Positions 1-64,000 of a stretch of 64,000 bases of DNA are shown piece by piece (the first letter of the stretch is position 1; each line of letters starts with the position of its first letter). Made by a program: the position numbers and the translations under genes. Source of the DNA: an uncultured Gemmatimonadaceae bacterium (lineage in GTDB: Bacteria; Gemmatimonadota; Gemmatimonadetes; Gemmatimonadales; Gemmatimonadaceae); NCBI GenBank assembly GCA_963829055.1, contig CAWHHI010000020.1, positions 32,001 to 96,000 of the forward strand. The letters run 5' to 3'. The notes under the pieces are model-generated. The model was not told where the DNA came from. It worked only from the letters and a program-made list of their open reading frames with translations, and did not search any database.

Positions 1-222
1 GCGCTCGACAACGCGCGCGACCGCATCCACACGGATATGACGCGCGAGGACTTCACGGAGGGACGCAACCTCGCCCCGAGCATCCCCGCCGCTGATCCGT
101 TCGGCGTCGGCGCGACGTTCGGCTTCGAGCCGCAGCCTGCCGCTGACGACGGCGTGAAGGTCTTCCAGGTGCTGCGCAATCAGCTCGAGGGATTCATGGC
201 TGACGTCGGGATACCGCGATGA
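1..222 (+). CDS. 3' end of a hypothetical protein (partial, runs off window start), coupled to the downstream NTPase
   Basis: Frame is open from base 1 to TGA at 222 with high-GC codon usage. ATGA overlap with the next gene. Confidence 0.6.
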   Translation, partial: ALDNARDRIHTDMTREDFTEGRNLAPSIPAADPFGVGATFGFEPQPAADDGVKVFQVLRNQLEGFMADVGIPR

Positions 223-1298
223 CGGTGGCGACCACGAGCCCGTTCAAATATCTGGACGCGTACCAGAAGGAGGACGCGGACCGTTTCTTCGGGCGCGAGC
301 GCGAGACGGCGCAGCTCTACAACGTGGTGCACGCCTCCAACCTGGTCCTCATCTACGGCGCCTCCGGCACCGGCAAGTCGAGCCTCGTCAACTGCGGACT
401 CGGCAACCAGTTCGTCGACACGGACTGGCTGCCGCTATTCGTTAGGCGCGGCACGGATCTCAACCGGTCGCTGGAACGCACCATGGCCGGCGCGATGAAG
501 GGAGACGCGCCACCGGATGACGTGGCCGTCGGCGAGCGTCTGCGGGCGCTGTATCTCGAGCACTACCGCCCGATCTACCTGATCTTCGACCAGTTCGAGG
601 AGCTCTTCATCCTCGGGACCCGCGACGAGCAGCGGCTGTTCTACGAGACGGTTCGGCAACTCCTCGACGCGAGCGCGGGATGCAAGCTGCTCATCATCAT
701 CAGAGAGGAGTACATCGCCTATCTCTCGGACTTCGAGAAGGCGGTGCCCTCCCTCTTCGACAACCGGCTCCGCATCGAGAAGCTCAACGATGCCAATCTC
801 GCCCGGATCATTGTCGGGACGGCGCACGCGGCCGGTATTCGGGTAGACCAGCCTAACGTCACCGTGCCGGCGATCCTGGAGAACATCCGTGATCGCCGCA
901 CGGGCGTCGATCTCGCCAATCTCCAGATCTACCTCGACCGACTCTGGCGCGCCGATCTCGAGCGGCAGGGCACCGCGACGCCGGCCGTGGTGACGTTCGA
1001 TCCTGCACTCACCGAACGAGTGGGCAAGTTGAGCGACGTGCTGCGCGACTTTCTCTCCAATCAGCTCAAGGCAATCGAGCAGGGCCTCACGTCGCAGCGA
1101 GGTGTCGCGAAGCCCGAGGGCATTCCGCTGGAGGTCCTGTTCGCGCTGGTGACCGAGGAGGGTACGAAGCGGAACCTCGACGTGTCAGCGATCCTCGAGG
1201 CGCTTCCCGGGAACCGCGAGATCCAGGAGTCGCACGTGCGATTCTGCCTCGACGAGTTCGAGCGCCTGCGGCTCGTGCGTCCGCTCGCCGTCGCGTGA
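219..1298 (+). CDS. nSTAND1-like P-loop NTPase (ATP-binding protein) with no C-terminal repeat domain
   Basis: SPFKYLDAY..FFGRERE N-terminus, Walker A GASGTGKSS, Walker B LIFDQFEELF, IIREEY motif. Confidence 0.8.
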   Translation: MTVATTSPFKYLDAYQKEDADRFFGRERETAQLYNVVHASNLVLIYGASGTGKSSLVNCGLGNQFVDTDWLPLFVRRGTDLNRSLERTMAGAMKGDAPPDDVAVGERLRALYLEHYRPIYLIFDQFEELFILGTRDEQRLFYETVRQLLDASAGCKLLIIIREEYIAYLSDFEKAVPSLFDNRLRIEKLNDANLARIIVGTAHAAGIRVDQPNVTVPAILENIRDRRTGVDLANLQIYLDRLWRADLERQGTATPAVVTFDPALTERVGKLSDVLRDFLSNQLKAIEQGLTSQRGVAKPEGIPLEVLFALVTEEGTKRNLDVSAILEALPGNREIQESHVRFCLDEFERLRLVRPLAVA

Positions 1299-1311
1299 CG
1301 CTGACCCGCCA

Positions 1312-1468
1312 GTGGAACGAGGTTGAGATGTTGATGGCAGGCGAGGCAGGCCCTATAGCCAGAATTGGCAAAGGGCAGACTTCCCTGACAGGTGAGAGGC
1401 GGAGCGCGTTTGCCAGTTCTGGCTCTGGGCCGGAATCGCCCACCATCAACATTTAACGCGCAGTCCAC
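1312..1468. repeat. Long imperfect inverted repeat (hairpin, ~140-155 nt)
   Basis: Paired segments ATGTTGATGG/CCATCAACAT, GGCGA/TCGCC, GGCCC/GGGCC, AGCCAGAA/TTCTGGCT and TGGCAAA/TTTGCCA. Confidence 0.65.
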
Positions 1469-1475
1469 CTCACGC

Positions 1476-1505
1476 TTGACATGTGACCTTTTGGTCACCT
1501 ATTAT
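1476..1505 (+). promoter_or_regulatory. Sigma70 promoter with ArsR operator palindrome
   Basis: TTGACA (1476-1481), 18 nt spacer, TATTAT (1500-1505). GTGACC-tttt-GGTCAC (1483-1498) lies between the boxes. Confidence 0.75.
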
Positions 1506-1510
1506 CCGGT

Positions 1511-1834
1511 GTGACAGACGACGATCGCGTGTTCAAGGCGCTCGCTGATTCGACGCGGCGCTCCCTCCTCGACCGGCTCTTCGTGCGTGACGGCCGCACG
1601 CTCACGGAGCTCGAGTCCGAGCTGGCGATGACCCGCTTCGGTGTCATGAAGCACCTCCGCGTCCTCGAGGACGCGGGGCTCGTGGTGACCAAGCGCTCGG
1701 GACGCGAGAAGCTGCACTTCCTCAACCCCGTTCCGATCCGGCTCATCCACGATCGATGGATCGACAAGTTCACCGAGCGCCGCGTATCGGCGCTCACTGA
1801 CCTCAAGCGACAATTGGAGGAGGAGTCCGCATGA
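1511..1834 (+). CDS. ArsR/SmtB family transcriptional regulator
   Basis: VFKALADSTRRSLL...MKHLRVLEDAGLV...GREKLHFLNPVPI. Confidence 0.92.
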   Translation: MTDDDRVFKALADSTRRSLLDRLFVRDGRTLTELESELAMTRFGVMKHLRVLEDAGLVVTKRSGREKLHFLNPVPIRLIHDRWIDKFTERRVSALTDLKRQLEEESA

Positions 1835-2353
1835 CGAGCACCGCACCGTCCGGCACGAGCGTCACGACGCAGATCTATCGCGTCTTCATCAAGGCAACGC
1901 CGCAGGCGATCTGGGACGCGATCACCACGCCGGAGTGGACGCAGCGCTTCGGCTACGGGTTGCGCGACGTGTACGAGTTGCGTCCCGGCGGGTCGTACCG
2001 CGGGTACGCGAACGCAGGGATGACCGCCATGGGGATGCCGGAAGTTGTCGACGGACGGCGAGGTCATAGAGGCGGATCCGCCGCGGAAGCTGGTGGTCAC
2101 CTGGCGCATGGCGATGGACCCCAGCATGGCCGCCGAAGGCCATACGCGCCTAACGTATGAGATCGTGGAGGGGAGGAACGGTGTGAGCCGCCTCAGCGTG
2201 ATCCACGATCTCACGGGAACGCCCGGCCATGCGGCGATGGTCGCCGGCGATCAGCAGGGCCCCGGAGCCGGCGGTGGCTGGACCTGGATCCTGAGCGATC
2301 TCAAGACGCTGCTCGAGAGCGGAACGCAGATGGTAACGGGCGGCGCGTGGTAG
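1831..2353 (+). CDS. SRPBCC/AHSA1 domain protein (one frameshift near 2050)
   Basis: IKATPQAIWDAITTPEWT in the first frame and GEVIEADPPRKLVVTW...GWTWILSDLKTLLESG in the second. Typical ArsR partner. Confidence 0.85.
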
Positions 2354-2365
2354 TGAATGGAAGTG

Positions 2366-2393
2366 AAAAGGCCTCGCGCATTCGCGCGAGGCC
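2366..2393 (-). terminator. Intrinsic terminator-like hairpin
   Basis: GGCCTCGCGC-loop-GCGCGAGGCC, followed by TTTT on the minus strand. Confidence 0.5.
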
Positions 2394-2640
2394 CGGAGCC
2401 AATCTCGCTCGCGCGACGCGCGCCGACTAGTCGTGTGAGCCAGGCCTCGCCGGGTCGGTACCGCGAACGAACCGGATGATCTGCACCGGCCGCTTTCGGC
2501 GCGCGACGTCCTCGTACAACACGAGGAACTGGTCACCGGTCGTCCGGCTCACCGCGTACACCTTCACGAAGGCGCGCCCGCCGACGGAGCTCGATGTAGT
2601 TTCGCCGCCGGATACTTCGGCGAATGTGGTGGCCGGGGCC

Positions 2641-2694
2641 GTTTGGAGTCAGACTCGGCCGTTTGGAGTCAGACTCGAGTCTGACTCCAAACGG
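2641..2694. repeat. REP palindrome (family 1) at the 3' end of RAYT
   Basis: Perfect 36-bp palindrome CCGTTTGGAGTCAGACTC|GAGTCTGACTCCAAACGG (2659-2694), preceded by an extra half copy. Confidence 0.9.
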
Positions 2695-2698
2695 ATCA

Positions 2699-3391
2699 TT
2701 ACAACGAGGGCGACAACCCTTTCGTCGCCGGGTCGGTGTGCCGCGCTAGCAGTGTCGTGATCTCGTCACGGAACCGCTTGCTGCCAAGCGCCCAACCCGT
2801 GTGGGTCGCGTTGCGAATGTCCGCGAGCACCGAATCGGGAAGCGCGGCCCGAAAGAGCGCGCGGTATGCCGCCTGACGCGTGCATGCGTCGCGGTCGAGC
2901 GCCAGATACCGCTCGTGGGGCGTCACCAGCGGATCGCTTGCGCCGAGGGCGTTCGCTCCGTGGCTCGACCACGGGTAGTGACGCGGGTCGGTGACGAGCC
3001 CGGCGCGCACCGGATTGAGCTCGATGTACCGATGGCACGCGAAGAGATACTGATCGGTGTCCACGACAGTGGCCTTGTAGCGTCCCTGGCACAAGGTGCC
3101 AGTGCGTTCATACGTGTCGTTGAAACGCCTAACGTATCGTCGGCAGACCGATTGCAGCATCCGTCCGATGCCGGAGGCGGTCGTCGGCGTCAGGAGAAGG
3201 TGCACGTGGTTGGTCATGAGCACGTATGCGTGCACGTGACAGCCGTACTTTTCGCACGCGGTGCGGAGACAGTCGAGGAAGAACCGATAGTCCGAATCCG
3301 CGACGAAGAGCACCGAGCGATTCGTGCCGCGCTGGATGACGTGCTGTGGCATGCCAGGAGCGGCGTAGCGTGGTATGCGTGCCAAACTCAC
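2699..3391 (-). mobile_element. rayT: REP-associated tyrosine transposase (RAYT, Y1 HUH / IS200-like superfamily)
   Basis: HVIQRGTNR, HAYVLMTNHVHLL (HUH), RYIELNPVRAG (catalytic Tyr) and YPWSS motifs. Flanked on both sides by palindromic repeats. Confidence 0.9.
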
Positions 3392-3582
3392 CTCGTGGAG
3401 CGCGTGGTTGGTCGCGACACGTGTGCGGCCGCGGCCGACCTACATGGTGGCACGCACAACGCGCCCGGGCGCCATCAACCTGTCGCTGGCTGGGACCGTT
3501 CCAACGCGGACTGATCACCGTTGTAGATGTGCCGCACCGATGGCCGCCGGTGCGTTCGAACGATGAAAATCGGATGAAAATC

Positions 3583-3626
3583 GAGTCGACTCGAGTCTGA
3601 CTCGAGTCTGACTCCGAGTCTGACTC
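3583..3626. repeat. REP half-site tandem array (family 1) on the 5' side of RAYT
   Basis: GAGTC-GACTC followed by three GAGTCTGACTC units. Confidence 0.85.
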
Positions 3627-5410
3627 AGCGGCCGCTCGTTCCCCTCGTGATACCGGAGCGCGGCTCCGACACCCCCTCCCAGCCACCGCGCACTCGCATG
3701 ACCGCGTTGACCGTCGCGAGCGCCGGTTGGTAGCGGATGCCGTGCCCCATCGCCCGCAACGAGTCCTCGACTTCCTTCGTGAGCCCGTCGGTCTCCACGA
3801 CGAGCGTGTCGGGAAGAGCCTGATGGTGCAGGCGAGGCGCGCGCATCGCGTCAGCGAGCGACATCCGGTGGTCGATGACGTTGAGAATCACCTGTGAGGT
3901 CGCGGTGATGATGCGCGGGCCGCCGGCCGCCCCGACGACCAGCAGCAGTTGCCCTTTCGGGTCGAGGACGATGGTCGGCGACATCGCGCTCAGCATCCGC
4001 TTGCCCGGCGCGATCGCGTTCTGCTCGCCCTGCACGAGCCCGAACAAATTCGGCTTGCCCGGCGACGCCGCAAAGTCGTCCATCTCGTCGTTCATGAAGA
4101 AGCCGAGGTTCTTCAGGTAGACGGCCGAGCCATAACCGCTCCCAGGCCCGTTGATCGTCGTGGTCGTCGCGACAGCGTTCCCCTTGTCATCGACGACGGA
4201 GTAATGCGTCGTGTGGTTACCGTCCGTGATCTGCTTCGCGTCCGGTGGCGTGGGAGTGGCGCGGTCGGGTCGGATCGTCGCGGCCAGCGTGCGTGCGTAG
4301 GTCTTGCTCGTGAGCTCGGCCTGCGGGACCGGCACGAAGTCCGGGTCGGCGAGCTTGCTGTTACGATCGATGAACGCGCGCTGATACGTGGAGCTCAGAA
4401 CGTGGGCATACGCCGCGCTCCCCCAGGATGGCAAGCGAGTCCCACGACTCCAGGATGTTGAGCGACTGCGTGACGACGATGCCGCCTGACGACGCCGGCG
4501 GCATCGTGAACATCGTGTAACCGCGGTAGGTGCTTTGGATGGGAGTGCGCCAGAGTGGACGGTACCGGCGGAGGTCCTCCGTCGTGATGTTGCCGCCACC
4601 GCGTTGCATCGCCGCCACCAGCGAGTCGCCAACCTCTCCTTCGTAGAACGCGCGTGCTCCACCGGCGGCGATGAGCTCGAGCGTCCGTGCGAGTGCCGGC
4701 TGGCGGAAGCGCGTGCCCGGCTCGAGCGCGGTTCCGCCGGGGAAGAACACGTCCTTCGCGTCGAAGCGCTCGATGTGCTCTCGATTGCCCAGGAGGGAGC
4801 GCTGCAGGAACGAGTCGACGACGAAGCCGTCGCGCGCGAGCCGGATCGCCGGTGCCATCACCTGCGAGAGCGTCATCGTCCCGTACTTCGCGAGCGCCTC
4901 CGACATTCCCGCCACCGACCCCGGGATCCCGGAGGCCCGGTAGCCGATGATGCTCGCGTCGGTCGGGTTGCCGTTCGCGTCGAGGTACATGTCGCGGCTG
5001 GCAGAGAGCGGCGCGACTTCGCGATAGTCGATCGCCGCCGTGCGCCCGTCAGCCATGCGGATGACCATGAACCCCCCACCCCCAACGTTGCCGGCCGCCG
5101 GATAGGTCACGGCGAGCGCAAAGCCAACGGCGACCGCGGCATCGACCGCGTTCCCGCCAGCGCTGATGATCTCGCTCCCCGCGTCGGAGGCGAGCCCGTT
5201 GATCGAGGCGATCATGGAGCGCTCGCCGAAGTCCGCCTTCTCGCCCGCCTTGAAGCGCCACCCATCGGGAAAGACAACGACGCGGCGAGCCGGGATCGCC
5301 GGCTCGGCTGCCGCGGCCGACGTCGACGGCGAGTCGTTAGGCCCGGTGCGGCAAGCGACGGAGGCGAGGAGCAGAGCCAGACGGCTGACGCTGGCGACAG
5401 AACGCGGCAT
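3625..5410 (-). CDS. ggt: Gamma-glutamyltransferase, lipoprotein (frameshift near 4440)
   Basis: GGNAVDAAVA, IDYREVAP, HTTHYSVVD (catalytic Thr), NDEMDDF, PGKRMLSAMSPT, GAAGGPRI. Confidence 0.9.
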
Positions 5411-5570
5411 CAATGATAGAAGGAAGTGATCGTGGCCCGGACACTCCATGCAGGGCAACGGCAGTACGGAGGAACTTATCAAAGTTCAGGTACATTCGAA
5501 CGCTCACGGACTTGCGGAGCGAGGACGTGCAGCACGAGAATCGACCGTCGGTGCGTTCAAACGATACAAT

Positions 5571-5618
5571 TGGGGTCAGACTCGAGTCAGGCTCGAGCCT
5601 GACTCGAGTCTGACCCCA
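5571..5618. repeat. REP palindrome (family 1), 48-bp nested form
   Basis: TGGGGTCAGACTCGAGTCAGGCTC|GAGCCTGACTCGAGTCTGACCCCA, a perfect palindrome. Confidence 0.9.
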
Positions 5619-5658
5619 CGCGTTGCGGACCGAAACAGCGGGCACCATGTTCGCAGTC

Positions 5659-7377
5659 ATGAGACACCTCCTACTCCTGACCTGCGCCCTGACGGCGTCT
5701 GCGTGCGCGCCTTCCACGAAGGACGCGCCCGATTCCAAGTCCTATCCCTCCTCGTACGAGACCGTCATTTCCGGCGGCAGACTCGTCGACGGCACCGGCA
5801 ACGCGTGGTACTACGGCGACGTGGGGATCGCCAATGGCCGCATCGCCCGGATCACGCCACCCGGCATGCTCGCCCAGGTGTCGGCCAAGCAACGCATCGA
5901 CGCGCGCGGCCTCGTCGTCGCGCCCGGCGTCATCGACATTCAGGCCCACTCGGAAGAGCAACTGCTCTACGGCGATAGCCGAGTGATGGGGATGATCACC
6001 CAGGGCGTGACGACGATGATCATGGGCGAAGGAGAGACGCCCGGACAGCTGTCAGCCACGATGCTCTCCAACTATCTCAAGTCCGACGACACGTCGCACG
6101 CGGCACTGTATCGCACCTTCGTCGGGCCGAAGGGGTTCGGTGAGTGGCTGCACGCCATGGAGACTCACACCGCGTCCGTCAACTTCGGCTCGTTCCTCGG
6201 CGCCGGTGGCGTTAGGCAGTACGCGAAGAACATGACGCAGGGCGCGCCGACGCCGGCCGAGCTGGATACGATGCGGACCGTCGTCAGGCAGGCCATGCGG
6301 GACGGCGCGTTCGGCGTGGCCAGCGCGCTGATCTATCCGCCGGGCAATTACGCCGGGACGGAAGAGCTCATCGAGGAAGCGAAGGCGATGGCGCCGTACG
6401 GCGGCGTCTATATCACCCACATGCGGTCGGAAGGCGATCGTTTCCTCGAAGCCGTCGACGAAGCGATGCGTATCGGGCGCGAGGGTGGCGTGCCGGTCGA
6501 GATCTATCATCTCAAGGCAGCGGGCGTGAAGAACTGGCCGAAGATGAAGACCGCGATCGCGAAGATCGATTCGGCGCGCGCGGCCGGTCAGGACGTAGCG
6601 GTCGATCAGTACCCGTACACCGCGGGCGGGAACAACCTGTCGTCGTGCATTCCGCCGTGGGCGCACGCCGATGGCAAGCTTCTCGACCGGCTGCGCGACC
6701 CGGCGACGCGCGCGAAGATCAAGGCCGAGATGACGGATGAGAACGCGAACTTCGAGAGTCTCTGTCTCGGCGCGACGCCACAGGGCGTCGAGGTGGTCGG
6801 CTTCAAGGTCGACTCGCTCAAGAAGTACGAGGGCAAGCGCCTGCCGGAGATCGCATCGGCGTGGAAGAAGGACTGGCCTGACGCGTTGATGGACCTGACG
6901 CTGGCGGAAAAGAATCGGCTTGGGCAGATCATCTTCATCGCGTCGGACTCGAACATCGCCGTGCAGGTGAAGCTGCCGTACATGAAGTTCGGCACGGACG
7001 CGGCCGGCTACGATCCGGACAGCACGCATGAGTCGGTGCATCCACGGTCGTACGGGACGTATCCGAAGATTCTCGGCCAGTTCGTACGTGAGCAGAAGCT
7101 GCTCACGCTCGAGGATGCGGTGCGCAAGATGACGGGCGCGACGGCGGCTCGGCTGTCGATTCGCGATCGCGGCGAGCTCAAGGAAGGGTGGTACGCGGAC
7201 ATCATGATCTTCGATCCGAACACGATCATCGACCGTGCGACGTACGAGCAGCCGCACCAGCTGTCCGTCGGCGTTAGGAACGTGCTGGTGAATGGCGTGC
7301 CGGTCGTCACCGACGGAAAGGTGACGGGCGCGAAACCCGGTCGCGTCGTGCGCGGGCCGGGGTACGGGCTGCCGTAA
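5659..7377 (+). CDS. N-acyl-D-amino-acid deacylase (D-aminoacylase family amidohydrolase), lipoprotein
   Basis: APGVIDIQAHS, YITHMRSEG, YHLKAAG, HPRSYGTYP, RGELKEGWYADI. N-terminal lipobox-like ASAC. Confidence 0.9.
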   Translation: MRHLLLLTCALTASACAPSTKDAPDSKSYPSSYETVISGGRLVDGTGNAWYYGDVGIANGRIARITPPGMLAQVSAKQRIDARGLVVAPGVIDIQAHSEEQLLYGDSRVMGMITQGVTTMIMGEGETPGQLSATMLSNYLKSDDTSHAALYRTFVGPKGFGEWLHAMETHTASVNFGSFLGAGGVRQYAKNMTQGAPTPAELDTMRTVVRQAMRDGAFGVASALIYPPGNYAGTEELIEEAKAMAPYGGVYITHMRSEGDRFLEAVDEAMRIGREGGVPVEIYHLKAAGVKNWPKMKTAIAKIDSARAAGQDVAVDQYPYTAGGNNLSSCIPPWAHADGKLLDRLRDPATRAKIKAEMTDENANFESLCLGATPQGVEVVGFKVDSLKKYEGKRLPEIASAWKKDWPDALMDLTLAEKNRLGQIIFIASDSNIAVQVKLPYMKFGTDAAGYDPDSTHESVHPRSYGTYPKILGQFVREQKLLTLEDAVRKMTGATAARLSIRDRGELKEGWYADIMIFDPNTIIDRATYEQPHQLSVGVRNVLVNGVPVVTDGKVTGAKPGRVVRGPGYGLP

Positions 7378-7396
7378 TCGTCCCAAACAGACCTGC

Positions 7397-7537
7397 GTCA
7401 TCCCGCAGCGTTGTCATCCCGAGCGGACGAGCTGTATGTCATCCCGAGCGGCAGCGAGGGATCTCTCGAAGGTCATCGTGGCTTGGCCGGCCACGATGAC
7501 CTTACAACAGGTCCCTCGCTGCCGCTCGGGATGACAC
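7397..7537. repeat. REP-like inverted-repeat element, family 2A
   Basis: TGTCATCCCGAGCGGCAGCGAGGGA...TCCCTCGCTGCCGCTCGGGATGACA with an internal hairpin, plus two extra 5' half sites. Confidence 0.85.
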
Positions 7538-7570
7538 TCGGTTCCCCCCCTCACACCGGAGTGTTTCGTC

Positions 7571-8637
7571 ATGCTGAATCGACGCAGGTCGGCCCTGGCG
7601 CTCGTTGTCGTTCTCGCGGCGTGCGGCACCGCTCCCGACTCCCCGACCGCGCCTAACGCGACTCCTCCCACCACCGGCGTCTCGTTCGCCAAGCCCGTCG
7701 ACCCCGGCTACAAGGTCTATCAGGATGGCAGCACCACCGACGCCGTGACGCAGCCCGTGGGCGGCGCGTATCTGGCCGGTGGTGGCACCGACGTCGACGC
7801 GGGCATGGTGTGGCTGATGGGACAGGGCGGGACGCGTAGCCCCGGGAAGTACGGCGACGTCGTCGTGCTGCGCACGACCGGCAGCAATGGCTACAACAAG
7901 TATCTCGTCGGGCTCGGCGCGAATTCCGTGACGAGCATTGTCATCACGTCCGTGGCCGGCGCGAACAGCGCCGTCGTGACCAACGCGATCGCGAAGGCCG
8001 AGGTGGTGTTCCTCGCCGGCGGGGATCAGTCGACGTACGTGAATCTGTGGCGCGGGACGGCGCTTCAGACCGCGGTGAACGCGCGCGTGGCGCAGGGATA
8101 CCCGATCGGCGGGACGAGCGCCGGACTGGCGGTCATGGGGCAGTACGTGTACGCGGCGCTCAACGCGTCATCCGAGTCGGCGATCGTGTTGCAGAATCCG
8201 TTCGACGCGTCGGTGACGTTGCAGACTGCGCTGTTCAACGTGCCGCTGCTAACGAACGTCATCACTGACTCGCATTTCAAGACGCGCGATCGCATGGGAC
8301 GACTGCTCGTTTTCCTGGCGCGCTTGCAGCAGGACAACATGGCGACGTCGCGCCGCGCGCGATCGCGATCGACGAAGGGTCTGGTGTTGGGGTGACGGCG
8401 AACGGGTCGACGACGACGTTCGGCACCGGCGCCGGCGCGTACTACCTGAGCGTGCCTGCGAACGCCACGCGCACATGTGCCCCGAATACTCCGCTCTCGT
8501 ACAGCGCGGTGAGTACCGTACACGTCCAGAACGGCCAGAACTTCACGTTAGGCAGCTGGACGAGCAGCAATGCCTCGCCGTATACGCTCAGCGTCGCGAG
8601 CGGCGTCGTTTCGTCATCGACGGGGTCGATCTACTGA
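7571..8637 (+). CDS. Cyanophycinase-like S51 peptidase, lipoprotein (frameshift near 8350-8390)
   Basis: LAGGGTD, VFLAGGDQ, GGTSAG nucleophile, DSHFKTRDRMGRL. LAAC lipobox. Confidence 0.85.
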
Positions 8638-8658
8638 GCTGTCGTTTCGAGCGAAGCC

Positions 8659-8785
8659 GTGTCATTCCGAGCGGAGGCCGAAGGCCGGAGTCGAGGAATC
8701 GCGCGGGTACCGGTAGCGGGCCCTCTATCGTGCAGGGTCTCGATTCCTCGACTGCGCCGCTCCTCGGCTTCGCTCGGAATGACAC
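8659..8785. repeat. REP-like inverted-repeat element, family 2B
   Basis: GTGTCATTCCGAGCG..GTCGAGGAATCG...CGATTCCTCGAC..CGCTCGGAATGACAC between convergent genes. Confidence 0.85.
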
Positions 8786-8835
8786 GGGTCAGGGCTTGCC
8801 CCTGTTCGGCGACGTGTCGACAGGTTGTCGAAGAA

Positions 8836-9822
8836 TCAGCGCTTGTCCACGCTCCGCAGGAACTCGCGCACGTCCTTCACGTTCGCGTCAGGTGCATCCC
8901 ACGAGGTGACGTGGCTCGCACCCTTGTAGAGGACGAACTTGGCGCCTGGGATCAGCTTCGCGTGCGCCTCGACCGTCTTCGGCCCGACCTCGTCGAACTC
9001 GCCCGTCGTCGAGAGGACCGGCACCTTGATCTTCGGGAGGTCCGCGCGCGCATCGTAGTCCTTGAGCGTGCCGGTGACGACGTACTCGTACGCACCCTGC
9101 ATGTAGTTGTACTGCTCGGTGCCAAACCCCGCGTTCGTCGAGTCGAGGTCGGCCTGCACCGGACGCCGCCACACGTGTTTCGCGTAGAACTCATCCGTCG
9201 CGGCTTTGAAGGCCGGCGTCTCTGCGCTTCCGCCGGCTTTCCACGCCGCGATCGCGCGCTGCGACGAGTCGCTCATCTGCTTCACCCACGCGTTGGCCTC
9301 GCGCACGTAGGCGTGCCAATCGAACACCGATCCTCCGAAAACGATGCCGGCAACGTGCTCGGGGTGCGCCTTGTAGTACTCGAGCGCGAGGACCGTTCCC
9401 CACGACTGCCCGTTGAGGAACCACTTGTCGATTGCGAGCGCGCGGCGCAGTGAGTCGAGCTCCTCGACGAAGCGCGGGATGTTCATGAGCGTCGTGTCAG
9501 TGAGCCGAGTCGACTTCCCTGCTCCGAGCTGGTCGTAGCGGATGACCGGGCGATCATCGCCGATGGCTTCGAATGGCTTGAGATAGTAGCTGCCCGCGCC
9601 CGGACCGCCGTGCAGGAGCACCATTGGCGTTCCCGTCCCGGTACCGGACTTCTTGTACCAGATGCTGCCGCCGCGGACGGGAAGCATCGCCTCACCGGGG
9701 CCGAGTGCGGGAGTGGTCGCGGCGGTTGCGGCGTTAGGCGCCGCAGTGTCGGTCCGCTTGGACTCGGTCCCGGCGCAGGCAGCGAGGAGCGGCGTCGCGA
9801 AGATGAAATGACGGATGCGCAT
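8836..9822 (-). CDS. Proline iminopeptidase-family alpha/beta hydrolase, lipoprotein
   Basis: LLHGGPG, YDQLGAGKS, GQSWG, GEFDE, GASH. LAAC lipobox. Confidence 0.9.
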   Translation of the reverse strand: MRIRHFIFATPLLAACAGTESKRTDTAAPNAATAATTPALGPGEAMLPVRGGSIWYKKSGTGTGTPMVLLHGGPGAGSYYLKPFEAIGDDRPVIRYDQLGAGKSTRLTDTTLMNIPRFVEELDSLRRALAIDKWFLNGQSWGTVLALEYYKAHPEHVAGIVFGGSVFDWHAYVREANAWVKQMSDSSQRAIAAWKAGGSAETPAFKAATDEFYAKHVWRRPVQADLDSTNAGFGTEQYNYMQGAYEYVVTGTLKDYDARADLPKIKVPVLSTTGEFDEVGPKTVEAHAKLIPGAKFVLYKGASHVTSWDAPDANVKDVREFLRSVDKR

Positions 9823-9925
9823 GTGAGGAGGAGGCGGGTATGATGGAGGCGAGCTCTGGACGCCGGCGGTGGAGTATGCAGTCCGCGGGCCCGTCGAGTA
9901 AGCACCCGTTCGCTACGTGGTTTGC

Positions 9926-10070
9926 CCTGATGCCTCAAACCTCTTGCTGAGTAGCTCGAGTGCTGACGCACTGGCCCCTGCCGCCGCGTGATGGCTAGCC
10001 CGGTCACTCGGCGGCAGCAAGGCCAGTTCGACGTGCGTCAGCAAGTCAGTACGAGGTATCAGGCATCAGG
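9926..10070. repeat. MITE-like inverted-repeat element, family 3
   Basis: CCTGATGCCT...AGGCATCAGG ends with internal TGCTGACGCAC/GTGCGTCAGCA and CTGGCC/GGCCAG pairing. Both ends recur at 34470-34660. Confidence 0.7.
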
Positions 10071-10097
10071 ATGTGCTGCATGCCTAACGATCATGGA

Positions 10098-10308
10098 TTA
10101 CCGCAGCACGTCGTTGAGCCGCGGGCAGTAGAGCTCCTCTATCGCGCGCAGATGACGCAGCTCGTGGCCGGCGATATGGAACGCCAGGCCGCGCACGGAC
10201 GCCTCGTTGCCGTTCCCAGCGACGTGAGCCACGTCCTCCGCCGCGGACGATGCGAACTCGCCGGGAAGTGGTCGCCCACTCGGCATCCGGGAATATGTCG
10301 TCGTCATT
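10098..10308 (-). pseudogene. DinB-family gene with a large in-frame internal deletion
   Basis: N-terminal RPLPGEFAS..AEDVAHVAG is joined directly to C-terminal NGNEASVRGLAFHIAGHELRHL. Confidence 0.6.
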
Positions 10309-10427
10309 GAGTGTCTTTGTCCGTAACGCCGCTGCGTTTCGCGTTCTTGAAGGGAGGCCACGTCACACGCGTTGAAGCGCGAAGGCGAAGGCGATCAGCA
10401 ACGACCACCAACGACTGGACCATACGT

Positions 10428-10811
10428 ATGCTACACATGCTCACTCATTCTCGCGGCCCGCACCTCCTCGTCGCATCGTTCGTCGCCGTGGCACTCGCCG
10501 CGTGCGGTGGCGACGGCTCGGTCACTGGCCCGGTAGATCAGACGCCGGTGTCAGCAGCAACCGTGCAGGCCACACCGGCGGAGAAGTTCACGCCCGGAAC
10601 GGTGACGGTCGTGCCTGGGGGCACGGTAACGTTCGCCTTCGGGAGCTTGGAGCACAACGTCTTCTTCGACAACGCACCAGCCGGTGCGCCGGCGAACATC
10701 ACGGCGCCGAGCGCGAACAAGAACGTGACGCTCACGTTTCCGACGACGGGGACGTACGCCTACAACTGCCACATCCATCCGGGGATGAAAGGCACGATCA
10801 CAGTGAAGTAG
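10428..10811 (+). CDS. Plastocyanin/azurin-family blue copper lipoprotein
   Basis: LAACGG lipobox. HNVFF and YNCHIHPGMKG supply type-1 Cu ligands. Confidence 0.88.
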   Translation: MLHMLTHSRGPHLLVASFVAVALAACGGDGSVTGPVDQTPVSAATVQATPAEKFTPGTVTVVPGGTVTFAFGSLEHNVFFDNAPAGAPANITAPSANKNVTLTFPTTGTYAYNCHIHPGMKGTITVK

Positions 10812-10900
10812 CACCCGCGTCGCTCGCGGCGGCTCGTGGCTCGTTAGGGCTGTGCCCGGTAGGTGCGGCTCGGGCTGACTCGGACGAATTGGTGCGCGCT

Positions 10901-11116
10901 TCAGGCAGCGACTTCCACGTAGGAAGCGGAAGTACTTGGCGCTGGCACTGGCTGGCCGTTCGCGCGGAGCCCCTCGACGTGGAACGCGATAGCATCTCGC
11001 ATGCTGAGCTCAACGTCGGCGCGCGTGGCGCCGGTTGCGATGCACCCCGGGATGTCGGGCGAGTAGGCGGAGAATCCGGAGGGGGTTGGTTCGATCAGGA
11101 TGACGTAGCGGCGCAT
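10901..11116 (-). CDS. hicB: HicB family antitoxin
   Basis: YVILIEPTPSGFSAYSPDIPGCIATGAT...DAIAFHVEGLR. Confidence 0.9.
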   Translation of the reverse strand: MRRYVILIEPTPSGFSAYSPDIPGCIATGATRADVELSMRDAIAFHVEGLRANGQPVPAPSTSASYVEVAA

Positions 11117-11120
11117 CGGC

Positions 11121-11320
11121 TTACTCCTGCTGGCGGGCGCTGAGGCCTGCTTGCTCGAGGATACTCATCAAGGTACGTCGGGCGAGGTCGTCGTTGCCAG
11201 AGCCCGCGATCGTGACGAGGCCGGGTTTGGTGGGATGCTGAACTGGCGGTGACTACCGCGTGTGCGATCCAAGACCCAGCCGTCATCCGCGAGCAAACGA
11301 AGTACGTCGCGCACTTTCAT
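11121..11320 (-). CDS. hicA: HicA family toxin (frameshift near 11240, absent from ORF track)
   Basis: MKVRDVLRLLADDGWVLDRTRGSHRQF, then in another frame HPTKPGLVTIAGSGNDDLARRTLMSILEQAGL. Confidence 0.85.
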
Positions 11321-11334
11321 GGGATCCCTCGTGA

Positions 11335-11919
11335 CTGGTGCCTTTACCTGGTAGGCGAAAATCGGTCGCCATCGGGGCTCGGGACGACGACCGGCGCCTC
11401 GGCGCTCGGCGGGCCCGCGACACCATCGAATATGACGTTGTACGTGACATTCGATGTGGACGGATCAGGCTTTGCGGCGACGAACTAGACGTGTCGGTCG
11501 TTAGGCGTGAACGAGAGCCGCGAGACAGGTATCGTACCTGCGCCCGTTGCCGATCCACGTCCGAGCTCCTTGCCGTCGACGATCACGACATATTCCTGTC
11601 CGTTGCGACCCGCGTACGCGAAGCGGGTGCCATCGGGCGTCATCACGACTTCGGCGTTGTTGAGAATCTCGTCGAACGGGGGGCCTTCGACGCCATCAAC
11701 GAGCACGACGAATCGGCTTCCCTTGCGGCTGATTGCGGCGACGTGTGCGCCACTGTCGCTCACCAGGAACTTGATTGCGTTCCCTGATGTGGCGACGATC
11801 TGCTCCTCGACCTTCGCGTTGCCAGGCGTCCCCTGTGCATCCGCGTACGAGAAAGCCGACACGAGCCCTGCGGTGATTAGCGCCATACGCGTCGCGTACG
11901 ACCGGATGCGGCGGTTCAT
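11335..11919 (-). pseudogene. Truncated secreted beta-propeller (TolB/WD40-like) protein
   Basis: Signal peptide and VVLVDGVEGPPFD/TPDGTRFAY repeats. In-frame TAG at 11485-11487, after which similar repeats continue until cut off just before hicA. Confidence 0.55.
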
Positions 11920-12018
11920 TGGTGGCGGGGTTGCAGGTGTGGGCTAGCGCGAAAAGCGCCGTCTGGTTCTCTCTTCACCATGCGGAGAACCTGGGCCGAA
12001 CCTGTCAACCGGATTTTT

Positions 12019-12429
12019 TCAGACCCGGCGTTTGCTCGCGGTTGGCTTCGTCGTGGTCGGCGCATCGAGCGCCGCCACCGCACGCTTCGGTGCCACCGCC
12101 CGATAGCTCTCGTCGATCCAGAGCATGCACTGGTCCGTCAGTGCCTTGGTCGCTTTGCCGAGTCGCACGGTCACCCAGCCACTCTTTCCGAGGCCGTACT
12201 CCGTCGGCTTCGCGAACGGCAGCGCGAGCGCCTGGAATCCGGTGCGCGGCAGCTTCACCGAGAAGCTCAGCTCCGTGTCGCCGAGTCGCATGAAGAGGAA
12301 CGTCTTGCCCTTCACCTTGATCGCGCGTTCGCCCCAGGGAAACGCTTCCTCCGACTGCGGATAGCCTAGCGCCCGATCACGCATCGCAGCTTCGAGCTTC
12401 ACGAGTGAGGCGGGAACAGGCATAGTCAT
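12019..12429 (-). CDS. MmcQ/YjbR family DNA-binding protein
   Basis: EEAFPWGERAIKVKGKTFLF, YGLGKSGWV, WIDESYRAVAPKR. Confidence 0.85.
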   Translation of the reverse strand: MTMPVPASLVKLEAAMRDRALGYPQSEEAFPWGERAIKVKGKTFLFMRLGDTELSFSVKLPRTGFQALALPFAKPTEYGLGKSGWVTVRLGKATKALTDQCMLWIDESYRAVAPKRAVAALDAPTTTKPTASKRRV

Positions 12430-12458
12430 GAACTGATTCAGGTAGGACAGAAATAGCG

Positions 12459-12548
12459 GCGCGAAATGCCGAACGGCGCCGAATCCCAGAAAGCGCGGAA
12501 TCCCGAACGGCGCGAAATCCCAGACAGCGCGAAATCCCGAAGAGCGAC
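12459..12548. repeat. Degenerate tandem repeat (~17-18 nt unit GCGCGAAATCCC[A]GAA)
   Basis: About five imperfect units in the intergenic region. Confidence 0.6.
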
Positions 12549-12623
12549 AAAGAGCGAAAAGGCACCGCCGTTGGGTACCGTCTGGCACTTCGCGCTCTTG
12601 TTGCCCTGCGCCGTATACAATCT

Positions 12624-13942
12624 CTATGCTACTCCGTTTTTCATTGCTTTGATGACCCGATCCGCGAACAGATCCACCTCGTCGACCGTCGTGTAGACGT
12701 TCGGCGTGATGCGCATGCCCTTGAACTCGTCCGTCACCATCGGCGTCGTCACGATGTTGTGCTTGCGACAGGAGCCAGCCGCCGAGCTTGCCCATGTCCA
12801 TGCCGTCGATGCCGAAGACGCCGATCGCGCCGCTCGTCGTTCGGGCCGATCGGCGTGATCATCTGCACGCGGTCGCTCGCCGCGAGGAGCTGCTTCGCCC
12901 ACCGGTCGCGCAGGTAGCGCAGCCGCGCGATCTTCCGCTCCATGCCGATACCGCGGTTGAACGCGATCGCGACCGCGATCGCGTTGTGGTTCGCGGCCGG
13001 ATGCGTGCCGATCTCCTCGTACTTCCGGATGTTGTCTTCCTGCTCGACGCCGCCCGCCATGAGCGGCCAGAGCGACTTGATCTTGTCGCGCCGCACGTAG
13101 AGGAAGCCGGTGCCGATCGGCGCGTGCAGCCATTTGTGGAGGCTCGTGCCGTAGTAGTCGGCGCCGAGCTCGTCGCGCGTGAACGGGAAGTGCGCGAACG
13201 CGTGCGCGCCGTCGACGAACACCTGAATGCCCTTCGGCTTCGCGAGCTCGACGATCTCGCGCACCGGCGCGATGTAGCCGGTCATGAAGCTGATGTGCAT
13301 CACCTCGATCACGCGCGTGCGCGGCGTGATCGCGGCCGCGATCTGGCTCGACGTACGACTCCGTGCTCTTCACCGGCGTCTCGATCTTCACCGGCTTGAG
13401 CACGATGCCGTCGCGCCGCTGCGCGCTGCTTCCACGCGTTCTGCATGCGCGGGTAGTTCTGCGTCGTGATAGATCGACTTCGTCGCCGGCCTTGAGGTCG
13501 AGACCGAAGATCATCGTCTCGTTGCGCCTCGGACGCGTTGCGCGTGATCGCCATCTCCTCCGGATCGCAGCCGAACTCCTTCGCCAGGTCGCGGCGCACC
13601 GACTCGATGCGCGGCTCGAGCACGCGCCACATGTGCTCCGATCGGCAGCTCGTTCGAGAACCGGAGGTCTCGAATCATCTGCTCGAGCACGTGCGTCGGC
13701 GCGGGGCTGCAGCCGCCGTTGTTCAGGTTGATCATCGTGCGGTCGAGATCGAACGCGCGCTGGATCTCGCGCCAGTACGTCTCGTCCTCCGCCACCGACA
13801 CGTTCGGCCGACCGGCGGCAATGGGCTCGGCCTGGAGGAGCCGGCGGAAGGCCGATTCGCGCATGACGGGTAGCGACGCGCCCGCACCGATCATCGACGA
13901 GACGAAGGTTCGACGTGTAGTCACAGTAGTCCTTGTGGTCAT
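12624..13942 (-). CDS. Class V PLP-dependent aminotransferase (isopenicillin-N epimerase-like) with Tat signal, multiple frameshifts
   Basis: TRRTF Tat motif, INLNNGGCSP, ITRNASE, VDGAHAF, TSLHKWLHAPIGTG (PLP Lys), RITPNVYTT. Pieces lie in three frames. Confidence 0.85.
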
Positions 13943-14128
13943 GCACCACGTTCGGACGGAAAGGCCGCTCGATCAAGGGTGGTACGCGTGTATCGGGTGT
14001 TACGACGGGACCCACGCTGACTGTCCTATTCCCAACCGTCTGGCGGTGCCCCCCTCGCGCCCGTAACGTTGGCGCTACCCAAACTGGTCGAACTTACGGC
14101 CAGTTACCCGAACGAGCGAGTCAGTCCT

Positions 14129-16062
14129 ATGACGCGATGGATCTCCTACGCCGCTGTCGCTGTCCTCGCCGTTGCACGCCCGACACCACCACCACTCGAC
14201 ACCGTCTCACCTAACGACAATCGACGAGCCGCCGGCACGCTCGACAGGGGAGTGCTCACCGTCGCGCTCGAGGCACGATCCGGCGAGTGGCGTCCCGAAG
14301 GCGAGAACGGACGAGCGGTGGACGTGGCCGCGTTCGCCGAGGAGGGCAAGCCACTCTCGACGCCAGGGCCGCTGATTCGTGTGCCGGTCGGGACGCAGAT
14401 TCACGCGACCATCCGCAACCGCCTCGACAAGCCGCTCATCGTCTACGGCTTCGGCAAGACGCGCGGCCTCTCGGATAGCGTCATCGTGCCCGTGGGCACG
14501 TCCATGCCGGTGTCCTTCACGGCCGACGCCGCGGGGACCTACTACTATCTGGCCAAACGGGGAGTGGACATCGTCGGCGGCCGTCCGTCCGAGGATACTC
14601 AGCTCCACGGGTTGATTGTCGTGGAACCGGCCGGCGCGCGACGTGACGCCGCCGACCGCATCATGGCGCTCTCGTGGTGGTGCAACGTCAATCCGGCGAG
14701 CCGCACCGGCCTGTCGCGCTGCACGATGACGATGAACGGTCTGTCGTGGCCGCACACCGAACGCCTCGAATACACGCAGGGCGATTCCATTCGCTGGCGG
14801 GTGGCGAACTTCACGGAGCTCGACCACCCGATGCATCTCCACGGATTCTTCTTCCGTGCCGATGCGAAGGGCGACGGCGTGCGCGACACGGTCTACGCGC
14901 CGAGTCAGCGCCGGATGGGCGTGACCGAAGTGATGAAGCCGTTCCAGACACTGTCGCTCGCGTGGAAGGCGGACCGCCCGGGCAACTGGATCTATCACTG
15001 CCACTACGCGGTGCACCTCTCGGGGCTCGTCGCACTCGACACCGAGGACGGTGGCCTCGACACGACGATGCTGTCGCATCACGAATCGGACCGACCGCAT
15101 CAGAATGTTCGGGCTCGTCATGGGGATTACCGTCGCGCCGAAGGGCCCGCAGGCGCGCCTATACCGGCCCGACCCGCGAGATCCGCATTCTGCAGCGCGA
15201 GAAGCCTAACGTGTACGGCGATCAGCCGGGAATGTCGTTCGTGCTCGACGGGACGCCTGACGCGACGAACCCCGACGCGCTGACCATTCCCGGCCCGACA
15301 CTCGTGCTCGAGCGCGGCAAGCGCGTGGCCGTGACGATCGTCAACCAGTCGAACGATCACGCCGCCGTGCACTGGCACGGCATCGAGCTCGAGAGCTATC
15401 CCGACGGCGTGCCCGGATGGAGTGGATCGGGCACGAACATCCTCCCGGCGATCGCGCCACACGACTCGCTCACGGTGCGGTGGGTTCCGCCGCACAGTGG
15501 GTCATTCATGTACCACTCGCATTTCGCGGAAGTGAAGCAGATGGGCAGCGGGTTGTACGGTCCGATCATCGTGGTGGAACCGGGACAACGGTTCGATCCC
15601 GAGACGGACAAGGTGCTGTTCTTCGGCACGGCGGGCTCGCCGCAGAACGTCGTGTTCGGGCCTTTCCCCGAGTTCGTCATGAACGGGAAGCGGCAGCCGG
15701 ACGCAATGACCTTCAAGGCGGGAACGCGCTATCGGTTCCGTCTGTTCAATCTGGCGGGTGACAGTCCAATGGAAGTGTCGCTGAACGCGGGCGGTGCGCC
15801 GGTCAAATGGCGCGCGGTGGCGAAGGACGGCTATGCGTTGCCGCCGTCGCAGGCGACGGTGCGGCCGGCGACGCTGATCTTCGACCCGGGGGAGATCTAT
15901 GATTTCGAGATCACACCGTCGGCCGCGGGCGAGCTGGTGCTGAAGTTCGGCGTGCCGTCGTACATGATCCCGCCGCCGCCCGCGCCGGGCGCACCGCCCC
16001 CTCAGGGCCCGGTCCCGGCGCCACCGCCACCGATCATCAGCGTGCCGATCCACGTGCGGTGA
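14129..16062 (+). CDS. Secreted multicopper oxidase domain protein (frameshift near 15107)
   Basis: HPMHLHG, WIYHCHYAVH, VHWHG and YHSH copper motifs. Pro-rich tail. Confidence 0.85.
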
Positions 16063-16110
16063 TTGCCTGAGGACGAAATGGAAGGTATGGGAAGGTATGG
16101 GGAAGGTATG

Positions 16111-16187
16111 GAGTCAGACTCGAGTCTGACTCGATTTGTAGCGTTCTGTTGCTACGTAATTGGGGTCAGACTCGAGTCTGACCCCAA
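16111..16187. repeat. REP doublet (family 1)
   Basis: GAGTCAGACTCGAGTCTGACTC (16111-16132) and TTGGGGTCAGACTCGAGTCTGACCCCAA (16160-16187), preceded by three GGAAGGTATG units. Confidence 0.9.
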
Positions 16188-16218
16188 ACTCCCAAACTCC
16201 TGCGATGATACGGTACCG

Positions 16219-16935
16219 TTAGGCGATCCGCTCGTACCACGCCAACGGCTCCGGAAGCTCCTCGGCCGCGAAGTCCAGGTGCACCACCCGACGGTGGCCC
16301 GGCACCGTCGCCTGCGACGACGCGTGCAGGATCAACGGACGCAGCGCGAGGATCGCGCCCCGTTCCGCGACGCAATCGACTGACGGGCTTCCGTTGCGCC
16401 AGGCGTCGATCGCCGACGCCGACAGTTGGCCCACACGGTGCGACCGCGCGAGTACGCGCACGGGACCATTCTCAGGACCACAGTCGTCCAGATGAATACG
16501 GACGGCGAGCATCCGCTCGAGAATCTCGATCGGCGGCTGCACGTGCGTGACGCCCGCCTTCTCGCTCCACGGCCCGAAGCCGGCGGTGATGACGCGCGAG
16601 TGAACCGCGATCGTCAGGTCCTGATGCCACATGACCTTCGAATTCGCGGCCGCTGTCGTGTCGAACAGGATCCCGCGGACCGCGAAACAGTGCGGGCCCA
16701 GCACCGCCTCGGCTACCTGCCTCACCGCCGCCGACGTCGCGAGATCGCGCACCGCAGCAGACACCTCGAACAGGTTGCGGATGCCACCGCGTGCGACCTC
16801 CGGATCGGTCAACCCCGACAGCTCCGCCGCGAGCCGATCGACCATGAGTTGAGGAACCACCGGTCCCGTCCTCGCGAACCCGTCCTGCTCGATCGCGGCC
16901 GCGACCTGTGATTGCTCCACCGTACTCAACTCCAC
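16219..16935 (-). CDS. Phytanoyl-CoA dioxygenase (PhyH) family Fe(II)/2OG oxygenase
   Basis: WHQDLTIAV, RIHLDDCGPENGP, LILHASS, RRVVHL. Confidence 0.88.
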   Translation of the reverse strand: MELSTVEQSQVAAAIEQDGFARTGPVVPQLMVDRLAAELSGLTDPEVARGGIRNLFEVSAAVRDLATSAAVRQVAEAVLGPHCFAVRGILFDTTAAANSKVMWHQDLTIAVHSRVITAGFGPWSEKAGVTHVQPPIEILERMLAVRIHLDDCGPENGPVRVLARSHRVGQLSASAIDAWRNGSPSVDCVAERGAILALRPLILHASSQATVPGHRRVVHLDFAAEELPEPLAWYERIA

Positions 16936-17010
16936 GCGGCACTCCGGCTGGCGGTATGACGAAGCTTAGTGCTTCTTCTCTTGTTCGGGGTCCGATGGAG
17001 CAGAGCGATC

Positions 17011-18360
17011 ATGGCCATCTCGAATTTTTCTGTAGACGATACGATACGCGGATCCCTTGCGCCCGGGTACGAGCGCGTGGGCGACGTGTTCCGCGGCTTC
17101 ATCGACAACAGGTGGGACACGGGCGCGGGCGTGTCGGTCTACGTCCGCGGTGAGCCCGTCGTGCGGCTCACCGGCGGCGCGCGCATCTCGGCCACCACCG
17201 CCGGCGTCGGCAACGATATCGCTCACGCGCTTCCTTATGACGACCAGACCATCCAACTCGTCGCGTCGGCCACGAAGTTCGTCGAGTCGCTCTGCGTGAT
17301 GATGCTCGTCGACCGCGGCCTTCTGAGCTACGACGACCGCATCGTCGACCACTGGCCGGGGTTCGCCGGGGGCCATGCAGGAAAGGAGCAGGTCACTGTC
17401 CGCCAGCTCATGATGCACCGCGCTGGCCTCCCGGTATTCGAACGAAAGCTCGGCGACGAGGAGCTGTTCGATCACAACGCGCGCGCCCGCTTCCTCGAGC
17501 GGCAGCCGCAGGTCGCGGAGCTGTTCGAGCCCGAGCCGGGTGACGGGACGTGGCGGACGCAGCACCCTGCCCCGCCGCAGGCCTATCACGCGGTGTCGCG
17601 CGGACTCTACTCGTCCGAGCTGCTGCGCTGCGTCGATCCCCAGCATCGCCGCCTTGGGGTCTTCTTCCGCGACGAGATCGCTGAGCCGCTCGGCATCGAC
17701 TTCTGGATCGGCCTGCCTGACGAGAACGCCGCGCGCATCTCGGCGACCCGTCCCGATCCGACGGTGATCATGCGTCTCATGTCAGGCGACGTGGGGTCAC
17801 TGATCGGATCGGGAGATCCGCGTTATGCGCTGCATAACTACGAGGTCGCGTTTCTGACGCAGCTGCTCACGGCACCAGACTCGATCCCGAGCCGAGCGCT
17901 CAATTGTCTGGCGCCGAGTGGTGTGGCGCCGCAGGAGCTGGCGAATCATCCGAAGTTACGCGGGTGCGAGCTCGCGTCTTCGAGCGGCTTCGGCAGTGCG
18001 GACGCGCTCGCCCGACTGGCGGTACTCGTCGCGTCGGGTGGATCGTTAGGCAGCGTGCGGATCTTCTCGTCCGACCGTACGCTTCGCGACGCGATCGAGC
18101 CGGCGGGCGGGTACGCAGCGGACGGCATGATGCTCACTCCGGTCGCGTTCACGCAGGGCGGCTTCGGGCGCTTCGTGCACGAGACGACACAGACGACGAG
18201 CATCGGCTGGGGTGGCGCGGGCGGGCAGATGGTGCGCTTCGTCCCTGATCTGGACCTGGCGATCGGGTACGTGACGAACACGCTGGGCTCGCGCATGGCG
18301 ATGAACGATCCGCGCGGGCTCATGCTGCTCGCTGCGGCAACCCAGTGCGCGAGTGCGTGA
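17011..18360 (+). CDS. Serine hydrolase (beta-lactamase class C / EstA-like)
   Basis: SATK motif, TVRQLMMHRAGL, YHA, GWGGAGG. Confidence 0.85.
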   Translation: MAISNFSVDDTIRGSLAPGYERVGDVFRGFIDNRWDTGAGVSVYVRGEPVVRLTGGARISATTAGVGNDIAHALPYDDQTIQLVASATKFVESLCVMMLVDRGLLSYDDRIVDHWPGFAGGHAGKEQVTVRQLMMHRAGLPVFERKLGDEELFDHNARARFLERQPQVAELFEPEPGDGTWRTQHPAPPQAYHAVSRGLYSSELLRCVDPQHRRLGVFFRDEIAEPLGIDFWIGLPDENAARISATRPDPTVIMRLMSGDVGSLIGSGDPRYALHNYEVAFLTQLLTAPDSIPSRALNCLAPSGVAPQELANHPKLRGCELASSSGFGSADALARLAVLVASGGSLGSVRIFSSDRTLRDAIEPAGGYAADGMMLTPVAFTQGGFGRFVHETTQTTSIGWGGAGGQMVRFVPDLDLAIGYVTNTLGSRMAMNDPRGLMLLAAATQCASA

Positions 18361-18552
18361 CATTGTAATGGCGAGCGTCATCCATCGCGCCGCGGGCAGA
18401 GGCGAACGCGCGACTCCAACAGGACGCAGAACTCGCAGACGCTGTCGCGCCCGAAGCAGAAGGAGCGACAACGGACCGCTCTGGGACATGTCGCGGTCCG
18501 CCAAGCTTCTGGCCACAGGGATCACCTTCGGGACGCATCGGCCTGCGCGATC

Positions 18553-18788
18553 GCTTCGCTATCGCTCGGGATGACACACACGGCCGCGGGCAGGCGAATG
18601 CGTCCCGAGCGGCGGGTTTCTGCGTTCCTCTGCGTTACGGCCGCGTCAGCGGCGCCTGCGCATTCTGCGTGCGCTGTCGGACCCGAGACCCACCTGTATT
18701 CGCATGAAGGGCACGCCAACGAGAACGATCGAGAAGCTCTCTCGTCATGCACCGCCCGCGGCTGGTTCCCGCGCTCCTCGGAATGACA
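18553..18788. repeat. Two isolated family-2 half sites
   Basis: CGCTCGGGATGACAC (~18563-18577) and CTCGGAATGACA (~18777-18788). Confidence 0.5.
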
Positions 18789-18902
18789 TTGCCGCTCTGA
18801 CTCGCCTATGACCACGATCTGACAGCCGACGCTGGCGAGCGCGTTCGCGGACGACGACGTTGCGTAGACCACCCCGTGACGCGTGCGTCAGGAGGCAACC
18901 TC

Positions 18903-21410
18903 ATGAACTCCGTCCTCGTGCAGCTTCGCCTCGCCAGTCGGCGCCTCGGGCGCGCGCCCGCGTTCGCGCTCGCCGCCGTGCTCACGCTCACGCTCGGCAT
19001 CGGTGCGACGACCGCGGTGTTCAGCGTCATCAATGGTGTGCTGCTGCAGCCGCTGCCGTATGTGCGGCCCGAGCGACTCGTCGATCTGTCACACACGATC
19101 ACGATTTCCGGCGCGTCTCGCATCGAGCAGTCCGACGCGACGTATCTCTACTACCGGCGAGCGAACCACGCCTTCAGTGGCATCGCGGCCTATCGCGTTG
19201 CCGACGTGAACGTCGGCAGCTTGAGTGCCACCGCCGGTGGCACCGCAGGCGATGACAATCGCGCGGAACGCGTCGCCGCCGGACGTGTGAGCGCGACCCT
19301 GTTCGGCGTGTTAGGCGTGCCGGCGCTCCGCGGCCGAGCGCTCACGGACGACGACGATCGCCCAGGCGCTCCGCCAGTCGTCGTACTCGGCCAGCGCCTG
19401 TGGGAGCGCAAATTCGGCGGCGATCCGGCGGTCGTCGGACGCCGGCTTCAGATCGACGGCGTGTCGCGCGAAGTCGTCGGTGTGATGCCAGCCCGCTTTC
19501 GACTCCCGACGGCGAAGAGCGACCTGTGGGTGCCGCTCGGCATCGATCCGGCGAACACCGCATCGGCCGCGTTCGACTACCGCGGCGTCGCGCGCCTCCG
19601 AGACGGTGTGTCGCTCCAGGCCGCGGCGGCTGATCTGCAGCGGCTGCTCCCCGAAGTTCCCGTGGCCTTTCCTGGCCGTCTGACCGTGTCCTCGATCTCG
19701 CAGATTCGCATGCAGGCCGTGGTCACGCCGCTCCGCGACGTCGTCGTCGGCGATGTCGGCCGCGTGCTGTGGGTGGTGCTCGGCGCTGTGGGGTGCGTGC
19801 TGCTCGTCGCGTGTGCAAACGTCATGAACCTGTTTCTCGTGCGGGCGGAAGGCCGGCAACACGAGGTCGCGGTGCGGCGGGCGTTAGGCGCCGGGCGCTG
19901 GGCGCTCGTCATGGAGTTCATGTCCGAAGGAATCGTGCTGGCGGCGATCGGTGGCACGCTCGCGATCGGGCTCGCGGCTGTCGGCGTGCGCGTCCTGCGG
20001 TCGCTCGAGGGCGCGATCGACATCCCGCGCGTGGGCGACGTCGGCATCGATGGCGCTGTGCTCGCGGTGGCGGGCGGCGTGACGATCCTGGCCGCGTTGC
20101 TCGTGAGCGCGCTCCCGTCACTCAGATCGGCCTCCGTCGCGCCCGCGGGATTGCTGAGCGACGCTGGTCGCTCGACCACCGCCGGGCGGAGACGCCATCA
20201 CGTTAGGCACGGCCTCGTCGTCGCCCAGTTGGCGCTCGCGCTCGTGTTGCTCGCCGGCGCCGGACTCATGGCGCGGAGCTTCGCCAGTCTGCGCGCTGTC
20301 CCTGCAGGATTCGACGCGACGAACGCCTTCACCGTGCGAGTCGCGCTGCCGAGATCGAACTATTCCGCGCCGGGCGCGGCGGCGCGCTACATCATCCGCG
20401 CCACCGACGAGATCGCGGCACTCCCGGGCGTGCAGGGCGTGGGCGTCGCGACCAAGCTGCCTCTCGTGGCCGAAGCGAGGCAGGATACCGCGGCATTCGT
20501 GGAGGGTCGACCGCTGGCGCCGGGCACGATGCCCGCGTTGCATCAGGTCGTGTTCGCGAGCCCCGGCTACTTCCGCGCCCTGGGAGTGCCGCTCATCGCG
20601 GGACGCGCGTTCGAGCGTCCGGATCCAGAGCGCGCCGTTCGCGAGGTGATCGTGAGCCGCTCGGTGGCTGATCGCTACTGGCGTGGCGAAGCAGCGATCG
20701 GCAAGCGGCTGCGGTTGGCGCCTGTGGGGGATTTGTACACGGTCGTTGGAGTCGCCGGTGACGTGCGCGGCACGGCGCTCGATCAGCCGCCGGACGAGAT
20801 CATCTACGTTCCGCTCGTCGTCGCGTTAGGCGCGAGCCGCCCCGGTGTTCCGGACACACGGTGGACGCCGCGAGAAGTTGCGTTCGTCGTGCGCACCGAC
20901 CGCGACGTGGCGACGATCGCACCGCGTGTCGAAGCGGCGGTGCGTGCGATCGACCCGAGCGTCCCGACGTACGGTGCACGCGCGGTGACGGAGATCGTCG
21001 CCCAGGCGTCGGCACGGACGTCGTTCACGCTCGTGCTCCTCGGTATCGCGTCGACGCTGGCGCTGGTGCTCGGTGCCGTGGGGATCTATGGGGTGATCTC
21101 GTACGTGGTGAGTCTCCGGACACGCGAGATCGCGATCCGGATGGCGTTAGGCGCTCGACCTCAGGACGTTCGGCGCATGGTCTCGCGGCAGGCGGCGTCG
21201 GTGGCAGCCGTCGGAATCGTAGTGGGCCTGGTTGGTGCGCTGGCGCTCATGCGTCTGCTGCGCGCGCTGCTGTTCGGGGTGAGTCCGACGGATCCGGTGG
21301 CACTCGCGGGGGCTGCTGTGTTGCTGATCGCCGTCAGTGCGGCGGCGAGTTGGATCCCGGCGCGCCGAGCGGCGAGCCTGGATCCGGCGCAGGCGCTGCG
21401 GGCGGAATGA
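18903..21410 (+). CDS. ABC transporter permease, ADOP/MacB-type duplicated permease
   Basis: TLTLGIGATTAVFSV, LLVACANVMNL, EVAVRRALGA, RTREIAIRMALGA, PARRAASLDPAQALRAE. Confidence 0.93.
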   Translation: MNSVLVQLRLASRRLGRAPAFALAAVLTLTLGIGATTAVFSVINGVLLQPLPYVRPERLVDLSHTITISGASRIEQSDATYLYYRRANHAFSGIAAYRVADVNVGSLSATAGGTAGDDNRAERVAAGRVSATLFGVLGVPALRGRALTDDDDRPGAPPVVVLGQRLWERKFGGDPAVVGRRLQIDGVSREVVGVMPARFRLPTAKSDLWVPLGIDPANTASAAFDYRGVARLRDGVSLQAAAADLQRLLPEVPVAFPGRLTVSSISQIRMQAVVTPLRDVVVGDVGRVLWVVLGAVGCVLLVACANVMNLFLVRAEGRQHEVAVRRALGAGRWALVMEFMSEGIVLAAIGGTLAIGLAAVGVRVLRSLEGAIDIPRVGDVGIDGAVLAVAGGVTILAALLVSALPSLRSASVAPAGLLSDAGRSTTAGRRRHHVRHGLVVAQLALALVLLAGAGLMARSFASLRAVPAGFDATNAFTVRVALPRSNYSAPGAAARYIIRATDEIAALPGVQGVGVATKLPLVAEARQDTAAFVEGRPLAPGTMPALHQVVFASPGYFRALGVPLIAGRAFERPDPERAVREVIVSRSVADRYWRGEAAIGKRLRLAPVGDLYTVVGVAGDVRGTALDQPPDEIIYVPLVVALGASRPGVPDTRWTPREVAFVVRTDRDVATIAPRVEAAVRAIDPSVPTYGARAVTEIVAQASARTSFTLVLLGIASTLALVLGAVGIYGVISYVVSLRTREIAIRMALGARPQDVRRMVSRQAASVAAVGIVVGLVGALALMRLLRALLFGVSPTDPVALAGAAVLLIAVSAAASWIPARRAASLDPAQALRAE

Positions 21411-21419
21411 GGCCAGATA

Positions 21420-21595
21420 GGCCGTAGGAAGGAGGCCTTAGGAAGGAGGGAGCAGCGGCGTGTCATCCCGAGCGTCAGCGAGGGATCTTCTCGAGACGTC
21501 ATCGTGGCCAGTCCGGCTACGATGCCATCACAGCAGGTCCCTCCATTCGTCGCTGCGCTCCTCAGGGCAGGCTCTGGCGCTCCTCAGGCTGACAC
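21420..21595. repeat. Family 2A composite REP element
   Basis: TGTCATCCCGAGCG..AGGGATCT...AGGTCCCT..CTCCTCAGGCTGACAC. Much of it is a near reverse complement of 32464-32670. Confidence 0.8.
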
Positions 21596-21641
21596 GCCGT
21601 TTGAGCTGATGGCCGATGGCCGATGGCTGGTAGCTGCAGTT

Positions 21642-23464
21642 TTAGAATCCGGGCGGGTGCTCGCCGGCCACATTGAACGATCGCTCCATCGCGAGCCCCA
21701 CGCGCGCGATCGTTCCCTCGTCGAACATGCGGCCGATCAGCGTCACCCCGTGCGGCACGCGACGCGGCGGGTTGAACTTCGGCAGCGGATTCGCCGGATC
21801 GGGGGCCCAGTCGCTCCGTGCCTCGCCGACCTCGACGAACCCCGCCCGCAGCGTCAGCGACGGATGCCCGGTGAAGTTCGTGACCGTGAGGATCTCGTCG
21901 CGCAGTGATGGCACGAGCATGAGGTCGACCTGCGACATCATGCGCTGCATTTCCATCGCGAACTTCCGTCGCAGGCGATCCCCCTGCACGAAGTCGACCG
22001 CCGAGAGGAACCGCGCCTCGCGGAACAGGTTCGGCCACGCGTCAGGCACCTGGACCTTGAGCTGATCGTCCTGGCCACTCAGCGTCAGCTCCTCGAACGC
22101 CGCCGCGGCCTCGGCGAAGAGGACGGGCATGAGCGAGCTGTGCGGCCAGTTCGGCCAGCGTCAGCTCCATCGGCGACATGCCTAACGTCTTGACTCGATC
22201 GAGCGCGGCGCGATCGACATCCGTGGCCGGCGCCTCCTTCATCCACACCGGGAAGTAGCCCACCTTGAGACCGGCGACCGATCCGCCCGCATCGAAATCC
22301 AGATGGCTCGGCACACTCGCCACGTCGCCGGCATCCGGGCCCGTGATCGCCTGCAGCACGAGCATCGCGTCCTCGACGCTGCGCGTCATGGGCCCGAGCT
22401 TGTCGAGCGACCAGCACAGCGTCATCGCGCCGGTGCGCGGAACGCGACCGTACGTCGGACGCAAGCCGGTGACGCCACAGCGCATCGCCGGCGCGACGAT
22501 GCTGCCGCCCGGTCTCGCTGCCGATCGAGAAGCCGACGAGCCCCGCGGCCGTTGCGGCGCCCGGGCCAGCGCTCGATCCGGACGCGCCCTCCTCGAGCAG
22601 CCACGGGTTCATCGTCTGACCGCCGAACCAGATGTCGTTGAGCGCCAGCGCGCCCAGGCTCAGCTTCGCGATGAGCACCGCGCCGGCATCGGTGAGTCGC
22701 TTGACGACGGCACTGTCGGCGTTAGGCACGCGATTGCGGTACGGCTCGGCGCCCCACGTCGTGGGAATCCCGGCGGTGTCGAGCAGATCCTTCACGCCGA
22801 ACGGAATGCCATGCAGCGGACCTCGATACTTTCCAGCCGCGATCTCCGCGTCGGCCTGCTTCGCTTTCGCGAGTGCCTGCTCGCGTGTGAGCGTGATGAT
22901 GCAGCGGATCTTCGGATCGAGCCGCTCGATACGTGCGAGGTAGATCCCCGTGAGTCGTTCGGACGTGAGCTTTCGGCTCTGAATCCATCGAGAGAGCCGG
23001 GTGACGGGTGCGAACGCGATCTCGTCGTCGGTCGCGGGGAGTGGCCCAGCGATCGGCGGCTGACCGCACGAACCGATCGCGCTGGTGGTCAGCGTTAGGC
23101 CCGGCAGCATCGGATCCCACACCGTCGCCGGCGCGAGCTCGGGCTCGAGCGCGACCTTTCTCGGACCCGTGCGACGCTCCAGCATCGGCGCCATCGCCCG
23201 CCGCCAACTGCCGACGGCCATCGCGCGCTCGGCCTCCGTCATCGTCACCTGCATCAGCTTCTCGGCCTCGGCGAACGTCGTCGCGGTGACCTCGGGGCCG
23301 GCGGCGGGTGCGGTGTTGAACGCGACGGGCGCGCCGGGCGTCGTCGGCGTCCCTGACGGCGTCGCGGGAGACTGCTTGGCGGTCTCGCCTTCACCACGAC
23401 AGGCGGCGACGGCGCCGAGTACCCCGAGCGGGGCGCGGATGAGGAATTGTCTGCGAGTGTTCAC
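21642..23464 (-). CDS. Amidase signature family protein with Tat signal (frameshifts near 22510 and 22145)
   Basis: TRRQFL, GPLHGIPFGVKD, GASGSSAG, IGSETG, GLRPTYGRVPR, NFTGHPS. Confidence 0.88.
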
Positions 23465-23558
23465 GGCGGCTCCGAGAGTGGACGTCGAACGGCGCGACGA
23501 ATCTATCGAGCCGCTGCTCGTCGCCGTGAGCAGTCACGCTCGTGCACGCTCGGCGTGC

Positions 23559-23588
23559 GTTGGGGTCAGACTCGAGTCTGACCCCAAC
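23559..23588. repeat. REP palindrome (family 1)
   Basis: GTTGGGGTCAGACTC|GAGTCTGACCCCAAC, perfect 30 bp, overlapping the stop codon of the LLM gene. Confidence 0.9.
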
Positions 23589-24573
23589 TCCGCGCACGAC
23601 TCGCCTCCATCGCGAGCTCGTACGACGCCAGCCGCGCCGCATGATCGAAGATCTGCGACGCGACCATCAGCTCATCCGCGCCTGTGCGCGCGACGATCTC
23701 GTCCAGACCTGCTCGCACCTGGTCGCGCGTGCCCACGACGCTGTACGACAGCATGTCGTCGAGCATCGCCCGCTCGAACGGCGCGAGCGACTGCTCGAAT
23801 CCATCCGCTGGTGGCTTGAGCGGACCCGGACGACCGCGACGCAGGTTGATGAACGCCTGCTGCAACGACGTAAATAGCCGGCGCGCCTCCGCCTCCGACT
23901 CGGCCGCGAAGACGTTGACCCCGAGCATCGCGTACGGCTGCTCCAACTGCGGCGACGGCCGGAATTGCGTGCGGTACACATCGAGCGCTTGCTCGAGCAT
24001 CGCCGGCGCGAAGTGCGACGCGAACGCGAATGGCAGGCCGAGCGCGGCCGCCAACTGTGCGCCGAACAGGCTCGAGCCAAGGATCCAGATCGGCACCTCG
24101 AGGCCGGCGCCGGGCACCGCTCGCACCGCTTGCCCCGGCTCCGCCGGCCGGAAGTACGCCATGAGCTCGAGAACGTCCTGCGGAAATGTGTCGCCAGCGG
24201 CCGGTGAACGCCGCAGGGCTCGCGCGGTGATCTGATCTGACCCAGGTGCACGGCCGAGCCCGAGGTCGATCCTGCCAGGATAGAGTGAGGCCAGCGTGCC
24301 GAACTGTTCGGCGATGACGAGCGGCGGGTGGTTAGGCAGCATGATGCCACCGGCGCCGACTCTGATGGTCGACGTTCCTCCGGCGACGTAACCGATGAGC
24401 ACGGACGTCGCCGCGCTCGCCACGCTCGGAATGTTGTGATGCTCCGCCAGCCAGAACCGGCGGTAGCCCAGCCGTTCCGCGTGACGCGCGAGGTCGAGAC
24501 TGTTCCGGAATGAAGCGGCCGCGTCGCCACCCTCGACGATCGGGGCGAGGTCGAGCACTGACAGCGGAATCAT
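23566..24573 (-). CDS. LLM class flavin-dependent oxidoreductase (luciferase-like)
   Basis: [45 protein letters not shown]. Confidence 0.93.
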
Positions 24574-24740
24574 GGTGATACCGTCGTTCGCGTTAGGTAG
24601 CGTGGGGTTGCACGTCGCACCAGGGAACGGCGAACGCAGCGATCATTCCAGACGCCTGCATGCGGTCCGATCCGTACCGACGTCCGCCGGGTGAGCGGTG
24701 GCTCATGCGGCAGGGAACCAGACCGTCTCTGGTGCGGAAT

Positions 24741-24830
24741 CGTCACCCGAGCCGCAGCGAGGGATCTTTTGAAGTCATGTAGCCAGTCGGCCACAAGACT
24801 CAGAAGGTCCCTCGCTGCCGCTCGGATGAC
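24741..24830. repeat. REP-like element, family 2A (degenerate)
   Basis: GTCACCCGAGCCGCAGCGAGGGATCT...AGGTCCCTCGCTGCCGCTCGGATGAC. Confidence 0.8.
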
Positions 24831-24850
24831 ACTGCGCTATGCATGCGCCC

Positions 24851-25553
24851 TCACCCGTCCAGGCGCCAGAACGCTCCCGTCAAACCCGCCTGCTCGAAGA
24901 TCGCGTGCGCCTCGTCCATCGTCGCACGGCGCCACGTTGACGACAGCCGATTGTGAAACCACGGCTGTGCCAGACGCCATAACGCGTCCAGGCTGAACAC
25001 CGCGCCCACCGGGATCCCCGACGTCGCGCTCCATTGCCTGACGTGCTCCTCCGACCGGAAGAGTCGCATCGTGCTTCACGTGAAGACGATGTCAGCCCAC
25101 CAGCGGGCAGCAGGCACCGCGAAGTGGACCACGGCGTCGGGCTCGTGCGCTCGTTAGGCGACCATCCCGAACCTCGAGGCCGAGCGGCGCAGCACAGTCC
25201 GCACACCGGGTCGCGATCGTGGCGTCCATCGGCCGTCCCGCGCCTGCCAGCATCGCCGGAACACCCACCGCGTCCCAGATGCAGTTCGCGTAGACCGACC
25301 GATCGCCGAGGCGCACCGAGAAGTCGGTGGGCACGCCCGCCAGCGGCGCCGCCATGAGGATGTCGCGCGAGCTCGGCTCGAGCACGATCGCGCGTCCCGC
25401 CGCCAGCCTATCGAACGCCGCCGCAACGTCGTTGTCCCCTAATCCGAGATCACGAGCGACGCTCGCGACCGACGGCGCTCGCCCATCCAGAAAACCGTTC
25501 AGTATGGTTAGGCGCACGCTCGCGTCGAGATCCGTCACGGCACGGTCGCTCAC
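24851..25553 (-). CDS. merB: MerB-like organomercurial lyase, candidate selenoprotein (in-frame UGA 25076-25078, plus a frameshift near 25145)
   Basis: N-terminal HTH-like region, ANCIWDA (Cys/Asp catalytic motif), CADC, then VHFAVPAARWWADIVFT-UGA-STMRLFRSEEHV, continuing in frame to 24851. Confidence 0.75.
25041..25072 (-). promoter_or_regulatory. Bacterial SECIS-like hairpin
   Basis: Starts 12 nt after the UGA: CUCUUCC-GGUC-GGAGGAG stem-loop with a G-initiated loop 19 nt from the UGA. Can be extended by ACG(A)UGC/GCACGU. Confidence 0.65.
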
Positions 25554-27175
25554 TGCACGACCGCCCCGCGCGCCTCGGGCTTCGCCTTCCGCGGCAGCTT
25601 CTCATCGCGCTGCGCCGCCATGAACGCGAACGCGGCGGACACCGTCGCCTGCTGCACGAGGTCCTCGCGCTGGACGCGATCCACGAAGTCCATGTTCGAG
25701 TGATGCGTGCGCGAGTTGTACTCGAGACGCTCCTGCACGAACTGGAAACCGGGCAAGCCAACCGCGTCGAACGACGCATGGTCCGTCGAGCCGACCGCGC
25801 GCGGGCCCAGGATCTCGACACCGAGATCCTTCAACGGCTCGATCCACTGCTCGAAGATCGGACGCGTGCCAAGATTTCCCTGATACCAGATGCCGCGGAT
25901 CTTGCCCGTGCCGTTGTCGAGGTTGAAGTAGGCCGCGAGCTTGTCCCACTCCGGCTTCGTCTGCATGGTCGCCGGGTCGGCGTAGTGCTGCGCGACGTAC
26001 GCGCGCGATCCCATCAGCCCTTCCTCCTCGCCGCCCCAGAGTGCGATGCGGATCGTGCGTCGCGGCTTGATGCCACTCGCCTTGAGAATGCGCATCGCCT
26101 CGATCATCGCGACGCTGCCCGTCGCGTTGTCCGTCGCGCCCGTGGCACCGTGATGCGAGTCGAAGTGGGCGCCGAGCATGACGACTTCGTCCTTCAACTT
26201 CGGGTCAGTCCCCGGAATCTCGGCCACGATGTTGAAGCCGCCCTTCCCTTCCGGCTCGTCGAGGAACTTCGTCTCTACGTGTAGCTCCATCTTGACCGGC
26301 ACGCCACGATCGAGAATGCGCACCATGCGGTTGTAGTGCTCGACGGCGATCGTGATGTTCGGCAATCCCTTGCCGGCGTTCTCATCGCGAGTGCCGCCGG
26401 TGCCGACGAAGATCGTTCCGCCGTCCACGCGCTGCGCCTGCCACGAGAGGTCACTGCCGCCGGCGCTCAGGTCGCTGTCGGCCCCGCGATCGATGAGCGC
26501 GATCGCGCCCTCGCTCTGGTAGAATTGCGCGACGCGCTGCGCGAACTGCTGGCCCTGCGCGAATCCGCCCGGGCCGCCGCGACCGCCACTCGCCTGCGCG
26601 GGGACGGGCGTCGTCTTCGCCTCGGCGACATCGTCGTCGTTCATGCGCAGGACGATGCGGCCGTCGAGCATGCGGACGGCGCGCGCAGGCTGCGTGAGCA
26701 CGATCTTGCCCTGCAGCTTGCCCTTGTACTTGTCGAAGTCCGCGGCGGTGACGATCGGCGCCAGCACGACTTCAGCCTGCACGGTGCCGTTCGTGCTCGA
26801 CGTCCACGACTTCGGAAGTCCGATGATGGGCATGATCTGCGGCTCGATCATGTGCGCGTGGAAGCGCACGAGCTGCCATCCCTTGCCGAACGCCCACGGC
26901 TCCTCGTGAATGTTCGAGAGGCCCCACTCGCCGAACTTCTTCTTGGTCCAGTCCGCCGCCTGACGGATACCGGGGCCACCCGTTAGGCGCGGGCCGTACA
27001 CGTCGGCGATCCACGAGATGTGGTCCATCGCCTGCGATCGCTGCAGTCCCTCATCCTTGATGCGCGCGAGCGTGGCGTAGTCGATCTTCTCCGGATTCGC
27101 GGGGGCGCCGGTCTGCGCCCCGGCGGCGGAGAAGGCGACAACGCAGGAGAAGGCGAAGTAACGGATCGTGTTCAT
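25550..27175 (-). CDS. M28 family metallopeptidase (carboxypeptidase Q-like), secreted
   Basis: YGPRLTG, GAHFDS, GATDNATG, WGGEEEGL, NLDNG, STDH, HHSNMD. Confidence 0.9.
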   Translation of the reverse strand: MNTIRYFAFSCVVAFSAAGAQTGAPANPEKIDYATLARIKDEGLQRSQAMDHISWIADVYGPRLTGGPGIRQAADWTKKKFGEWGLSNIHEEPWAFGKGWQLVRFHAHMIEPQIMPIIGLPKSWTSSTNGTVQAEVVLAPIVTAADFDKYKGKLQGKIVLTQPARAVRMLDGRIVLRMNDDDVAEAKTTPVPAQASGGRGGPGGFAQGQQFAQRVAQFYQSEGAIALIDRGADSDLSAGGSDLSWQAQRVDGGTIFVGTGGTRDENAGKGLPNITIAVEHYNRMVRILDRGVPVKMELHVETKFLDEPEGKGGFNIVAEIPGTDPKLKDEVVMLGAHFDSHHGATGATDNATGSVAMIEAMRILKASGIKPRRTIRIALWGGEEEGLMGSRAYVAQHYADPATMQTKPEWDKLAAYFNLDNGTGKIRGIWYQGNLGTRPIFEQWIEPLKDLGVEILGPRAVGSTDHASFDAVGLPGFQFVQERLEYNSRTHHSNMDFVDRVQREDLVQQATVSAAFAFMAAQRDEKLPRKAKPEARGAVVQ

Positions 27176-28305
27176 CAGCGATCACCGTGAAATGTCTTGT
27201 TGCCGCGAGGTGTTGGCGGCGCCGGCTGCCAGCGACCGGACTCGTAGTCCATCCAGCGCATGAACAGCGCGTCCGAGTAGTCGGCCAGAATCTTCTTGCC
27301 GTCCGGCAGCTTCGCCACCGTCTCGCGCAGTACGTCCGGGTACGAGCCGCGCGCCGCACCGACGAGCGCGATCACGCCATCGTACGCCGCGCGATAGTCC
27401 TTCGCGGTGAACGTGACGGTCTGATCAGCGTACGTGATCCCCGGAAGGTCTTTGAGCGACGCGAGACTGGCGGGCGGAACCGCGTGCAGCCCGGCCTTCA
27501 TTGGCGTTGCCAGCGTCATGATCTTCGCCTTCGAGATGTTGCGCACCGCACGCGCGGCTTTCTCGCGCATCTCGGCGTGCACTTCATCCACCGGACGCAG
27601 CTCTACCGTGGAAGCGCTCGTCGCCTTCTTCGTCACGACGAACTCGACCCACGGCAGGATCTTCAGGTCGTTCTGCAGCCGATCGTCGCCGGAGACGAAG
27701 ATGATCGGCACGCCGACGCGACCCCACGAGTAGCCGACGATCTCGCTCTCCGTGATCGACTTGCCGTTGAGCAGCATGTCCATGCCGAGCGTGATCGTGT
27801 GCGACGCGAAGCCGCGACTCCCGGTCTTCGCGTGCATGGCGACCGCGACCACGGCGTCGTACACGTTAGGCTCCGTGATGTCCACGTACGGATCGAACGC
27901 CTTGTCGCGGATCACCTGCTTGGCGCGCTTGTCGAGCAGGTCGCGCCGCACGTCCGGATCGGGATTGCCGCTCCCGTGCGCGTCGACGACGTCCACCTGC
28001 GTCGCGCCGCCGGCGTAGAGGCCCTCGATCACGGCGTTGATGTCCGCCGCGAGCATCTTCTGCCCCTCGGGATACTTCTCCGGGTGACTGAAGAGGAACG
28101 TGCGCCAGTCGTCCTGGCCGGCGAGTCCCTCCATGTCGTGATACAGGAGAATCCGGACGGGGGCCGCGGGCGGACGTCGGGATGGCGACGGGGAGGCGTG
28201 GGTGCGCGCCGGCTCGAACGCATCACCGAGCGTGGCTGTCGCCGCAGCCGCGATGACGAGCGTGAGGAGGGCGGCAGTGAGGTGTACGACGCGTCGGTTC
28301 GTCAT
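27175..28305 (-). CDS. M55 family D-aminopeptidase (DppA-like), secreted
   Basis: HDMEG, VDAHGSG, AMHAKTG..FASHT, VSGDD. Confidence 0.85.
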   Translation of the reverse strand: MTNRRVVHLTAALLTLVIAAAATATLGDAFEPARTHASPSPSRRPPAAPVRILLYHDMEGLAGQDDWRTFLFSHPEKYPEGQKMLAADINAVIEGLYAGGATQVDVVDAHGSGNPDPDVRRDLLDKRAKQVIRDKAFDPYVDITEPNVYDAVVAVAMHAKTGSRGFASHTITLGMDMLLNGKSITESEIVGYSWGRVGVPIIFVSGDDRLQNDLKILPWVEFVVTKKATSASTVELRPVDEVHAEMREKAARAVRNISKAKIMTLATPMKAGLHAVPPASLASLKDLPGITYADQTVTFTAKDYRAAYDGVIALVGAARGSYPDVLRETVAKLPDGKKILADYSDALFMRWMDYESGRWQPAPPTPRGNKTFHGDR

Positions 28306-28357
28306 GGAGACACAGGAGAAAGTGGATGCGGCACAATACGGCGCGGGGTCCACCGCG

Positions 28358-28418
28358 ACAACCGCGCTGGCCGAGCGTTATCGGGTCATCCGGGAGATCG
28401 GTCAGTCGGGATGGCGAG
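28358..28418 (+). pseudogene. Remnant of a Ser/Thr kinase N-terminus
   Basis: TTALAERYRVIREIGQ(S)G, followed out of frame by ATG GCG (MA). Resembles the start of the 40205 kinase. Confidence 0.5.
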
Positions 28419-28471
28419 CGTTTAGGCAGTCAGCGCAGACGAGTTGCCGGCTCCCTCGCTGCGCGCACCAC

Positions 28472-29338
28472 TCACGCGAGCTTGTCCGGATTCACCACGA
28501 TGAACACCTGCGCCACGCGCCCGGCGGCGGCATTGATAGTGATAACGCCGCGCAGTCGTCCACCGGTGTGGTGCGACAGCCCGAGCCCTCCGTTGACCGG
28601 ATCGACGCGCACCTCGCCCGCCGAGCGCCACTTGCGCACCACTGCGGCCAGGAAGCGCGCGACGTGCTCCGCACCGAGCACCGGCCGACGTGCCGCCGCG
28701 AACTTTCCGCCGCCGTCCGCCCATGCGACGGCGTCGTTGGCCAGCAGCGCGAGGAGACCGTCCATGTCGCCCGTAGTGCAGGCATCCAGAAAGCGGCGCG
28801 CGAGGTCCTGCGCGGCGTCGGCGTCCCGGTTGAACCGCGGACGCCCGCTGGCAATCCCCTGCTTCGCTCGCTGCACGAGCTGCCGGCAGTTGGCTTCGCT
28901 CGTGTCGAGCATGCCAGCGATGTCGGAATACTCGTAGCCGAACACCTCACGCAGCAGGTACGCGGCACGCTGGGTCGGCGTTAGGCGTTCGAGCAGCACC
29001 AGGAACGCCGTGGAAAGGGACTCCGCCAGCTCGGCCGACGCGATCGGGTCGCGCTGGTCCACACCCATGAGCGGCTCCGGCAGCCACGGGCCGACGTACA
29101 CCTCGCGGCGCACCCGGGCGGACCGGAGATGATCCACCGCCAGACGAGTCACCGTCGCGGCAAGGAAGTCCTTTGGCGAGCGCACTTCGGCCTGGTCTGC
29201 CCTGAGCCAGCGAAGATACGCTTCCTGAACGATGTCTTCCGCGTCCGCCGCACTGCCGAGCATCCGGTACGCGATGGAAAACAGGAGCGGGCGATGCTCG
29301 CGAAACACTTCGAGACGAGGATCGGTAGCGAAATCCAT
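28472..29338 (-). CDS. sigJ: ECF RNA polymerase sigma factor, SigJ/ECF41 type with SnoaL-like C-terminal extension
   Basis: IAYRMLGSAADAEDIVQE, YVGPWLPEP, ADGGGK, NPDKL. Confidence 0.92.
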   Translation of the reverse strand: MDFATDPRLEVFREHRPLLFSIAYRMLGSAADAEDIVQEAYLRWLRADQAEVRSPKDFLAATVTRLAVDHLRSARVRREVYVGPWLPEPLMGVDQRDPIASAELAESLSTAFLVLLERLTPTQRAAYLLREVFGYEYSDIAGMLDTSEANCRQLVQRAKQGIASGRPRFNRDADAAQDLARRFLDACTTGDMDGLLALLANDAVAWADGGGKFAAARRPVLGAEHVARFLAAVVRKWRSAGEVRVDPVNGGLGLSHHTGGRLRGVITINAAAGRVAQVFIVVNPDKLA

Positions 29339-29355
29339 CGTCGCACGTCGTGGCG

Positions 29356-30579
29356 TTAGGCGGCGGACCGTACGATACGGTCTGGCGCGATGGTGCGAGC
29401 CGCAGGCCAGCCAAACGGCGGCGGGTAGATCATCCAGGTGTTGATCGTCTGCTTCATGACCTTCCCCCAGAATCCCGTGAGGTGCACTTGTCGATCCCAC
29501 CCCTGGGTAAACAGCCCTCCCCAGTCGCCGAGGTCGAGGCAGGTGACGTAGTCCGGTTGCAGAAACCTGCTGGGTTCACGACCCGACAGCTCGGCCACGG
29601 CGTTACGGCCCGCACGCTCACCCATGGGGATGGCGTATTGACACGACATGGGTGCGACGTGCTCACCGTCCGCCAGCGCGTGGGCAACGTCGCCGGCGGC
29701 AAAGACGCCATCGACGCCACGCACGCGAAGGCATTCATCCACCATGGTGCGACCAAGGCCATCACGCTCCGCCGGAAGTTGCAGAGTGAGATCACTGGCG
29801 CACAAGCCGGCAGTCCACACCGCCGTCGCGGCGGCGATGCGCTCGCCACTCGTGAGGGTAACGTGGCCGCCATCGATCTCCGCGACGCTGGTGCCGACGC
29901 GGACAGCAACCCCGAGCTCGCGGAGCGCCGTCTCCACGATTGGCCGGGGATTCGACCCCAGGCCCGGTGCCACCGCCGACGCACGCTCGACCAGCACCAC
30001 CGCCGGCCGCTCGCCCGCACCGGCACGCGTCGCGAGGGAGCGCAGGCGGCTGACCATGGTGGTCGCGACTTCCAGCCCGGCGAATCCCGCCCCAACGACC
30101 ACGGCGGTGAAACGCCCGGCACGCGTGCGGTCCGACGGCCTCCTACCGAGCCCAGCGAGATGGCGGTCGAGGGACACGGCCTCGTCGTATGTGTCGACGC
30201 TGAACGCGTGCTCGCTGGCGCCCGGGATGTCGGGCCGGCGCAGACGACTGCCGGCGGCGAGGATCAGGCGGTCGTAGGACAGTATCGTGCGGCCGCGGAT
30301 CGCGTCTACCGCGACCGTTCGCGCGGCAGCGTCGATGCGCGTCACATTGCCGAGCATGAGCTCCACGCCGAGGGAGTCGAGAAGGTCGCCGAGAGGGACG
30401 CGCATCCCCTCGGGATCGGCCTCATAGAGTCGCGGGCGGATCGTGAGGTACGGCTCGCGGGTGACCAGGGTGATCCGCAGGTCCGCGGCCGCGCGGCGGA
30501 GCTCGGCGCGCGCCGCGGCCGCACCTAACGCGCTCCACACGCCGGCGAAGCCTCCGCCAATGATCAGTAGCTGCTGCAT
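29356..30579 (-). CDS. NAD(P)/FAD-dependent oxidoreductase (NDH-2-like)
   Basis: IIGGGFAG, VVGAGFAGLE, FAAGDVA, YVTCLDLG. Confidence 0.9.
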   Translation of the reverse strand: MQQLLIIGGGFAGVWSALGAAAARAELRRAAADLRITLVTREPYLTIRPRLYEADPEGMRVPLGDLLDSLGVELMLGNVTRIDAAARTVAVDAIRGRTILSYDRLILAAGSRLRRPDIPGASEHAFSVDTYDEAVSLDRHLAGLGRRPSDRTRAGRFTAVVVGAGFAGLEVATTMVSRLRSLATRAGAGERPAVVLVERASAVAPGLGSNPRPIVETALRELGVAVRVGTSVAEIDGGHVTLTSGERIAAATAVWTAGLCASDLTLQLPAERDGLGRTMVDECLRVRGVDGVFAAGDVAHALADGEHVAPMSCQYAIPMGERAGRNAVAELSGREPSRFLQPDYVTCLDLGDWGGLFTQGWDRQVHLTGFWGKVMKQTINTWMIYPPPFGWPAARTIAPDRIVRSAA

Positions 30580-30719
30580 TGAACGAAACCGGTTGGAGTA
30601 CACGAACGAGAGGGGAACCTCACATGGGACGAGATTGGCCTCCGTTCTGTGACACTCCGTCGACACTCGCGCCGCTTCTCAGGTCGCGCGCGTCACGTCA
30701 AAGTACCAGCGCCCTACGG

Positions 30720-30899
30720 TCACTCCTCGCGCGACGTCGACGTACCACCGAAGCCCGGCTTCTTCGGACTCCCCTTCCTCGGTGCGACACCAGGAGGACG
30801 CTCGGCGCCTTTCGCCTTCGGGTGACTCCGTGGATTGTCGCGCCCCGCCGGATCGGAGCCGGAGCTCCGGCGCTTCCGCCCTGCCTTGCCTCCCTTCAT
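30720..30899 (-). CDS. Small basic Lys/Arg/Gly/Pro-rich hypothetical protein (59 aa, below ORF-track cut-off)
   Basis: GGAGGT RBS 5 nt before the ATG. MKGGKAGRKRRSSGSDPAGRDNPRSHPKAKGAERPPGVAPRKGSPKKPGFGGTSTSREE. Confidence 0.5.
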   Translation of the reverse strand: MKGGKAGRKRRSSGSDPAGRDNPRSHPKAKGAERPPGVAPRKGSPKKPGFGGTSTSREE

Positions 30900-30922
30900 T
30901 GCCTACCTCCGGGTGAGTGGTC

Positions 30923-31080
30923 GTCATTCCGAGCGGTCGTCATTCCGAGCGGAGCGCCGAAGGCGCGCAGTCGAGGAATCGTTGCTTTCAGGGTAGAGCG
31001 GCTTGCCCCTCTACCGGGAGGTCAAGGATTCCTCGACTCGCTGTCGCTCGCTCGGAATGACGACCGCTGCGCGGAATGAC
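30923..31080. repeat. REP-like element, family 2B, with nested extra ends
   Basis: Two GTCATTCCGAGCG starts, then GTCGAGGAATC...GATTCCTCGAC, then two GGAATGAC ends. Confidence 0.85.
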
Positions 31081-31189
31081 AACAACGAATCTTACGTCCC
31101 CGGGCCCGGTTGAAACAGCCGGCCATGCCTAACGTACGGCGGGGTTCGAATCGCCTATCGGAATGAGCGCAGAGGCCCGACCTTACGTC

Positions 31190-32414
31190 ATGGAACCCAC
31201 CCGCGAGACCGGAACGAGCGAGCCACGAGCCTGGACGGGGGCCGAGCGCTTCGCGTTTCGCGCCGCAATCGCGTACTTCGGATGTGTTCTTCCTCGGCTC
31301 GCTCCTCGACTCGGCCCCAGGCCCGCGTAGGCTGCTCGCCGCGGCGAGTAGTCCCGTCGGCTGGTTCGGACACACGGTGATGCGGCTCGGTGGCTCACCT
31401 AACGATGGTGGCGCGCAGTGGGCGATCGCGCAGCAGATCGTGGCCGTGCTCGTGGCGCTCGCGATCGCGGCCGTCTGGTCACTCGCCAGTCGACGCCGTG
31501 AATACCGTCGCCCGTACGGCTGGTTCCGGATCGCGCTCCGCTATTACGTCGCCATCATCATGCTCGTCTACGGTGGCTTCAAGGTCATCGAGTCGCAGTT
31601 TCCCCCGCTGACGATCGACCAGCTCGTGCAACCGCTCGGCAACCTGGCGCCCATGGGACTGCTCTGGAGCTTCATGGGCTACTCCGCGGTCTACGCGTCG
31701 TTCACGGGGCTCGGCGAGACGATCGGCGCGTTGCTGCTCTTCTTCCGCCGTACGACAACGGCCGGTGCACTCATCCTCGTCGCGGTGCTGAGCAACGTCG
31801 CGCTGCTCAACTACACGTTCGACGTGCCGGTGAAGCAGCTCTCGTCGAACCTGCTGCTCGCGGCCATGGTGCTCGCCTTGCCGGACCTGCGACGCCTGCT
31901 CGACGTATTCGTGCTGAATCGCCCGACGGAGCCCGTGGATCTCACGTTCGACATACCACGCTGGCTATGCCGCGTGCGGCGGTTCTTGAAGCCCGTCGTC
32001 ATTGTCGTGGCGACGTCGGGCCCGCTCGTGTTCTCGTTCTTCGTGCATCGCCGCATGCACGAGCGTCCAGCGCTGTTCGGCTTCTACGAGGTCGACCAGT
32101 TCGTGCGCGACGGAACACCGGTCGCACCAATCCTCGCGGAGCCCGAGAGGTGGCGCAGCGTGGTGTTCGGGAGACCGGGCGCGGTGTCCATCAGATTCAT
32201 GAGCGACAGAATCCGTGTGCTCGATGCGACGGTCGACACGGTCGCGCATCGCCTCACGCTTTCACCGCGCGACAACTCGCGCATCTCGGGCGTGCTCGCG
32301 TACGAGCAACTGCCCGACAGCGGTCTACGAATTCGAGGGAAGCTGGTCGTGGGCAGCGTCGATGTGACACTCCGACGTTTGGATGAGCGATTGATGTTCC
32401 GGCTGCTGCGTTGA
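31190..32414 (+). CDS. DoxX-like integral membrane protein (probable frameshift near 31283)
   Basis: RYYVAIIMLVYGGFKVIESQF, PMGLLWSFMGYS, NYTFDVPVK. Confidence 0.75.
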
Positions 32415-32463
32415 CCTAACGATGACTCGTCGATGATCGAGCTGCCATTCCGAGCGACAGCAT

Positions 32464-32670
32464 TGTCATCCCGAGGAGCGCCAGAGCCTGCCCTGAGGAG
32501 CGCAGCGACGAAGGGAGGGACCTTCCGTGATGCCATCGTGGCTTCTCTGGCCACGAGTACTCCACACGAGGTCCCTCGCTGCCGCTCGGGATGACAACGC
32601 CTTTCCCGCCGTCCGCCCTCCGCCCTCCGCCCTCCGCCCTCCGCCCTCCGAAGGCCTCCTTCCTATGGCC
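32464..32670. repeat. Family 2A composite REP element plus (CCGCCCT)n microsatellite
   Basis: TGTCATCCCGAGGAGCGCC...GCTCGGGATGACA, about five CCGCCCT units, then AAGGCCTCCTTCCTATGGCC. Confidence 0.8.
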
Positions 32671-33199
32671 CCACTCGGGTCAACAGAAGAAGTCCTACGA
32701 GTCCCGGACCATGCACGAGCAACGCCGCCGGCCACAACGCGCGCCACGCAGTCCGCGGCAGCCAACGCTCCCGCGCGGCACGCTGAAATAGATACACCGA
32801 GACCGGCGCGTTGATGAGAACGGCCGACGCGAGTCCGGGGCTGTAGCCACGCATGACGACCGCGGCGACCACCAGGTGCGACGCAACGTTGACGGCAACG
32901 ACGGCCTGCACGAGGAGCGCGCACCAGCGCGCACCTAACGACGCTGGCCGCAACGTCACCCACAGCAGCACCATGAATGGGACCGCCGTCGCCCACAAGA
33001 GTGCAACACGAAGACCGTCCGGCTCCACCTCAGCCATGAACGGCTGGATGGACGCGGGAAGCGCCGCTCGCACGACGGGCAGGTACGCGGGGAACGTGAT
33101 CGCCTCCTCCGCGTTGTGCACCGCGAGCGCGATCGGGATCATCCACAGCGCCTGAAGCCGGCTCAATGACACGTGGGCATGAACGAGGGGCTCTGTCAT
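32663..33199 (-). CDS. HXXEE domain membrane protein
   Basis: AVHNAEEA, NVASH, YSPGLASA. Confidence 0.8.
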   Translation of the reverse strand: MTEPLVHAHVSLSRLQALWMIPIALAVHNAEEAITFPAYLPVVRAALPASIQPFMAEVEPDGLRVALLWATAVPFMVLLWVTLRPASLGARWCALLVQAVVAVNVASHLVVAAVVMRGYSPGLASAVLINAPVSVYLFQRAARERWLPRTAWRALWPAALLVHGPGLVGLLLLTRVGP

Positions 33200-33323
33200 C
33201 CGGAACGACGATGTTCCTTTCGCGACGCCAGCGGTAGCGGCCGCAACTCCGCAGGCGCTGGCAGCGGTCGCGCCCTTCATTTATTCTGAACCGAGCGACA
33301 CGCGCGGTCAGGCGAAGAGGCCG

Positions 33324-34425
33324 ATGCAACAGCAAATCCGATTCTGTAAGACCGCCGACGGGGTTCGGATCGCCTACGCCACGGTCGGCGCGCGGCCAGC
33401 CGCTCGTGAAGGCCGCGAACTGGCTCAGTCACATCGAGTACGACTGGCGTACTCCTGTCTGGCGCCCGCTATTCGAGCGACTCGCTCGCAATCGACGCCT
33501 CGTACGCTACGACGCGCGCGGCTGTGGGTTATCCGATTGGGACGTCGACGAATTCTCGCTCGAAGTGTGGGTGCGAGACCTCGAAGCCGTCGTCGACGCG
33601 GCCGGTCTCAAGCGCTTCTCGCTGCTCGGCATTCCGCAGGGCGGTCCGATCGCCATCACGTACGCCGTTCGTCATCCCGAGCGCGTGAGCCGGCTCGTGC
33701 TGCTCGGCGCGTACGCGCGCGGCTACATGAAGCGGGACCCGACACCGGCGCAGATCGAAGAATGGCGAATTCTGACCGACCTCATGCGGATTGGGTGGGG
33801 TCGCGAGACCGCGGCATTCCGGCAGGTATTCACGTCGATGTTCGTCCCTGACGGGTCGCCTGAACAACTCCGCTGGTTCGACGACCTGCAGCGCCAGTCG
33901 ACGTCGCCGGAAAACGCGGCGCGCATCATGACGACGTTCGGCACGCTCGATGTCCGCGACGTGACCCCGACGGTGAGCGTCCCCACGCTGGTGCTGCACG
34001 CGCGAGGCGACATGCGCGTGCCGTTCGAGGAAGGGCGACAGCTCGGCGCGCTCATCCCCGACGCGCGGTTCGTGCCGCTCGATACCAGGAACCATCTCCT
34101 CCTGGAGGGGGAGCCCGCGTTCGGCCAGTTCATGGCCGAGGTCGATGCATTTCTGGATGCCGACGCGGACGGCAACACATCCCCGGTGCGCACCCCGTTC
34201 CCTGAGCTCACCGACCGCGAGGCAGAAGTGTTGAACCTCATCGCGCGCGGGCTCGGCAACGGCACCATCGCCGAGCGGTTGCGCATCAGCGACAAGACCG
34301 TGCGCAATCACGTCACGAACATCTTCTGGAAGCTCGGTGCGACCACGCGCGCCGAGGCGATCGTCCGCGCGCGAGACGCAGGACTCGGCGTCGAGCCGGA
34401 CCATCCGGCACGGGCGCGAGAGTAG
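33324..34425 (+). CDS. Alpha/beta hydrolase fused to LuxR HTH (frameshift near 33395)
   Basis: QQIRFCKTADGVRIAYATVG, KAANWLSH, YDARGCGLSD, ELTDREAEVL...KTVRNHVTNI. Confidence 0.88.
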
Positions 34426-34469
34426 TCGCGCCGTCCAACCGGGACTGAACGACCGGCCCGAGAGGCCAG

Positions 34470-34662
34470 GCATTGGCGGCGACACGGCCAGTACCAAGTG
34501 CGTCAGCGCTCAGTAGGAGGTCTCAGGCATCAGGCCCCGTATCCGCCGGCTTGGGCTCGCCGTTACCCGCAGTCGCCGTTAGCCGCCGTACCCTGATGCC
34601 TGACACCTCGTACTGACGCGACTCAGTGCTGAGTCACTGGCCAGGCCGCCGCGACGATGCCG
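34470..34662. repeat. Family 3 element ends in swapped (right-then-left) order
   Basis: GGCCAGT..GTGCGTCAGC..TCAGGCATCAGG (34486-34534) and CCTGATGCCTGA..ACTGGCC (34592-34642) match the ends of 9926-10070. Confidence 0.7.
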
Positions 34663-34883
34663 GAGACTCTCAGACGGTGTCGAATCGGCGTCACAACCCG
34701 ACTTCCGGGACAGCAGCCCCACGAATCGAGGCCCGTTCGCCGCCTGGCTCGAATGTCCCGGGACTTCCGCCTCATGTGGGTATGAGCGCGTCCACATACG
34801 TTGCCCTCGTCGGAAGCATTCCGACCTCATGACACACTGACCGCCTAACCAGCGGCCATCCACATATAGCGGAGGATCTCACT

Positions 34884-36305
34884 ATGGGACGCTGGCGCCC
34901 CGACCCCACATTCTACGCGTCGCCCACACTGGCGGCGGAAGCTCCGGCCGAGTCGCTCGCCTACGTGGCGATGATCGCGCCGGAAGGCAACGGCAAGCGC
35001 GACGCGATCGGCGTCGTCGATACCGATCCGAGCTCGCCCACGTTCGGGAAGCTCGTCGGCCAGACCAACCTGCCGACAGCCGGCAACGAGCTACACCACT
35101 TCGGGTGGAACGCGTGCAGCTCGCACCTCTGTCCGTACGCGCCTCACGCGCACGTCGAGCGCCGCTTTCTCGTGGTGCCCGGCACCGGCTCGTCGCGCAT
35201 TCACATCCTCGACACGAAGGCCGACCCGCGGAACCCGGAGCTCGTGAAGCTCATCGAGGCGAGCGAAGTCGCCGCGAAGACCGGCTACGCCGCGCCGCAC
35301 ACCGTGCACTGCGGGACCGACGGCATCTACATCAACGCGTTAGGCGCGGTCGACGGCAATGGCCCCGGCGGCATCTTCATGCTCGACCACGAGACGTTCG
35401 ACGTGATGGGCCCATGGGAGCACGACCGCGGACCGCAGCACCTCGCGTACGACTTCTGGTGGCACCTCGGTCACGACACCATGATCTCGAGCGAGTGGGG
35501 CACGCCAAACATGGTGAAGGACGGCGTGAATCCCGAGCTGCTGCTTGGCGGCAAGTACGGCCACGCGCTGCACGTCTGGGACCTGCGCACGCGCAAGCAT
35601 CTCCAGACCCTCGACCTCGGCGCCGAGCAGCAGATGGTGCTCGAGCTGCGTCCGGCACACAATCCGCAGCGCGCTTACGGCTTCGTCGGCGTCGTGATCT
35701 CGCTCAAGGATCTCTCGTCGTCGATCTGGATGTGGTACCTCGACACGACGAACGCGCACGGCAAGAACAAGGGCGAGTGGAAGGTGAAGAAGGTCATCGA
35801 GATTCCCGCCGAGCCAGCGGACGCCGAGCACCTGCCGCCGCTGCTCAAGGGCTTCGGTGCCGTGCCGCCGCTCGTGACGGATCTCAACCTCTCGCTCGAC
35901 GACCGCTTCCTCTATGTCTCGTGCTGGGGAACGGGTGAGATGCGGCAGTACGACGTGTCGAATCCGCACGAGCCGAAGTTCGTGGGCTCCGTACACATCG
36001 GCGGAATCGTCAGGCGCACCTCGCATCCGAGCGCGCCGGACAAGCCACTCAACGGCGCGCCACAGATGGTCGAGGTGAGCCGCGACGGTAAGCGCGTGTA
36101 CCTGACGAATTCGCTGTACACGCCGTGGGACGCGCAGTTCTACCCTGACGGCATCAACGGCTGGATGACGAAGCTCGACGTCGGACCGGAGGGCGGTATC
36201 ACGTTCGATCCGAACTTCCTGCTCGAGTTCGAGGACGGCTTCCGTCCGCACCAGGTACGACTCCAGGGCGGCGATGCATCGTCCGACTCGTTCTGCTTCG
36301 GGTGA
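34884..36305 (+). CDS. Selenium-binding protein SBP56 / methanethiol oxidase family
   Basis: WRPDPTFY, NELHHFGWNACSS, PHTVHC, YDFWWH, SSEWG, GAPQMVEVSRDGKR, WDAQFYP, GGDASSD. Confidence 0.93.
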   Translation: MGRWRPDPTFYASPTLAAEAPAESLAYVAMIAPEGNGKRDAIGVVDTDPSSPTFGKLVGQTNLPTAGNELHHFGWNACSSHLCPYAPHAHVERRFLVVPGTGSSRIHILDTKADPRNPELVKLIEASEVAAKTGYAAPHTVHCGTDGIYINALGAVDGNGPGGIFMLDHETFDVMGPWEHDRGPQHLAYDFWWHLGHDTMISSEWGTPNMVKDGVNPELLLGGKYGHALHVWDLRTRKHLQTLDLGAEQQMVLELRPAHNPQRAYGFVGVVISLKDLSSSIWMWYLDTTNAHGKNKGEWKVKKVIEIPAEPADAEHLPPLLKGFGAVPPLVTDLNLSLDDRFLYVSCWGTGEMRQYDVSNPHEPKFVGSVHIGGIVRRTSHPSAPDKPLNGAPQMVEVSRDGKRVYLTNSLYTPWDAQFYPDGINGWMTKLDVGPEGGITFDPNFLLEFEDGFRPHQVRLQGGDASSDSFCFG

Positions 36306-36309
36306 CGCG

Positions 36310-37001
36310 ATGCACGTCCACCAGATGGCGCCTAACGTGGCGCACGGTGTGTGGCCCTGGGCAGCGCTGCTGCTGCTCGGGGCTGTGCACGGGATCAATC
36401 CCGGCATGGGGTGGTTGTTCGCGGTGGCGCTCGGGATGCAGCGGCAGGAGCGGGGCGCGGTATGGCGCGCCCTGCTCCCGCTGGCCGGCGGTCACGCGGC
36501 GGCGATCGCGGTGGCGGCGATCATCGTCGGCCTGGCCGGCATGGCGCTGTCGCTCGACACCATGAAGTGGATCGTCGCGGCGGTTCTGCTCGCGGTCGGC
36601 GTGTCGAAGCTCGTTCGGACGAAACACCCACGCTGGGGCGGGATGGCGGTCGGAAGCTGGCAGCTTGGCGTGTGGTCGTTCTCATGGCGTCGGCGCACGG
36701 GGCAGGATTGATGGCGGTGCCGTTCCTGCTGCGGATCGCTCGACCCGGCTCCACTCCGGTCGAGGGTATGGCCATGCATCATGCGGCGTTAGGCATGAGC
36801 GACCTGCCGCAGGTACCGGTCGCGGGCGTCGGCGTCGCAGTCGTCCACACGGTGGGGTACCTGCTCGTGACCGGCATCATCGCGGTCATCGTCTACGAGC
36901 GGCTGGGCCTCCGCCTGCTCGGCCGCGCGTGGTTCAACGTGGATCGCTTGTGGGCGGGCGCACTCATCGCCACGGCGTCGGTCACACCGTTTCTCGGATG
37001 A
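36310..37001 (+). CDS. Conserved membrane protein associated with SBP56 (frameshift near 36682)
   Basis: LGAVHGINPGMGWLFAVALG, GHAAAI, MASAHGAGLM, WFNVDRLW. Confidence 0.75.
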
Positions 37002-37019
37002 GTGTGCGGGGCCTCGAGA

Positions 37020-40000
37020 CTACTGCCGCTCCGTCCGCTGAAGCCGCGCCAGCTTCTCCTTCACTTCGCGGACGTGCGGCTGCAGCTCGGGGTCCGCGTT
37101 CTTCCACAGCTCGATGAACTTCGCGTAGTCGAGACGCGGCCTTCTCTCGCTCACCCTTCGCCTCGTACAGCTCACCGAGCCGCTTGTGTGCGCCGGCAAG
37201 CGCGATCGCGTCGACCTCGATGCGTACGCCGCTCGCTGGCGCCTGGATGTAGCGCTCGAACACAGCGGCCGCCGAGTCGGCGTTGCCCGCGAGGTCGTAC
37301 GCCCGGGCGATGTTCGGCAGCGCGCACGGCTCGCACACCCCGACGTCCGCCGCACGGTACTCGCGCACTGCGTCGTCGTACCGTTTTTCGGCGACAGCGA
37401 TGTGGCCGAGCATTCGGTGACGTGCCTCCTCATCCTCGAGGATACGAGCCTCTGCGCGACTCTTGTCGAAACCCGCCAGCATCGCCTTCGCCCGATCCGG
37501 ACGTCCAGCCAGCGAGGCTACCCAGACGAGGCGCTCGTACGGTCGGTCGAGCGGTGGCAGTGAGTCGAGTGGCTGTGCGACCAACGCCTGCTCGAGCGCG
37601 TGCTCCGCGCGCGGCTTGTCTCCGCGGAACCAGGCAGAGACCTCGACCTCGTCGAGCAAGGACATGAGCGCTGCGTTCGCAGTACCCATCCGCAGAGCGG
37701 CGTCATTCGACTGCCGGCTCAAACGCAATCCGTTGGCGAGCTGACCGCGCATCGTGGCAATCAGGCCGAGTCTCCAGTTCATCTCGGTCTGGGTATCGAG
37801 GTCACTCGACCGGGCCTGACGCAGGCTGTCGAGTATCACGACCGCGCTGTCGACCTGCCCCCGCGCGGCCGCGGTGAGCGCGCGCAGAACTGCAGACACA
37901 GGGTTTCGCGGCAGGTTCCGCGCGGCCAGGTCCGCTGTCTGCTGCGCCTCGCGAAGTTTGCCCTGGTCGATCTGGCTGTAGGCGAGGTTGTTGTAAAACA
38001 CGCCGGCAGTGCTCTGCACGGCGATCGCGCGTTTCGCCAGTTCCTCGGCTTTCGCGTAATCGCGCCGGTAGCGGTATTGAAGAGCGAGGTTGTTGAGCGC
38101 CGTGACGTTGTCCGGCTGAAGGTCGAGCAGTGACTCGTACGCGGAGATGATCTTCGCGCGATCCGGCGTCGGCCCGTAGTTGTAATACGCGGCTACCGTG
38201 AGGTAGCGCTCCGCATCGCTCAGCCGATCGCGGTGCTCGTACGCTTTCTGGATCGCCGACTGGCTGCGCGCTCGCGACATGTCTCGGTTGCGTAGCTCGA
38301 CCGCGAGCTTTCGGTACGCCATGGCGAAGCCGCTGTCGAGTGCGATCGCCTCCTCGAGCAGCGCCACGCCCTTCGGGGAAGTCGCCCTCGATTTCGAGGG
38401 CACGATTCCCGGCCACGTATTTCTGGAGCGCGGCCAGTGACGGCGTGCTGACCTTGTCGAGCGTGCGGGCGTTCTGGATCGTCTTCAGCGACTCGCCGAC
38501 CTTCGAGCGCAGCTTGCGCGAGAGCTTGTCGATCGCCGGGATGATGTCCTTCGCCTCTGCCGCGGTCTCGCGGAAGGTCGCCATCTCCTCGCCGGTCTGC
38601 GCACGAGACGAGACGCGCGGACAGTACGTAGCTGCCACCGAGCTCCGTGACAGTGCCGTCGACGACCGCCTTGATGCCTTCGCGCGTCGCGATCTCGCGC
38701 GCGATCGCAAAGTCCACCTTCGACGACGACGGGCGCTGCATCCGGCGGAGCACCTCGCGCACGTCGCTCGCCGGCATCACGTGCAGGTTCTCGGACTCGG
38801 CGAGATTGGTACGGAACGCCTCGGTCACCGTGGGGCCGAGCATCGAATCGCTCGCCGGACTCGCGAACTCGGTGAGGATCACCCGCTCGCGCTGGCCCAT
38901 TTGCCCGGCCGCCATCAGCGACGCCGCCGGCCCGATCCCCATCGCGCGCATGATCATCCACGCCGCGGTGAGCGCGACGAATCCACCGACGGCAACGAGT
39001 CCGCCCATGGTCGTGCGACGCCAGCTCACGTGCGGGCTCGCCTTCATCGCGATCGTCGCCATGGTGCCCCGAGCGAGCGATGGCGTTCCGCCGGGCGTCA
39101 GCGTCGGTGTGGACGTGAGCGCGCGATGCGTCGTACGGTGGACGTACGCGGTGAAGAGGATCACCGGCAGGCCGAGCGCCATGACGATGATCGCGCCCGG
39201 GAAGACCCAGCTCGGCAGCCCGATGCCGACGATCGCCGCCTTGGCGACGACGGCCACGAGCACGAACGCCGCGGCGTAGAACGCGAGCGCCTTGCGCAGC
39301 ATGCCACGTCCGGCGAGCAGCACCTCGGGCATGGCGGATTGTGCACCGCCGCTCCCGCTCGTCACCGCTTCCAGCACGCGCGCGATGTCGGACGCATTCT
39401 GCGGCCGGGCGTCAGGGTCCTTCTCGAGCAGCCGCGTCACCAGATCGGCGAGCAGCGGCGGCGTGTCCGGCCGTAGCTCGAGGATCGGCTGCGGACGCTC
39501 GCCCATGTGCGCCGCCATCAGCTTGTGCGGCGCGAGCCCGTGGAATGGCGGACGGCCGGCGAGCATCTCGTACGCCATGACGCCGAAGGCGTAGAGATCG
39601 GCGCGATGGTTCGTCGCCGGATCGCCGGCCGCCTGCTCGGGCGCCATGTACTGCGGCGTGCCGATCGAGGTGCCCAGCTGCGTCAGCGTGGCCCCGGGCG
39701 CCGCGATCTTCGCGGCCGAGAGGGCCTTCGCGATCCCGAAGTCGGTCACGACGGCGCTTCCGCCGGACAGCAGCACGTTGTCGGGCTTGATGTCTCGATG
39801 GACGACGCCGTGGTCGTGCGCGTACGCCAGCGCGCGTGCGACGTCGCGCAGGATGCCGACGGTCTCGCCGATCGTCACGCCGCCGCGCGCGAGCCGCGCC
39901 CGCAGGCTCGCGCCTTCGACGAACGGCATCGTATAGAACGGCAGCCCGTCGGTCTCGCCGGCGGAGAGCACGGGCACGATGTGCGGGTGCTGCAGCCGCG

Positions 40001-40205
40001 CCGCGAGCTGGATCTCGCGCTTGAAGCGGTCGACGCTGACGCCGGCCGCCAGCTCGGGCGGGAGCACCTTCACCACCACGCTGCGGCCGAGCGCCATTTC
40101 CTCGGCCACGAAGACGCGCGACATGCCGCCGCCGCCGAGCTCACGCTCGAGGGTATAGGCGTTGCCCAGCGAGGCCTGAAGGCGGTCGCGCAGTTCGGTT
40201 GTCAT
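37020..40205 (-). CDS. Membrane Ser/Thr protein kinase with TolB-N-like and TPR domains (frameshifts near 38610, 38375, 37135)
   Basis: ELGGGGMSRV, HRDIKPDN, VTDFGIAK, GTPQYMAPEQ, TM helices, TPR repeats ending LWKNADPELQP. Confidence 0.88.
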
Positions 40206-40388
40206 CGTATTCGGCGGGGGGAGTGCTGGTGGGACGAGACCGAACTTACGATGACGAACCGTTGCTGGCCAGCCACGAAGCGAGAACCGCTGCTCGTCCT
40301 CGCCGAATGCCAGTGAGGGGATTGCAATCGTGGGTGCCCGCTGTTCCCGACGCCTGTCGTTAGGCGCGCCTCGCCGCGGAACGTAGCC

Positions 40389-41172
40389 CTAGCGCCAGAT
40401 CGATGACGATGAGGCCGCGGCCATCTCGTACCACTTCTTCTCATCGACGCCGCGAATCAACAGCCAGCCGATGGTTACCGCGCAACCGAACAGCGCAAAG
40501 AGTGCTATCGGCAGGAAGAGCTTGCTGCCGAGCGGCGGATAGACGAACGTCAGCCAGCCTGCTCCGCCGATCAGAGAGAGAACACCCAGTACACGCGGAA
40601 GGAACGTCGCTCGAAACATCAGGTACCCGGTCAGTACGGTGCTGACGCCGAAGAAAACCAGCGCGATTTGTGTCCCCAGGGCGTTGATGCGAATCAGGAG
40701 ATACGCCATCGCCTCGAGCTGTCTGGCGTCGAAGGCCGAGAGATACGACGCGCCGCCTAACACGAAGAGCGGAGCGTAGAAGAACAGGCGCGCCAGGGCC
40801 TTGATCCCGGATCCAACGTATCCGAACACCGCCGCTGTTCTCGCCAGGCTGCGATCGACGGGCATGAGCAGGTCATACATCACGCGCGGTCGTCGCTGTC
40901 TGGCACGCCATCTCGATCATGAAAATGGCGAACGCCACGCGAATGAGCGTCTGATTCGCGACAAAATTGCGAGCGGTCGCGGCCGCATCGCCCGTCACGA
41001 CCAGCCGGTCGCTGATGAAACCCTGAGCGACGACTCCACCAACGATCGTGGCGAGGAACAACGCGCCACCGAGCCTCGCTTTTGTCTTCGGTGACATCTC
41101 CTTCGTTCGTGGTGCCGGTGCTGCCGCATCCGCGAACGGTTGTCGTACGGCAACGCTGGCGACGGTAGACAT
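40389..41172 (-). CDS. DUF4386 family membrane protein (frameshift near 40885)
   Basis: ARLGGALFL, GDAAATARN, GYLMFRATFLPRVLG, WLLIRGV. Confidence 0.8.
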
Positions 41173-41204
41173 CGTGCTCTCCCAATGGTTAGGCGGCAGT
41201 GGGC

Positions 41205-41447
41205 TCACGCCCGGTGTCGTTCTCGATCGCGATCGCTTTCATCGCTCTCGCGGAATTCCAGAAGGTCCCCGGGTTGGCACTGCAGCGCGTCGCAGATCGC
41301 CTCGAGCGTAGAGAAGCGAATGGCGCGTGCCTTTCCGGTTTTGAGGACCGAGAGGTTGGCGAGCGTGATGCCGATCTTTTCCGACAGCTCCGTGAGCGAC
41401 ATCCGGCGCGCGTACAGCATGTCGTCGAGCTTGACGTTGATCGCCAT
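41205..41447 (-). CDS. Cro/C1-type HTH regulator (YozG-like)
   Basis: MAINVKLDDML..GITLANLSVLKTGKARAIRFSTLEAICDALQCQPGDLL. Confidence 0.93.
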   Translation of the reverse strand: MAINVKLDDMLYARRMSLTELSEKIGITLANLSVLKTGKARAIRFSTLEAICDALQCQPGDLLEFRESDESDRDRERHRA

Positions 41448-41449
41448 GA

Positions 41450-41980
41450 CTACACCGTCCCGTCGAGATCCTCGCGCATGCGAGCACCGTGGTCGAAGAC
41501 GCGCGCCAGCACGAACAGCAGGAGCACCGCCAGCCACGGCGTGACGGAGAAATTCAGGTCGATGTGGACTGGGCGAGCCGCCGTAGACACGCTGTTCGCA
41601 ATTCCAACGACGACGAAACGGCTCAGCTCCAGCGCGAGCACCGACCAGGCGATGGTCTGCAACCGCGACGCATTCTCGGTCACGAATGGATCGCCGGCGC
41701 GGACCGTCTCGACGATGCAGAGCAGTCGGGAGAGAATCGCGTTCGTGATGGGGGCTGCAACGACGCCGATCACCATGATGAGGCGCATGCCCAGCAGCGC
41801 GCGCGGACTGTCGTCCGTGCCCAGTGCGCGCGCTACGAATTCCGCGGCGAGGAACGTCCAGATGAGGAGGCCGAGAATCGCGGCGCCAAACAGCCAGTTC
41901 AGCGTGATCAGGATTCGGAGAACCTTGTGCGATACCGCTAACGCGCCGGCGTTCGGCTGGAGCATTGATTCGTGCCTCAT
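41450..41980 (-). CDS. DUF2975 family membrane protein
   Basis: GDPFVTENASRL...VLARVFDHGARMREDLDGTV. Canonical partner of the YozG-like HTH. Confidence 0.85.
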   Translation of the reverse strand: MRHESMLQPNAGALAVSHKVLRILITLNWLFGAAILGLLIWTFLAAEFVARALGTDDSPRALLGMRLIMVIGVVAAPITNAILSRLLCIVETVRAGDPFVTENASRLQTIAWSVLALELSRFVVVGIANSVSTAARPVHIDLNFSVTPWLAVLLLFVLARVFDHGARMREDLDGTV

Positions 41981-41997
41981 GGCTGCGGATGGCTCAC

Positions 41998-42029
41998 ATT
42001 TCGATAAACGATAAGACATTTATCGAAAT
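41998..42029. promoter_or_regulatory. AT-rich operator-like inverted repeat
   Basis: ATTTCGATAAA-N10-TTTATCGAAAT just upstream of the DUF2975-HTH operon, with extra CGATAA half sites nearby. Confidence 0.65.
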
Positions 42030-42177
42030 TCAGCAAGCCATGTGTTGATAGTCGATAATTCTGCCGTGGTGGATGCCGCCTGCCCCAGCGGTTATTATCA
42101 GCCCGCCCAACGACCGCGACCTCCAGGAGTGAGCGTTGTCGCTCACTCCAACTCGTGTCAGAGTGCAACCCACCTCG

Positions 42178-43707
42178 ATGCAGGACGACCCCCGCGAAAC
42201 GGCTGCGCGCAGAGCCATCGATGCCGGCGACTGGCAGACGGCTCGCGACCTGTACGAGGCGCTCGCGCGGGAAACGAACGCGCCCGAGGCATGGGCGGGC
42301 CTCGCCGAGGCGGCGTGGCTGCAGCAGGACTCGCGGCTCATGATCGACGCGCGGCTGACCGCGTATCGCCTGCATCGCGAGCGCGGCAACGACGTCGCCG
42401 CCGCGCGCATGGCCATCGCGCTCGGCAACGACTTTCTCGACTTCCGCGGCGATGCCGCCGTCGCCAACGGCTGGTTCAAGTACGCGCGGCGGTTGCTCAA
42501 GCCGTTGCCGCCCTCGGCGGAGCATGCGCGGCTCAACGTCTGGGAAGCGCGTCTCGCGTTGATCGGCCGACAGGATACGGCCGAAGGCGCGCGCCTCGCC
42601 GAGGAAGCGTTAGGCCTCGCGCGCGAGAGCAATTGTCCGGATGTGGAGGTGCTCGCGACCGCGATGAGCGGGCTCGCGCTCGTCATGAACGCGCAGCCGG
42701 ATCGAGGGCTCGCCCTTCTCGACGAGGCGGCCGCCGCGGCGCTCGCCGGTGACATCTCCGATCCGTACGCGGCGGGGCTGACGTGCTGCTATCTGATCAG
42801 CGCCTGCGACCGCGTGCGCGACTACGACCGCGCCGCTCAATGGTGCGCGCGACTGCGCGAATTCTCCACGCGCCAGCGCTTCGCGATTCTGATGACCACG
42901 TGCCGCTTGCAGTACGGGAGCGTGCTGATCTCGCGCGGCGAGTGGGCTGAAGCCGAAGCGGAGCTGCAGGCGGCGATCGCCGATCTCCGCGAAGTCCGCC
43001 CGGTCGTCCTGCCGGCGGCGTATGCGAGACTCGGCGAGCTGCGTCGTCGCCAGGGCCGGACGGACGAAGCGGTCGAACTGTTCGAGCAGGCGGGCAGCCA
43101 TCCGCTCGCGCTGCTCGGCGGCGCCTGGATCGACATCGAGCAGGGCAATCTGACTCGCGCGCTCGAGCGGGCCCGCGCGTACTTGCGGCGCTTTCCGGAA
43201 GACGCGCTGCTCGAGCGTGCGCCCGCCAACGAGCTCATGGTTCGGATTGCGGCGGCATCCGGAAAACCGGCAGACGCCCAGCAGGCCCTCGCCGAATTGG
43301 AGAAGGCGGCCGCGAAGTACGAGCTGCCGCTGCTGCGCGCGGCGGTGCTGTCCGCCAAGGCCATCCTCGCGGCCGCCGATGGCGACGACGCGCGCGCCGC
43401 GGAATTGATGGAGGACGCGGCGGCGTTGTACGACAATGCCGGCTTCGTTCATGAAGCAGCGACGGCGCGCCGCGAGCTGGAGAAAACCAGGGGCAGCGGT
43501 TCAGTCGCGCCTAACGCGCCGCTCACGCAGCGCGAGATGGAAGTGCTCCGTCTGGTCGCGAAAGGCCTGAGTGAGCGCGAGGTCGCGGACAAGCTGTTCA
43601 TCAGCCATCACACCGCGCATCGGCATCTCTCCAACATTCGGCTCAAGCTCAACGCCGCGACGCAGGCGGCGGCCGTGGCGCACGCCGCTCGCATTGGTCT
43701 GATCTAG
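42178..43707 (+). CDS. LuxR family regulator with TPR-like helical sensor region
   Basis: ACDRVRDYDRAAQW motif. C-terminal PLTQREMEVLRLVAKG..LFISHHTAHRHLSNI. Confidence 0.88.
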   Translation: MQDDPRETAARRAIDAGDWQTARDLYEALARETNAPEAWAGLAEAAWLQQDSRLMIDARLTAYRLHRERGNDVAAARMAIALGNDFLDFRGDAAVANGWFKYARRLLKPLPPSAEHARLNVWEARLALIGRQDTAEGARLAEEALGLARESNCPDVEVLATAMSGLALVMNAQPDRGLALLDEAAAAALAGDISDPYAAGLTCCYLISACDRVRDYDRAAQWCARLREFSTRQRFAILMTTCRLQYGSVLISRGEWAEAEAELQAAIADLREVRPVVLPAAYARLGELRRRQGRTDEAVELFEQAGSHPLALLGGAWIDIEQGNLTRALERARAYLRRFPEDALLERAPANELMVRIAAASGKPADAQQALAELEKAAAKYELPLLRAAVLSAKAILAAADGDDARAAELMEDAAALYDNAGFVHEAATARRELEKTRGSGSVAPNAPLTQREMEVLRLVAKGLSEREVADKLFISHHTAHRHLSNIRLKLNAATQAAAVAHAARIGLI

Positions 43708-43714
43708 CGGTGCC

Positions 43715-43866
43715 TGTCATTCCGAGCGAGCGTAGCGAGTCGAGGAATCGCGCTCGTCCGGATAGAGAGGCCCCTCCGCGACGATCGCGATTCCTCGACT
43801 GCGGCCTGCGGCCTCGCTCGGAATGACGGTCCTCGACTCCGCGCCTCGGCCTCCGCTCGGAATGAC
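43715..43866. repeat. REP-like element, family 2B, with duplicated right end
   Basis: TGTCATTCCGAGCG..GTCGAGGAATCGCG...CGCGATTCCTCGAC, then two GCTCGGAATGAC ends. Confidence 0.85.
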
Positions 43867-43997
43867 GTGTTCCCTAGCCCCATGGCCCAATGGGGCCATG
43901 CCGGCACGTCGCGAAAAAATGGCACGTCCAGGCGAAGTTGCAGCGCTTCGCCACCGGTACCTTCGGCTCACGAATTTCACCTCAGCCGGAGGTACCT

Positions 43998-44294
43998 ATG
44001 AAGAAATACGTGATCGAGCGCCCGATTCCCGGAGTCGGCTCGCTCACCCGAGACGAGCTGCACGCCGCGTCGACGAGGTCCTGCGTCGCCCTCGATGAGC
44101 TCGGACCCGACATTCAGTGGGTCCACAGCTACGTGACGGACGACAAGATCTACTGCGTGTACCTCGCCGCGAACGAGCAGCTCATCCGCGAGCACGCGCG
44201 AGCGCGCGCGATTTCCCGCGGTGAGGATTTCCGCCGTGCGCGCAATGATCGATCCCACGATGCGGATCGCGACGTGCCGGCCGCCGTCGCGTAA
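43998..44294 (+). CDS. DUF4242 domain protein (probable frameshift near 44210)
   Basis: GGAGG RBS. MKKYVIERPIPGVG, IQWVHSYVTDDKIYCVY. Confidence 0.85.
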   Translation: MKKYVIERPIPGVGSLTRDELHAASTRSCVALDELGPDIQWVHSYVTDDKIYCVYLAANEQLIREHARARAISRGEDFRRARNDRSHDADRDVPAAVA

Positions 44295-44355
44295 CTGGTC
44301 GCGACCGTGACGTCCTCGATCCCAAACACTCGAACACTCGACACCGAGACGACAT

Positions 44356-44954
44356 ATGACACGCCTCATCCTCATCCATCGCCTTCGCGCTCGTGCTTTC
44401 CGCCGCGCTGACTGCCTGTCAGGACAACGCGGGATCGACCGGAGCCTGTCATGGCACCCACGTTCGCACGGTCCGCCGGCGACGCCGCGCCGATCACCGA
44501 CGAGACGCAGCTCTCGGAGCTGCGCCGAGTGACCGCCAAGTTCCACTCGATCGACGCGGCGAAGCAGGCCGGTTACTCGACGCAGATCACGCCGTGCTGG
44601 GCGCACCATTCCGCCGGCGGCATGGGCTACCATTTCGGCAACACGAACCTGTTCGACGCGACCGTCGCTCTGCTGCACCCGGAGACGGTGATCTACGAGC
44701 CGCAGGCCGGCGGCCACATGAAGCTGGTGGGAATGGAGTACATCGTTCCGCTGGACGCGTGGGCAGCCGCGAAGCACGATCTGAATGATCCGAACGATGT
44801 GCCGCAGCTCCTGGGACAGCGTTTCACGCGGCATTCCTTCCTGCCGATTTTCAAGCTGCACATCTGGCTGTGGAAGAACAATCCGTCCGGCACGTTCGCG
44901 GACTGGAATCCCAAGGTCTCGTGTCAGTACGCTGACTCGACCGAGGTCTTCTGA
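44356..44954 (+). CDS. Conserved hypothetical lipoprotein (5' frameshifts)
   Basis: LTAC lipobox fragment. GGMGYHF, PETVIYEP, LHIWLWKNNPSGTFADWNPKVSC. Confidence 0.7.
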
Positions 44955-44985
44955 CCGAGGTCGTCCAGCAAGTCGTTAGGCGAAC

Positions 44986-45023
44986 AAGAGGGGAGCGGCG
45001 CCACGCGGCACCGCTCTTCTTTT
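44986..45023 (+). terminator. Intrinsic terminator
   Basis: GAGCGGCGCC-ACGC-GGCACCGCTC followed by TTCTTTT. Confidence 0.6.
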
Positions 45024-45339
45024 GTCAGTGCAGCGCAGGAGCATCGCGCACGGTTCCAGGTTCAGGTGCCGAACCAGCGCCTCCGCTGAAGACGAAACGT
45101 CAGATAGATCAATCGGTGCGGCGGTACCAGAAGAACAGCGCGTACTTGAGCACGATGAAGGTCGCGGCCACCGCTGAAGGCACGATGTCGCCACATCGAC
45201 GGGCGATACCTAACGTGGAATGCCCGGGTCTGCTGCGCTCCGCGTCACGAGCAGAACGAACGGCGTCGCGGCGAACGCGGCGACGAGCGCCAGCGTCGGG
45301 TACCCCCACGCGCCCACGATCACGCCGGAGAGTGCGCCC

Positions 45340-46035
45340 GCCGATGCGCCAGCCAGTCGTGCGTGAGCCCATTGCGCGCGCGCACGAGGACGAGCTGCTG
45401 GCGGCGCTGGCTCGACTCCACGGGCGATTCTGGCGCTCAGCAGCGCTCTCGATCCCCTGGCTAGCGCGTGCGTCGTGGACGTCGGAGGTCGTATTCCCGG
45501 CCGTGCTCGACGATACCGCAGCGCTCGCGCTCATGCCGCCCCCGCTTCGCGAATGGCTTCGCCTCGGCTGGGACGCCGCCCTCGCGCGCGTGTCGGCACG
45601 CGCGGCGAGCGTGCTTCGTCTTCCGGCGCGGGTCGTTCACGAAGCATGGGCGACCTGCCGCAGACGCTCGTCCATGGCGACATTAAAGTCGCGAACTTCG
45701 CGGTCATTCCAGACCGCGGCGTCGCCGCATTCGACTGGGCAATGATCGGGGTGGGTCCATCGACGACTGACCTTGGCTGGTACCTCGCCGTGAACGCGAG
45801 CCGGCTCGCGCGCAGCAAGGAGGCGGTCATCGCGCGCTACCGCGAGCTGCTCGAGCGCGAGCTCGGACAGGAGCTCGATGACGCGCTGTGGGCTCGGCTC
45901 GAGGATATCGCCGTGATCTACGGCGCGCGCACCATGCTCTGGGCCAAGGGCGCGCAGGTCGCGACCGGTAGCGACGCGGCGCGGGCCGAGTGGGACTGGT
46001 GGGCCCTGCGGCTCGAGGACGCCGCCAAGCGCTGA
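45340..46035 (+). pseudogene. Aminoglycoside phosphotransferase/choline kinase-like, N-terminally truncated and frameshifted
   Basis: LAALARLHGRFW in one frame, then LPQTLVHGDIKVAN and FDWAMIG in another. Confidence 0.65.
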
Positions 46036-46200
46036 CCTCGAGAGGGAAGGCGCTCCGTGACGTTAGGCACGGCCAGCCAGGCAGCCTCTACCGCGCGATG
46101 CGTTGCGCGCAGGCCGATCGGTACTTTCTAGCGTCGCACCGTGACGGTAATCTGTCAGGCGACCGGGACACCATCGAATCTCTTTATGGGGAGGTGCGCC

Positions 46201-46629
46201 ATGGATGTTCGACAAACGATTACGCAACTCTACCGTGACTATGAGAATCGGGACCTACCGAAGATTCTGGCCGCGCTGCCGAACGACTTCGTGTTCGAAT
46301 GGCATCATGACCCGACTACGGCCCGGGAGGCCGGCATCTCTCGCAGCAAGGACGAGTTGGTCCACCATCTGAAGGATATTGCAGAACACTTTCGTTTCAA
46401 CGCGTATCACGCAACCAATATCCTGGTCGATGGAGATCGCGCCGCAGCGCAGCTTGAGGCCGACCTGACGTCTGTGGCCACCGGCAGCCGCTTCTCGATC
46501 CAGATCGCTCATTTCTGGTCGTTCGAGGACGGGATTCCGGTGCACCTCGTCGAGTACATGGATTCTGCGGTGATGGCGAGACACAGCACGCCGGCAGAAA
46601 GCGACGCTCCGTCCCCTGTGAGTGCCTAA
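46201..46629 (+). CDS. Nuclear transport factor 2 / SnoaL-like protein
   Basis: GGAGG RBS. ILVDGDRAA, AHFWSFEDG..LVEYMDSA. Confidence 0.8.
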   Translation: MDVRQTITQLYRDYENRDLPKILAALPNDFVFEWHHDPTTAREAGISRSKDELVHHLKDIAEHFRFNAYHATNILVDGDRAAAQLEADLTSVATGSRFSIQIAHFWSFEDGIPVHLVEYMDSAVMARHSTPAESDAPSPVSA

Positions 46630-46904
46630 CGACGAAAGGAACGCATCGGTTCGGCGTCCACACCTCGCAGCGTGACCGTCGCGATCGTGCCGCGTGGTTC
46701 CGTGCCGACGGTCCCCGCAAAGCGCCGCGCTGGTGTTCGATCGGACGGGATTGCCGGGGCTCCAGGTCATCCAGGATCCACTGGCTTACGAAAGCCGCAC
46801 CCAGCGCTCCAACATGGACGTGTTCGATCGTTGTACCTAGCAGCCGATGCGAAACCAGCCGCTGCCGCGTGAGGGCCGCTGAGCGCAGCCTCAGGAGGCC
46901 GTGT

Positions 46905-47990
46905 TCACATGGGAAGCGGCTCGTGCCTCAGCCGCGCCACGAGCGCCGGGTACCGCGCGTCGCTCCACAGCGGTTCGTACGCCGGAATGGTCGCAAGCCC
47001 GTTGAGGTGCGGGTCACGCTCCTCGAACGCGCGCTCGATCCATTGGATTGCCGTGTCCATGTCACCGAGAGCCACATACGCGTAAGCGACCTGGCAGGAC
47101 GGCGCGTGAGGCAGCTCGTCCGGCGCCTCCAGCTCGGCCAGGATCGCGCGCGCCTCGGCGGCGCGCCCCTGTGTGGCGTGCACGTAGGCATTGAGGGCTC
47201 GGTCGCGGCGACCTCCGACCTCCACCGCGCGTCGAACTTCGCGAAGGGCGTCTTCGTGCCGCGCGAGCGCGAGATACGCGTGCACGAGGATCTCGCGGCC
47301 TAACGTGAAGTACGGTGCGATCTCCACCGCTCGCTCGAGGTAGGGGAGCCCCTGCGTCGCGCGACCGGTCTCCAGATAGATCCACCCAAGCGTCAGGTGC
47401 ATGAACGGGTGCAGCGGATCGCCGGCGAGCGCCCGCAACGCATGCGCCTCCGCGTCGCTGAAATGCCGCTCGCACTTGAGGACGATCGCGTAGAACTGGT
47501 GCGCGTCGGGGTTTCCCGGGTCGAGCTCGATCGCGCGCCGGACGTTGCGCGCGGCGGCCGACACGTCGAGGTCCGATGAGAAGCACACGTGGCCCATCGC
47601 GAGATGCGCGGCGGCGAGCCGGTCGTCGAGCTCCACCGCCCGCGCTGCGACCCGGTGTGCCGGCGCCGCAGTCTCACGTGCCGGCTGATCGCCGACGATG
47701 GGAAGCATAATGTAGCTGTACGCCATGGCGGCCCACGCGGCCGCGAATCCGGGGTCGCGTTCGACCGCTTGCTCGTAGAGCGCGACCGAGCGGCGCAGGG
47801 CGTCGGGGTGCCCCTCGCGCAGGGCGGCGCGTCCCTTGAGATACAGGTCGTGCGCGACGATGTCGGTCGTCGGTGGCCTAACGATCGGACCGTGCCCAGC
47901 GCCGAGCTTCACGCGGAGCGCGTTCACCACCGCCTGCGCGATCTCCTCCTGGACCTCGAACACGTCCGCCGGCGTGCGGTCGTAGGCGCT
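46905..47990 (-). pseudogene. C-terminal TolB-N/TPR part of a kinase- or cyclase-type protein lacking its N-terminus
   Basis: YDRTPADVFEVQEEIAQAV, AHDLYLKGR, TPR repeats, LWSDARYPALVARL. The upstream sequence is unrelated. Confidence 0.7.
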
Positions 47991-48229
47991 CGGCCCTGAC
48001 AAGACGTTTCCGGGTCGGTACCCGCTCACGAGCATCGGACGCGAGCCTTGAGCCGGTGCCGCGCGGCGCGGGCTACCGCGTCCAGCCATGGTGTCGACGC
48101 CGAGCGATGCGGGCCACGAGGTCCGAGACGTCCGAGGCCCTTGCCCTCGAGGGCGAAGGACGACGCTACGCCCGGTGAGCGGAGCCGGGCACGGCGCTGA
48201 GGCGCGCCGATGAGAAGCTCGTCCGCTCA

Positions 48230-49445
48230 GTCTGTCGCTGGAATGCTCGTTCTCGGGGTCGCCGACCGTGTGAAAGACGCCATCGGATCGGCGATCAGGC
48301 CAGCAGTGCCAGCGTTCGCCAGCGCGGGCACCGCTGAGGAAATCGTGACGAGCGTGTCGCCGCTGTAGCGGAGGCGGCTGAATCCTGGACGCATGTTGCC
48401 CGGCCCCGCCGGACGCGAGGTCTCGGACGAGACGCGCACGCTGGCGGACGTCTGACCTCCGTCGAGCGCGTCGAGAAATACACGTCGTACGCGTCGGCAG
48501 CCGCGGATGGGCGCGTGTCCAGCCACATGACCCCAACCACGCCCGAGTCGCTCACGGCAATGGCGGGTAGGAACTGCGACGCAAGACGCGGCGCCGACAC
48601 GTCTATGAGGGTAGGCGCGCTCCACGAGCACCGCGATTGGACGTCACGACCGCATCGCGGCCAGGGGAGCCCGAATTCGGGGAACGCGGCGTACACCGAT
48701 CGCGATAGCGGCCGATCGCACGTCGGCGAAAGGTCCCGTGTTGTCGCCACGATGCGTCCCCCACGCCAGCGCCCCAGGGTGGAGTCGGCGCTGTACCGTT
48801 GCTGCTCGACGCCTGGGCGCAGCCCGCTGAACGTCGCGCCACCATCGCTGGCGAGCACGGTCGAGTAGGCAGTCATCAGGTTCCCGCGGCTCTCCGGGAG
48901 GCGGAGGTCGGGCCCGGTGTACAGCGGCACGATCACGGCGCCTCGCTCAGCACCACGACGTCGGTCCGGCGATTCCCGGCAGCGTCACCGGACCTCGAAG
49001 GTGCGTCCGTCGTCGGCGGAGCGATGCAGACGCGGGCCAGCGTCGAGGTTGCCCGTCACGTAGATCCGACCCGCGGTCGACCCCGTGGAGTGATCGACCG
49101 CGATGGCGACGCGGTCGTAGCCACGTCCAGGCGGGCCGGCGCGAGCCAGCTCCGCCCGCCATCCTCGGAGCGATACACCGACATGCCCTGCCCGAGGCCG
49201 ACCTGCAGCGCCGTGCCTTTGGGAGTGAACGCGAGCATCGGATCGAACGAGCGAGTTCGGATCTTCGGGAAGCCGTGCGTCGTACCAGGAGACCGCGAAC
49301 GTCGCGTAGGTCTGTTGACGTAACCGCCCGGCGGGAGAGTCAAGGTGATCGCGGTCGCGACGAGATTGCGTGGGTCTGCGGGGACGGCGACAGCGGTTGA
49401 CGACGGAAACGTCGCCGACCCAAGTCACCTGTTCGTTAGGCCCGA
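48230..49445 (-). pseudogene. Fragmented BNR/Asp-box (sialidase-like) secreted protein
   Basis: VYRSEDGGRSW, RSADDGRTF and LASDGGATFS Asp-box motifs spread over several frames. Confidence 0.6.
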
Positions 49446-49467
49446 CCGCAATGCGAACGCGACATCG

Positions 49468-49545
49468 TCCGCGGCCGAGCTCACGCTCGAGTCGGTAGGC
49501 GTCCCCGAGAGCCGATTGCAGGCGTGTCGCGAGATCGTTGACCAC
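49468..49545 (-). pseudogene. Remnant of a Ser/Thr kinase N-terminus
   Basis: MVNDLATRLQSALGDAYRLERELGRG, then unrelated sequence. Confidence 0.65.
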
Positions 49546-49827
49546 GGCGCCGCGGCCGAGCGGTGGACGGAGAGAAAACTGTGCATCCCGGCCGTGCCGA
49601 AGGTTTCATCGCGCACGATGTCGTGTCCCTGCCCGTACGCGAACGACAACGCGGATGCCGATCCGTCGCTCGCGTTAGGCGGCGCTGATGTCGACCGTCG
49701 GGCCATTCACCGTCGTCGCGCCCGTGCCGAGACCACCATACGCCACCGGAGTCCACTCGCTGCCGGCGTCGCGACCCGGAGTCTGAAGTCCACCGCCCCG
49801 TGCAGCACGTTAGGCGGCTGCGGGCGA

Positions 49828-50000
49828 CTAGCGAGGAAGCGTGTCCGGGGTGGCAGACGACAGGACAAATCCCGCGTCGATGACTCCCGCGATGCGTCGC
49901 GTGTCGCGAATATCCGCAAGAGGATTCGCCTCCAACAGCACCAGGTCGGCCACGTATCCGGAGTCCACCCTGCCGACACTGCCGGCGATGCCGAGCCAGA
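49828..50000 (-). pseudogene. C-terminal remnant of an amidohydrolase
   Basis: GRVDSGYVADLVLLEANPLADIRDTRRIAGVI. Confidence 0.65.
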
Positions 50001-50198
50001 CGCCGTTTCGGTGGAGATGCCCCAACAGGTGCTCGAGCACTGGCGGCCGACACCTGACCGGCCGCCGTCCGAGTGAAACCAATGCATCGGCCCAGGCTTG
50101 GCTTGTCGGACTGTGGATGGCGTCTCCGACCGACGGCCCTCGCTGGCCTCCCTCTTAACCCAGGTGAGCTGCGCAAGGGTGTCATTGCCTCGCCATCG

Positions 50199-51557
50199 TT
50201 AGGGTACGCGCGTCGCCGTGGTCACCATCCCGCCCTGATGCCGCACCATGCTCGGCGCCGGCGCCCCCGCGGGAAACTCGAATTGCACGTCGTCGTTATC
50301 GTCCCGCACGAAGCGCTCGCCACCGACGTGCTTGAGGCCGAACGCCGGATTTCCCTGTTGTTGCACGCGGAGGCGGCCGTTCTCGACGAACACCCGAACG
50401 GGCGTACTCCCGACCGCGTACTGCCCGACAAGCCGCTCGAGCGCCGACGCGGCGATCGGTACCGCCGGCAGGTCCTTGATCCCGAGCGCGCGGCGCGCGA
50501 TGAGCCGCTCGAGCTGCACCGCCGTGAGCGCTCCAGTATTGGTCAACACGACGGTCACGAGCGAGTCGTCGGGGTAGTGGTGCAACTCCGAGATGAACCC
50601 GTTGATGCCGCCGTTGTGACTCACCTGCCGGTGTCCGCCGAGCACGCCAGTGCCCAGGCCGAAGCCGTACGTGAGCGGCTTGCCGTCGTTCAGCGTACCC
50701 GGCGTCGACATCAGTTTGTACGACGCCGGGCTCACCACCTTGCCGCTCGACAGCGCGAGGGTCCACGCGGCGAGGTCGTTCACCGTCGAGCAGAGCGAGC
50801 CCGCTGCGTACGGCTGCGTCATGCTCAGCGGCTCGGCGTTGATGAACTTCCCGTCGGGTCGCAGGGCGTACCCCTGCGCGCGGTGCTTGATGAGCGGCGC
50901 CTGGTCACAGTAGATCGTGCTCTTGAGACCTAACGGTGTGAAGAGCTCGTCCTGCACGTACTGCCCATACGTCTTCCCGCTCAGCTTCTCGATGATCATG
51001 CCGAGCAGGAAATAGCCCGAGTTGTCGTACGACCACGCATTGCCCGGCTTGAAGTCGAACGGCTCGTTGGCGAACAGCGCGATCAACGAGTCGGGAGCGA
51101 GGTCGAGCCGCACGCCGCGCGCCCACTTGGGCCCAAGGCTCGTGTAGCTCTTGATCCCGGACGTGTGGTTGAGCAGGTGCCGCACGGTGACGCGGTTCCC
51201 CTGCGCCGGGAAGTTGGGCAGAAACTTCTGCAACGTGTCGTCGAGCGAGAGCTTTCCCTGCTCCATCAGCTTCATGATGGCCGCGCTCGTGAACTGCTTG
51301 GTGATCGAGCCGATGCGGAAGACGGTCTCTGCGGTTGCCGGCACGTCGTTCTCGAGGTCCGCGAAGCCGTACCCCTTCGCGAGGACCGTTCGGCCGTTCT
51401 TCACGACCGCCACGGAGACGCCCGCCGTGCGGTGCTCGGCAACGGCGGCGGTGGCGACCGAGTCGACGTAGCGAACGAGGGCGCGCGTGTCCTGCGCGCG
51501 TGCGGCGGTGGTCACGAGCGCGGCGGCGAGCAGCGCGAGACCGTACGTGTGGCGCAT
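50199..51557 (-). CDS. Secreted serine hydrolase (beta-lactamase-related)
   Basis: FRIGSITKQF (SxxK), HLLNHTSGI, YDNSGY, HNGGINGF. Confidence 0.92.
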   Translation of the reverse strand: MRHTYGLALLAAALVTTAARAQDTRALVRYVDSVATAAVAEHRTAGVSVAVVKNGRTVLAKGYGFADLENDVPATAETVFRIGSITKQFTSAAIMKLMEQGKLSLDDTLQKFLPNFPAQGNRVTVRHLLNHTSGIKSYTSLGPKWARGVRLDLAPDSLIALFANEPFDFKPGNAWSYDNSGYFLLGMIIEKLSGKTYGQYVQDELFTPLGLKSTIYCDQAPLIKHRAQGYALRPDGKFINAEPLSMTQPYAAGSLCSTVNDLAAWTLALSSGKVVSPASYKLMSTPGTLNDGKPLTYGFGLGTGVLGGHRQVSHNGGINGFISELHHYPDDSLVTVVLTNTGALTAVQLERLIARRALGIKDLPAVPIAASALERLVGQYAVGSTPVRVFVENGRLRVQQQGNPAFGLKHVGGERFVRDDNDDVQFEFPAGAPAPSMVRHQGGMVTTATRVP

Positions 51558-51841
51558 GAGCAATCTGGAGGAGAGGGAGTATTCCGTTCGCATTGACTTA
51601 CGAGCGAGCTCGTAAGATGCGGCGGCGGCGCTACCGCTGCCATGCCTCGCCACGCGAACCGCGACGTCTGACGCCGCTCCCTCACGGCACGGGTGCACGC
51701 ACGTTAGGCGACCGTCTACTCCGGTCGCCCTACGCGCTCGGTGCTGGTGCGAGAGAAAAAAATCATTTGAAATCGCGGCTCGCACATGTATCGTCCAAGG
51801 GCAGCGCGGCATTCTCGTGTCCGGCGACGCCCGAGGCCCTC

Positions 51842-54790
51842 ATGCGCGCAATCTCGTTGGGCCTCACCCTATCGACCGGCGCGTGGGTAGTCGCTCAGCC
51901 TGAACGCTCAGACAATCGCGTATCAGAGCTACGGTGCCAAAGCGGGGATTCCCGTCGCCAATGCCATCGCCTTCGACCCGAACGGGGCGCTCGTCGCCGG
52001 GACGAACGACGGAGTCGTCCGATTCGACGGCTTCCGCTTCGAGCCGGTGCCGCTTCCCGGCCTCGCTCAGGCGCGCATTGTTCGCATCACCGCCGCACCG
52101 GATTCGTCACTCTGGATCCAGAGCGACGCCGGCGACCTGTTCCACCTTGGCGGGGACGACCGGATCACACGGGTGAACGTACCGTCGGTGCTCGCCACCG
52201 AGCTCGCCGCGTATCGCTCCTGGCAGCGCTTGCGAGTCGACACCCGCGGGCACGTCTGGATCAACGGGTGGGGACCAGGGCTGTGGCGCTTCGATCCGGC
52301 GACGACGCGCTGGTCTCACGTCGACCTGCCGGGAGACGAGCGCATCGTCGACTTCTTCTTCGAGGGACCGGACCTCCTCTGGCTCGCCTCCGAGCGAAAA
52401 GTCGGGCGCGTCGCGCTAAACAGCGAGCACGGGACCCCGCCGCAGTGGTCGCCGCTCCCCAGGCGCATCCTGTTCATGCGCCCTCATTCTCCGGGACGTG
52501 CCTGGATCGGCACCGATGCCGGCGTGTACGTGCGGGGCGGCGATGGCTCCATGCGTCGGGCTCTTGGCGGCGAGTACGCCGCGGGCAGGCACGCCGAGCC
52601 TGACGCCGATGCGTCCGGTCGACTGCTCGCGACCGCCGGCGCGATCCTCCCGGGTCAGGGCCGGCGGACGGGCGTCGTACGACTCGGTGGGGACGGGGGC
52701 GTCGAGTTCCCCCGATCGGCTGGCGCGGCGTTCGACGCAGCTCCTGCCGCGACAGTTGTTGTTCGGTCGCGAGGGTGATTTCTGGCTGGCGCACGAGGGC
52801 GGGCTCATTCACGTGGACCAGGAGTACCTCGTGTCCTATCCCCGTACGGGCGCCTAACGGGCCAGCAGAATTCCTCACGGGACTCACCGGCGACTCGGTG
52901 AGCGGGAGTCTCTGGATCAGCACCTGGGGTGGGATGTATCGGCTTCGCAACCAACGGGTCGAGCGCATGAGTGACCTCACCCGTCGCGCCACTACACAAC
53001 CGACGGCGGGCCACGACGGCCGTCACTGGTGGAGGGAGTATGGCGACCTTGGGTTCGTCGCCGATGCTGCCTCACGCGCCGCGCCGACCGGGAGCTCCGA
53101 CCACCTCGTCTACGAGACGCGTGCTGGCGTGAGGTTCGTGGCGCGGCCGGATGGCATGTACCGCATGACGGGGCAACGCGCGGCGCGGATCAGTGGTCGC
53201 CGCTTCGTCTCGGCGTACGTCGCCGAGGCCGGTGATGGACGGATCTGGATGGCGCCGATATCCAGCGTGTCGACGCGCCTCGATACGGTGGAGGGAGACT
53301 CGCTTGGCACGGAGTGCCGGGCCTGTCTGCCGTCATCGCTGCGGGCGGTCCTCGACACGCTGCGGTCTCTGGAAATCGTCGACATGGGAGCGGATGCGTT
53401 CGGGCGCGTGTGGATCGCGGCGGGTCGGTCAGGACTGGTCTGCATCTACCAGACAGAACAGGGTACGTGGGAAAGCCGACGACTCCAAACCAGCGACGGC
53501 CTCCTGAGCGATGAGGTCCACGCGCTTTTTCCCACGCCGGACGGTCGGCTCTGGGTGGGGACACCTCGAGGAGTCCAGGGATTCCGGCTGCGGCCTGGTG
53601 CGCCGAGCCTCGATGCCGTGCTCGAGTTTCGCGCGCGGGATGGGATCTCGCGCGAATTCGTGAGCGCGGTGTTCGAGGATCGTGACGGGTTTCTCTCGGT
53701 TCGGCGCAGCACCCGGCGAGCTCCATCGACTCGACTACCGACACATGCCGCGTCTGAGCTCTCCCCGCGTACGCCTAACCAGGCTGGAGATCGACGGCGT
53801 GCGACAACGCGAGAGCAACGAGCCGCTCCGGCTTCGCGCAGGCAACAGCCATTCGTCGATAACCCTCGCGGCGCAGACGTACCGTCAGGAAGAGCGGGTG
53901 CGCGTCGAGTACCGGCTCGCGTCGAGTGACACCTCGTGGACGATCCTCGGGTCCGGGCGCACGATTCAGATCGCGTCGATCGCGCCGGGTCGGCACCGTT
54001 TCGAGGCGCGCGCCGTGAGACCGGGCGAGCCTCCCGGACCAGTGGTGCGGCAGGACTTCGTTGCGACACCGCTGTTCTACCGAACCTGGTGGTTCGCCAT
54101 CGCCGTCATCATCGCGTTCGCATTGCCACCGGCGCTCTGGTATCGAAACCGTGTGGAGCGGCGGCTGGCCATCGAGAGGCTCCGCCTTCGCATCGCCACG
54201 GATCTGCATGACGACCTTGGCAGCGGCCTCACGCAGGTGTCGTTGTACAGCGAGTTGATACGCCGCGCATCGGAGCCCCAGGTCGCCGCATGGGCCGAGC
54301 AGGTCGGTGACCAGGCGCGTTCGCTCTCCGAAGGGATGCGCGACATCATTCTGGGCAATTCATCCGCAGCACGAGAGCTGGGAGTCACTGGAGTCACGGA
54401 TCAAGGACTACGCGGTCGCCCTGCTCGCCCCCCGCGGCATCCGGCTCGACATGCAGGGAACTGCGGAGCGCACGTCGCCGCCCGGCCTGTCGACCGACGT
54501 GCGCCACAACGTGCTGCTGCTGGTGAAGGAAGCGCTGCATAACGCGGTGCGCCACGCGGGGAGCAGGTCCATCGAGATCCGCTGGCACATCACCACAAAC
54601 CGGCTGCTGCTCACCGTTCGAGACGACGGAGCGGGCTTCGAGCCATTCTCGGGAATCGGGCGGGAACGGGCTCGAGAACTTCCGGCGACGTGCCGCAGCG
54701 ATTCGTGCCGAGCTTCGGCTGGATACCGCGCCCGGCGACGGGACGCGTGTCGAAGTCGACGTACCGTTGCGAGGGCGGCGGCCGAGCTAC
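51842..54790 (+). CDS. Sensor histidine kinase with periplasmic beta-propeller, Y_Y_Y and HisKA_3 domains (several frameshifts)
   Basis: DGLLSDEVHAL, LWVGT, PLFYRTWWF TM, RIATDLHDDLGSGL, KEALHNAVRHA, VRDDGAGF. Confidence 0.8.
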
Positions 54791-54803
54791 CCGAGTATGT
54801 AGT
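54787..54803. promoter_or_regulatory. Putative response-regulator box, copy 1
   Basis: CTACCCGAGTATGTAGT, identical to 55513-55529. Confidence 0.6.
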
Positions 54804-54829
54804 AGGCAGCGTTCGCCACGCCGACTAGA

Positions 54830-55528
54830 ATGAGTCGCATGTCTGATGACGCCGCCGCGGCGGTGGGCGTGACCACTGCCCTTCGGGTCTTCGTGATCGA
54901 GGACTCATCATCGGTGCGCGAAGCGCTGGAGCTCCTCCTCAATGGAGCCCCCGGCTTCGCCAGTGCGGGGACGGCCGGCGACGCGGAAAGCGCGCTCGCC
55001 ACGCATCCCGACCCTCCTCCCGACGTTGTCCTGGTCGACATCGGGCTCCCCGGAATGAGCGGCACCGATGCGCTTCCGCTTCTCCGCCGCCACTGGCCCC
55101 ACGCCGAGCTGCTCATGCTCACCGTCCACGACGAAGGGGAGCGCATTTTCGGGGCGCTCTGTGCCGGCGCGACGGGCTATCTCCTCAAGGCCACGCCGCC
55201 GACGGCGCTGCTCGACGCGATCCGCGAGGCGCACGACGGTGGTGCCCCGATGACTGCTTCGGTGGCGCGGCAGGTCGTGCGCGTGTTTCGCGCACCCGAT
55301 CCGGCGGCAGGCCTGCTCTCGCCGCGCGAGCGCGATGTTCTGCAGGGACTCGTCGACGGCAGGACGTACAAGCAGATCGGCGACGGCCTGTTCATCAGCG
55401 TCAACACGGTCGCCTTCCACGTCAAACAGATCTACCAGAAGCTCCACGTCCATTCACGCGCCGAGGCGACCGCCCGAACCGCGTCACGACCTCCCGGATC
55501 CGCCCCGAAAAACTACCCGAGTATGTAG
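54830..55528 (+). CDS. NarL/LuxR family response regulator
   Basis: VIED, VLVDIGLPGMSG, GYLLK, LSPRERDVL..ISVNTVAFHVKQIYQKLHV. Confidence 0.92.
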   Translation: MSRMSDDAAAAVGVTTALRVFVIEDSSSVREALELLLNGAPGFASAGTAGDAESALATHPDPPPDVVLVDIGLPGMSGTDALPLLRRHWPHAELLMLTVHDEGERIFGALCAGATGYLLKATPPTALLDAIREAHDGGAPMTASVARQVVRVFRAPDPAAGLLSPRERDVLQGLVDGRTYKQIGDGLFISVNTVAFHVKQIYQKLHVHSRAEATARTASRPPGSAPKNYPSM

Positions 55529-55530
55529 TT
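55511..55530. promoter_or_regulatory. Putative response-regulator box, copy 2
   Basis: AACTAC-N8-GTAGTT inverted repeat upstream of the hydrolase gene. Confidence 0.6.
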
Positions 55531-55607
55531 GTGCGGTGTGGTCGATCGCCTAACGTGTAGCACCGATGGGCCGCTCGACCGTCATCCGACCCGGAGACGA
55601 CGCGACA

Positions 55608-56927
55608 ATGCGTGGATCGACAATCACCCGCGCCCGTGCGTTCCGGGCAGCGCTCGGCACACTGGCCCTCGCCGGTTGTGGTACAGACCAGCCGACGGCT
55701 CCGCCTCCAACCGCCGCCACATGCATCACGGGACTCTCGGCGCAGGCCACCTGCTATAGCGGGACACAGCTCAGCGGAGCGTCCTATCAGATTGCCGTGC
55801 CGACGAACTGGAATGGCATCCTGGTCGTCGTGGCCCGCGGTGCGACGCCAGTGCCGGCAACAGATCTCCGCACGTTCGGTGCTGCCCGCAACCTGCTGCG
55901 CGACGGAGGACTCGCGCTCGCCGCGACCACGTACCGCAGCGACACGCCACTTGCGCGAGACGCGACGGATGACGTCGAGGAGCTGCGACAGATCTTCGTC
56001 GCGAAGTTCGGCCGCCCGAAGCGCACGATCGTCTGGGGACTGTCGTTCGGCGGTCTGGTGGCGGCGCGTTGTGCGGAGCGGTTCGGGACCTTCGACGGTG
56101 TGGTGTCGCTGTGCGGACTGATGGCGGGGACGCTGCGGAGTCTCTACACACAGTTGGACGCGCGCACCGTGTACCAGTATTACTGCCGCAATCTTCCACG
56201 CAGCGACGAGCCGCGGTACGACCTGTTCCTCGGTCTCGCGCCACAGACCACGCTGACGGCGGCGGAGCTCCAGGCCCGCGTCAACGAGTGCACCGGCATC
56301 AGTCTCCCCGCGGCGCAGCGCTCGGCCGCGCAGCGTGAGAACCTGGCGAACATCCTCGCCGTGCTGCGCATCCCGGAATCGGGGCTCCTGACGAACATGG
56401 ACGCCGCGACCGCCCTGCTGAAGACGTTCCTCCAGGAGACGTTAGGCGGACACAACCCGCTGCAGAACACGAACGTCCGATACAGTGGGTCGACCGACGA
56501 CGTCGCGCTGAACCGTGACGTGCCCCGGTACCCCGCCGAGAACCAGACCGCCACCGTGCTGGCCTCGGCCGATGACCCGACGGGACGCCCGCGAGCTCCG
56601 GTGCTGACATTGCACGCCATCGACGACCCTCGCGCGTTCGTCGAAAACCAGTCGGCGTATCGCGCAGCGGTCACCAAGGCTGGCGCGTTAGGCAATCTCT
56701 TCCAGGCGTTCACGAATCAGGGCGGGCATTGTCAGTTCACCACGGCCGAGCAACTCGGGGCGCTCCAGGTGGTACTCGATTGGATCGAACGCAAAACGCC
56801 GCCTACGAACGAAGCGCTCGCTGCGGCGTGCGAGAAGTATCGACTCGAGTTCGGCACCAGCTGTCGCTTCAATGCGGGCTATCAGCCGGCCGCACTGGAA
56901 ACGCGACTCTATCCGCGACAGCCGTGA
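55608..56927 (+). CDS. Alpha/beta hydrolase fold lipoprotein
   Basis: LAGC lipobox, VPTNWNG, WGLSFGG, HAIDDP, GGHC. Confidence 0.8.
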   Translation: MRGSTITRARAFRAALGTLALAGCGTDQPTAPPPTAATCITGLSAQATCYSGTQLSGASYQIAVPTNWNGILVVVARGATPVPATDLRTFGAARNLLRDGGLALAATTYRSDTPLARDATDDVEELRQIFVAKFGRPKRTIVWGLSFGGLVAARCAERFGTFDGVVSLCGLMAGTLRSLYTQLDARTVYQYYCRNLPRSDEPRYDLFLGLAPQTTLTAAELQARVNECTGISLPAAQRSAAQRENLANILAVLRIPESGLLTNMDAATALLKTFLQETLGGHNPLQNTNVRYSGSTDDVALNRDVPRYPAENQTATVLASADDPTGRPRAPVLTLHAIDDPRAFVENQSAYRAAVTKAGALGNLFQAFTNQGGHCQFTTAEQLGALQVVLDWIERKTPPTNEALAAACEKYRLEFGTSCRFNAGYQPAALETRLYPRQP

Positions 56928-56989
56928 CGCGCGCGACCACCACCGCATCGATGCTGTCCGCAACCTCACACCTTCTTCAGGAGGCCCTC

Positions 56990-57832
56990 GTGCGTTCGCT
57001 CCGCGGCTTCATACTCGCACTCCCGGTGTTGACGGCCTGCGCGGACGGCGGGACCACGTCCCCGCCGCCAACGGCGCGCACCGATGGGCCGAGCCCGTCG
57101 GTCGCGGTCACGAGCGCCGCATGCGGGGACGTCGTCGTGTCAGACCTGCGGCTGGAGAACGACCTGGTGTGTGCAGGCGATGGACTCACCGTCTCCGCGA
57201 CCGGCGTCCGGATCAACCTGCACGGCCACACCATCAGCGGGAATGGCACGGGCGTCGGCATCAGAGTCAACGCCAGTCAGGACGTCTCGATTCAGGACGG
57301 CACCATCCGCGGGTTCCTCCAGGGGATGTTCGTCGCGTCGTCCACGGGAATCGTCATCAAGAACAACGAGCTCACCCAGAACGCGACCGCGGTCCTCCTG
57401 CAGGCGTCGAGCGGCAACACGATCAAGGCGAACATCGCGCGGCAAAATTCCGTTCGGGCATTCATGTTCCGCCCGAACCTGACCGGCGTGGTGTCCACCG
57501 ACAATGACGTCGTCGACAACGACATCATCGACAATCCCACAGGGATTCTCCTGATCTCGCAGCCGGGGAACACCTTCAAGGGGAACACGATCTCGGGGAG
57601 TACGGTCGCAGCGATCGACATGACCTCTCCGCCAGGCGCGAGCGGCAACGTGATCAAGGGCAACTTGCTGACGACGAGCGCCGTGGGCATCCGACTCGCC
57701 GGCGGATGGACCGGCAACACTATCCGTGGCAACACCCTTCAGGCGAACAGCTGTGCACTGCAGGGGCCGACCGCGGGCAACACGCTCCAGGGAAATACGT
57801 TCGCCGGGAACTCGGCGAATCTCTGTCCGTAG
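56990..57832 (+). CDS. Right-handed parallel beta-helix (NosD/PbH1) lipoprotein
   Basis: AGGAGG RBS, LTAC lipobox, INLHGHTISG, repeated GNTIxGN. Confidence 0.82.
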   Translation: MRSLRGFILALPVLTACADGGTTSPPPTARTDGPSPSVAVTSAACGDVVVSDLRLENDLVCAGDGLTVSATGVRINLHGHTISGNGTGVGIRVNASQDVSIQDGTIRGFLQGMFVASSTGIVIKNNELTQNATAVLLQASSGNTIKANIARQNSVRAFMFRPNLTGVVSTDNDVVDNDIIDNPTGILLISQPGNTFKGNTISGSTVAAIDMTSPPGASGNVIKGNLLTTSAVGIRLAGGWTGNTIRGNTLQANSCALQGPTAGNTLQGNTFAGNSANLCP

Positions 57833-57863
57833 CGGCGAGAACCCCGGTTGTCATCCCCAGTGG

Positions 57864-57975
57864 CGGCTCGTTTCCGAAGTTGCCGGACGGTGGGAGCGGC
57901 ACCGTAGAAAGCACCTGCCCGTAGTTGGGCGATTTGCGATCGAAGTCGATGACCGCGAGGAAGTCGGGCTGCCCT
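57864..57975 (-). pseudogene. Short internal remnant of a second SBP56-family gene
   Basis: QPDFLAVIDFDRKSPNYGQVLSTVPLPPSGNFGNEP, similar to DAIGVVDTDPSSPTFGKLVGQTNLPTAGNELHH in 34884-36305. Confidence 0.55.
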
Positions 57976-59005
57976 TGGCTTCGTAGAGCTCGCCCAAGCG
58001 CTGTTGGACGCCGGCGAGGTTCAGAGATTCGTTGAACGCCGCGCCAGGCCGTTTCTGCGCCAGGTATGCGTCGCCTGTGGCAATGGTTGAATCGGGGCGC
58101 TCGAGCCGGTCGAGCACGACGAAGCGAAGCGACAGCAGGCATTCCGTGCACACGTGGAGGCGTCGATCCGCCTCGGCGACTTTCGCCAGCGACTCATCGA
58201 GTCGGCCCGCCGAAGTCCGCCAGCGCGTCGCTGAACACCTCCGCCGCGGGACGATCGACGGTCCTTCCGAGCGCGGCGAGCTGTCTCATGTAGTCCGCGC
58301 GCACCTGCTGCGCGAGCGGTGTATCGCCGGCAAAGCCCGCGGCGGCGAGCAGGTACGCGTTGAGGCGATCGACCAGCGGGAACGAATCCGGCGGCATGCG
58401 ACGCATCGTCTGGTGGAGCACGTCACGCGCGGCAGCCCGGTCCTCCTGCACAAAGGCAGCGACCAGCGCCGAGTCTATCCCGGCATTCCGGGATCGCCGC
58501 GTTGTCGCCACGCTCGAGCTGCCGCGTGCGCATCTCGCTCCGGTACTGCAGCCCTTCGCGGATCCGTCCGCGAGCGATGAGCACGGCACCAAGCTCGCCC
58601 AGCACCGAGTTCGTGATCGTTCGGCTCGTCGCGACCTTCGGCCGAATGTCCCTGTAGACCCGTTCGGCGCTGTCGTATGCGTGGAGAAAGGCCAGGTGCC
58701 GTGCCTGCGTGAGCAGCACGGTCGGCTCGTTGGGCGCGCGTCGGGCCCACTCGCGCATGAGACTATCGGCGGCGGCTTCCTGACCGGCGGCGGAGAGCCC
58801 GGAAGCCGCGTTACTCCACGTGATCGGGTTGATCGTCTCGCGATCCTGTTGCGCTGCCTTCAGGCGGTATCGCGCGGCGCGTTCGTATTCTCGGCGCTTC
58901 GTGAGAATCAGTGAGGCATTGTTGAGCGCAATGAGGTTCGTCGGCTCTCGCGCGAGCGCGGCCTCGAACGCCTCGAGCGCGCGCTCCTCGTCGACCGCCG
59001 GTCCG
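57975..59005 (-). pseudogene. Frameshifted TPR remnant paralogous to the C-terminus of the 37020-40205 kinase
   Basis: ALNNASL, RGRIREG, CTEC and QQRLGELYEAKG, compared with ALNNLAL, CEPC and HKRLGELYEAKG. Confidence 0.6.
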
Positions 59006-59342
59006 TCGCGTGACGCTGAACGGCTGTGCGTTCGGGAGTAACAACGTGATGTACGCCGCGTTCATGGACGCGCCATACACCACACCGATCAAACTTGGCG
59101 GCGTTGGTGGGCATAACAACAATCTCGTAACCGGGATTTCGCCGTCAGGTCAGTACATGGTGGGGCACGGCGTCACGTCGGGGAATGTCCAAGTTGGCGT
59201 GTACTGGGTCCCCTAACGTTGCGGACACCAGCAGATTCACGTTCGCGTGGACGATCGAAGAGGGGATTGGGCCGGCCTCTCGGCCGCGAGCAGATTGCGA
59301 GTCGACGTCGACCACGACGGAGCAGCAATCTAGTTTTCGCAC

Positions 59343-59735
59343 ATGTCCACCTCGACCCCAACTCCGTTCGAACAGCTTGGCGGCGATCCAGGCGTACGTC
59401 GTCTCGTCGATCGCTTCTACGACCTCGTCGACAGCGCGCCGGAAGCCGCGACCATCCGCCGGCTGCACGCCACGAGCCTCAAGGCATCGCGCGATAAGCT
59501 GCACCTGTATCTGATGATGTGGACGGGCGGCCCGCAGACCTACGTGGAGCGGAACGGGCACCCGCGCCTGCGCATGCGGCACTTCCCTTTTCAGATCGGC
59601 ACGCGCGAGCGTGATGAGTGGCTCTGGTGCATGGACCGCGCGCTGGATGAGCACGAGATGCCTGACGAGTTGCGCTCGCAGCTCCGGGAACGCTTCCACG
59701 CGCTCGCCGATCACATGCGGAACCAGGCGGAGTAA
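59343..59735 (+). CDS. Group II truncated haemoglobin (trHbO)
   Basis: FEQLGG, LVDRFYD, WTGGPQTY, GHPRLRMRHFPF, ERDEWL, LADHMRN. Confidence 0.93.
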   Translation: MSTSTPTPFEQLGGDPGVRRLVDRFYDLVDSAPEAATIRRLHATSLKASRDKLHLYLMMWTGGPQTYVERNGHPRLRMRHFPFQIGTRERDEWLWCMDRALDEHEMPDELRSQLRERFHALADHMRNQAE

Positions 59736-59740
59736 GGCCG

Positions 59741-60091
59741 GGAAACGGCAACTGCAACCGCAACGGCAAATTCAACTGCAACTGCAGGACAGGATGGCCA
59801 GGATGGACAGGATTGAACAGAGCCTCCGTGTCGCATTAAGGGCCCCTCCCACAACGAGCCCAGGATGAGGGGCACGGCCGCTCGGGACGCCACTCTCCCC
59901 GAGATGTGTTCCCCACATTCGTTAGGCCCCCGGCGACACGCGCTCGACGCCGAGGCAGTCATCTTCCCAATCCTGTCCATCCTGCCAATCCTGTCTTGCA
60001 GTTGCCGTTGCCGTTTCCAGCCCATGGCATGCAAAGCCGTCATCCTGCCAATCCTGTCCATCCCGGCCATCCTGTCCTGCAGTTGCTGTTC
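59741..60091. repeat. Inverted element built from 6-mer (GCAACT/G) and 9-mer (ACAGGATGG) microrepeats, family 4
   Basis: Left arm 59741-59815. Reverse-complement arms at 59969-60018 and 60042-60091. Confidence 0.75.
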
Positions 60092-60139
60092 ACGCTTTAG
60101 ATCCGGACTGATGCCTGATCCTGCGCGCGAACTGTGGTC

Positions 60140-60197
60140 TTGACTTTGGCACGCAGCGTCTATATTTAACCACTACGTTAATTAACCAACCGGTTCA
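60140..60197 (+). promoter_or_regulatory. Promoter and tandem ArsR operators
   Basis: TTGACT..TATATT/TATTTA, then TTAACC-N5-GTTAA and TTAACC-N4-GGTTCA. Confidence 0.65.
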
Positions 60198-60203
60198 CCG
60201 CGT

Positions 60204-60563
60204 ATGCCGACCGACCAACTGAGCATGACGTTCGCTGCCCTGGCCGACCCAACTCGACGCGCAATTCTCGCCCGGCTCATCACCGGCGAGCGCACCGTCA
60301 ATGAGTTGGCCGAGCCCTTCACGATGAGCCTGCCGGCCGTCTCGAAGCATCTGCGGGTGCTGGAGCGCGCGGGTCTCATCGCACGCGGCCGCGAGGCGCA
60401 GTGGCGACCGTGCCGCCTCGAAGCCACGCCGCTCAAGGAAGTCGCGGACTGGACCGAGCCCTATCGCGCGATCTGGGAAAAACGGTTCGATCGCCTCGAG
60501 ACCTACCTCCAACAACTCCAAACCAAGGAGAAGAGCAATGCCCGTCGGAAGCGTGGCAAATAG
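60204..60563 (+). CDS. ArsR/SmtB family transcriptional regulator
   Basis: TFAALADPTRRAIL, PAVSKHLRVLERAGLI, REAQWRPCRL. Confidence 0.93.
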   Translation: MPTDQLSMTFAALADPTRRAILARLITGERTVNELAEPFTMSLPAVSKHLRVLERAGLIARGREAQWRPCRLEATPLKEVADWTEPYRAIWEKRFDRLETYLQQLQTKEKSNARRKRGK

Positions 60564-61044
60564 CGAGAGCTTCAGGATGACGACGCCGTCGGATCTCGAG
60601 ATCCGGCTGACGCGCCTGTTCGACGCACCGCGTGCGCTCGTGTTCGAGGCAATGCACACCCCTGAGCATGTGAAACAGTGGTGGGGGTGCCTGGCCCAGG
60701 GCTATTCCGTTCCTGTCTGCGAGATCGACCTGCGTCCGGGCGGCGCGTGGCGGTTCGTCAACCGGCTGCCTAACGGCAAGGAGGTCGCGTTCCACGGCGT
60801 CTACCGCGAGATCGCACGGCCAGAACGCGTCGTGAACACGGAGATCTTCGAGGAGTATCCCGACGTCGAATCTCTCGTGACGACCGTGCTGACCGAGGAG
60901 AGCGGGAAGACACGACTTACCGTGACGGCGCGATATCCGTCGGCCGAAGTCCGCGACATCGTCCTCAAGTCCGGGATGGACAGAGGCGCCGCACTGAGCT
61001 ACGACCATCTCGAGGAAGTGGCAGCGGCCCTCAACGGGTCCTGA
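60538..61044 (+). CDS. SRPBCC/AHSA1 family protein
   Basis: TRLFDAPRALVF, EIDLRPGGAWR, FHGVYREI, SGMDRGA. Confidence 0.9.
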   Translation: MPVGSVANSESFRMTTPSDLEIRLTRLFDAPRALVFEAMHTPEHVKQWWGCLAQGYSVPVCEIDLRPGGAWRFVNRLPNGKEVAFHGVYREIARPERVVNTEIFEEYPDVESLVTTVLTEESGKTRLTVTARYPSAEVRDIVLKSGMDRGAALSYDHLEEVAAALNGS

Positions 61045-61066
61045 GCGGTCCGGAGCTCCAGTATCG

Positions 61067-61097
61067 CGGGGTGCGGCGCCTAACGCCGCACCCCGCT
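61067..61097. terminator. GC-rich hairpin between convergent genes
   Basis: GCGGGGTGCGGCG-CCTAA-CGCCGCACCCCGC. Confidence 0.65.
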
Positions 61098-61111
61098 CGA
61101 CCATCGTGCGC

Positions 61112-63736
61112 CTACTCGGCTCTGAGCGTCACACCCGGATCCGCTGCCGCGGCGCGCCGAGCCGGGATGTAGCTCGCGATCGCTGCGACACTCATCAACA
61201 GCGCCGCCGATCCCAGCAGGCTCGCCAGATCTCTCGGCGCCACGCCATACACCAGGTTGCTCATGACCCCGGACAGCGCGATCGCGAGCACCAGGCCGAT
61301 GATCGAGCCCGCGACCGCCATCGACGTCCCGTTCCATATCACGAGACGCGTGACGTCGCGACCCGTCGCGCCGAGCGCAACGCGAATCCCGAATTCACGC
61401 AAGCGTTGCGTGACGCCGTACGCGACGACGCCGTAGATCCCCACTGCCGCCAGCAGGAGCGCGACACCGCCGAATGACGCCATCAGGAGCGTCGTCAACT
61501 GGCGCTGCGCCAACGAACGATCGATGATCGCGGTCATCGTGCGGACGTTGTAGACGCTCTGCTCGGGATCGACAGAGCGTATCGCGTTGGCGACCGATGC
61601 AATGGACACTCCCGGCTCTGCCGCACTCCGGACCGCGAGCACCATCCGATCCTGTGTCCACTGCCGATAGCTCCAGTACACCTGCGGTAGCGGATCGACC
61701 TCCAACCCGACGGCGCGCACATGCGCCACGACGCCGATGACGGTCGTCCAGCGACCACCGCGCCACTCCGGTTCGCGAAAGCGCTTGCCGATGGCCGTCT
61801 CGCCTGGCCACATCGTTCGCGCGACGCGCTCATCGATGATCGCGACCGGGGGTGCGTTCGCGTCGTCGTGCTCGGTAAAGCCGCGACCCGCGATGAGCCG
61901 AATGCCGAGCGTCGCGAAGTAGTCGGGCGTCACCGTTCGCGTCTCGACGTTGGTCAGCTCGCTGGCCGTTCCCGCCGCGGTCTCGAAGTGCACCGGATTG
62001 GTCTGCTCACCGGAGAGCGGAATCCTGTTGGTCAGACTCGCATTCGCCACTCCGGGCACCGCGCGCACTGCTTCGATCAATCGCCCGTAGTAGTCGGCGA
62101 CTTCCTGATCCGAGGAATGCTTGCTGCGCGACACCTCGAGTGCCAGCGTCGCGACGCCGTCGGGTCTGAAGCCGGGGTCGACTTGCGCGACATTGAGCGC
62201 GCTCTTGAGCAGGAGGCTCGCGCCGGCGAGCAGCGGAAGCGCGAACGCGACCTGCGCGGCGACGCCGATGCGCCGCGCCGTCGCGCGCCCGCGCCCGGAC
62301 GTCGACGACCGACCTCCATCCTTCATGATCGTCGTGAAGTCGGACGCCCACGCGTGCGCGGCGGGCGCGATGCTCGCCGCGAAGCCGGTGATGACCAGCA
62401 GCGCGAGCGAGAAGGCAACGACCGGCGCGCTCAGTGAGATGTTCTCGACGCGCGGGAGTCCCGCCGGCGCGTTCGCCACGAACGCGCGGACCGCCCATTC
62501 GGCCATCGCCACGCCGACCGCCCCGCCTAACGCAAGCACCGGCACCGTCTCGGCGATGGCTTGCGCCATCAACCGTGCGCGTGAGGCGCCGAGCGCCAGT
62601 CGCAACGCGAACTCTCCGCTCCGAGCGGTGGCCCGCGCGCCGAACAGGTTCGAGAGATTCACGCACGCGATGAGCAGCAGGAACGCGACCGCGGCGAGCA
62701 GGAGCGCCAGGACGGGGCGAACGTCGCGCACGGCGTCGTCGAGCATCGAGTCCACCGTCATACCGAGCTCGGTGTCGGCGGTATTCGACGTCGTTAGGCG
62801 TGCAGCCAGCGCGGCGACCTCCTGGCGCGCACGACTCAGCGTCGCGGAGGGAGCGAGGCGGGCCACGACACGGTAATTGTCCGTCACCTGACGCGTGAGC
62901 TCACCGGGTTCCAGAACGAGCGGCACCCACGCCTGGTAGGCGCTCGACGGATACTGAAAGCTCGGTGGCATCACGCCGACGATCGTGTGCGGCGATCCGT
63001 TGAGACGAATCTCGCGGCCGACGATGGTAGAATCGGCGTTGAACCGGCCACGCCAGAGTGCGTCGCTCAACAGCACGACGTGCTCGCGGCCGGGTTGATC
63101 CTCGTCGCGAGCGAACGTCCGGCCCAGTGCCGCGGACACACCCAGTACCGAAAAAAGATTGGGTGAGACGCTCACGCCCTCGAGGCGTTGCGGTTCCCCG
63201 TCGCCGACGAGGTTGAGATTCACGTTCTCGAACAGCGCGACATCATCGAACACGCCGCGGAGCTGACGAAGCTCCATGGCGTCGGCCGCCGCCGGCAAGT
63301 TGCGAACGCCGTGTCTCGTCAACCAGACGCTGACGAGCCGGTCCGGCTCCCGAAAAGGGAGCGGCCGCAGCATCACGCCGTGGACGACGCTGAAGATCGC
63401 CGTTGCCGTGCCGATCCCTAACGCGACGATCGCGACGCCGGTGAGCCCGAACACTGGTGATTTGCCGAGGAGCCGCACGCCGAACCAAATGTCGCGGAGT
63501 ACCTGGCGCATGCTCGCGCCGGGTCGGTCGTCACGTGACTGTTCCTGCATCGTGTCGACGCTGCCGAACCGCAACCGCGCTTCGCGGCGGGCGGCCGCGG
63601 GAGACATCCCGCGGGCGACGTTCGCCTCGATCTCGCGCTCGACGTGAAACCGCATCTCGTCGGCGAGGTCCGCATCGATGCGCTCGCTCCGGAAGAGTGA
63701 CCGCCAGAGCATGAGAAGCTGGTGGATGATGCGCAC
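61112..63736 (-). CDS. ABC transporter permease, ADOP-type with N-terminal permease-prefix domain
   Basis: DLADEMRFHVERE, ALGIGTATAIFSV, LLIACVNLSNL, EFGIRVALGA, PARRAAAADPGVTLRAE. Confidence 0.93.
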   Translation of the reverse strand: MRIIHQLLMLWRSLFRSERIDADLADEMRFHVEREIEANVARGMSPAAARREARLRFGSVDTMQEQSRDDRPGASMRQVLRDIWFGVRLLGKSPVFGLTGVAIVALGIGTATAIFSVVHGVMLRPLPFREPDRLVSVWLTRHGVRNLPAAADAMELRQLRGVFDDVALFENVNLNLVGDGEPQRLEGVSVSPNLFSVLGVSAALGRTFARDEDQPGREHVVLLSDALWRGRFNADSTIVGREIRLNGSPHTIVGVMPPSFQYPSSAYQAWVPLVLEPGELTRQVTDNYRVVARLAPSATLSRARQEVAALAARLTTSNTADTELGMTVDSMLDDAVRDVRPVLALLLAAVAFLLLIACVNLSNLFGARATARSGEFALRLALGASRARLMAQAIAETVPVLALGGAVGVAMAEWAVRAFVANAPAGLPRVENISLSAPVVAFSLALLVITGFAASIAPAAHAWASDFTTIMKDGGRSSTSGRGRATARRIGVAAQVAFALPLLAGASLLLKSALNVAQVDPGFRPDGVATLALEVSRSKHSSDQEVADYYGRLIEAVRAVPGVANASLTNRIPLSGEQTNPVHFETAAGTASELTNVETRTVTPDYFATLGIRLIAGRGFTEHDDANAPPVAIIDERVARTMWPGETAIGKRFREPEWRGGRWTTVIGVVAHVRAVGLEVDPLPQVYWSYRQWTQDRMVLAVRSAAEPGVSIASVANAIRSVDPEQSVYNVRTMTAIIDRSLAQRQLTTLLMASFGGVALLLAAVGIYGVVAYGVTQRLREFGIRVALGATGRDVTRLVIWNGTSMAVAGSIIGLVLAIALSGVMSNLVYGVAPRDLASLLGSAALLMSVAAIASYIPARRAAAADPGVTLRAE

Positions 63737-63753
63737 TGAGCCCTCCTTTCCAA

Positions 63754-64000
63754 CTATGCGAGCCGCATAACGAGTGAGATCGCCGCCGACAATCGTTCCC
63801 AGTCGGCACGTTCCTTTTCCAGGCGACGTCGGCCCGGGGCGGTCAGTCGATAGAACCGGGCGCGTCTATTGTTTTCCGAGACGCCCCAATCGGCAGTGAT
63901 CCATCCCTGTCGCTCCAGTCGTTGAAGCGCCGGGTAGAGCGAGCCTTGATTGACGCGTAGCACGTCGCTCGACAGCAGCTGGATCCGCTGCGCGATCGCC
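63754..64000 (-). CDS. PadR family regulator (Acidobacterial type), partial, runs off window end
   Basis: [30 protein letters not shown]. Confidence 0.9.

What the first reader, a model, noticed from the sequence alone, without database searches (positions are those of the whole stretch)
440..63424. Highly iterated non-palindromic octamer CGTTAGGC/GCCTAACG written into genes in several frames
Seen: I count by hand about 51 exact copies, e.g. 440, 851, 2148, 3127, 5335, 6210, 7651, 8546, 9732, 19882, 20201, 20824, 21145, 26981, 35338, 42608, 49434, 49673, 49808, 56440 and 62792. About 18 more keep the GTTAGG core with one flank changed. That is roughly one site per kb. A rough base-composition estimate at ~68% GC predicts only 2-3 exact copies. 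Copies lie on both strands (about 31 vs 20). They sit inside genes as GCG-TTA-GGC (ALG), GTT-AGG (VR), CCT-AAC (PN) and CGC-CTA-ACG (RLT), and as GCC-TAA stops (16217, 29354, 46624). They therefore impose otherwise rare TTA/AGG/CTA codons regardless of frame, so the signal acts at the DNA level. Known analogues are Neisseria/Pasteurellaceae DNA-uptake sequences, cyanobacterial HIP1, Chi and KOPS. Chi and KOPS are strongly strand-polarised and this motif is not. Inference: a lineage-specific uptake, methylation/repair or nucleoid-protein signal. I do not know of a description of it.
Basis: partly seen in the sequence, partly recalled or inferred. Interest (0 to 1): 0.85.

Follow-up and report, generated by a model that had tools for sequence, protein, structure and literature searches.

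The report
Genome-wide DNA word matching integron core
This soil bacterium writes the eight-letter DNA word CGTTAGGC into its ordinary genes about every 1,500 bases against its own codon habits, much like the self-tags a few bacteria use when taking up DNA; the word is also the crossover site of its integron gene cassettes, and what reads it is still unknown.

Summary
The window holds 51 exact copies against about 1.2 expected. The 7.78-Mb genome holds 5,004, split evenly between strands. Shuffling synonymous codons leaves 148 copies against 3,226 observed. All six frames are used, stop codons included. The word encodes 10-46% of every compatible tripeptide and has raised those peptides' frequency. 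It shows no replication polarity. Copies avoid lying within 200 bases of each other. A 50-kb foreign block has none.

The word is patchy among Gemmatimonadales genera: about 13 of 301 phylum genomes carry it, with one sharp contrast inside a genus. It recurs as TCGTTAGGC in soil Verrucomicrobiota. It equals the R' core of these lineages' integron attC sites. IntI presence does not track it, and common R' variants are not amplified.

ComEC, PilQ-like, ComEA-like, Vsr, RecC, AddAB-like and ComP_DUS genes do not explain the distribution.

Best reading (0.45): a DUS/USS-like self-tag spread by transfer-biased drive.

This scan reported the same word earlier on other genomes.

The parts
440..447 (+). 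word copy, read xxC-GTT-AGG-Cxx in gene 219-1298(+) (nSTAND1 NTPase)
851..858 (-). word copy, read xxG-CCT-AAC-Gxx in gene 219-1298(+)
2148..2155 (-). word copy, read xGC-CTA-ACG in called gene 2045-2353(+)
3127..3134 (-). word copy, read xxC-GTT-AGG-Cxx in called gene 2699-3391(-)
5335..5342 (+). word copy, read xxG-CCT-AAC-Gxx in called gene 4361-5449(-)
6210..6217 (+). word copy, read xxC-GTT-AGG-Cxx in gene 5623-7377(+) (amidohydrolase)
7651..7658 (-). word copy, read xxG-CCT-AAC-Gxx in called gene 7571-8395(+)
8546..8553 (+). word copy, read xCG-TTA-GGC in called gene 8392-8637(+)
9732..9739 (+). word copy, read xxG-CCT-AAC-Gxx in gene 8836-9822(-) (alpha/beta hydrolase)
10082..10089 (-). 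word copy, no gene called here
11499..11506 (+). word copy, read xxG-CCT-AAC-Gxx in called gene 11485-11919(-)
15204..15211 (-). word copy at the start edge of called gene 15211-16062(+)
16217..16224 (+). word copy giving the GCC-TAA stop of gene 16219-16935(-) (PhyH)
18044..18051 (+). word copy, read xCG-TTA-GGC in gene 16969-18360(+) (beta-lactamase fold)
19882..19889 (+). word copy, read xCG-TTA-GGC in gene 18876-21410(+) (MacB/FtsX permease)
20201..20208 (+). word copy, read xxC-GTT-AGG-Cxx in gene 18876-21410(+)
20824..20831 (+). word copy, read xCG-TTA-GGC in gene 18876-21410(+)
21145..21152 (+). word copy, read xCG-TTA-GGC in gene 18876-21410(+)
22180..22187 (-). word copy, read xxC-GTT-AGG-Cxx in gene 22085-23464(-) (amidase)
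22720..22727 (+). word copy, read xxG-CCT-AAC-Gxx in gene 22085-23464(-)
23093..23100 (+). word copy, read xGC-CTA-ACG in gene 22085-23464(-)
25152..25159 (+). word copy, read xGC-CTA-ACG in called gene 25092-25553(-)
26981..26988 (+). word copy, read xGC-CTA-ACG in gene 25550-27175(-) (peptidase M28)
27864..27871 (+). word copy, read xxG-CCT-AAC-Gxx in gene 27175-28353(-) (peptidase M55)
28979..28986 (+). word copy, read xGC-CTA-ACG in called gene 28472-29338(-)
29354..29361 (+). word copy giving the GCC-TAA stop of gene 29356-30666(-) (pyridine nucleotide-disulphide oxidoreductase)
31127..31134 (-). word copy, no gene called here
35338..35345 (+). word copy, read xCG-TTA-GGC in gene 34884-36305(+) (SBP56)
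36330..36337 (-). word copy, read xxG-CCT-AAC-Gxx in called gene 36310-36711(+)
36787..36794 (+). word copy, read xCG-TTA-GGC in called gene 36672-37001(+)
40358..40365 (+). word copy, no gene called here
42608..42615 (+). word copy, read xCG-TTA-GGC in gene 42178-43707(+) (LuxR/TPR regulator)
43509..43516 (-). word copy, read xxG-CCT-AAC-Gxx in gene 42178-43707(+)
44974..44981 (+). word copy, no gene called here
46061..46068 (+). word copy, no gene called here
46624..46631 (-). word copy giving the GCC-TAA stop of gene 46141-46629(+) (SnoaL-like)
47298..47305 (-). word copy, read xCG-TTA-GGC in gene 46905-48035(-) (TPR protein)
47876..47883 (-). word copy, read xxC-GTT-AGG-Cxx in gene 46905-48035(-)
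49434..49441 (+). word copy, no gene called here
49673..49680 (+). word copy, no gene called here
49808..49815 (+). word copy, no gene called here
51702..51709 (+). word copy, no gene called here
52852..52859 (-). word copy, no gene called here
55548..55555 (-). word copy, no gene called here
56440..56447 (+). word copy, read xCG-TTA-GGC in gene 55566-56927(+) (peptidase S9-like)
56686..56693 (+). word copy, read xCG-TTA-GGC in gene 55566-56927(+)
59920..59927 (+). word copy, no gene called here
60768..60775 (-). word copy, read xxG-CCT-AAC-Gxx in called gene 60538-61044(+)
61078..61085 (-). word copy, no gene called here
62525..62532 (-). word copy, read xCG-TTA-GGC in gene 61112-63736(-) (MacB/FtsX permease)
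62792..62799 (+). word copy, read xGC-CTA-ACG in gene 61112-63736(-)

Best explanation
CGTTAGGC is a DNA-level 'self' tag. A protein not yet identified reads the double- or single-stranded word during some step of DNA transfer between cells of the population. The most likely step is uptake in natural transformation, as with the USS of Pasteurellaceae and the DUS of Neisseriaceae. Packaging or the start of recombination on incoming DNA would work the same way. DNA that carries the word is passed on more often, so point mutations that create the word spread (molecular drive) until codon and protein costs balance the gain. Shown here: the word is imposed on DNA in all frames against codon bias. 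It saturates the cheapest coding contexts first and has changed protein composition. It is orientation-neutral and turns over between species, and neighbouring copies are redundant. It is missing from foreign DNA. It is either present or absent in a lineage, with a dialect in a second phylum. Inferred, not shown: that transfer is the step where the word is read.
For: Enrichment: 51 copies in the window against 1.18 expected. The genome has 5,004 copies, 49 times the order-2 Markov expectation. Synonymous shuffles give 148 +/- 13 copies against 3,226 observed.

Frames: all six are used, with 1,298, 431, 603 and 889 copies in the four coding frames. In addition 170 TAG stops and 186 TAA stops are written with the word. 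The word holds 46% of all TTA codons.

Occupancy follows codon cost: 46% of P-N-[VADEG], 22% of [SPTA]-L-G, 20% of [SCRG]-L-T and 10% of V-R-[LPHQR]. PN[VADEG] is at 1.95 times expectation in G000, against 1.21 for the reversed control. In two non-carriers it does not exceed its control (1.43 vs 1.52; 0.94 vs 0.94). USS approximately double their tripeptides in the same way (PMC2817400, abstract).

No polarity: Spearman 0.12 with GC skew, while gene orientation gives 0.45. Cumulative strand walks are within permutation range on 4 of 5 large contigs.

Redundancy at short range: gaps under 100 bases number 69 against 315 expected, and gaps of 100-200 bases 144 against 295. The deficit is alike for all relative orientations.

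Foreign DNA: a 49.6-kb block has no copy. It carries second copies of ftsK, aroC, DAHP synthase, trpG and pepA that are only 47-60% identical to the resident ones.

Turnover: at aligned permissive sites, the relative carries the word at 16 of 34 sites where G000 has it, and at 11 of 59 where G000 lacks it. One-mismatch states are rare: 6-12% against 28% for all 8-mers.

Presence or absence: two non-carrier relatives have no other hyper-abundant word. Within genus g46 the counts are 3,896 and 4,141 against 66 copies.

Dialect: Verrucomicrobiota carriers use T-CGTTAGGC, with T at -2 in 93% of copies.

Uptake parts are present in G000: ComEC, a PilQ-like secretin, PilA-like pilins, DprA and three PilT family ATPases.
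Against: No uptake or transfer experiment exists, and no reader was found.

The uptake genes tested do not separate carriers from non-carriers. ComEC is in 40 of 41 genomes. PilQ-like genes are in all 28 Gemmatimonadales of the panel. HHH_3/ComEA-like genes are in 32 of 33, and G000 itself has only a weak fragment.

No ComP_DUS domain scores over the cut-off in 5 carriers.

Inverted word pairs in terminators, common for the DUS, are not enriched.

The 166-kb Verrucomicrobiota sample shows no short-range repulsion: 36 gaps under 100 bases against 35.6 expected.

Uptake alone does not explain why two phyla share the same word, nor why it equals an integron core. In G000's own integron the R' variants GTTAGGT and GTTATGC are the same variants that are enriched genome-wide. 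This also fits an integron-linked reader.
Confidence: 0.45

Rival explanations
1. Integron-linked reading. An IntI-family recombinase, or a partner protein of the integron, reads the word as an R-box half-site. The chromosome is thereby seeded with sites that interact with cassette traffic, either as landing pads like attG sites or as raw ends from which new cassettes arise.
For: The word equals the attC R' octamer of the order's cassette arrays: CGTTAGGC at 32 of 47 L'-anchored sites. In Verrucomicrobiota the attC/attI flank ...TC|GTTAG matches the extra T-C of that phylum's dialect. G000's own integron has 6 attC-like sites, with R' GTTAGGC x4, GTTAGGT x1 and GTTATGC x1. The last two are among the four one-off variants enriched genome-wide (827 and 583 copies). 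An 8-mer containing GTTRRRY by chance is about a 0.4% event (my estimate). Insertion of cassettes at genomic attG sites is in print (Loot et al. 2024, seen only as cited in passages of PMC12614218).
Against: IntI does not track the word. With best E <= 1e-40 it is present in 11 of 16 carriers and 18 of 25 non-carriers. All of G245, G302, G298, G309 and G126 have it, while the densest Verrucomicrobiota carrier, G044, has none. Arrays in carriers use mainly R' GTTAGAT (12 of 24 in G045; GAC 3, GGT 6, GGC 3). Genome-wide, TCGTTAGAY is at control level: 21-47 copies against 15-57. Only about 5 attC-like paired structures exist outside the integron among 5,004 copies.
Confidence: 0.2
2. A cis-acting chromosomal signal kept by natural selection. 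In this reading the word is the binding site of an abundant nucleoid, condensation or repair-guiding protein that needs a site every 1-2 kb in either orientation.
For: Spacing is even, with a short-range deficit. Density is similar in genes of all codon-score classes, 0.47-0.64 per kb. Orientation is neutral. Large soil populations could sustain weak selection per site (inference).
Against: Close relatives, one of them in the same genus, live without the word or any substitute. The foreign block has none. Half of the permissive-site copies are not shared between congeners. No candidate protein was found.
Confidence: 0.15
3. Sequence-specific mutation or repair bias. In this reading a methyltransferase-linked very-short-patch-like repair, as proposed for cyanobacterial HIP1 (recalled), converts near-cognate sites to the word.
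For: Inner one-mismatch neighbours are depleted, at 0.2-0.6 of the order-2 expectation. One-mismatch states are also rare in orthologue comparisons.
Against: Vsr was found in 0 of 16 carriers and 4 of 25 non-carriers. The usual alternative state differs at two or more positions (CGCTCGGC), which a fixed-position mismatch repair cannot bridge. The enriched variants include transversions such as CGTTATGC and CGTTAGGG. A site-by-site process does not predict the short-range repulsion. The depletion of neighbours is partly an artefact, because the word inflates its own sub-word counts. Methyltransferases were not tested.
Confidence: 0.08
4. A Chi-like recombination hotspot read by a helicase-nuclease (RecBCD or AddAB).
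For: Chi sites are asymmetric 5-8-mers that are over-represented within genes (recalled). RecC is present in 3 of 4 Verrucomicrobiota carriers.
Against: The word has no replication-linked polarity. RecC was not found in G000 or in 13 of the 14 Gemmatimonadales carriers in the panel. AddAB-type PDDEXK_1 genes are, if anything, rarer in carriers: 5 of 25 against 30 of 71 (Fisher p = 0.056, uncorrected for kinship). A 49-fold enrichment is far above that of any Chi I recall.
Confidence: 0.04

Closest known systems
Uptake signal sequences (USS) of Pasteurellaceae
   Same: A short asymmetric word at about one copy per 1-1.5 kb, on both strands, inside genes in several frames. It raises the frequency of its tripeptides and is missing from foreign DNA. 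Sources: PMC2817400 abstract; here.
   Different: No uptake bias has been shown and the organism is uncultured. There are no informative flanks, whereas USS have AT-rich flanks (recalled). The phyla differ. The word coincides with an integron core.
DNA uptake sequences (DUS) of Neisseriaceae, read by the minor pilin ComP
   Same: A hyper-abundant self word with lineage dialects. Sources: PMC3630211, title and abstract start in the listing; here.
   Different: No ComP_DUS domain scores over the cut-off in 5 carriers. There is no excess of inverted pairs or terminators. The only pilin tested has no shared globular domain in other carriers.
Integron attC/attI core site (R' box, GTTRRRY) and genomic attG sites
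   Same: The sequence is identical to the dominant R' octamer of the order's cassette arrays and of G000's own integron.
   Different: More than 99% of copies are single half-sites inside ordinary genes, without R''/L''/L' partners. IntI does not co-vary with the word. The common R' variants GTTAGAT and GTTAGAC are not amplified.
HIP1 (GCGATCGC) of cyanobacteria
   Same: An octamer written into genes at very high excess (recalled).
   Different: HIP1 is a palindrome and this word is not. No Vsr was found in carriers. A methyltransferase link was not tested.
Chi and KOPS
   Same: Asymmetric octamers over-represented in genes (recalled).
   Different: Both are polarised with replication (recalled), and this word is not. 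RecC is missing from G000.

Membership tests
DUS/USS-type uptake sequences | Word-bearing DNA is taken up preferentially by competent cells | not testable with these tools
   No culture or uptake data. This is the defining feature and it is open.
DUS/USS-type uptake sequences | Hyper-abundant short word, both strands alike, about one copy per kb, inside genes in several frames | tested here: met
   5,004 copies in 7.78 Mb, 2,547 forward and 2,457 reverse. All six frames are used. Shuffle controls.
DUS/USS-type uptake sequences | Word-encoded tripeptides are raised in the proteome | tested here: met
   PN[VADEG] observed/expected is 1.95 against 1.21 for the control. [SPTA]LG is 1.23 against 0.89. 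This is not seen in non-carriers G008 and G023.
DUS/USS-type uptake sequences | Scarce in foreign or recently acquired DNA | tested here: met
   One case: 0 copies in the 49.6-kb block C6:5440-55037, which carries divergent second copies of housekeeping genes. The block may be an assembly chimera.
DUS of Neisseriaceae | ComP-type minor pilin receptor (Pfam ComP_DUS) | tested here: not met
   No match over the cut-off in G000, G014, G245, G044 or G041.
DUS of Neisseriaceae | Frequent inverted pairs forming terminators | tested here: not met
   Opposite-orientation pairs at 150 bases or less number 27 and 29, against about 104 expected for each class.
USS of Pasteurellaceae | Conserved flanking segments beside the core | tested here: not met
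   In G000 there is no information outside the 8 positions, apart from a codon-phase ripple.
Integron attC site | R''-L''...L'-R' imperfect inverted repeat that folds as a hairpin | tested here: not met
   Only about 5 paired, foldable places exist outside the integron. A run of 14 same-strand words is ordinary coding DNA.
Integron attC site | R' core fits GTTRRRY | tested here: met
   GTTAGGC fits. It is the commonest R' in arrays of G027 and G025 and of G000.
Integron-driven feature | Presence follows IntI | tested here: not met
   IntI is in 11 of 16 carriers and 18 of 25 non-carriers.
Chi / KOPS | Strand polarity with replication direction | tested here: not met
HIP1-like methylation-linked word | Palindromic word with a cognate methyltransferase | tested here: not met
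   The word is not a palindrome. Vsr is absent from carriers. Methyltransferases were not tested.
REP/MITE repeats | Longer conserved unit, mostly between genes | tested here: not met
   Flanks are not conserved. Density in called genes is 0.62 per kb, against 0.71 per kb elsewhere.

The most novel reading that the evidence does not exclude
The word is read by an integron-linked protein: an IntI-family recombinase or a partner with narrower taste. In carrier lineages the whole chromosome would then be a field of R-box half-sites. These would serve as docking or landing sites for cassettes, and as the ready-made ends from which new gene cassettes are cut. That would bear directly on the unsolved origin of integron cassettes, and it would tie cassette traffic to DNA uptake in soil bacteria of two phyla.
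Probability: 0.15. Interest if true: 0.95.

Novelty: new variant of a known kind. Interest (0 to 1): 0.78.

Why it matters
As far as I recall, sequence-tagged self-recognition of DNA is established only in two proteobacterial families. In this genome a word with the same population-genetic signature occurs at the same density. It is present in abundant, mostly uncultured soil bacteria of two other phyla (Gemmatimonadota, Verrucomicrobiota). It also coincides with the recombination core of their integrons.

If the word marks uptake or transfer, it would show that tagged genetic exchange is widespread in soil. It would also give a handle, the word itself, for tracing gene flow in metagenomes. 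If the word is tied to integrons, it bears on how cassettes are captured or made.

Tried and rejected
Candidate readers tested for co-variation with the word, none convincing:
- IntI.
- ComEC.
- Vsr: 0 of 16 carriers.
- PilQ-like secretin. In Verrucomicrobiota the one low-count genome lacks the full-length form, but that is a single genome.
- RecC.
- HHH_3/ComEA-like.
- ComP_DUS.
- AddAB-type PDDEXK_1. A first panel looked promising (3 of 18 carriers against 10 of 15 non-carriers). It shrank to 5 of 25 against 30 of 71 among Gemmatimonadales (p = 0.056, kin not independent), and I dropped it.
- A 171-aa pilin of G000 (C16:947580-948095). It shares only the N-terminal helix with pilins of other carriers.

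Other work that led nowhere:
- A blastx of a 166-kb Verrucomicrobiota piece against my G000 gene calls found no unusually similar gene (top identity 64%, core genes).
- The stand-alone IntI N-terminal fragment (C4:2850-3281) is a truncated pseudogene and is not shared by all carriers.
- The longest same-strand run of words (14, at C5:254548-269479) is ordinary coding DNA, not a cassette array.
- Markov models of order 4-6 'explain' the word only because the word makes up most of its own sub-words. They are not a valid null.
- Rfam gave no match in the window, and there are no tRNAs.
- Sequencing runs: 20 runs from 16 studies hold 42-66% of the sampled words of window 18001-28000, and no RNA holder is listed. 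No population data were obtained, and I draw no conclusion from the runs.
- My gene calls are home-made (hexamer model, 6,547 genes, 74% of the genome). 'No gene called' therefore does not mean intergenic.

Literature: no paper in the held library pairs 'uptake sequence' with Gemmatimonad* (0 papers). With Verrucomicrobi*, 3 papers matched and their titles are unrelated. The octamer itself turns up only in primers and constructs among the 20 papers listed of 478. Searches gave nothing on a genome-wide word.

Full report
OBSERVATION. One hundred dinucleotide-preserving shuffles give 1.18 +/- 1.10 copies, with a maximum of 5. A further 20 sites keep the GTTAGG core with one changed flank. The window (GC 66.5%) encodes ordinary proteins. 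Among them are two MacB/FtsX permeases, peptidases, beta-lactamase-fold proteins, a Ser/Thr kinase, SBP56 and LuxR/TPR regulators. It holds no tRNA and no Rfam match.

GENOME SCALE. The assembly (G000, 7,784,024 bases, 20 contigs, 85.9% complete) carries 5,004 copies, spread over all contigs. This makes the word the 14th commonest 8-mer outright, although it contains rare TTA, TAG and CTA triplets. Observed over expected is 17, 38, 49 and 19 for Markov orders 0 to 3. Orders 4-6 reach about 1 only because the word makes up most of its own sub-words: 5,004 of the 5,630 GTTAGGC copies are preceded by C. No information lies outside the eight positions.

I called genes with a home-made hexamer model, giving 6,547 genes that cover 74% of the genome. 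Within these genes, shuffling synonymous codons inside each gene gives 148 +/- 13 copies (maximum 177 in 20 runs) against 3,226 observed. Shuffling codon order gives 67 +/- 6.

All six frames occur:
- xCG-TTA-GGC: 1,298
- xxG-CCT-AAC-Gxx: 889
- xGC-CTA-ACG: 603
- xxC-GTT-AGG-Cxx: 431
- the two stop frames, only at gene ends: GCC-TAA 186 and CGT-TAG 170

Of all TTA codons, 46% lie in the word.

The word encodes 46% of all P-N-[VADEG] tripeptides, 22% of [SPTA]-L-G, 20% of [SCRG]-L-T and 10% of V-R-[LPHQR]. GCG-TTA-GGC is the commonest spelling of Ala-Leu-Gly. Occupancy therefore falls as codon cost rises. The proteome has shifted as well. PN[VADEG] stands at 1.95 times expectation, against 1.21 for its reversed control. 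In non-carrier relatives the target and the control do not differ. Findlay and Redfield reported the same effect for uptake sequences (PMC2817400, abstract).

GEOMETRY. Strand choice does not follow GC skew (Spearman 0.12, p = 0.13), whereas gene orientation does (0.45). Cumulative strand walks stay within permutation range on 4 of 5 large contigs; C16 gives p = 0.018. Density is 0.62 per kb in called genes and 0.71 per kb elsewhere. It is 0.47-0.64 per kb across codon-score classes.

Neighbouring copies repel each other. Gaps under 100 bases number 69 against 315 expected. Gaps of 100-200 bases number 144 against 295, and gaps of 500-1,500 bases are about 1.27 times expectation. The deficit is the same for direct and inverted pairs, and there is no excess of hairpin-forming pairs.

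One 49.6-kb stretch (C6:5440-55037, GC 0.70) has no copy at all, not even of the 6-base core. It carries second copies of ftsK, aroC, a DAHP synthase, trpG and pepA that are 47-60% identical to the resident ones. It is therefore either foreign DNA or an assembly chimera.

VARIANTS. Only four one-mismatch neighbours are enriched: CGTTAGGT (827), CGTTATGC (583), TGTTAGGC (435) and CGTTAGGG (428). Changes at the inner positions are at or below expectation. This looks like a recognition profile, not mutational decay, because two of the four are transversions.

RELATIVES. All 6 congeners hold 2,501-5,112 copies and another genus (G014) holds 6,360. Five further genomes hold 345-605, and most of the rest of the 41 hold 3-65, below a control word.

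In 301 genomes of the phylum, I defined carriers as genomes with at least 300 copies and at least twice the control. Ten of the 71 in family f1 (counting G000) are carriers, as are 2-3 of the 125 in family f2 (all in one genus). None of the 102 genomes in nine other families is a carrier. Inside genus g46 two genomes have 3,896 and 4,141 copies and a third has 66. Four unpublished genomes (G013, G090, G208, G129) are low-count rows in these tallies, and no claim depends on them. Two non-carriers sampled over 200 kb each have no other hyper-abundant word.

Congeners are only 70-84% identical in DNA. At word sites the orthologous 8-mer is identical in 35-40% of comparisons (17 of 49 and 17 of 43), against 17% for all 8-mers. 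It differs at one position in only 6-12%, against 28% for all 8-mers. The usual alternative is CGCTCGGC, in which the Leu codon is CTC.

At aligned sites where both species encode a permissive peptide, the relative carries the word at 16 of 34 sites where G000 has it, and at 11 of 59 sites where G000 lacks it (pairs share kin). This shows some inheritance and much turnover.

SECOND PHYLUM. I scanned 185,579 species' genomes for two copies 200-230 bases apart. The 80 loci listed are mostly Gemmatimonadaceae and Verrucomicrobiota (Chthoniobacterales, 'Spartobacteria' and 'Verrucomicrobiae' MAGs). Four of those genomes hold 2,512-4,562 copies in 3.2-4.5 Mb, and a fifth (G042) holds 334. In a 166-kb piece of G044 (GC 0.60) the word is 58 times over expectation. 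It also carries an extra T: T-CGTTAGGC, with T at -2 in 93% of copies. Its variant spectrum differs from that of G000, and it shows no short-range repulsion.

INTEGRON LINK. In low-count relatives the few copies sit in same-strand runs 500-700 bases apart. These are cassette arrays: each unit ends in GCCTAACA...L''...L'...CC-GTTAGGC. Over six loci the R' octamer is CGTTAGGC at 32 of 47 L'-anchored sites, TGTTAGGC at 8 and CGTTAGAC at 4.

G000 has its own integron. It comprises an IntI-like gene at C20:208008-208985 (265.7 bits against a cut-off of 265) and small cassette-type genes (DUF1990, DUF1801, DUF4440/SnoaL, a BrnT-like fragment). It has six attC-like ends, with R' GTTAGGC x4, GTTAGGT x1 and GTTATGC x1. 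The last two are also genome-wide enriched variants.

Verrucomicrobiota arrays end in ...CTTGTTCTC|GTTAG.., which matches that phylum's T-C extension.

Three results count against integron recombination as the writer:
- IntI is as common in non-carriers (18 of 25) as in carriers (11 of 16). It is present in the non-carrier G298 and was not found in the densest Verrucomicrobiota carrier.
- In carrier G045's array, R' is GTTAGAT 12, GGT 6, GAC 3 and GGC 3 out of 24. In G042 it is GTTAGAT at 6 of 6. Yet TCGTTAGAY is at control level genome-wide (21-47 against 15-57; 17 of G045's 47 lie in the array). TCGTTAGGT, by contrast, is enriched 3-12 fold in carriers.
- Outside the integron only about 5 places have an attC-like paired structure. 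The longest same-strand run of words is plain coding DNA.

CANDIDATE READERS. None of the following explains the distribution:
- ComEC: 40 of 41 genomes.
- PilQ-like secretin: all 28 Gemmatimonadales of a 33-genome panel.
- HHH_3/ComEA-like: 32 of 33.
- Vsr: 0 of 16 carriers.
- RecC: only 4 carriers, and not G000.
- ComP_DUS: none over the cut-off in 5 carriers.
- AddAB-type nuclease: 5 of 25 carriers against 30 of 71 non-carriers, p = 0.056 without correction for kinship.

G000 does encode ComEC, a PilQ-like secretin, PilA-like pilins, DprA and three PilT-family ATPases. The machinery for uptake exists, but it exists in non-carriers too.

READING. The pattern needs an agent that reads about 8 bases of DNA with a graded preference and acts over segments of a few hundred bases. 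It must act the same in both orientations, and it can be gained or lost by a lineage. The process is still running, because sites turn over between species. The only established process with this signature is transfer-biased molecular drive, as for USS and DUS (PMC2397512, PMC3630211 and PMC1939737, seen as listing and abstract starts).

I therefore put a DUS/USS-like self tag first (0.45). An integron-linked reader comes second (0.20) and a selected cis-acting chromosomal site third (0.15). Repair bias (0.08) and a Chi-like site (0.04) follow.

The identity with the attC core is too specific to be chance: roughly 0.4% for any GTTRRRY-containing octamer, before counting the matching flanks (my estimate). 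It remains the main unexplained point.

PRIOR NOTES AND PRINT. Earlier agents of this scan described the same word in other Gemmatimonadaceae and the 9-mer in Chthoniobacterales, with the same closest analogue and no reader. I re-tested their main claims here. I also added the following:
- the spacing deficit;
- the occupancy against codon-cost relation and the peptide shift;
- the permissive-site turnover table;
- the within-genus contrast;
- the absence of a substitute word in non-carriers;
- the mismatch between array R' variants and genome-wide variants;
- the negative co-variation tests.

I found no description in the held literature.

Noticed in passing
window about 30919-31081: A stretch of roughly 130-160 bases matches dozens of places in each of five congeneric genomes at 75-90% identity. 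This points to a multi-copy short element. Rfam has no match in the window.
   Followed up: no
G000 C6:5440-55037 (outside the window): A 49.6-kb block with GC 0.70 and no copy of the word. It holds second, 47-60% identical copies of ftsK, aroC, DAHP synthase, trpG and pepA, and several of its genes look fragmented. It is foreign DNA or an assembly/binning chimera.
   Followed up: partly
G000 C20:197000-209300 (outside the window): The genome's own integron. The IntI-like gene (208008-208985, minus strand) is transcribed toward the cassettes, not away from them. The cassettes are DUF1990, DUF1801, DUF4440/SnoaL, a BrnT-like fragment and an esterase.
   Followed up: partly
G000 C4:2850-3281 and G002:C102:6-314: A truncated IntI N-terminal (core-binding) domain ORF ending in two stops. 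A fragment with the same profile limits (positions 2-104) occurs in a congener.
   Followed up: partly
G000 C9:92260 and C9:93485-93582: Two consecutive attC-like ends far from any integrase, forming a small cassette cluster without IntI.
   Followed up: partly
L210-L219 (G042:C2:400001-600000): The low-count Verrucomicrobiota genome carries a second repeated unit, about CGTGAWTCACGTATAGCA (a small inverted repeat plus a tail), at 19 copies per 200 kb. It looks like a different kind of element.
   Followed up: no
G000 C15:11673-16010: AddAB-type nuclease domains sit in short open frames (258 and 339 aa), where relatives have frames of 1,000-1,500 aa. This may be a broken AddAB or may reflect assembly indels.
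   Followed up: no
G000 C18:97494-97548: A perfect 55-base hairpin whose base is an inverted pair of the word. It looks like a terminator and is the only such case found.
   Followed up: no
G000 C12:494302-494424: The only ComEA-like (HHH_3) match in G000 is a weak fragment in an 81-aa frame next to PilT genes. Congeners have full ORFs of 211-230 aa.
   Followed up: no

Follow-up and report, generated by a model that had tools for sequence, protein, structure and literature searches.

The minus strand of the DNA analysed here, a 64,000-nt stretch from an uncultured Gemmatimonadaceae bacterium (assembly GCA_963829055.1, contig CAWHHI010000020.1, positions 32,001 to 96,000; hereafter 'the window'), carries a merB-like gene whose in-frame TGA (25078-25076), judging by its conservation among homologues, almost certainly encodes selenocysteine (Sec), as residue 159 of the product. 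That this is a real, hidden selenoprotein gene belonging to a large clade of MerB fold we hold to be equally close to certain. The best explanation of the data as a whole is a single Sec-encoding gene for a stand-alone MerB-fold enzyme, with the frameshift that interrupts it being an assembly error, and we regard this composite reading as probable rather than assured.

Organization of the merB-like gene

The gene is spread over two frames of the minus strand. Its GTG start overlaps the stop codon of the upstream M28 peptidase gene, and after ~25146 a second frame reads EPDAVVHFAVPAARWWADIVFT-TGA(25078-25076)-STMRLFRSEEHV..., with 74 more codons to the TGA at 24853-24851, which confirms the in-frame TGA and the roughly 74 downstream codons reported in the initial annotation of this DNA. 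The residues before the first of these TGAs read ...WWADIVFT, and the 3' part of the gene ends in a W/R-rich C-terminal extension that lies past the region alignable with MerB. Both gene halves exceed the cut-off of the Pfam MerB model PF03243 (42.8 and 38.3 bits vs a cut-off of 27). The features of the locus are as follows.

25146..25553 (-): 5' portion of the merB-like gene, 136 codons from the GTG at 25553; encodes the N-terminal winged-helix domain and the initial half of the MerB core (Pfam PF03243, E 9e-11)
25272..25283 (-): C-I-W-D motif (in NCIWD), Cys codon 25283-25281, Asp codon 25274-25272
25194..25205 (-): C-A-D-C motif, first Cys aligned with MerB Cys117
25142..25146 (-): frameshift of the assembly; compared with public-run contigs, position 25142 is substituted and 25146 carries one additional base
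24851..25144 (-): 3' portion of the merB-like gene; 97 codons, then the stop TGA 24853-24851
25076..25078 (-): in-frame TGA, predicted selenocysteine codon; residue 159 of the 233-aa product, MerB Cys159 column
25046..25063 (-): predicted SECIS upper stem-loop CUCUUCC-GGUC-GGAGGAG; loop from 19 nt past the UGA, beginning GG
24741..24831: palindromic repeat, REP-like, directly 3' of the merB-like gene and outside the conserved unit

In the window, the neighbours of the merB-like gene are peptidases and a luciferase-like monooxygenase. Between 25550 and 28353 (minus strand) the M55 D-aminopeptidase, M28 peptidase and merB-like genes overlap by their start and stop codons, an arrangement that is not conserved in homologues. 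The palindrome at 24741-24831 has perfect arms (-75.8 kcal/mol over 120 nt), and blastn finds 152 pieces of it genome-wide, many of them partial copies. As the contigs of three public runs have 12 different letters in place of positions 24766-24850, this REP-like element appears to have been inserted or remodelled recently.

Conservation of the UGA across homologues

The 3' piece of the gene has matches in 46 of 201 sampled genomes of the same family. Used alone as a query for related loci, the 97-residue 3' piece gave no matches, and an alignment of 3'-piece matches retrieved at least 579 related stretches from one-per-species genomes. The best 80 of these at least 579 stretches come from Gemmatimonadota, Acidobacteriota, Actinomycetota, Chloroflexota, Planctomycetota, Myxococcota and Dormiibacterota and, having been ranked by likeness to the Sec form, over-represent close relatives; the closest named loci among the matches listed are from Gemmatimonadaceae. 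We read 129 loci and removed six duplicates and two without the UGA column, leaving 121 distinct loci from seven phyla (locus L042 is from genome G134, marked unpublished; the tallies of selA and merA given below include genomes G033 and G007). The codon at the UGA column is TGA in 112 of the 121, TGC or TGT in seven, TCA in one broken copy and ATT in one distant, degenerate copy, and TAA, TAG and TGG occur in none. The choice of search patterns cannot have biased the result towards TGA, since one lay upstream of it and the other asked for Cys. The downstream frame is kept as well, with 72-92 codons following the TGA in complete loci (the N-terminally broken copy L141 excepted), and so is the hairpin described in the next section. 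With the column itself corresponding to MerB Cys159, these counts support the earlier proposal that the UGA stands for Sec in place of the second Cys. The TGA form is present in 37 of the 201 genomes of the family sample. Genome G026 has two full-length Sec-form paralogues (L025, L142).

Gene callers were expected to split the gene, and they do: 94 of the top 120 database hits are short, and all but one of these (93/94) end exactly before the UGA column. Among 73 full-length database relatives, Cys occupies this column in 63 and Trp in two (P0026 and P0030, which could be TGG variants or gene calls made with TGA as Trp). These two Trp proteins, and the ATG that 63 of 80 loci have three codons past the TGA, would be in keeping with a TGA that is a true stop, the gene being split and restarting at ATG 25069, or with another code that reads TGA as Trp or Cys. 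We consider this extremely improbable, since (i) Ile codons replace the ATG in 17 of the 80 loci; (ii) a stop in this column is always TGA and never TAA or TAG; (iii) the UCA tRNA of the source genome scores as tRNA-Sec; and (iv) the TGA form tracks selA. A TGA=Trp code and a split gene were both rejected. The merB-like gene and its neighbours moreover end in TGA, so that the code is standard.

A hairpin under selection at the RNA level

Sec insertion at the UGA would call upon a bacterial SECIS (bSECIS), and the stem-loop CUCUUCC-GGUC-GGAGGAG that had been pointed out 12 nt past the UGA was verified at 25063-25046, where RNAfold gives the stem (-18.3 kcal/mol for 45 nt, z -2.9, with 3 of 200 shuffles equally good). 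The bSECIS model, as described in a recent catalogue, has a loop of 3-9 nt with G in position 1 or 2, a stem of 4-16 bp, a spacing of 16-37 nt and an MFE of at most -7.5 (PMC13188914), and the hairpin lies within the model's four published constraints with its 4-nt GGUC loop, 7 bp, 19-nt spacing and -18.3 kcal/mol. The corresponding hairpin of locus L046 folds at -9.9 over 28 nt.

Such a hairpin alone is weak evidence; 77 of the 675 TGA triplets on one of the 20 contigs (C1) are accompanied by a stem of 7 bp whose loop G lies 16-37 nt away, and a genome-wide scan for a UGA with a hairpin returned 256 matches, mostly chance. It is conservation that lifts the hairpin above chance, because TGA is found in such a large majority of the distinct loci and because the synonymous codons underlying the stem-loop are fixed. 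Thus, the Phe codon is TTC in 112/112 TGA loci, the Arg codon CGG in 98/110 (background 0.28 in the same genes) and the Ser codon TCG in 91/94 (background 0.36 in the same genes). Six or seven of the seven pairs are kept in 99 of the 112 TGA loci, whereas 1000 synonymous redraws gave 57 such loci on average and 71 at most, and loop position 1 is G in every TGA locus (112/112). In pair counting, 18 cells were changed on both sides vs 2.7 in shuffles, and the hairpin exceeded all slid controls for both cells paired and covariation, although these figures are not probabilities because the relatives are not independent. The hairpin sequence is nearly invariant over seven phyla, and the RNAalifold consensus retains only the four core pairs of the seven. 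Among the seven loci with a Cys codon, one reaches six pairs and six have two to four. Taken together, the hairpin is under selection at the RNA level. In Sec decoding, SelB on this hairpin 12 nt downstream would deliver Sec-tRNA to the UGA.

Selenocysteine machinery and its co-occurrence with the TGA form

A search of the source genome for selABCD, which the initial annotation had left to be looked for, found the complete set: tRNA-Sec (UCA) at 71 bits, and selA, selB and selD above their cut-offs. All three conditions that the initial annotation had named as refuting a Sec codon were thereby checked, and none of them held. The selB gene has several frameshifts in its C-terminal half (G000:C16:758154-760002, L010), in the same assembly. 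The selD gene (G000:C16:625102-626214; L001, L012) likewise encodes a selenoprotein (CAG-U-ASK); it has both a TGA in frame and a hairpin, and is located directly upstream of tRNA-Sec. Compared with bacterial SECIS-dependent Sec insertion, which employs SelA, SelB, tRNA-Sec and SelD, the source organism has all four genes as well as a conforming hairpin, and its recoding is of the ordinary kind.

In the family sample, selA was found in 35 of the 37 genomes with a TGA form vs 108 of the 164 others. The two TGA genomes without selA are 78% and 85% complete and have tRNA-Sec; selB was sought in both and not found. Among genomes of the sample that carry Cys forms, only three of seven have selA. 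Outside Gemmatimonadota, selA accompanies TGA forms in 47 of 50 genomes, these being 50 of the 74 non-duplicate loci, picked outside that phylum. Overall, selA is present in 143 of the 201 family genomes, far exceeding the genomes with the merB-like Sec gene, and the selenoproteome of the lineage may thus include other unannotated genes.

The frameshift near 25146

The frameshift previously noted near 25145 is present in the assembly, and its interpretation as a sequencing error is probably right. Contigs from two public runs (X1 and X4) span 25146 at ~99% identity without the additional base and with an open frame (runs X2 and X17 do not cover the frameshift site), and indels are frequent in the assembly, where 11 of the 32 genes tested are split over frames (this being the one genome scored). 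The amidase gene at 21642-23464 (minus strand), split over three frames, probably reflects another assembly indel. As related contigs are without the base and the assembly is rich in indels, we consider it very likely that the additional base at 25146 is an assembly error. The intact product would comprise 233 residues with Sec at position 159. RNA run X17 gave no sign of expression, only short contigs of other organisms being found over the UGA-hairpin stretch.

The X1 and X4 contigs differ from the window at other sites, indicating that they derive from related strains and not from the same one. This, the existence of the frameshift in the assembly and the occurrence of broken copies among the relatives (L132, L141) would be compatible with a pseudogene, that is, a real selenoprotein family of which the present copy has decayed, with the base at 25146 genuine in the strain. 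We deem this improbable, as the frame is open in two independent runs at ~99% identity, assembly frameshifts affect selB in addition to the test genes, and the triad, the UGA and the hairpin are all undamaged.

Fold and active site

The initial annotation spoke of a MerB-like lyase. The likeness to MerB stands, in fold and in triad, whereas lyase activity is suggested by these two features only. A family profile compared with the PDB matches MerB2 and MerB only, and in the profile alignment C91, D94, C117 and U159 correspond to MerB Cys96, Asp99, Cys117 and Cys159, at ~20% identity to MerB; the NCIWD motif had accordingly been assigned correctly to Cys96/Asp99. The Cys/Asp/Sec triad is invariant in 108/108 full-length Sec loci, in which Trp, His, Phe and Glu residues near the triad are invariant too, and both Cys of the C-A-D-C motif are present in 93 of the 108. 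Modelled with AlphaFold, a close homologue (L018, with Cys for Sec; pLDDT 96.6) resembles MerB2 (5C17) with a Z of 19.3 and MerB with Z 15-16, and has ~30 extra C-terminal residues. Sequence and model together make it highly probable that the protein combines an N-terminal winged helix with a MerB core that harbours a Cys91/Asp94/Sec159 site.

Residues 3-70 of the L018 model match the winged helices of DtxR, IdeR and MntR (Z 8-10), which would also suit a metal-sensing regulator whose winged helix binds DNA and whose Cys/Asp/Sec site is the sensor. This role is very unlikely, as the alignments to MerB2 and MerB also cover this N-terminal region (model 4-198), making the winged-helix domain a family trait, and as the flanking genes show no pattern of orientation or identity.

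Cys-containing relatives of the predicted enzyme fall into more than one type. A Cys/Asp/Cys triad is found in 29 of the 63 full-length database relatives with Cys at the UGA column. In a sister subfamily (L043, L126-L129, L131), a Cys-x-x-Cys and a distal Cys replace Cys/Asp/Sec, and the hairpin is absent; this Cys/Cys/Cys subfamily is found with or without Sec machinery, and its triad occurs in 6/6 full-length Cys loci and 25 of the 73 database proteins. In a tree of 134 sequences (FastTree, midpoint root, 55 of the 108 Sec loci drawn randomly, no MerB or SaoL outgroup), a few Cys/Asp/Cys proteins fall among the Sec forms, but the basal nodes are supported too weakly to put events in sequence. 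A full-length relative with 32% identity, annotated as hypothetical, is present in a plasmid collection, on Ralstonia megaplasmids (98 of 103 records).

MerB holds R-Hg between two thiolates, and Asp99 gives a proton to the carbon (PMC10114901). By analogy, we infer that a selenolate version of MerB chemistry is the best-supported mechanism for the Sec protein: Cys91 and the Sec159 selenolate would clamp a soft metal bearing an organic group, and Asp94 would pass a proton to the carbon, upon which the metal-carbon bond would be cleaved. On the strength of this analogy we lean, with some reserve, towards MerB-type metal-carbon cleavage.

Relation to SaoL and canonical MerB

Sec at the MerB Cys159 column is already known from SaoL (NF040728), which has been described as a MerB-like organometallic lyase selenoprotein of putative activity and which older annotation had cut short at the UGA (Haft and Gwadz, bioRxiv 10.1101/2022.07.06.499078). 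Akin to SaoL, the present clade has the MerB fold, Sec at the Cys159 column and Cys/Asp at Cys96/Asp99, as well as the same U-x5-F spacing in a by-eye comparison with sequences from the deep-Sep supplement (PMC12013277). It differs from SaoL in five respects: (i) its members score 28-50 bits vs the curated cut-off of 140; (ii) Sec is preceded by T (sometimes by A, N or S) instead of the C of SaoL, none of the loci read for the clade having C before U; (iii) ~74 residues follow Sec vs ~50 in SaoL; (iv) the nine-gene SAO neighbourhood does not surround the merB-like Sec gene; and (v) the clade occurs in Gemmatimonadota, Acidobacteriota, Actinomycetota, Chloroflexota and other soil-type lineages, whereas SaoL has been described in anaerobes. 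SaoC was sought in the source genome and not found, in a search run without a positive control.

With MerB (EC 4.99.1.2, NF033555, PRK13239; PDB 3F0O, 3F2F, 1S6L) and Bacillus MerB2 (5C17), the clade shares the fold (Z 15-19), equivalents of Cys96, Asp99 and Cys117 and the position of the second chalcogen ligand. The fourth signature residue, Cys159, is however replaced by the chemically analogous Sec, there is an extra C-x-x-C and a W/R-rich C-terminal extension, and a mer operon or merA link is lacking. Five full-length Sec homologues and the 5' half from the window reach 21-67 bits vs cut-offs of 200 (NF033555) and 193 (PRK13239). As these scores and those for SaoL are far below the curated cut-offs, membership of either SaoL or canonical MerB was rejected; the clade is predicted, by analogy, to work like both and is a member of neither.

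In light of the literature, we note that SaoL is the sole MerB-like entry given in a 2026 catalogue of 119 prokaryotic selenoprotein families (PMC13188914), and that the representatives given in a 2022 review (PMC9312934) and in the deep-Sep supplement (PMC12013277) are of the CU type only. A term search of the main texts of BSepDB (PMC13326102) and SelCysML (PMC13745706) returned no MerB. In the parts of the literature searched, no description of the present clade was found, and BSepDB may already list members as MerB-like.

Genomic context and a possible link to mercury

The genomic context argues against ordinary mercury resistance. The source genome (86% complete) has neither a merA over the cut-off nor merT, its three best MerA-like genes falling below the MerA cut-off. 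In the family sample, merA was found in 4 of the 37 TGA genomes vs 25 of the 164 others, a search that can miss some because only seven candidates were scored per genome; in the 50 genomes of other phyla, merA exceeded the cut-off in two. None of 207 flanking genes (105 upstream and 102 downstream, the immediate neighbours of 111 loci) is a mer gene, and clustering together with Pfam scans revealed no conserved context, the largest shared neighbour cluster comprising 8 of 112 loci. That mercury is the natural, main substrate seems to us rather doubtful. As set out in an earlier study of MerB, Hg(II) would stay in the cell if the enzyme acted in the absence of MerA, a difficulty for which that study has no explanation, and many genomes with canonical MerB are also without merA; the same study describes MerB variants that bind other metals, and its MerB screening relies on Cys159 (PMC8261052).

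The main rival to the lyase reading is a metal-binding or redox role, in which the same selenoprotein would bind, sequester or chaperone a soft metal(loid) ion or act as a Cys-Sec redox pair, without cleavage. The missing link to merA or a mer operon and the scattered, housekeeping-like neighbourhoods are what such a site would lead one to expect, the Cys/Cys/Cys of the sister group suggests plain three-ligand binding, and there is the precedent of other metals being bound by MerB variants (PMC8261052). Yet the proton-donor Asp, as expected for MerB-type protonolysis (PMC10114901), does not vary in any of the 108 Sec loci, and the MerB fold extends over the whole length of the protein, and we judge a non-cleaving site to be possible but unlikely. 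A cleaving enzyme would be stand-alone and mer-independent: the freed metal would not be given to MerA, and would stay on the selenolate or move to cell thiols. Its natural substrate may be an organometal(loid) other than methylmercury.

Implications

Our results add a widespread selenoprotein clade, with at least 579 confirmed stretches in one-per-species genomes and with hosts that are mostly without the usual mercury-resistance genes. Its database entries are cut short (93 of 94 short homologues), and it is consequently discarded in merB screens for which Cys159 is obligatory. Tentatively, the clade could represent selenium-dependent organomercurial lyases, by which aerobic soil and sediment bacteria would demethylate methylmercury without merA, the mercury being held on selenium, although we think this unlikely. 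If true, merB surveys would have missed the clade, because gene callers cut the gene before the second catalytic residue and surveys demand Cys159, and it may rank among the commonest bacterial selenoproteins of soils. The clade makes testable what role MerB-type proteins have without MerA, a question raised before (PMC8261052), and, since natural Sec, Cys/Asp/Cys and Cys/Cys/Cys versions coexist, whether a selenolate helps or blocks metal-carbon cleavage.
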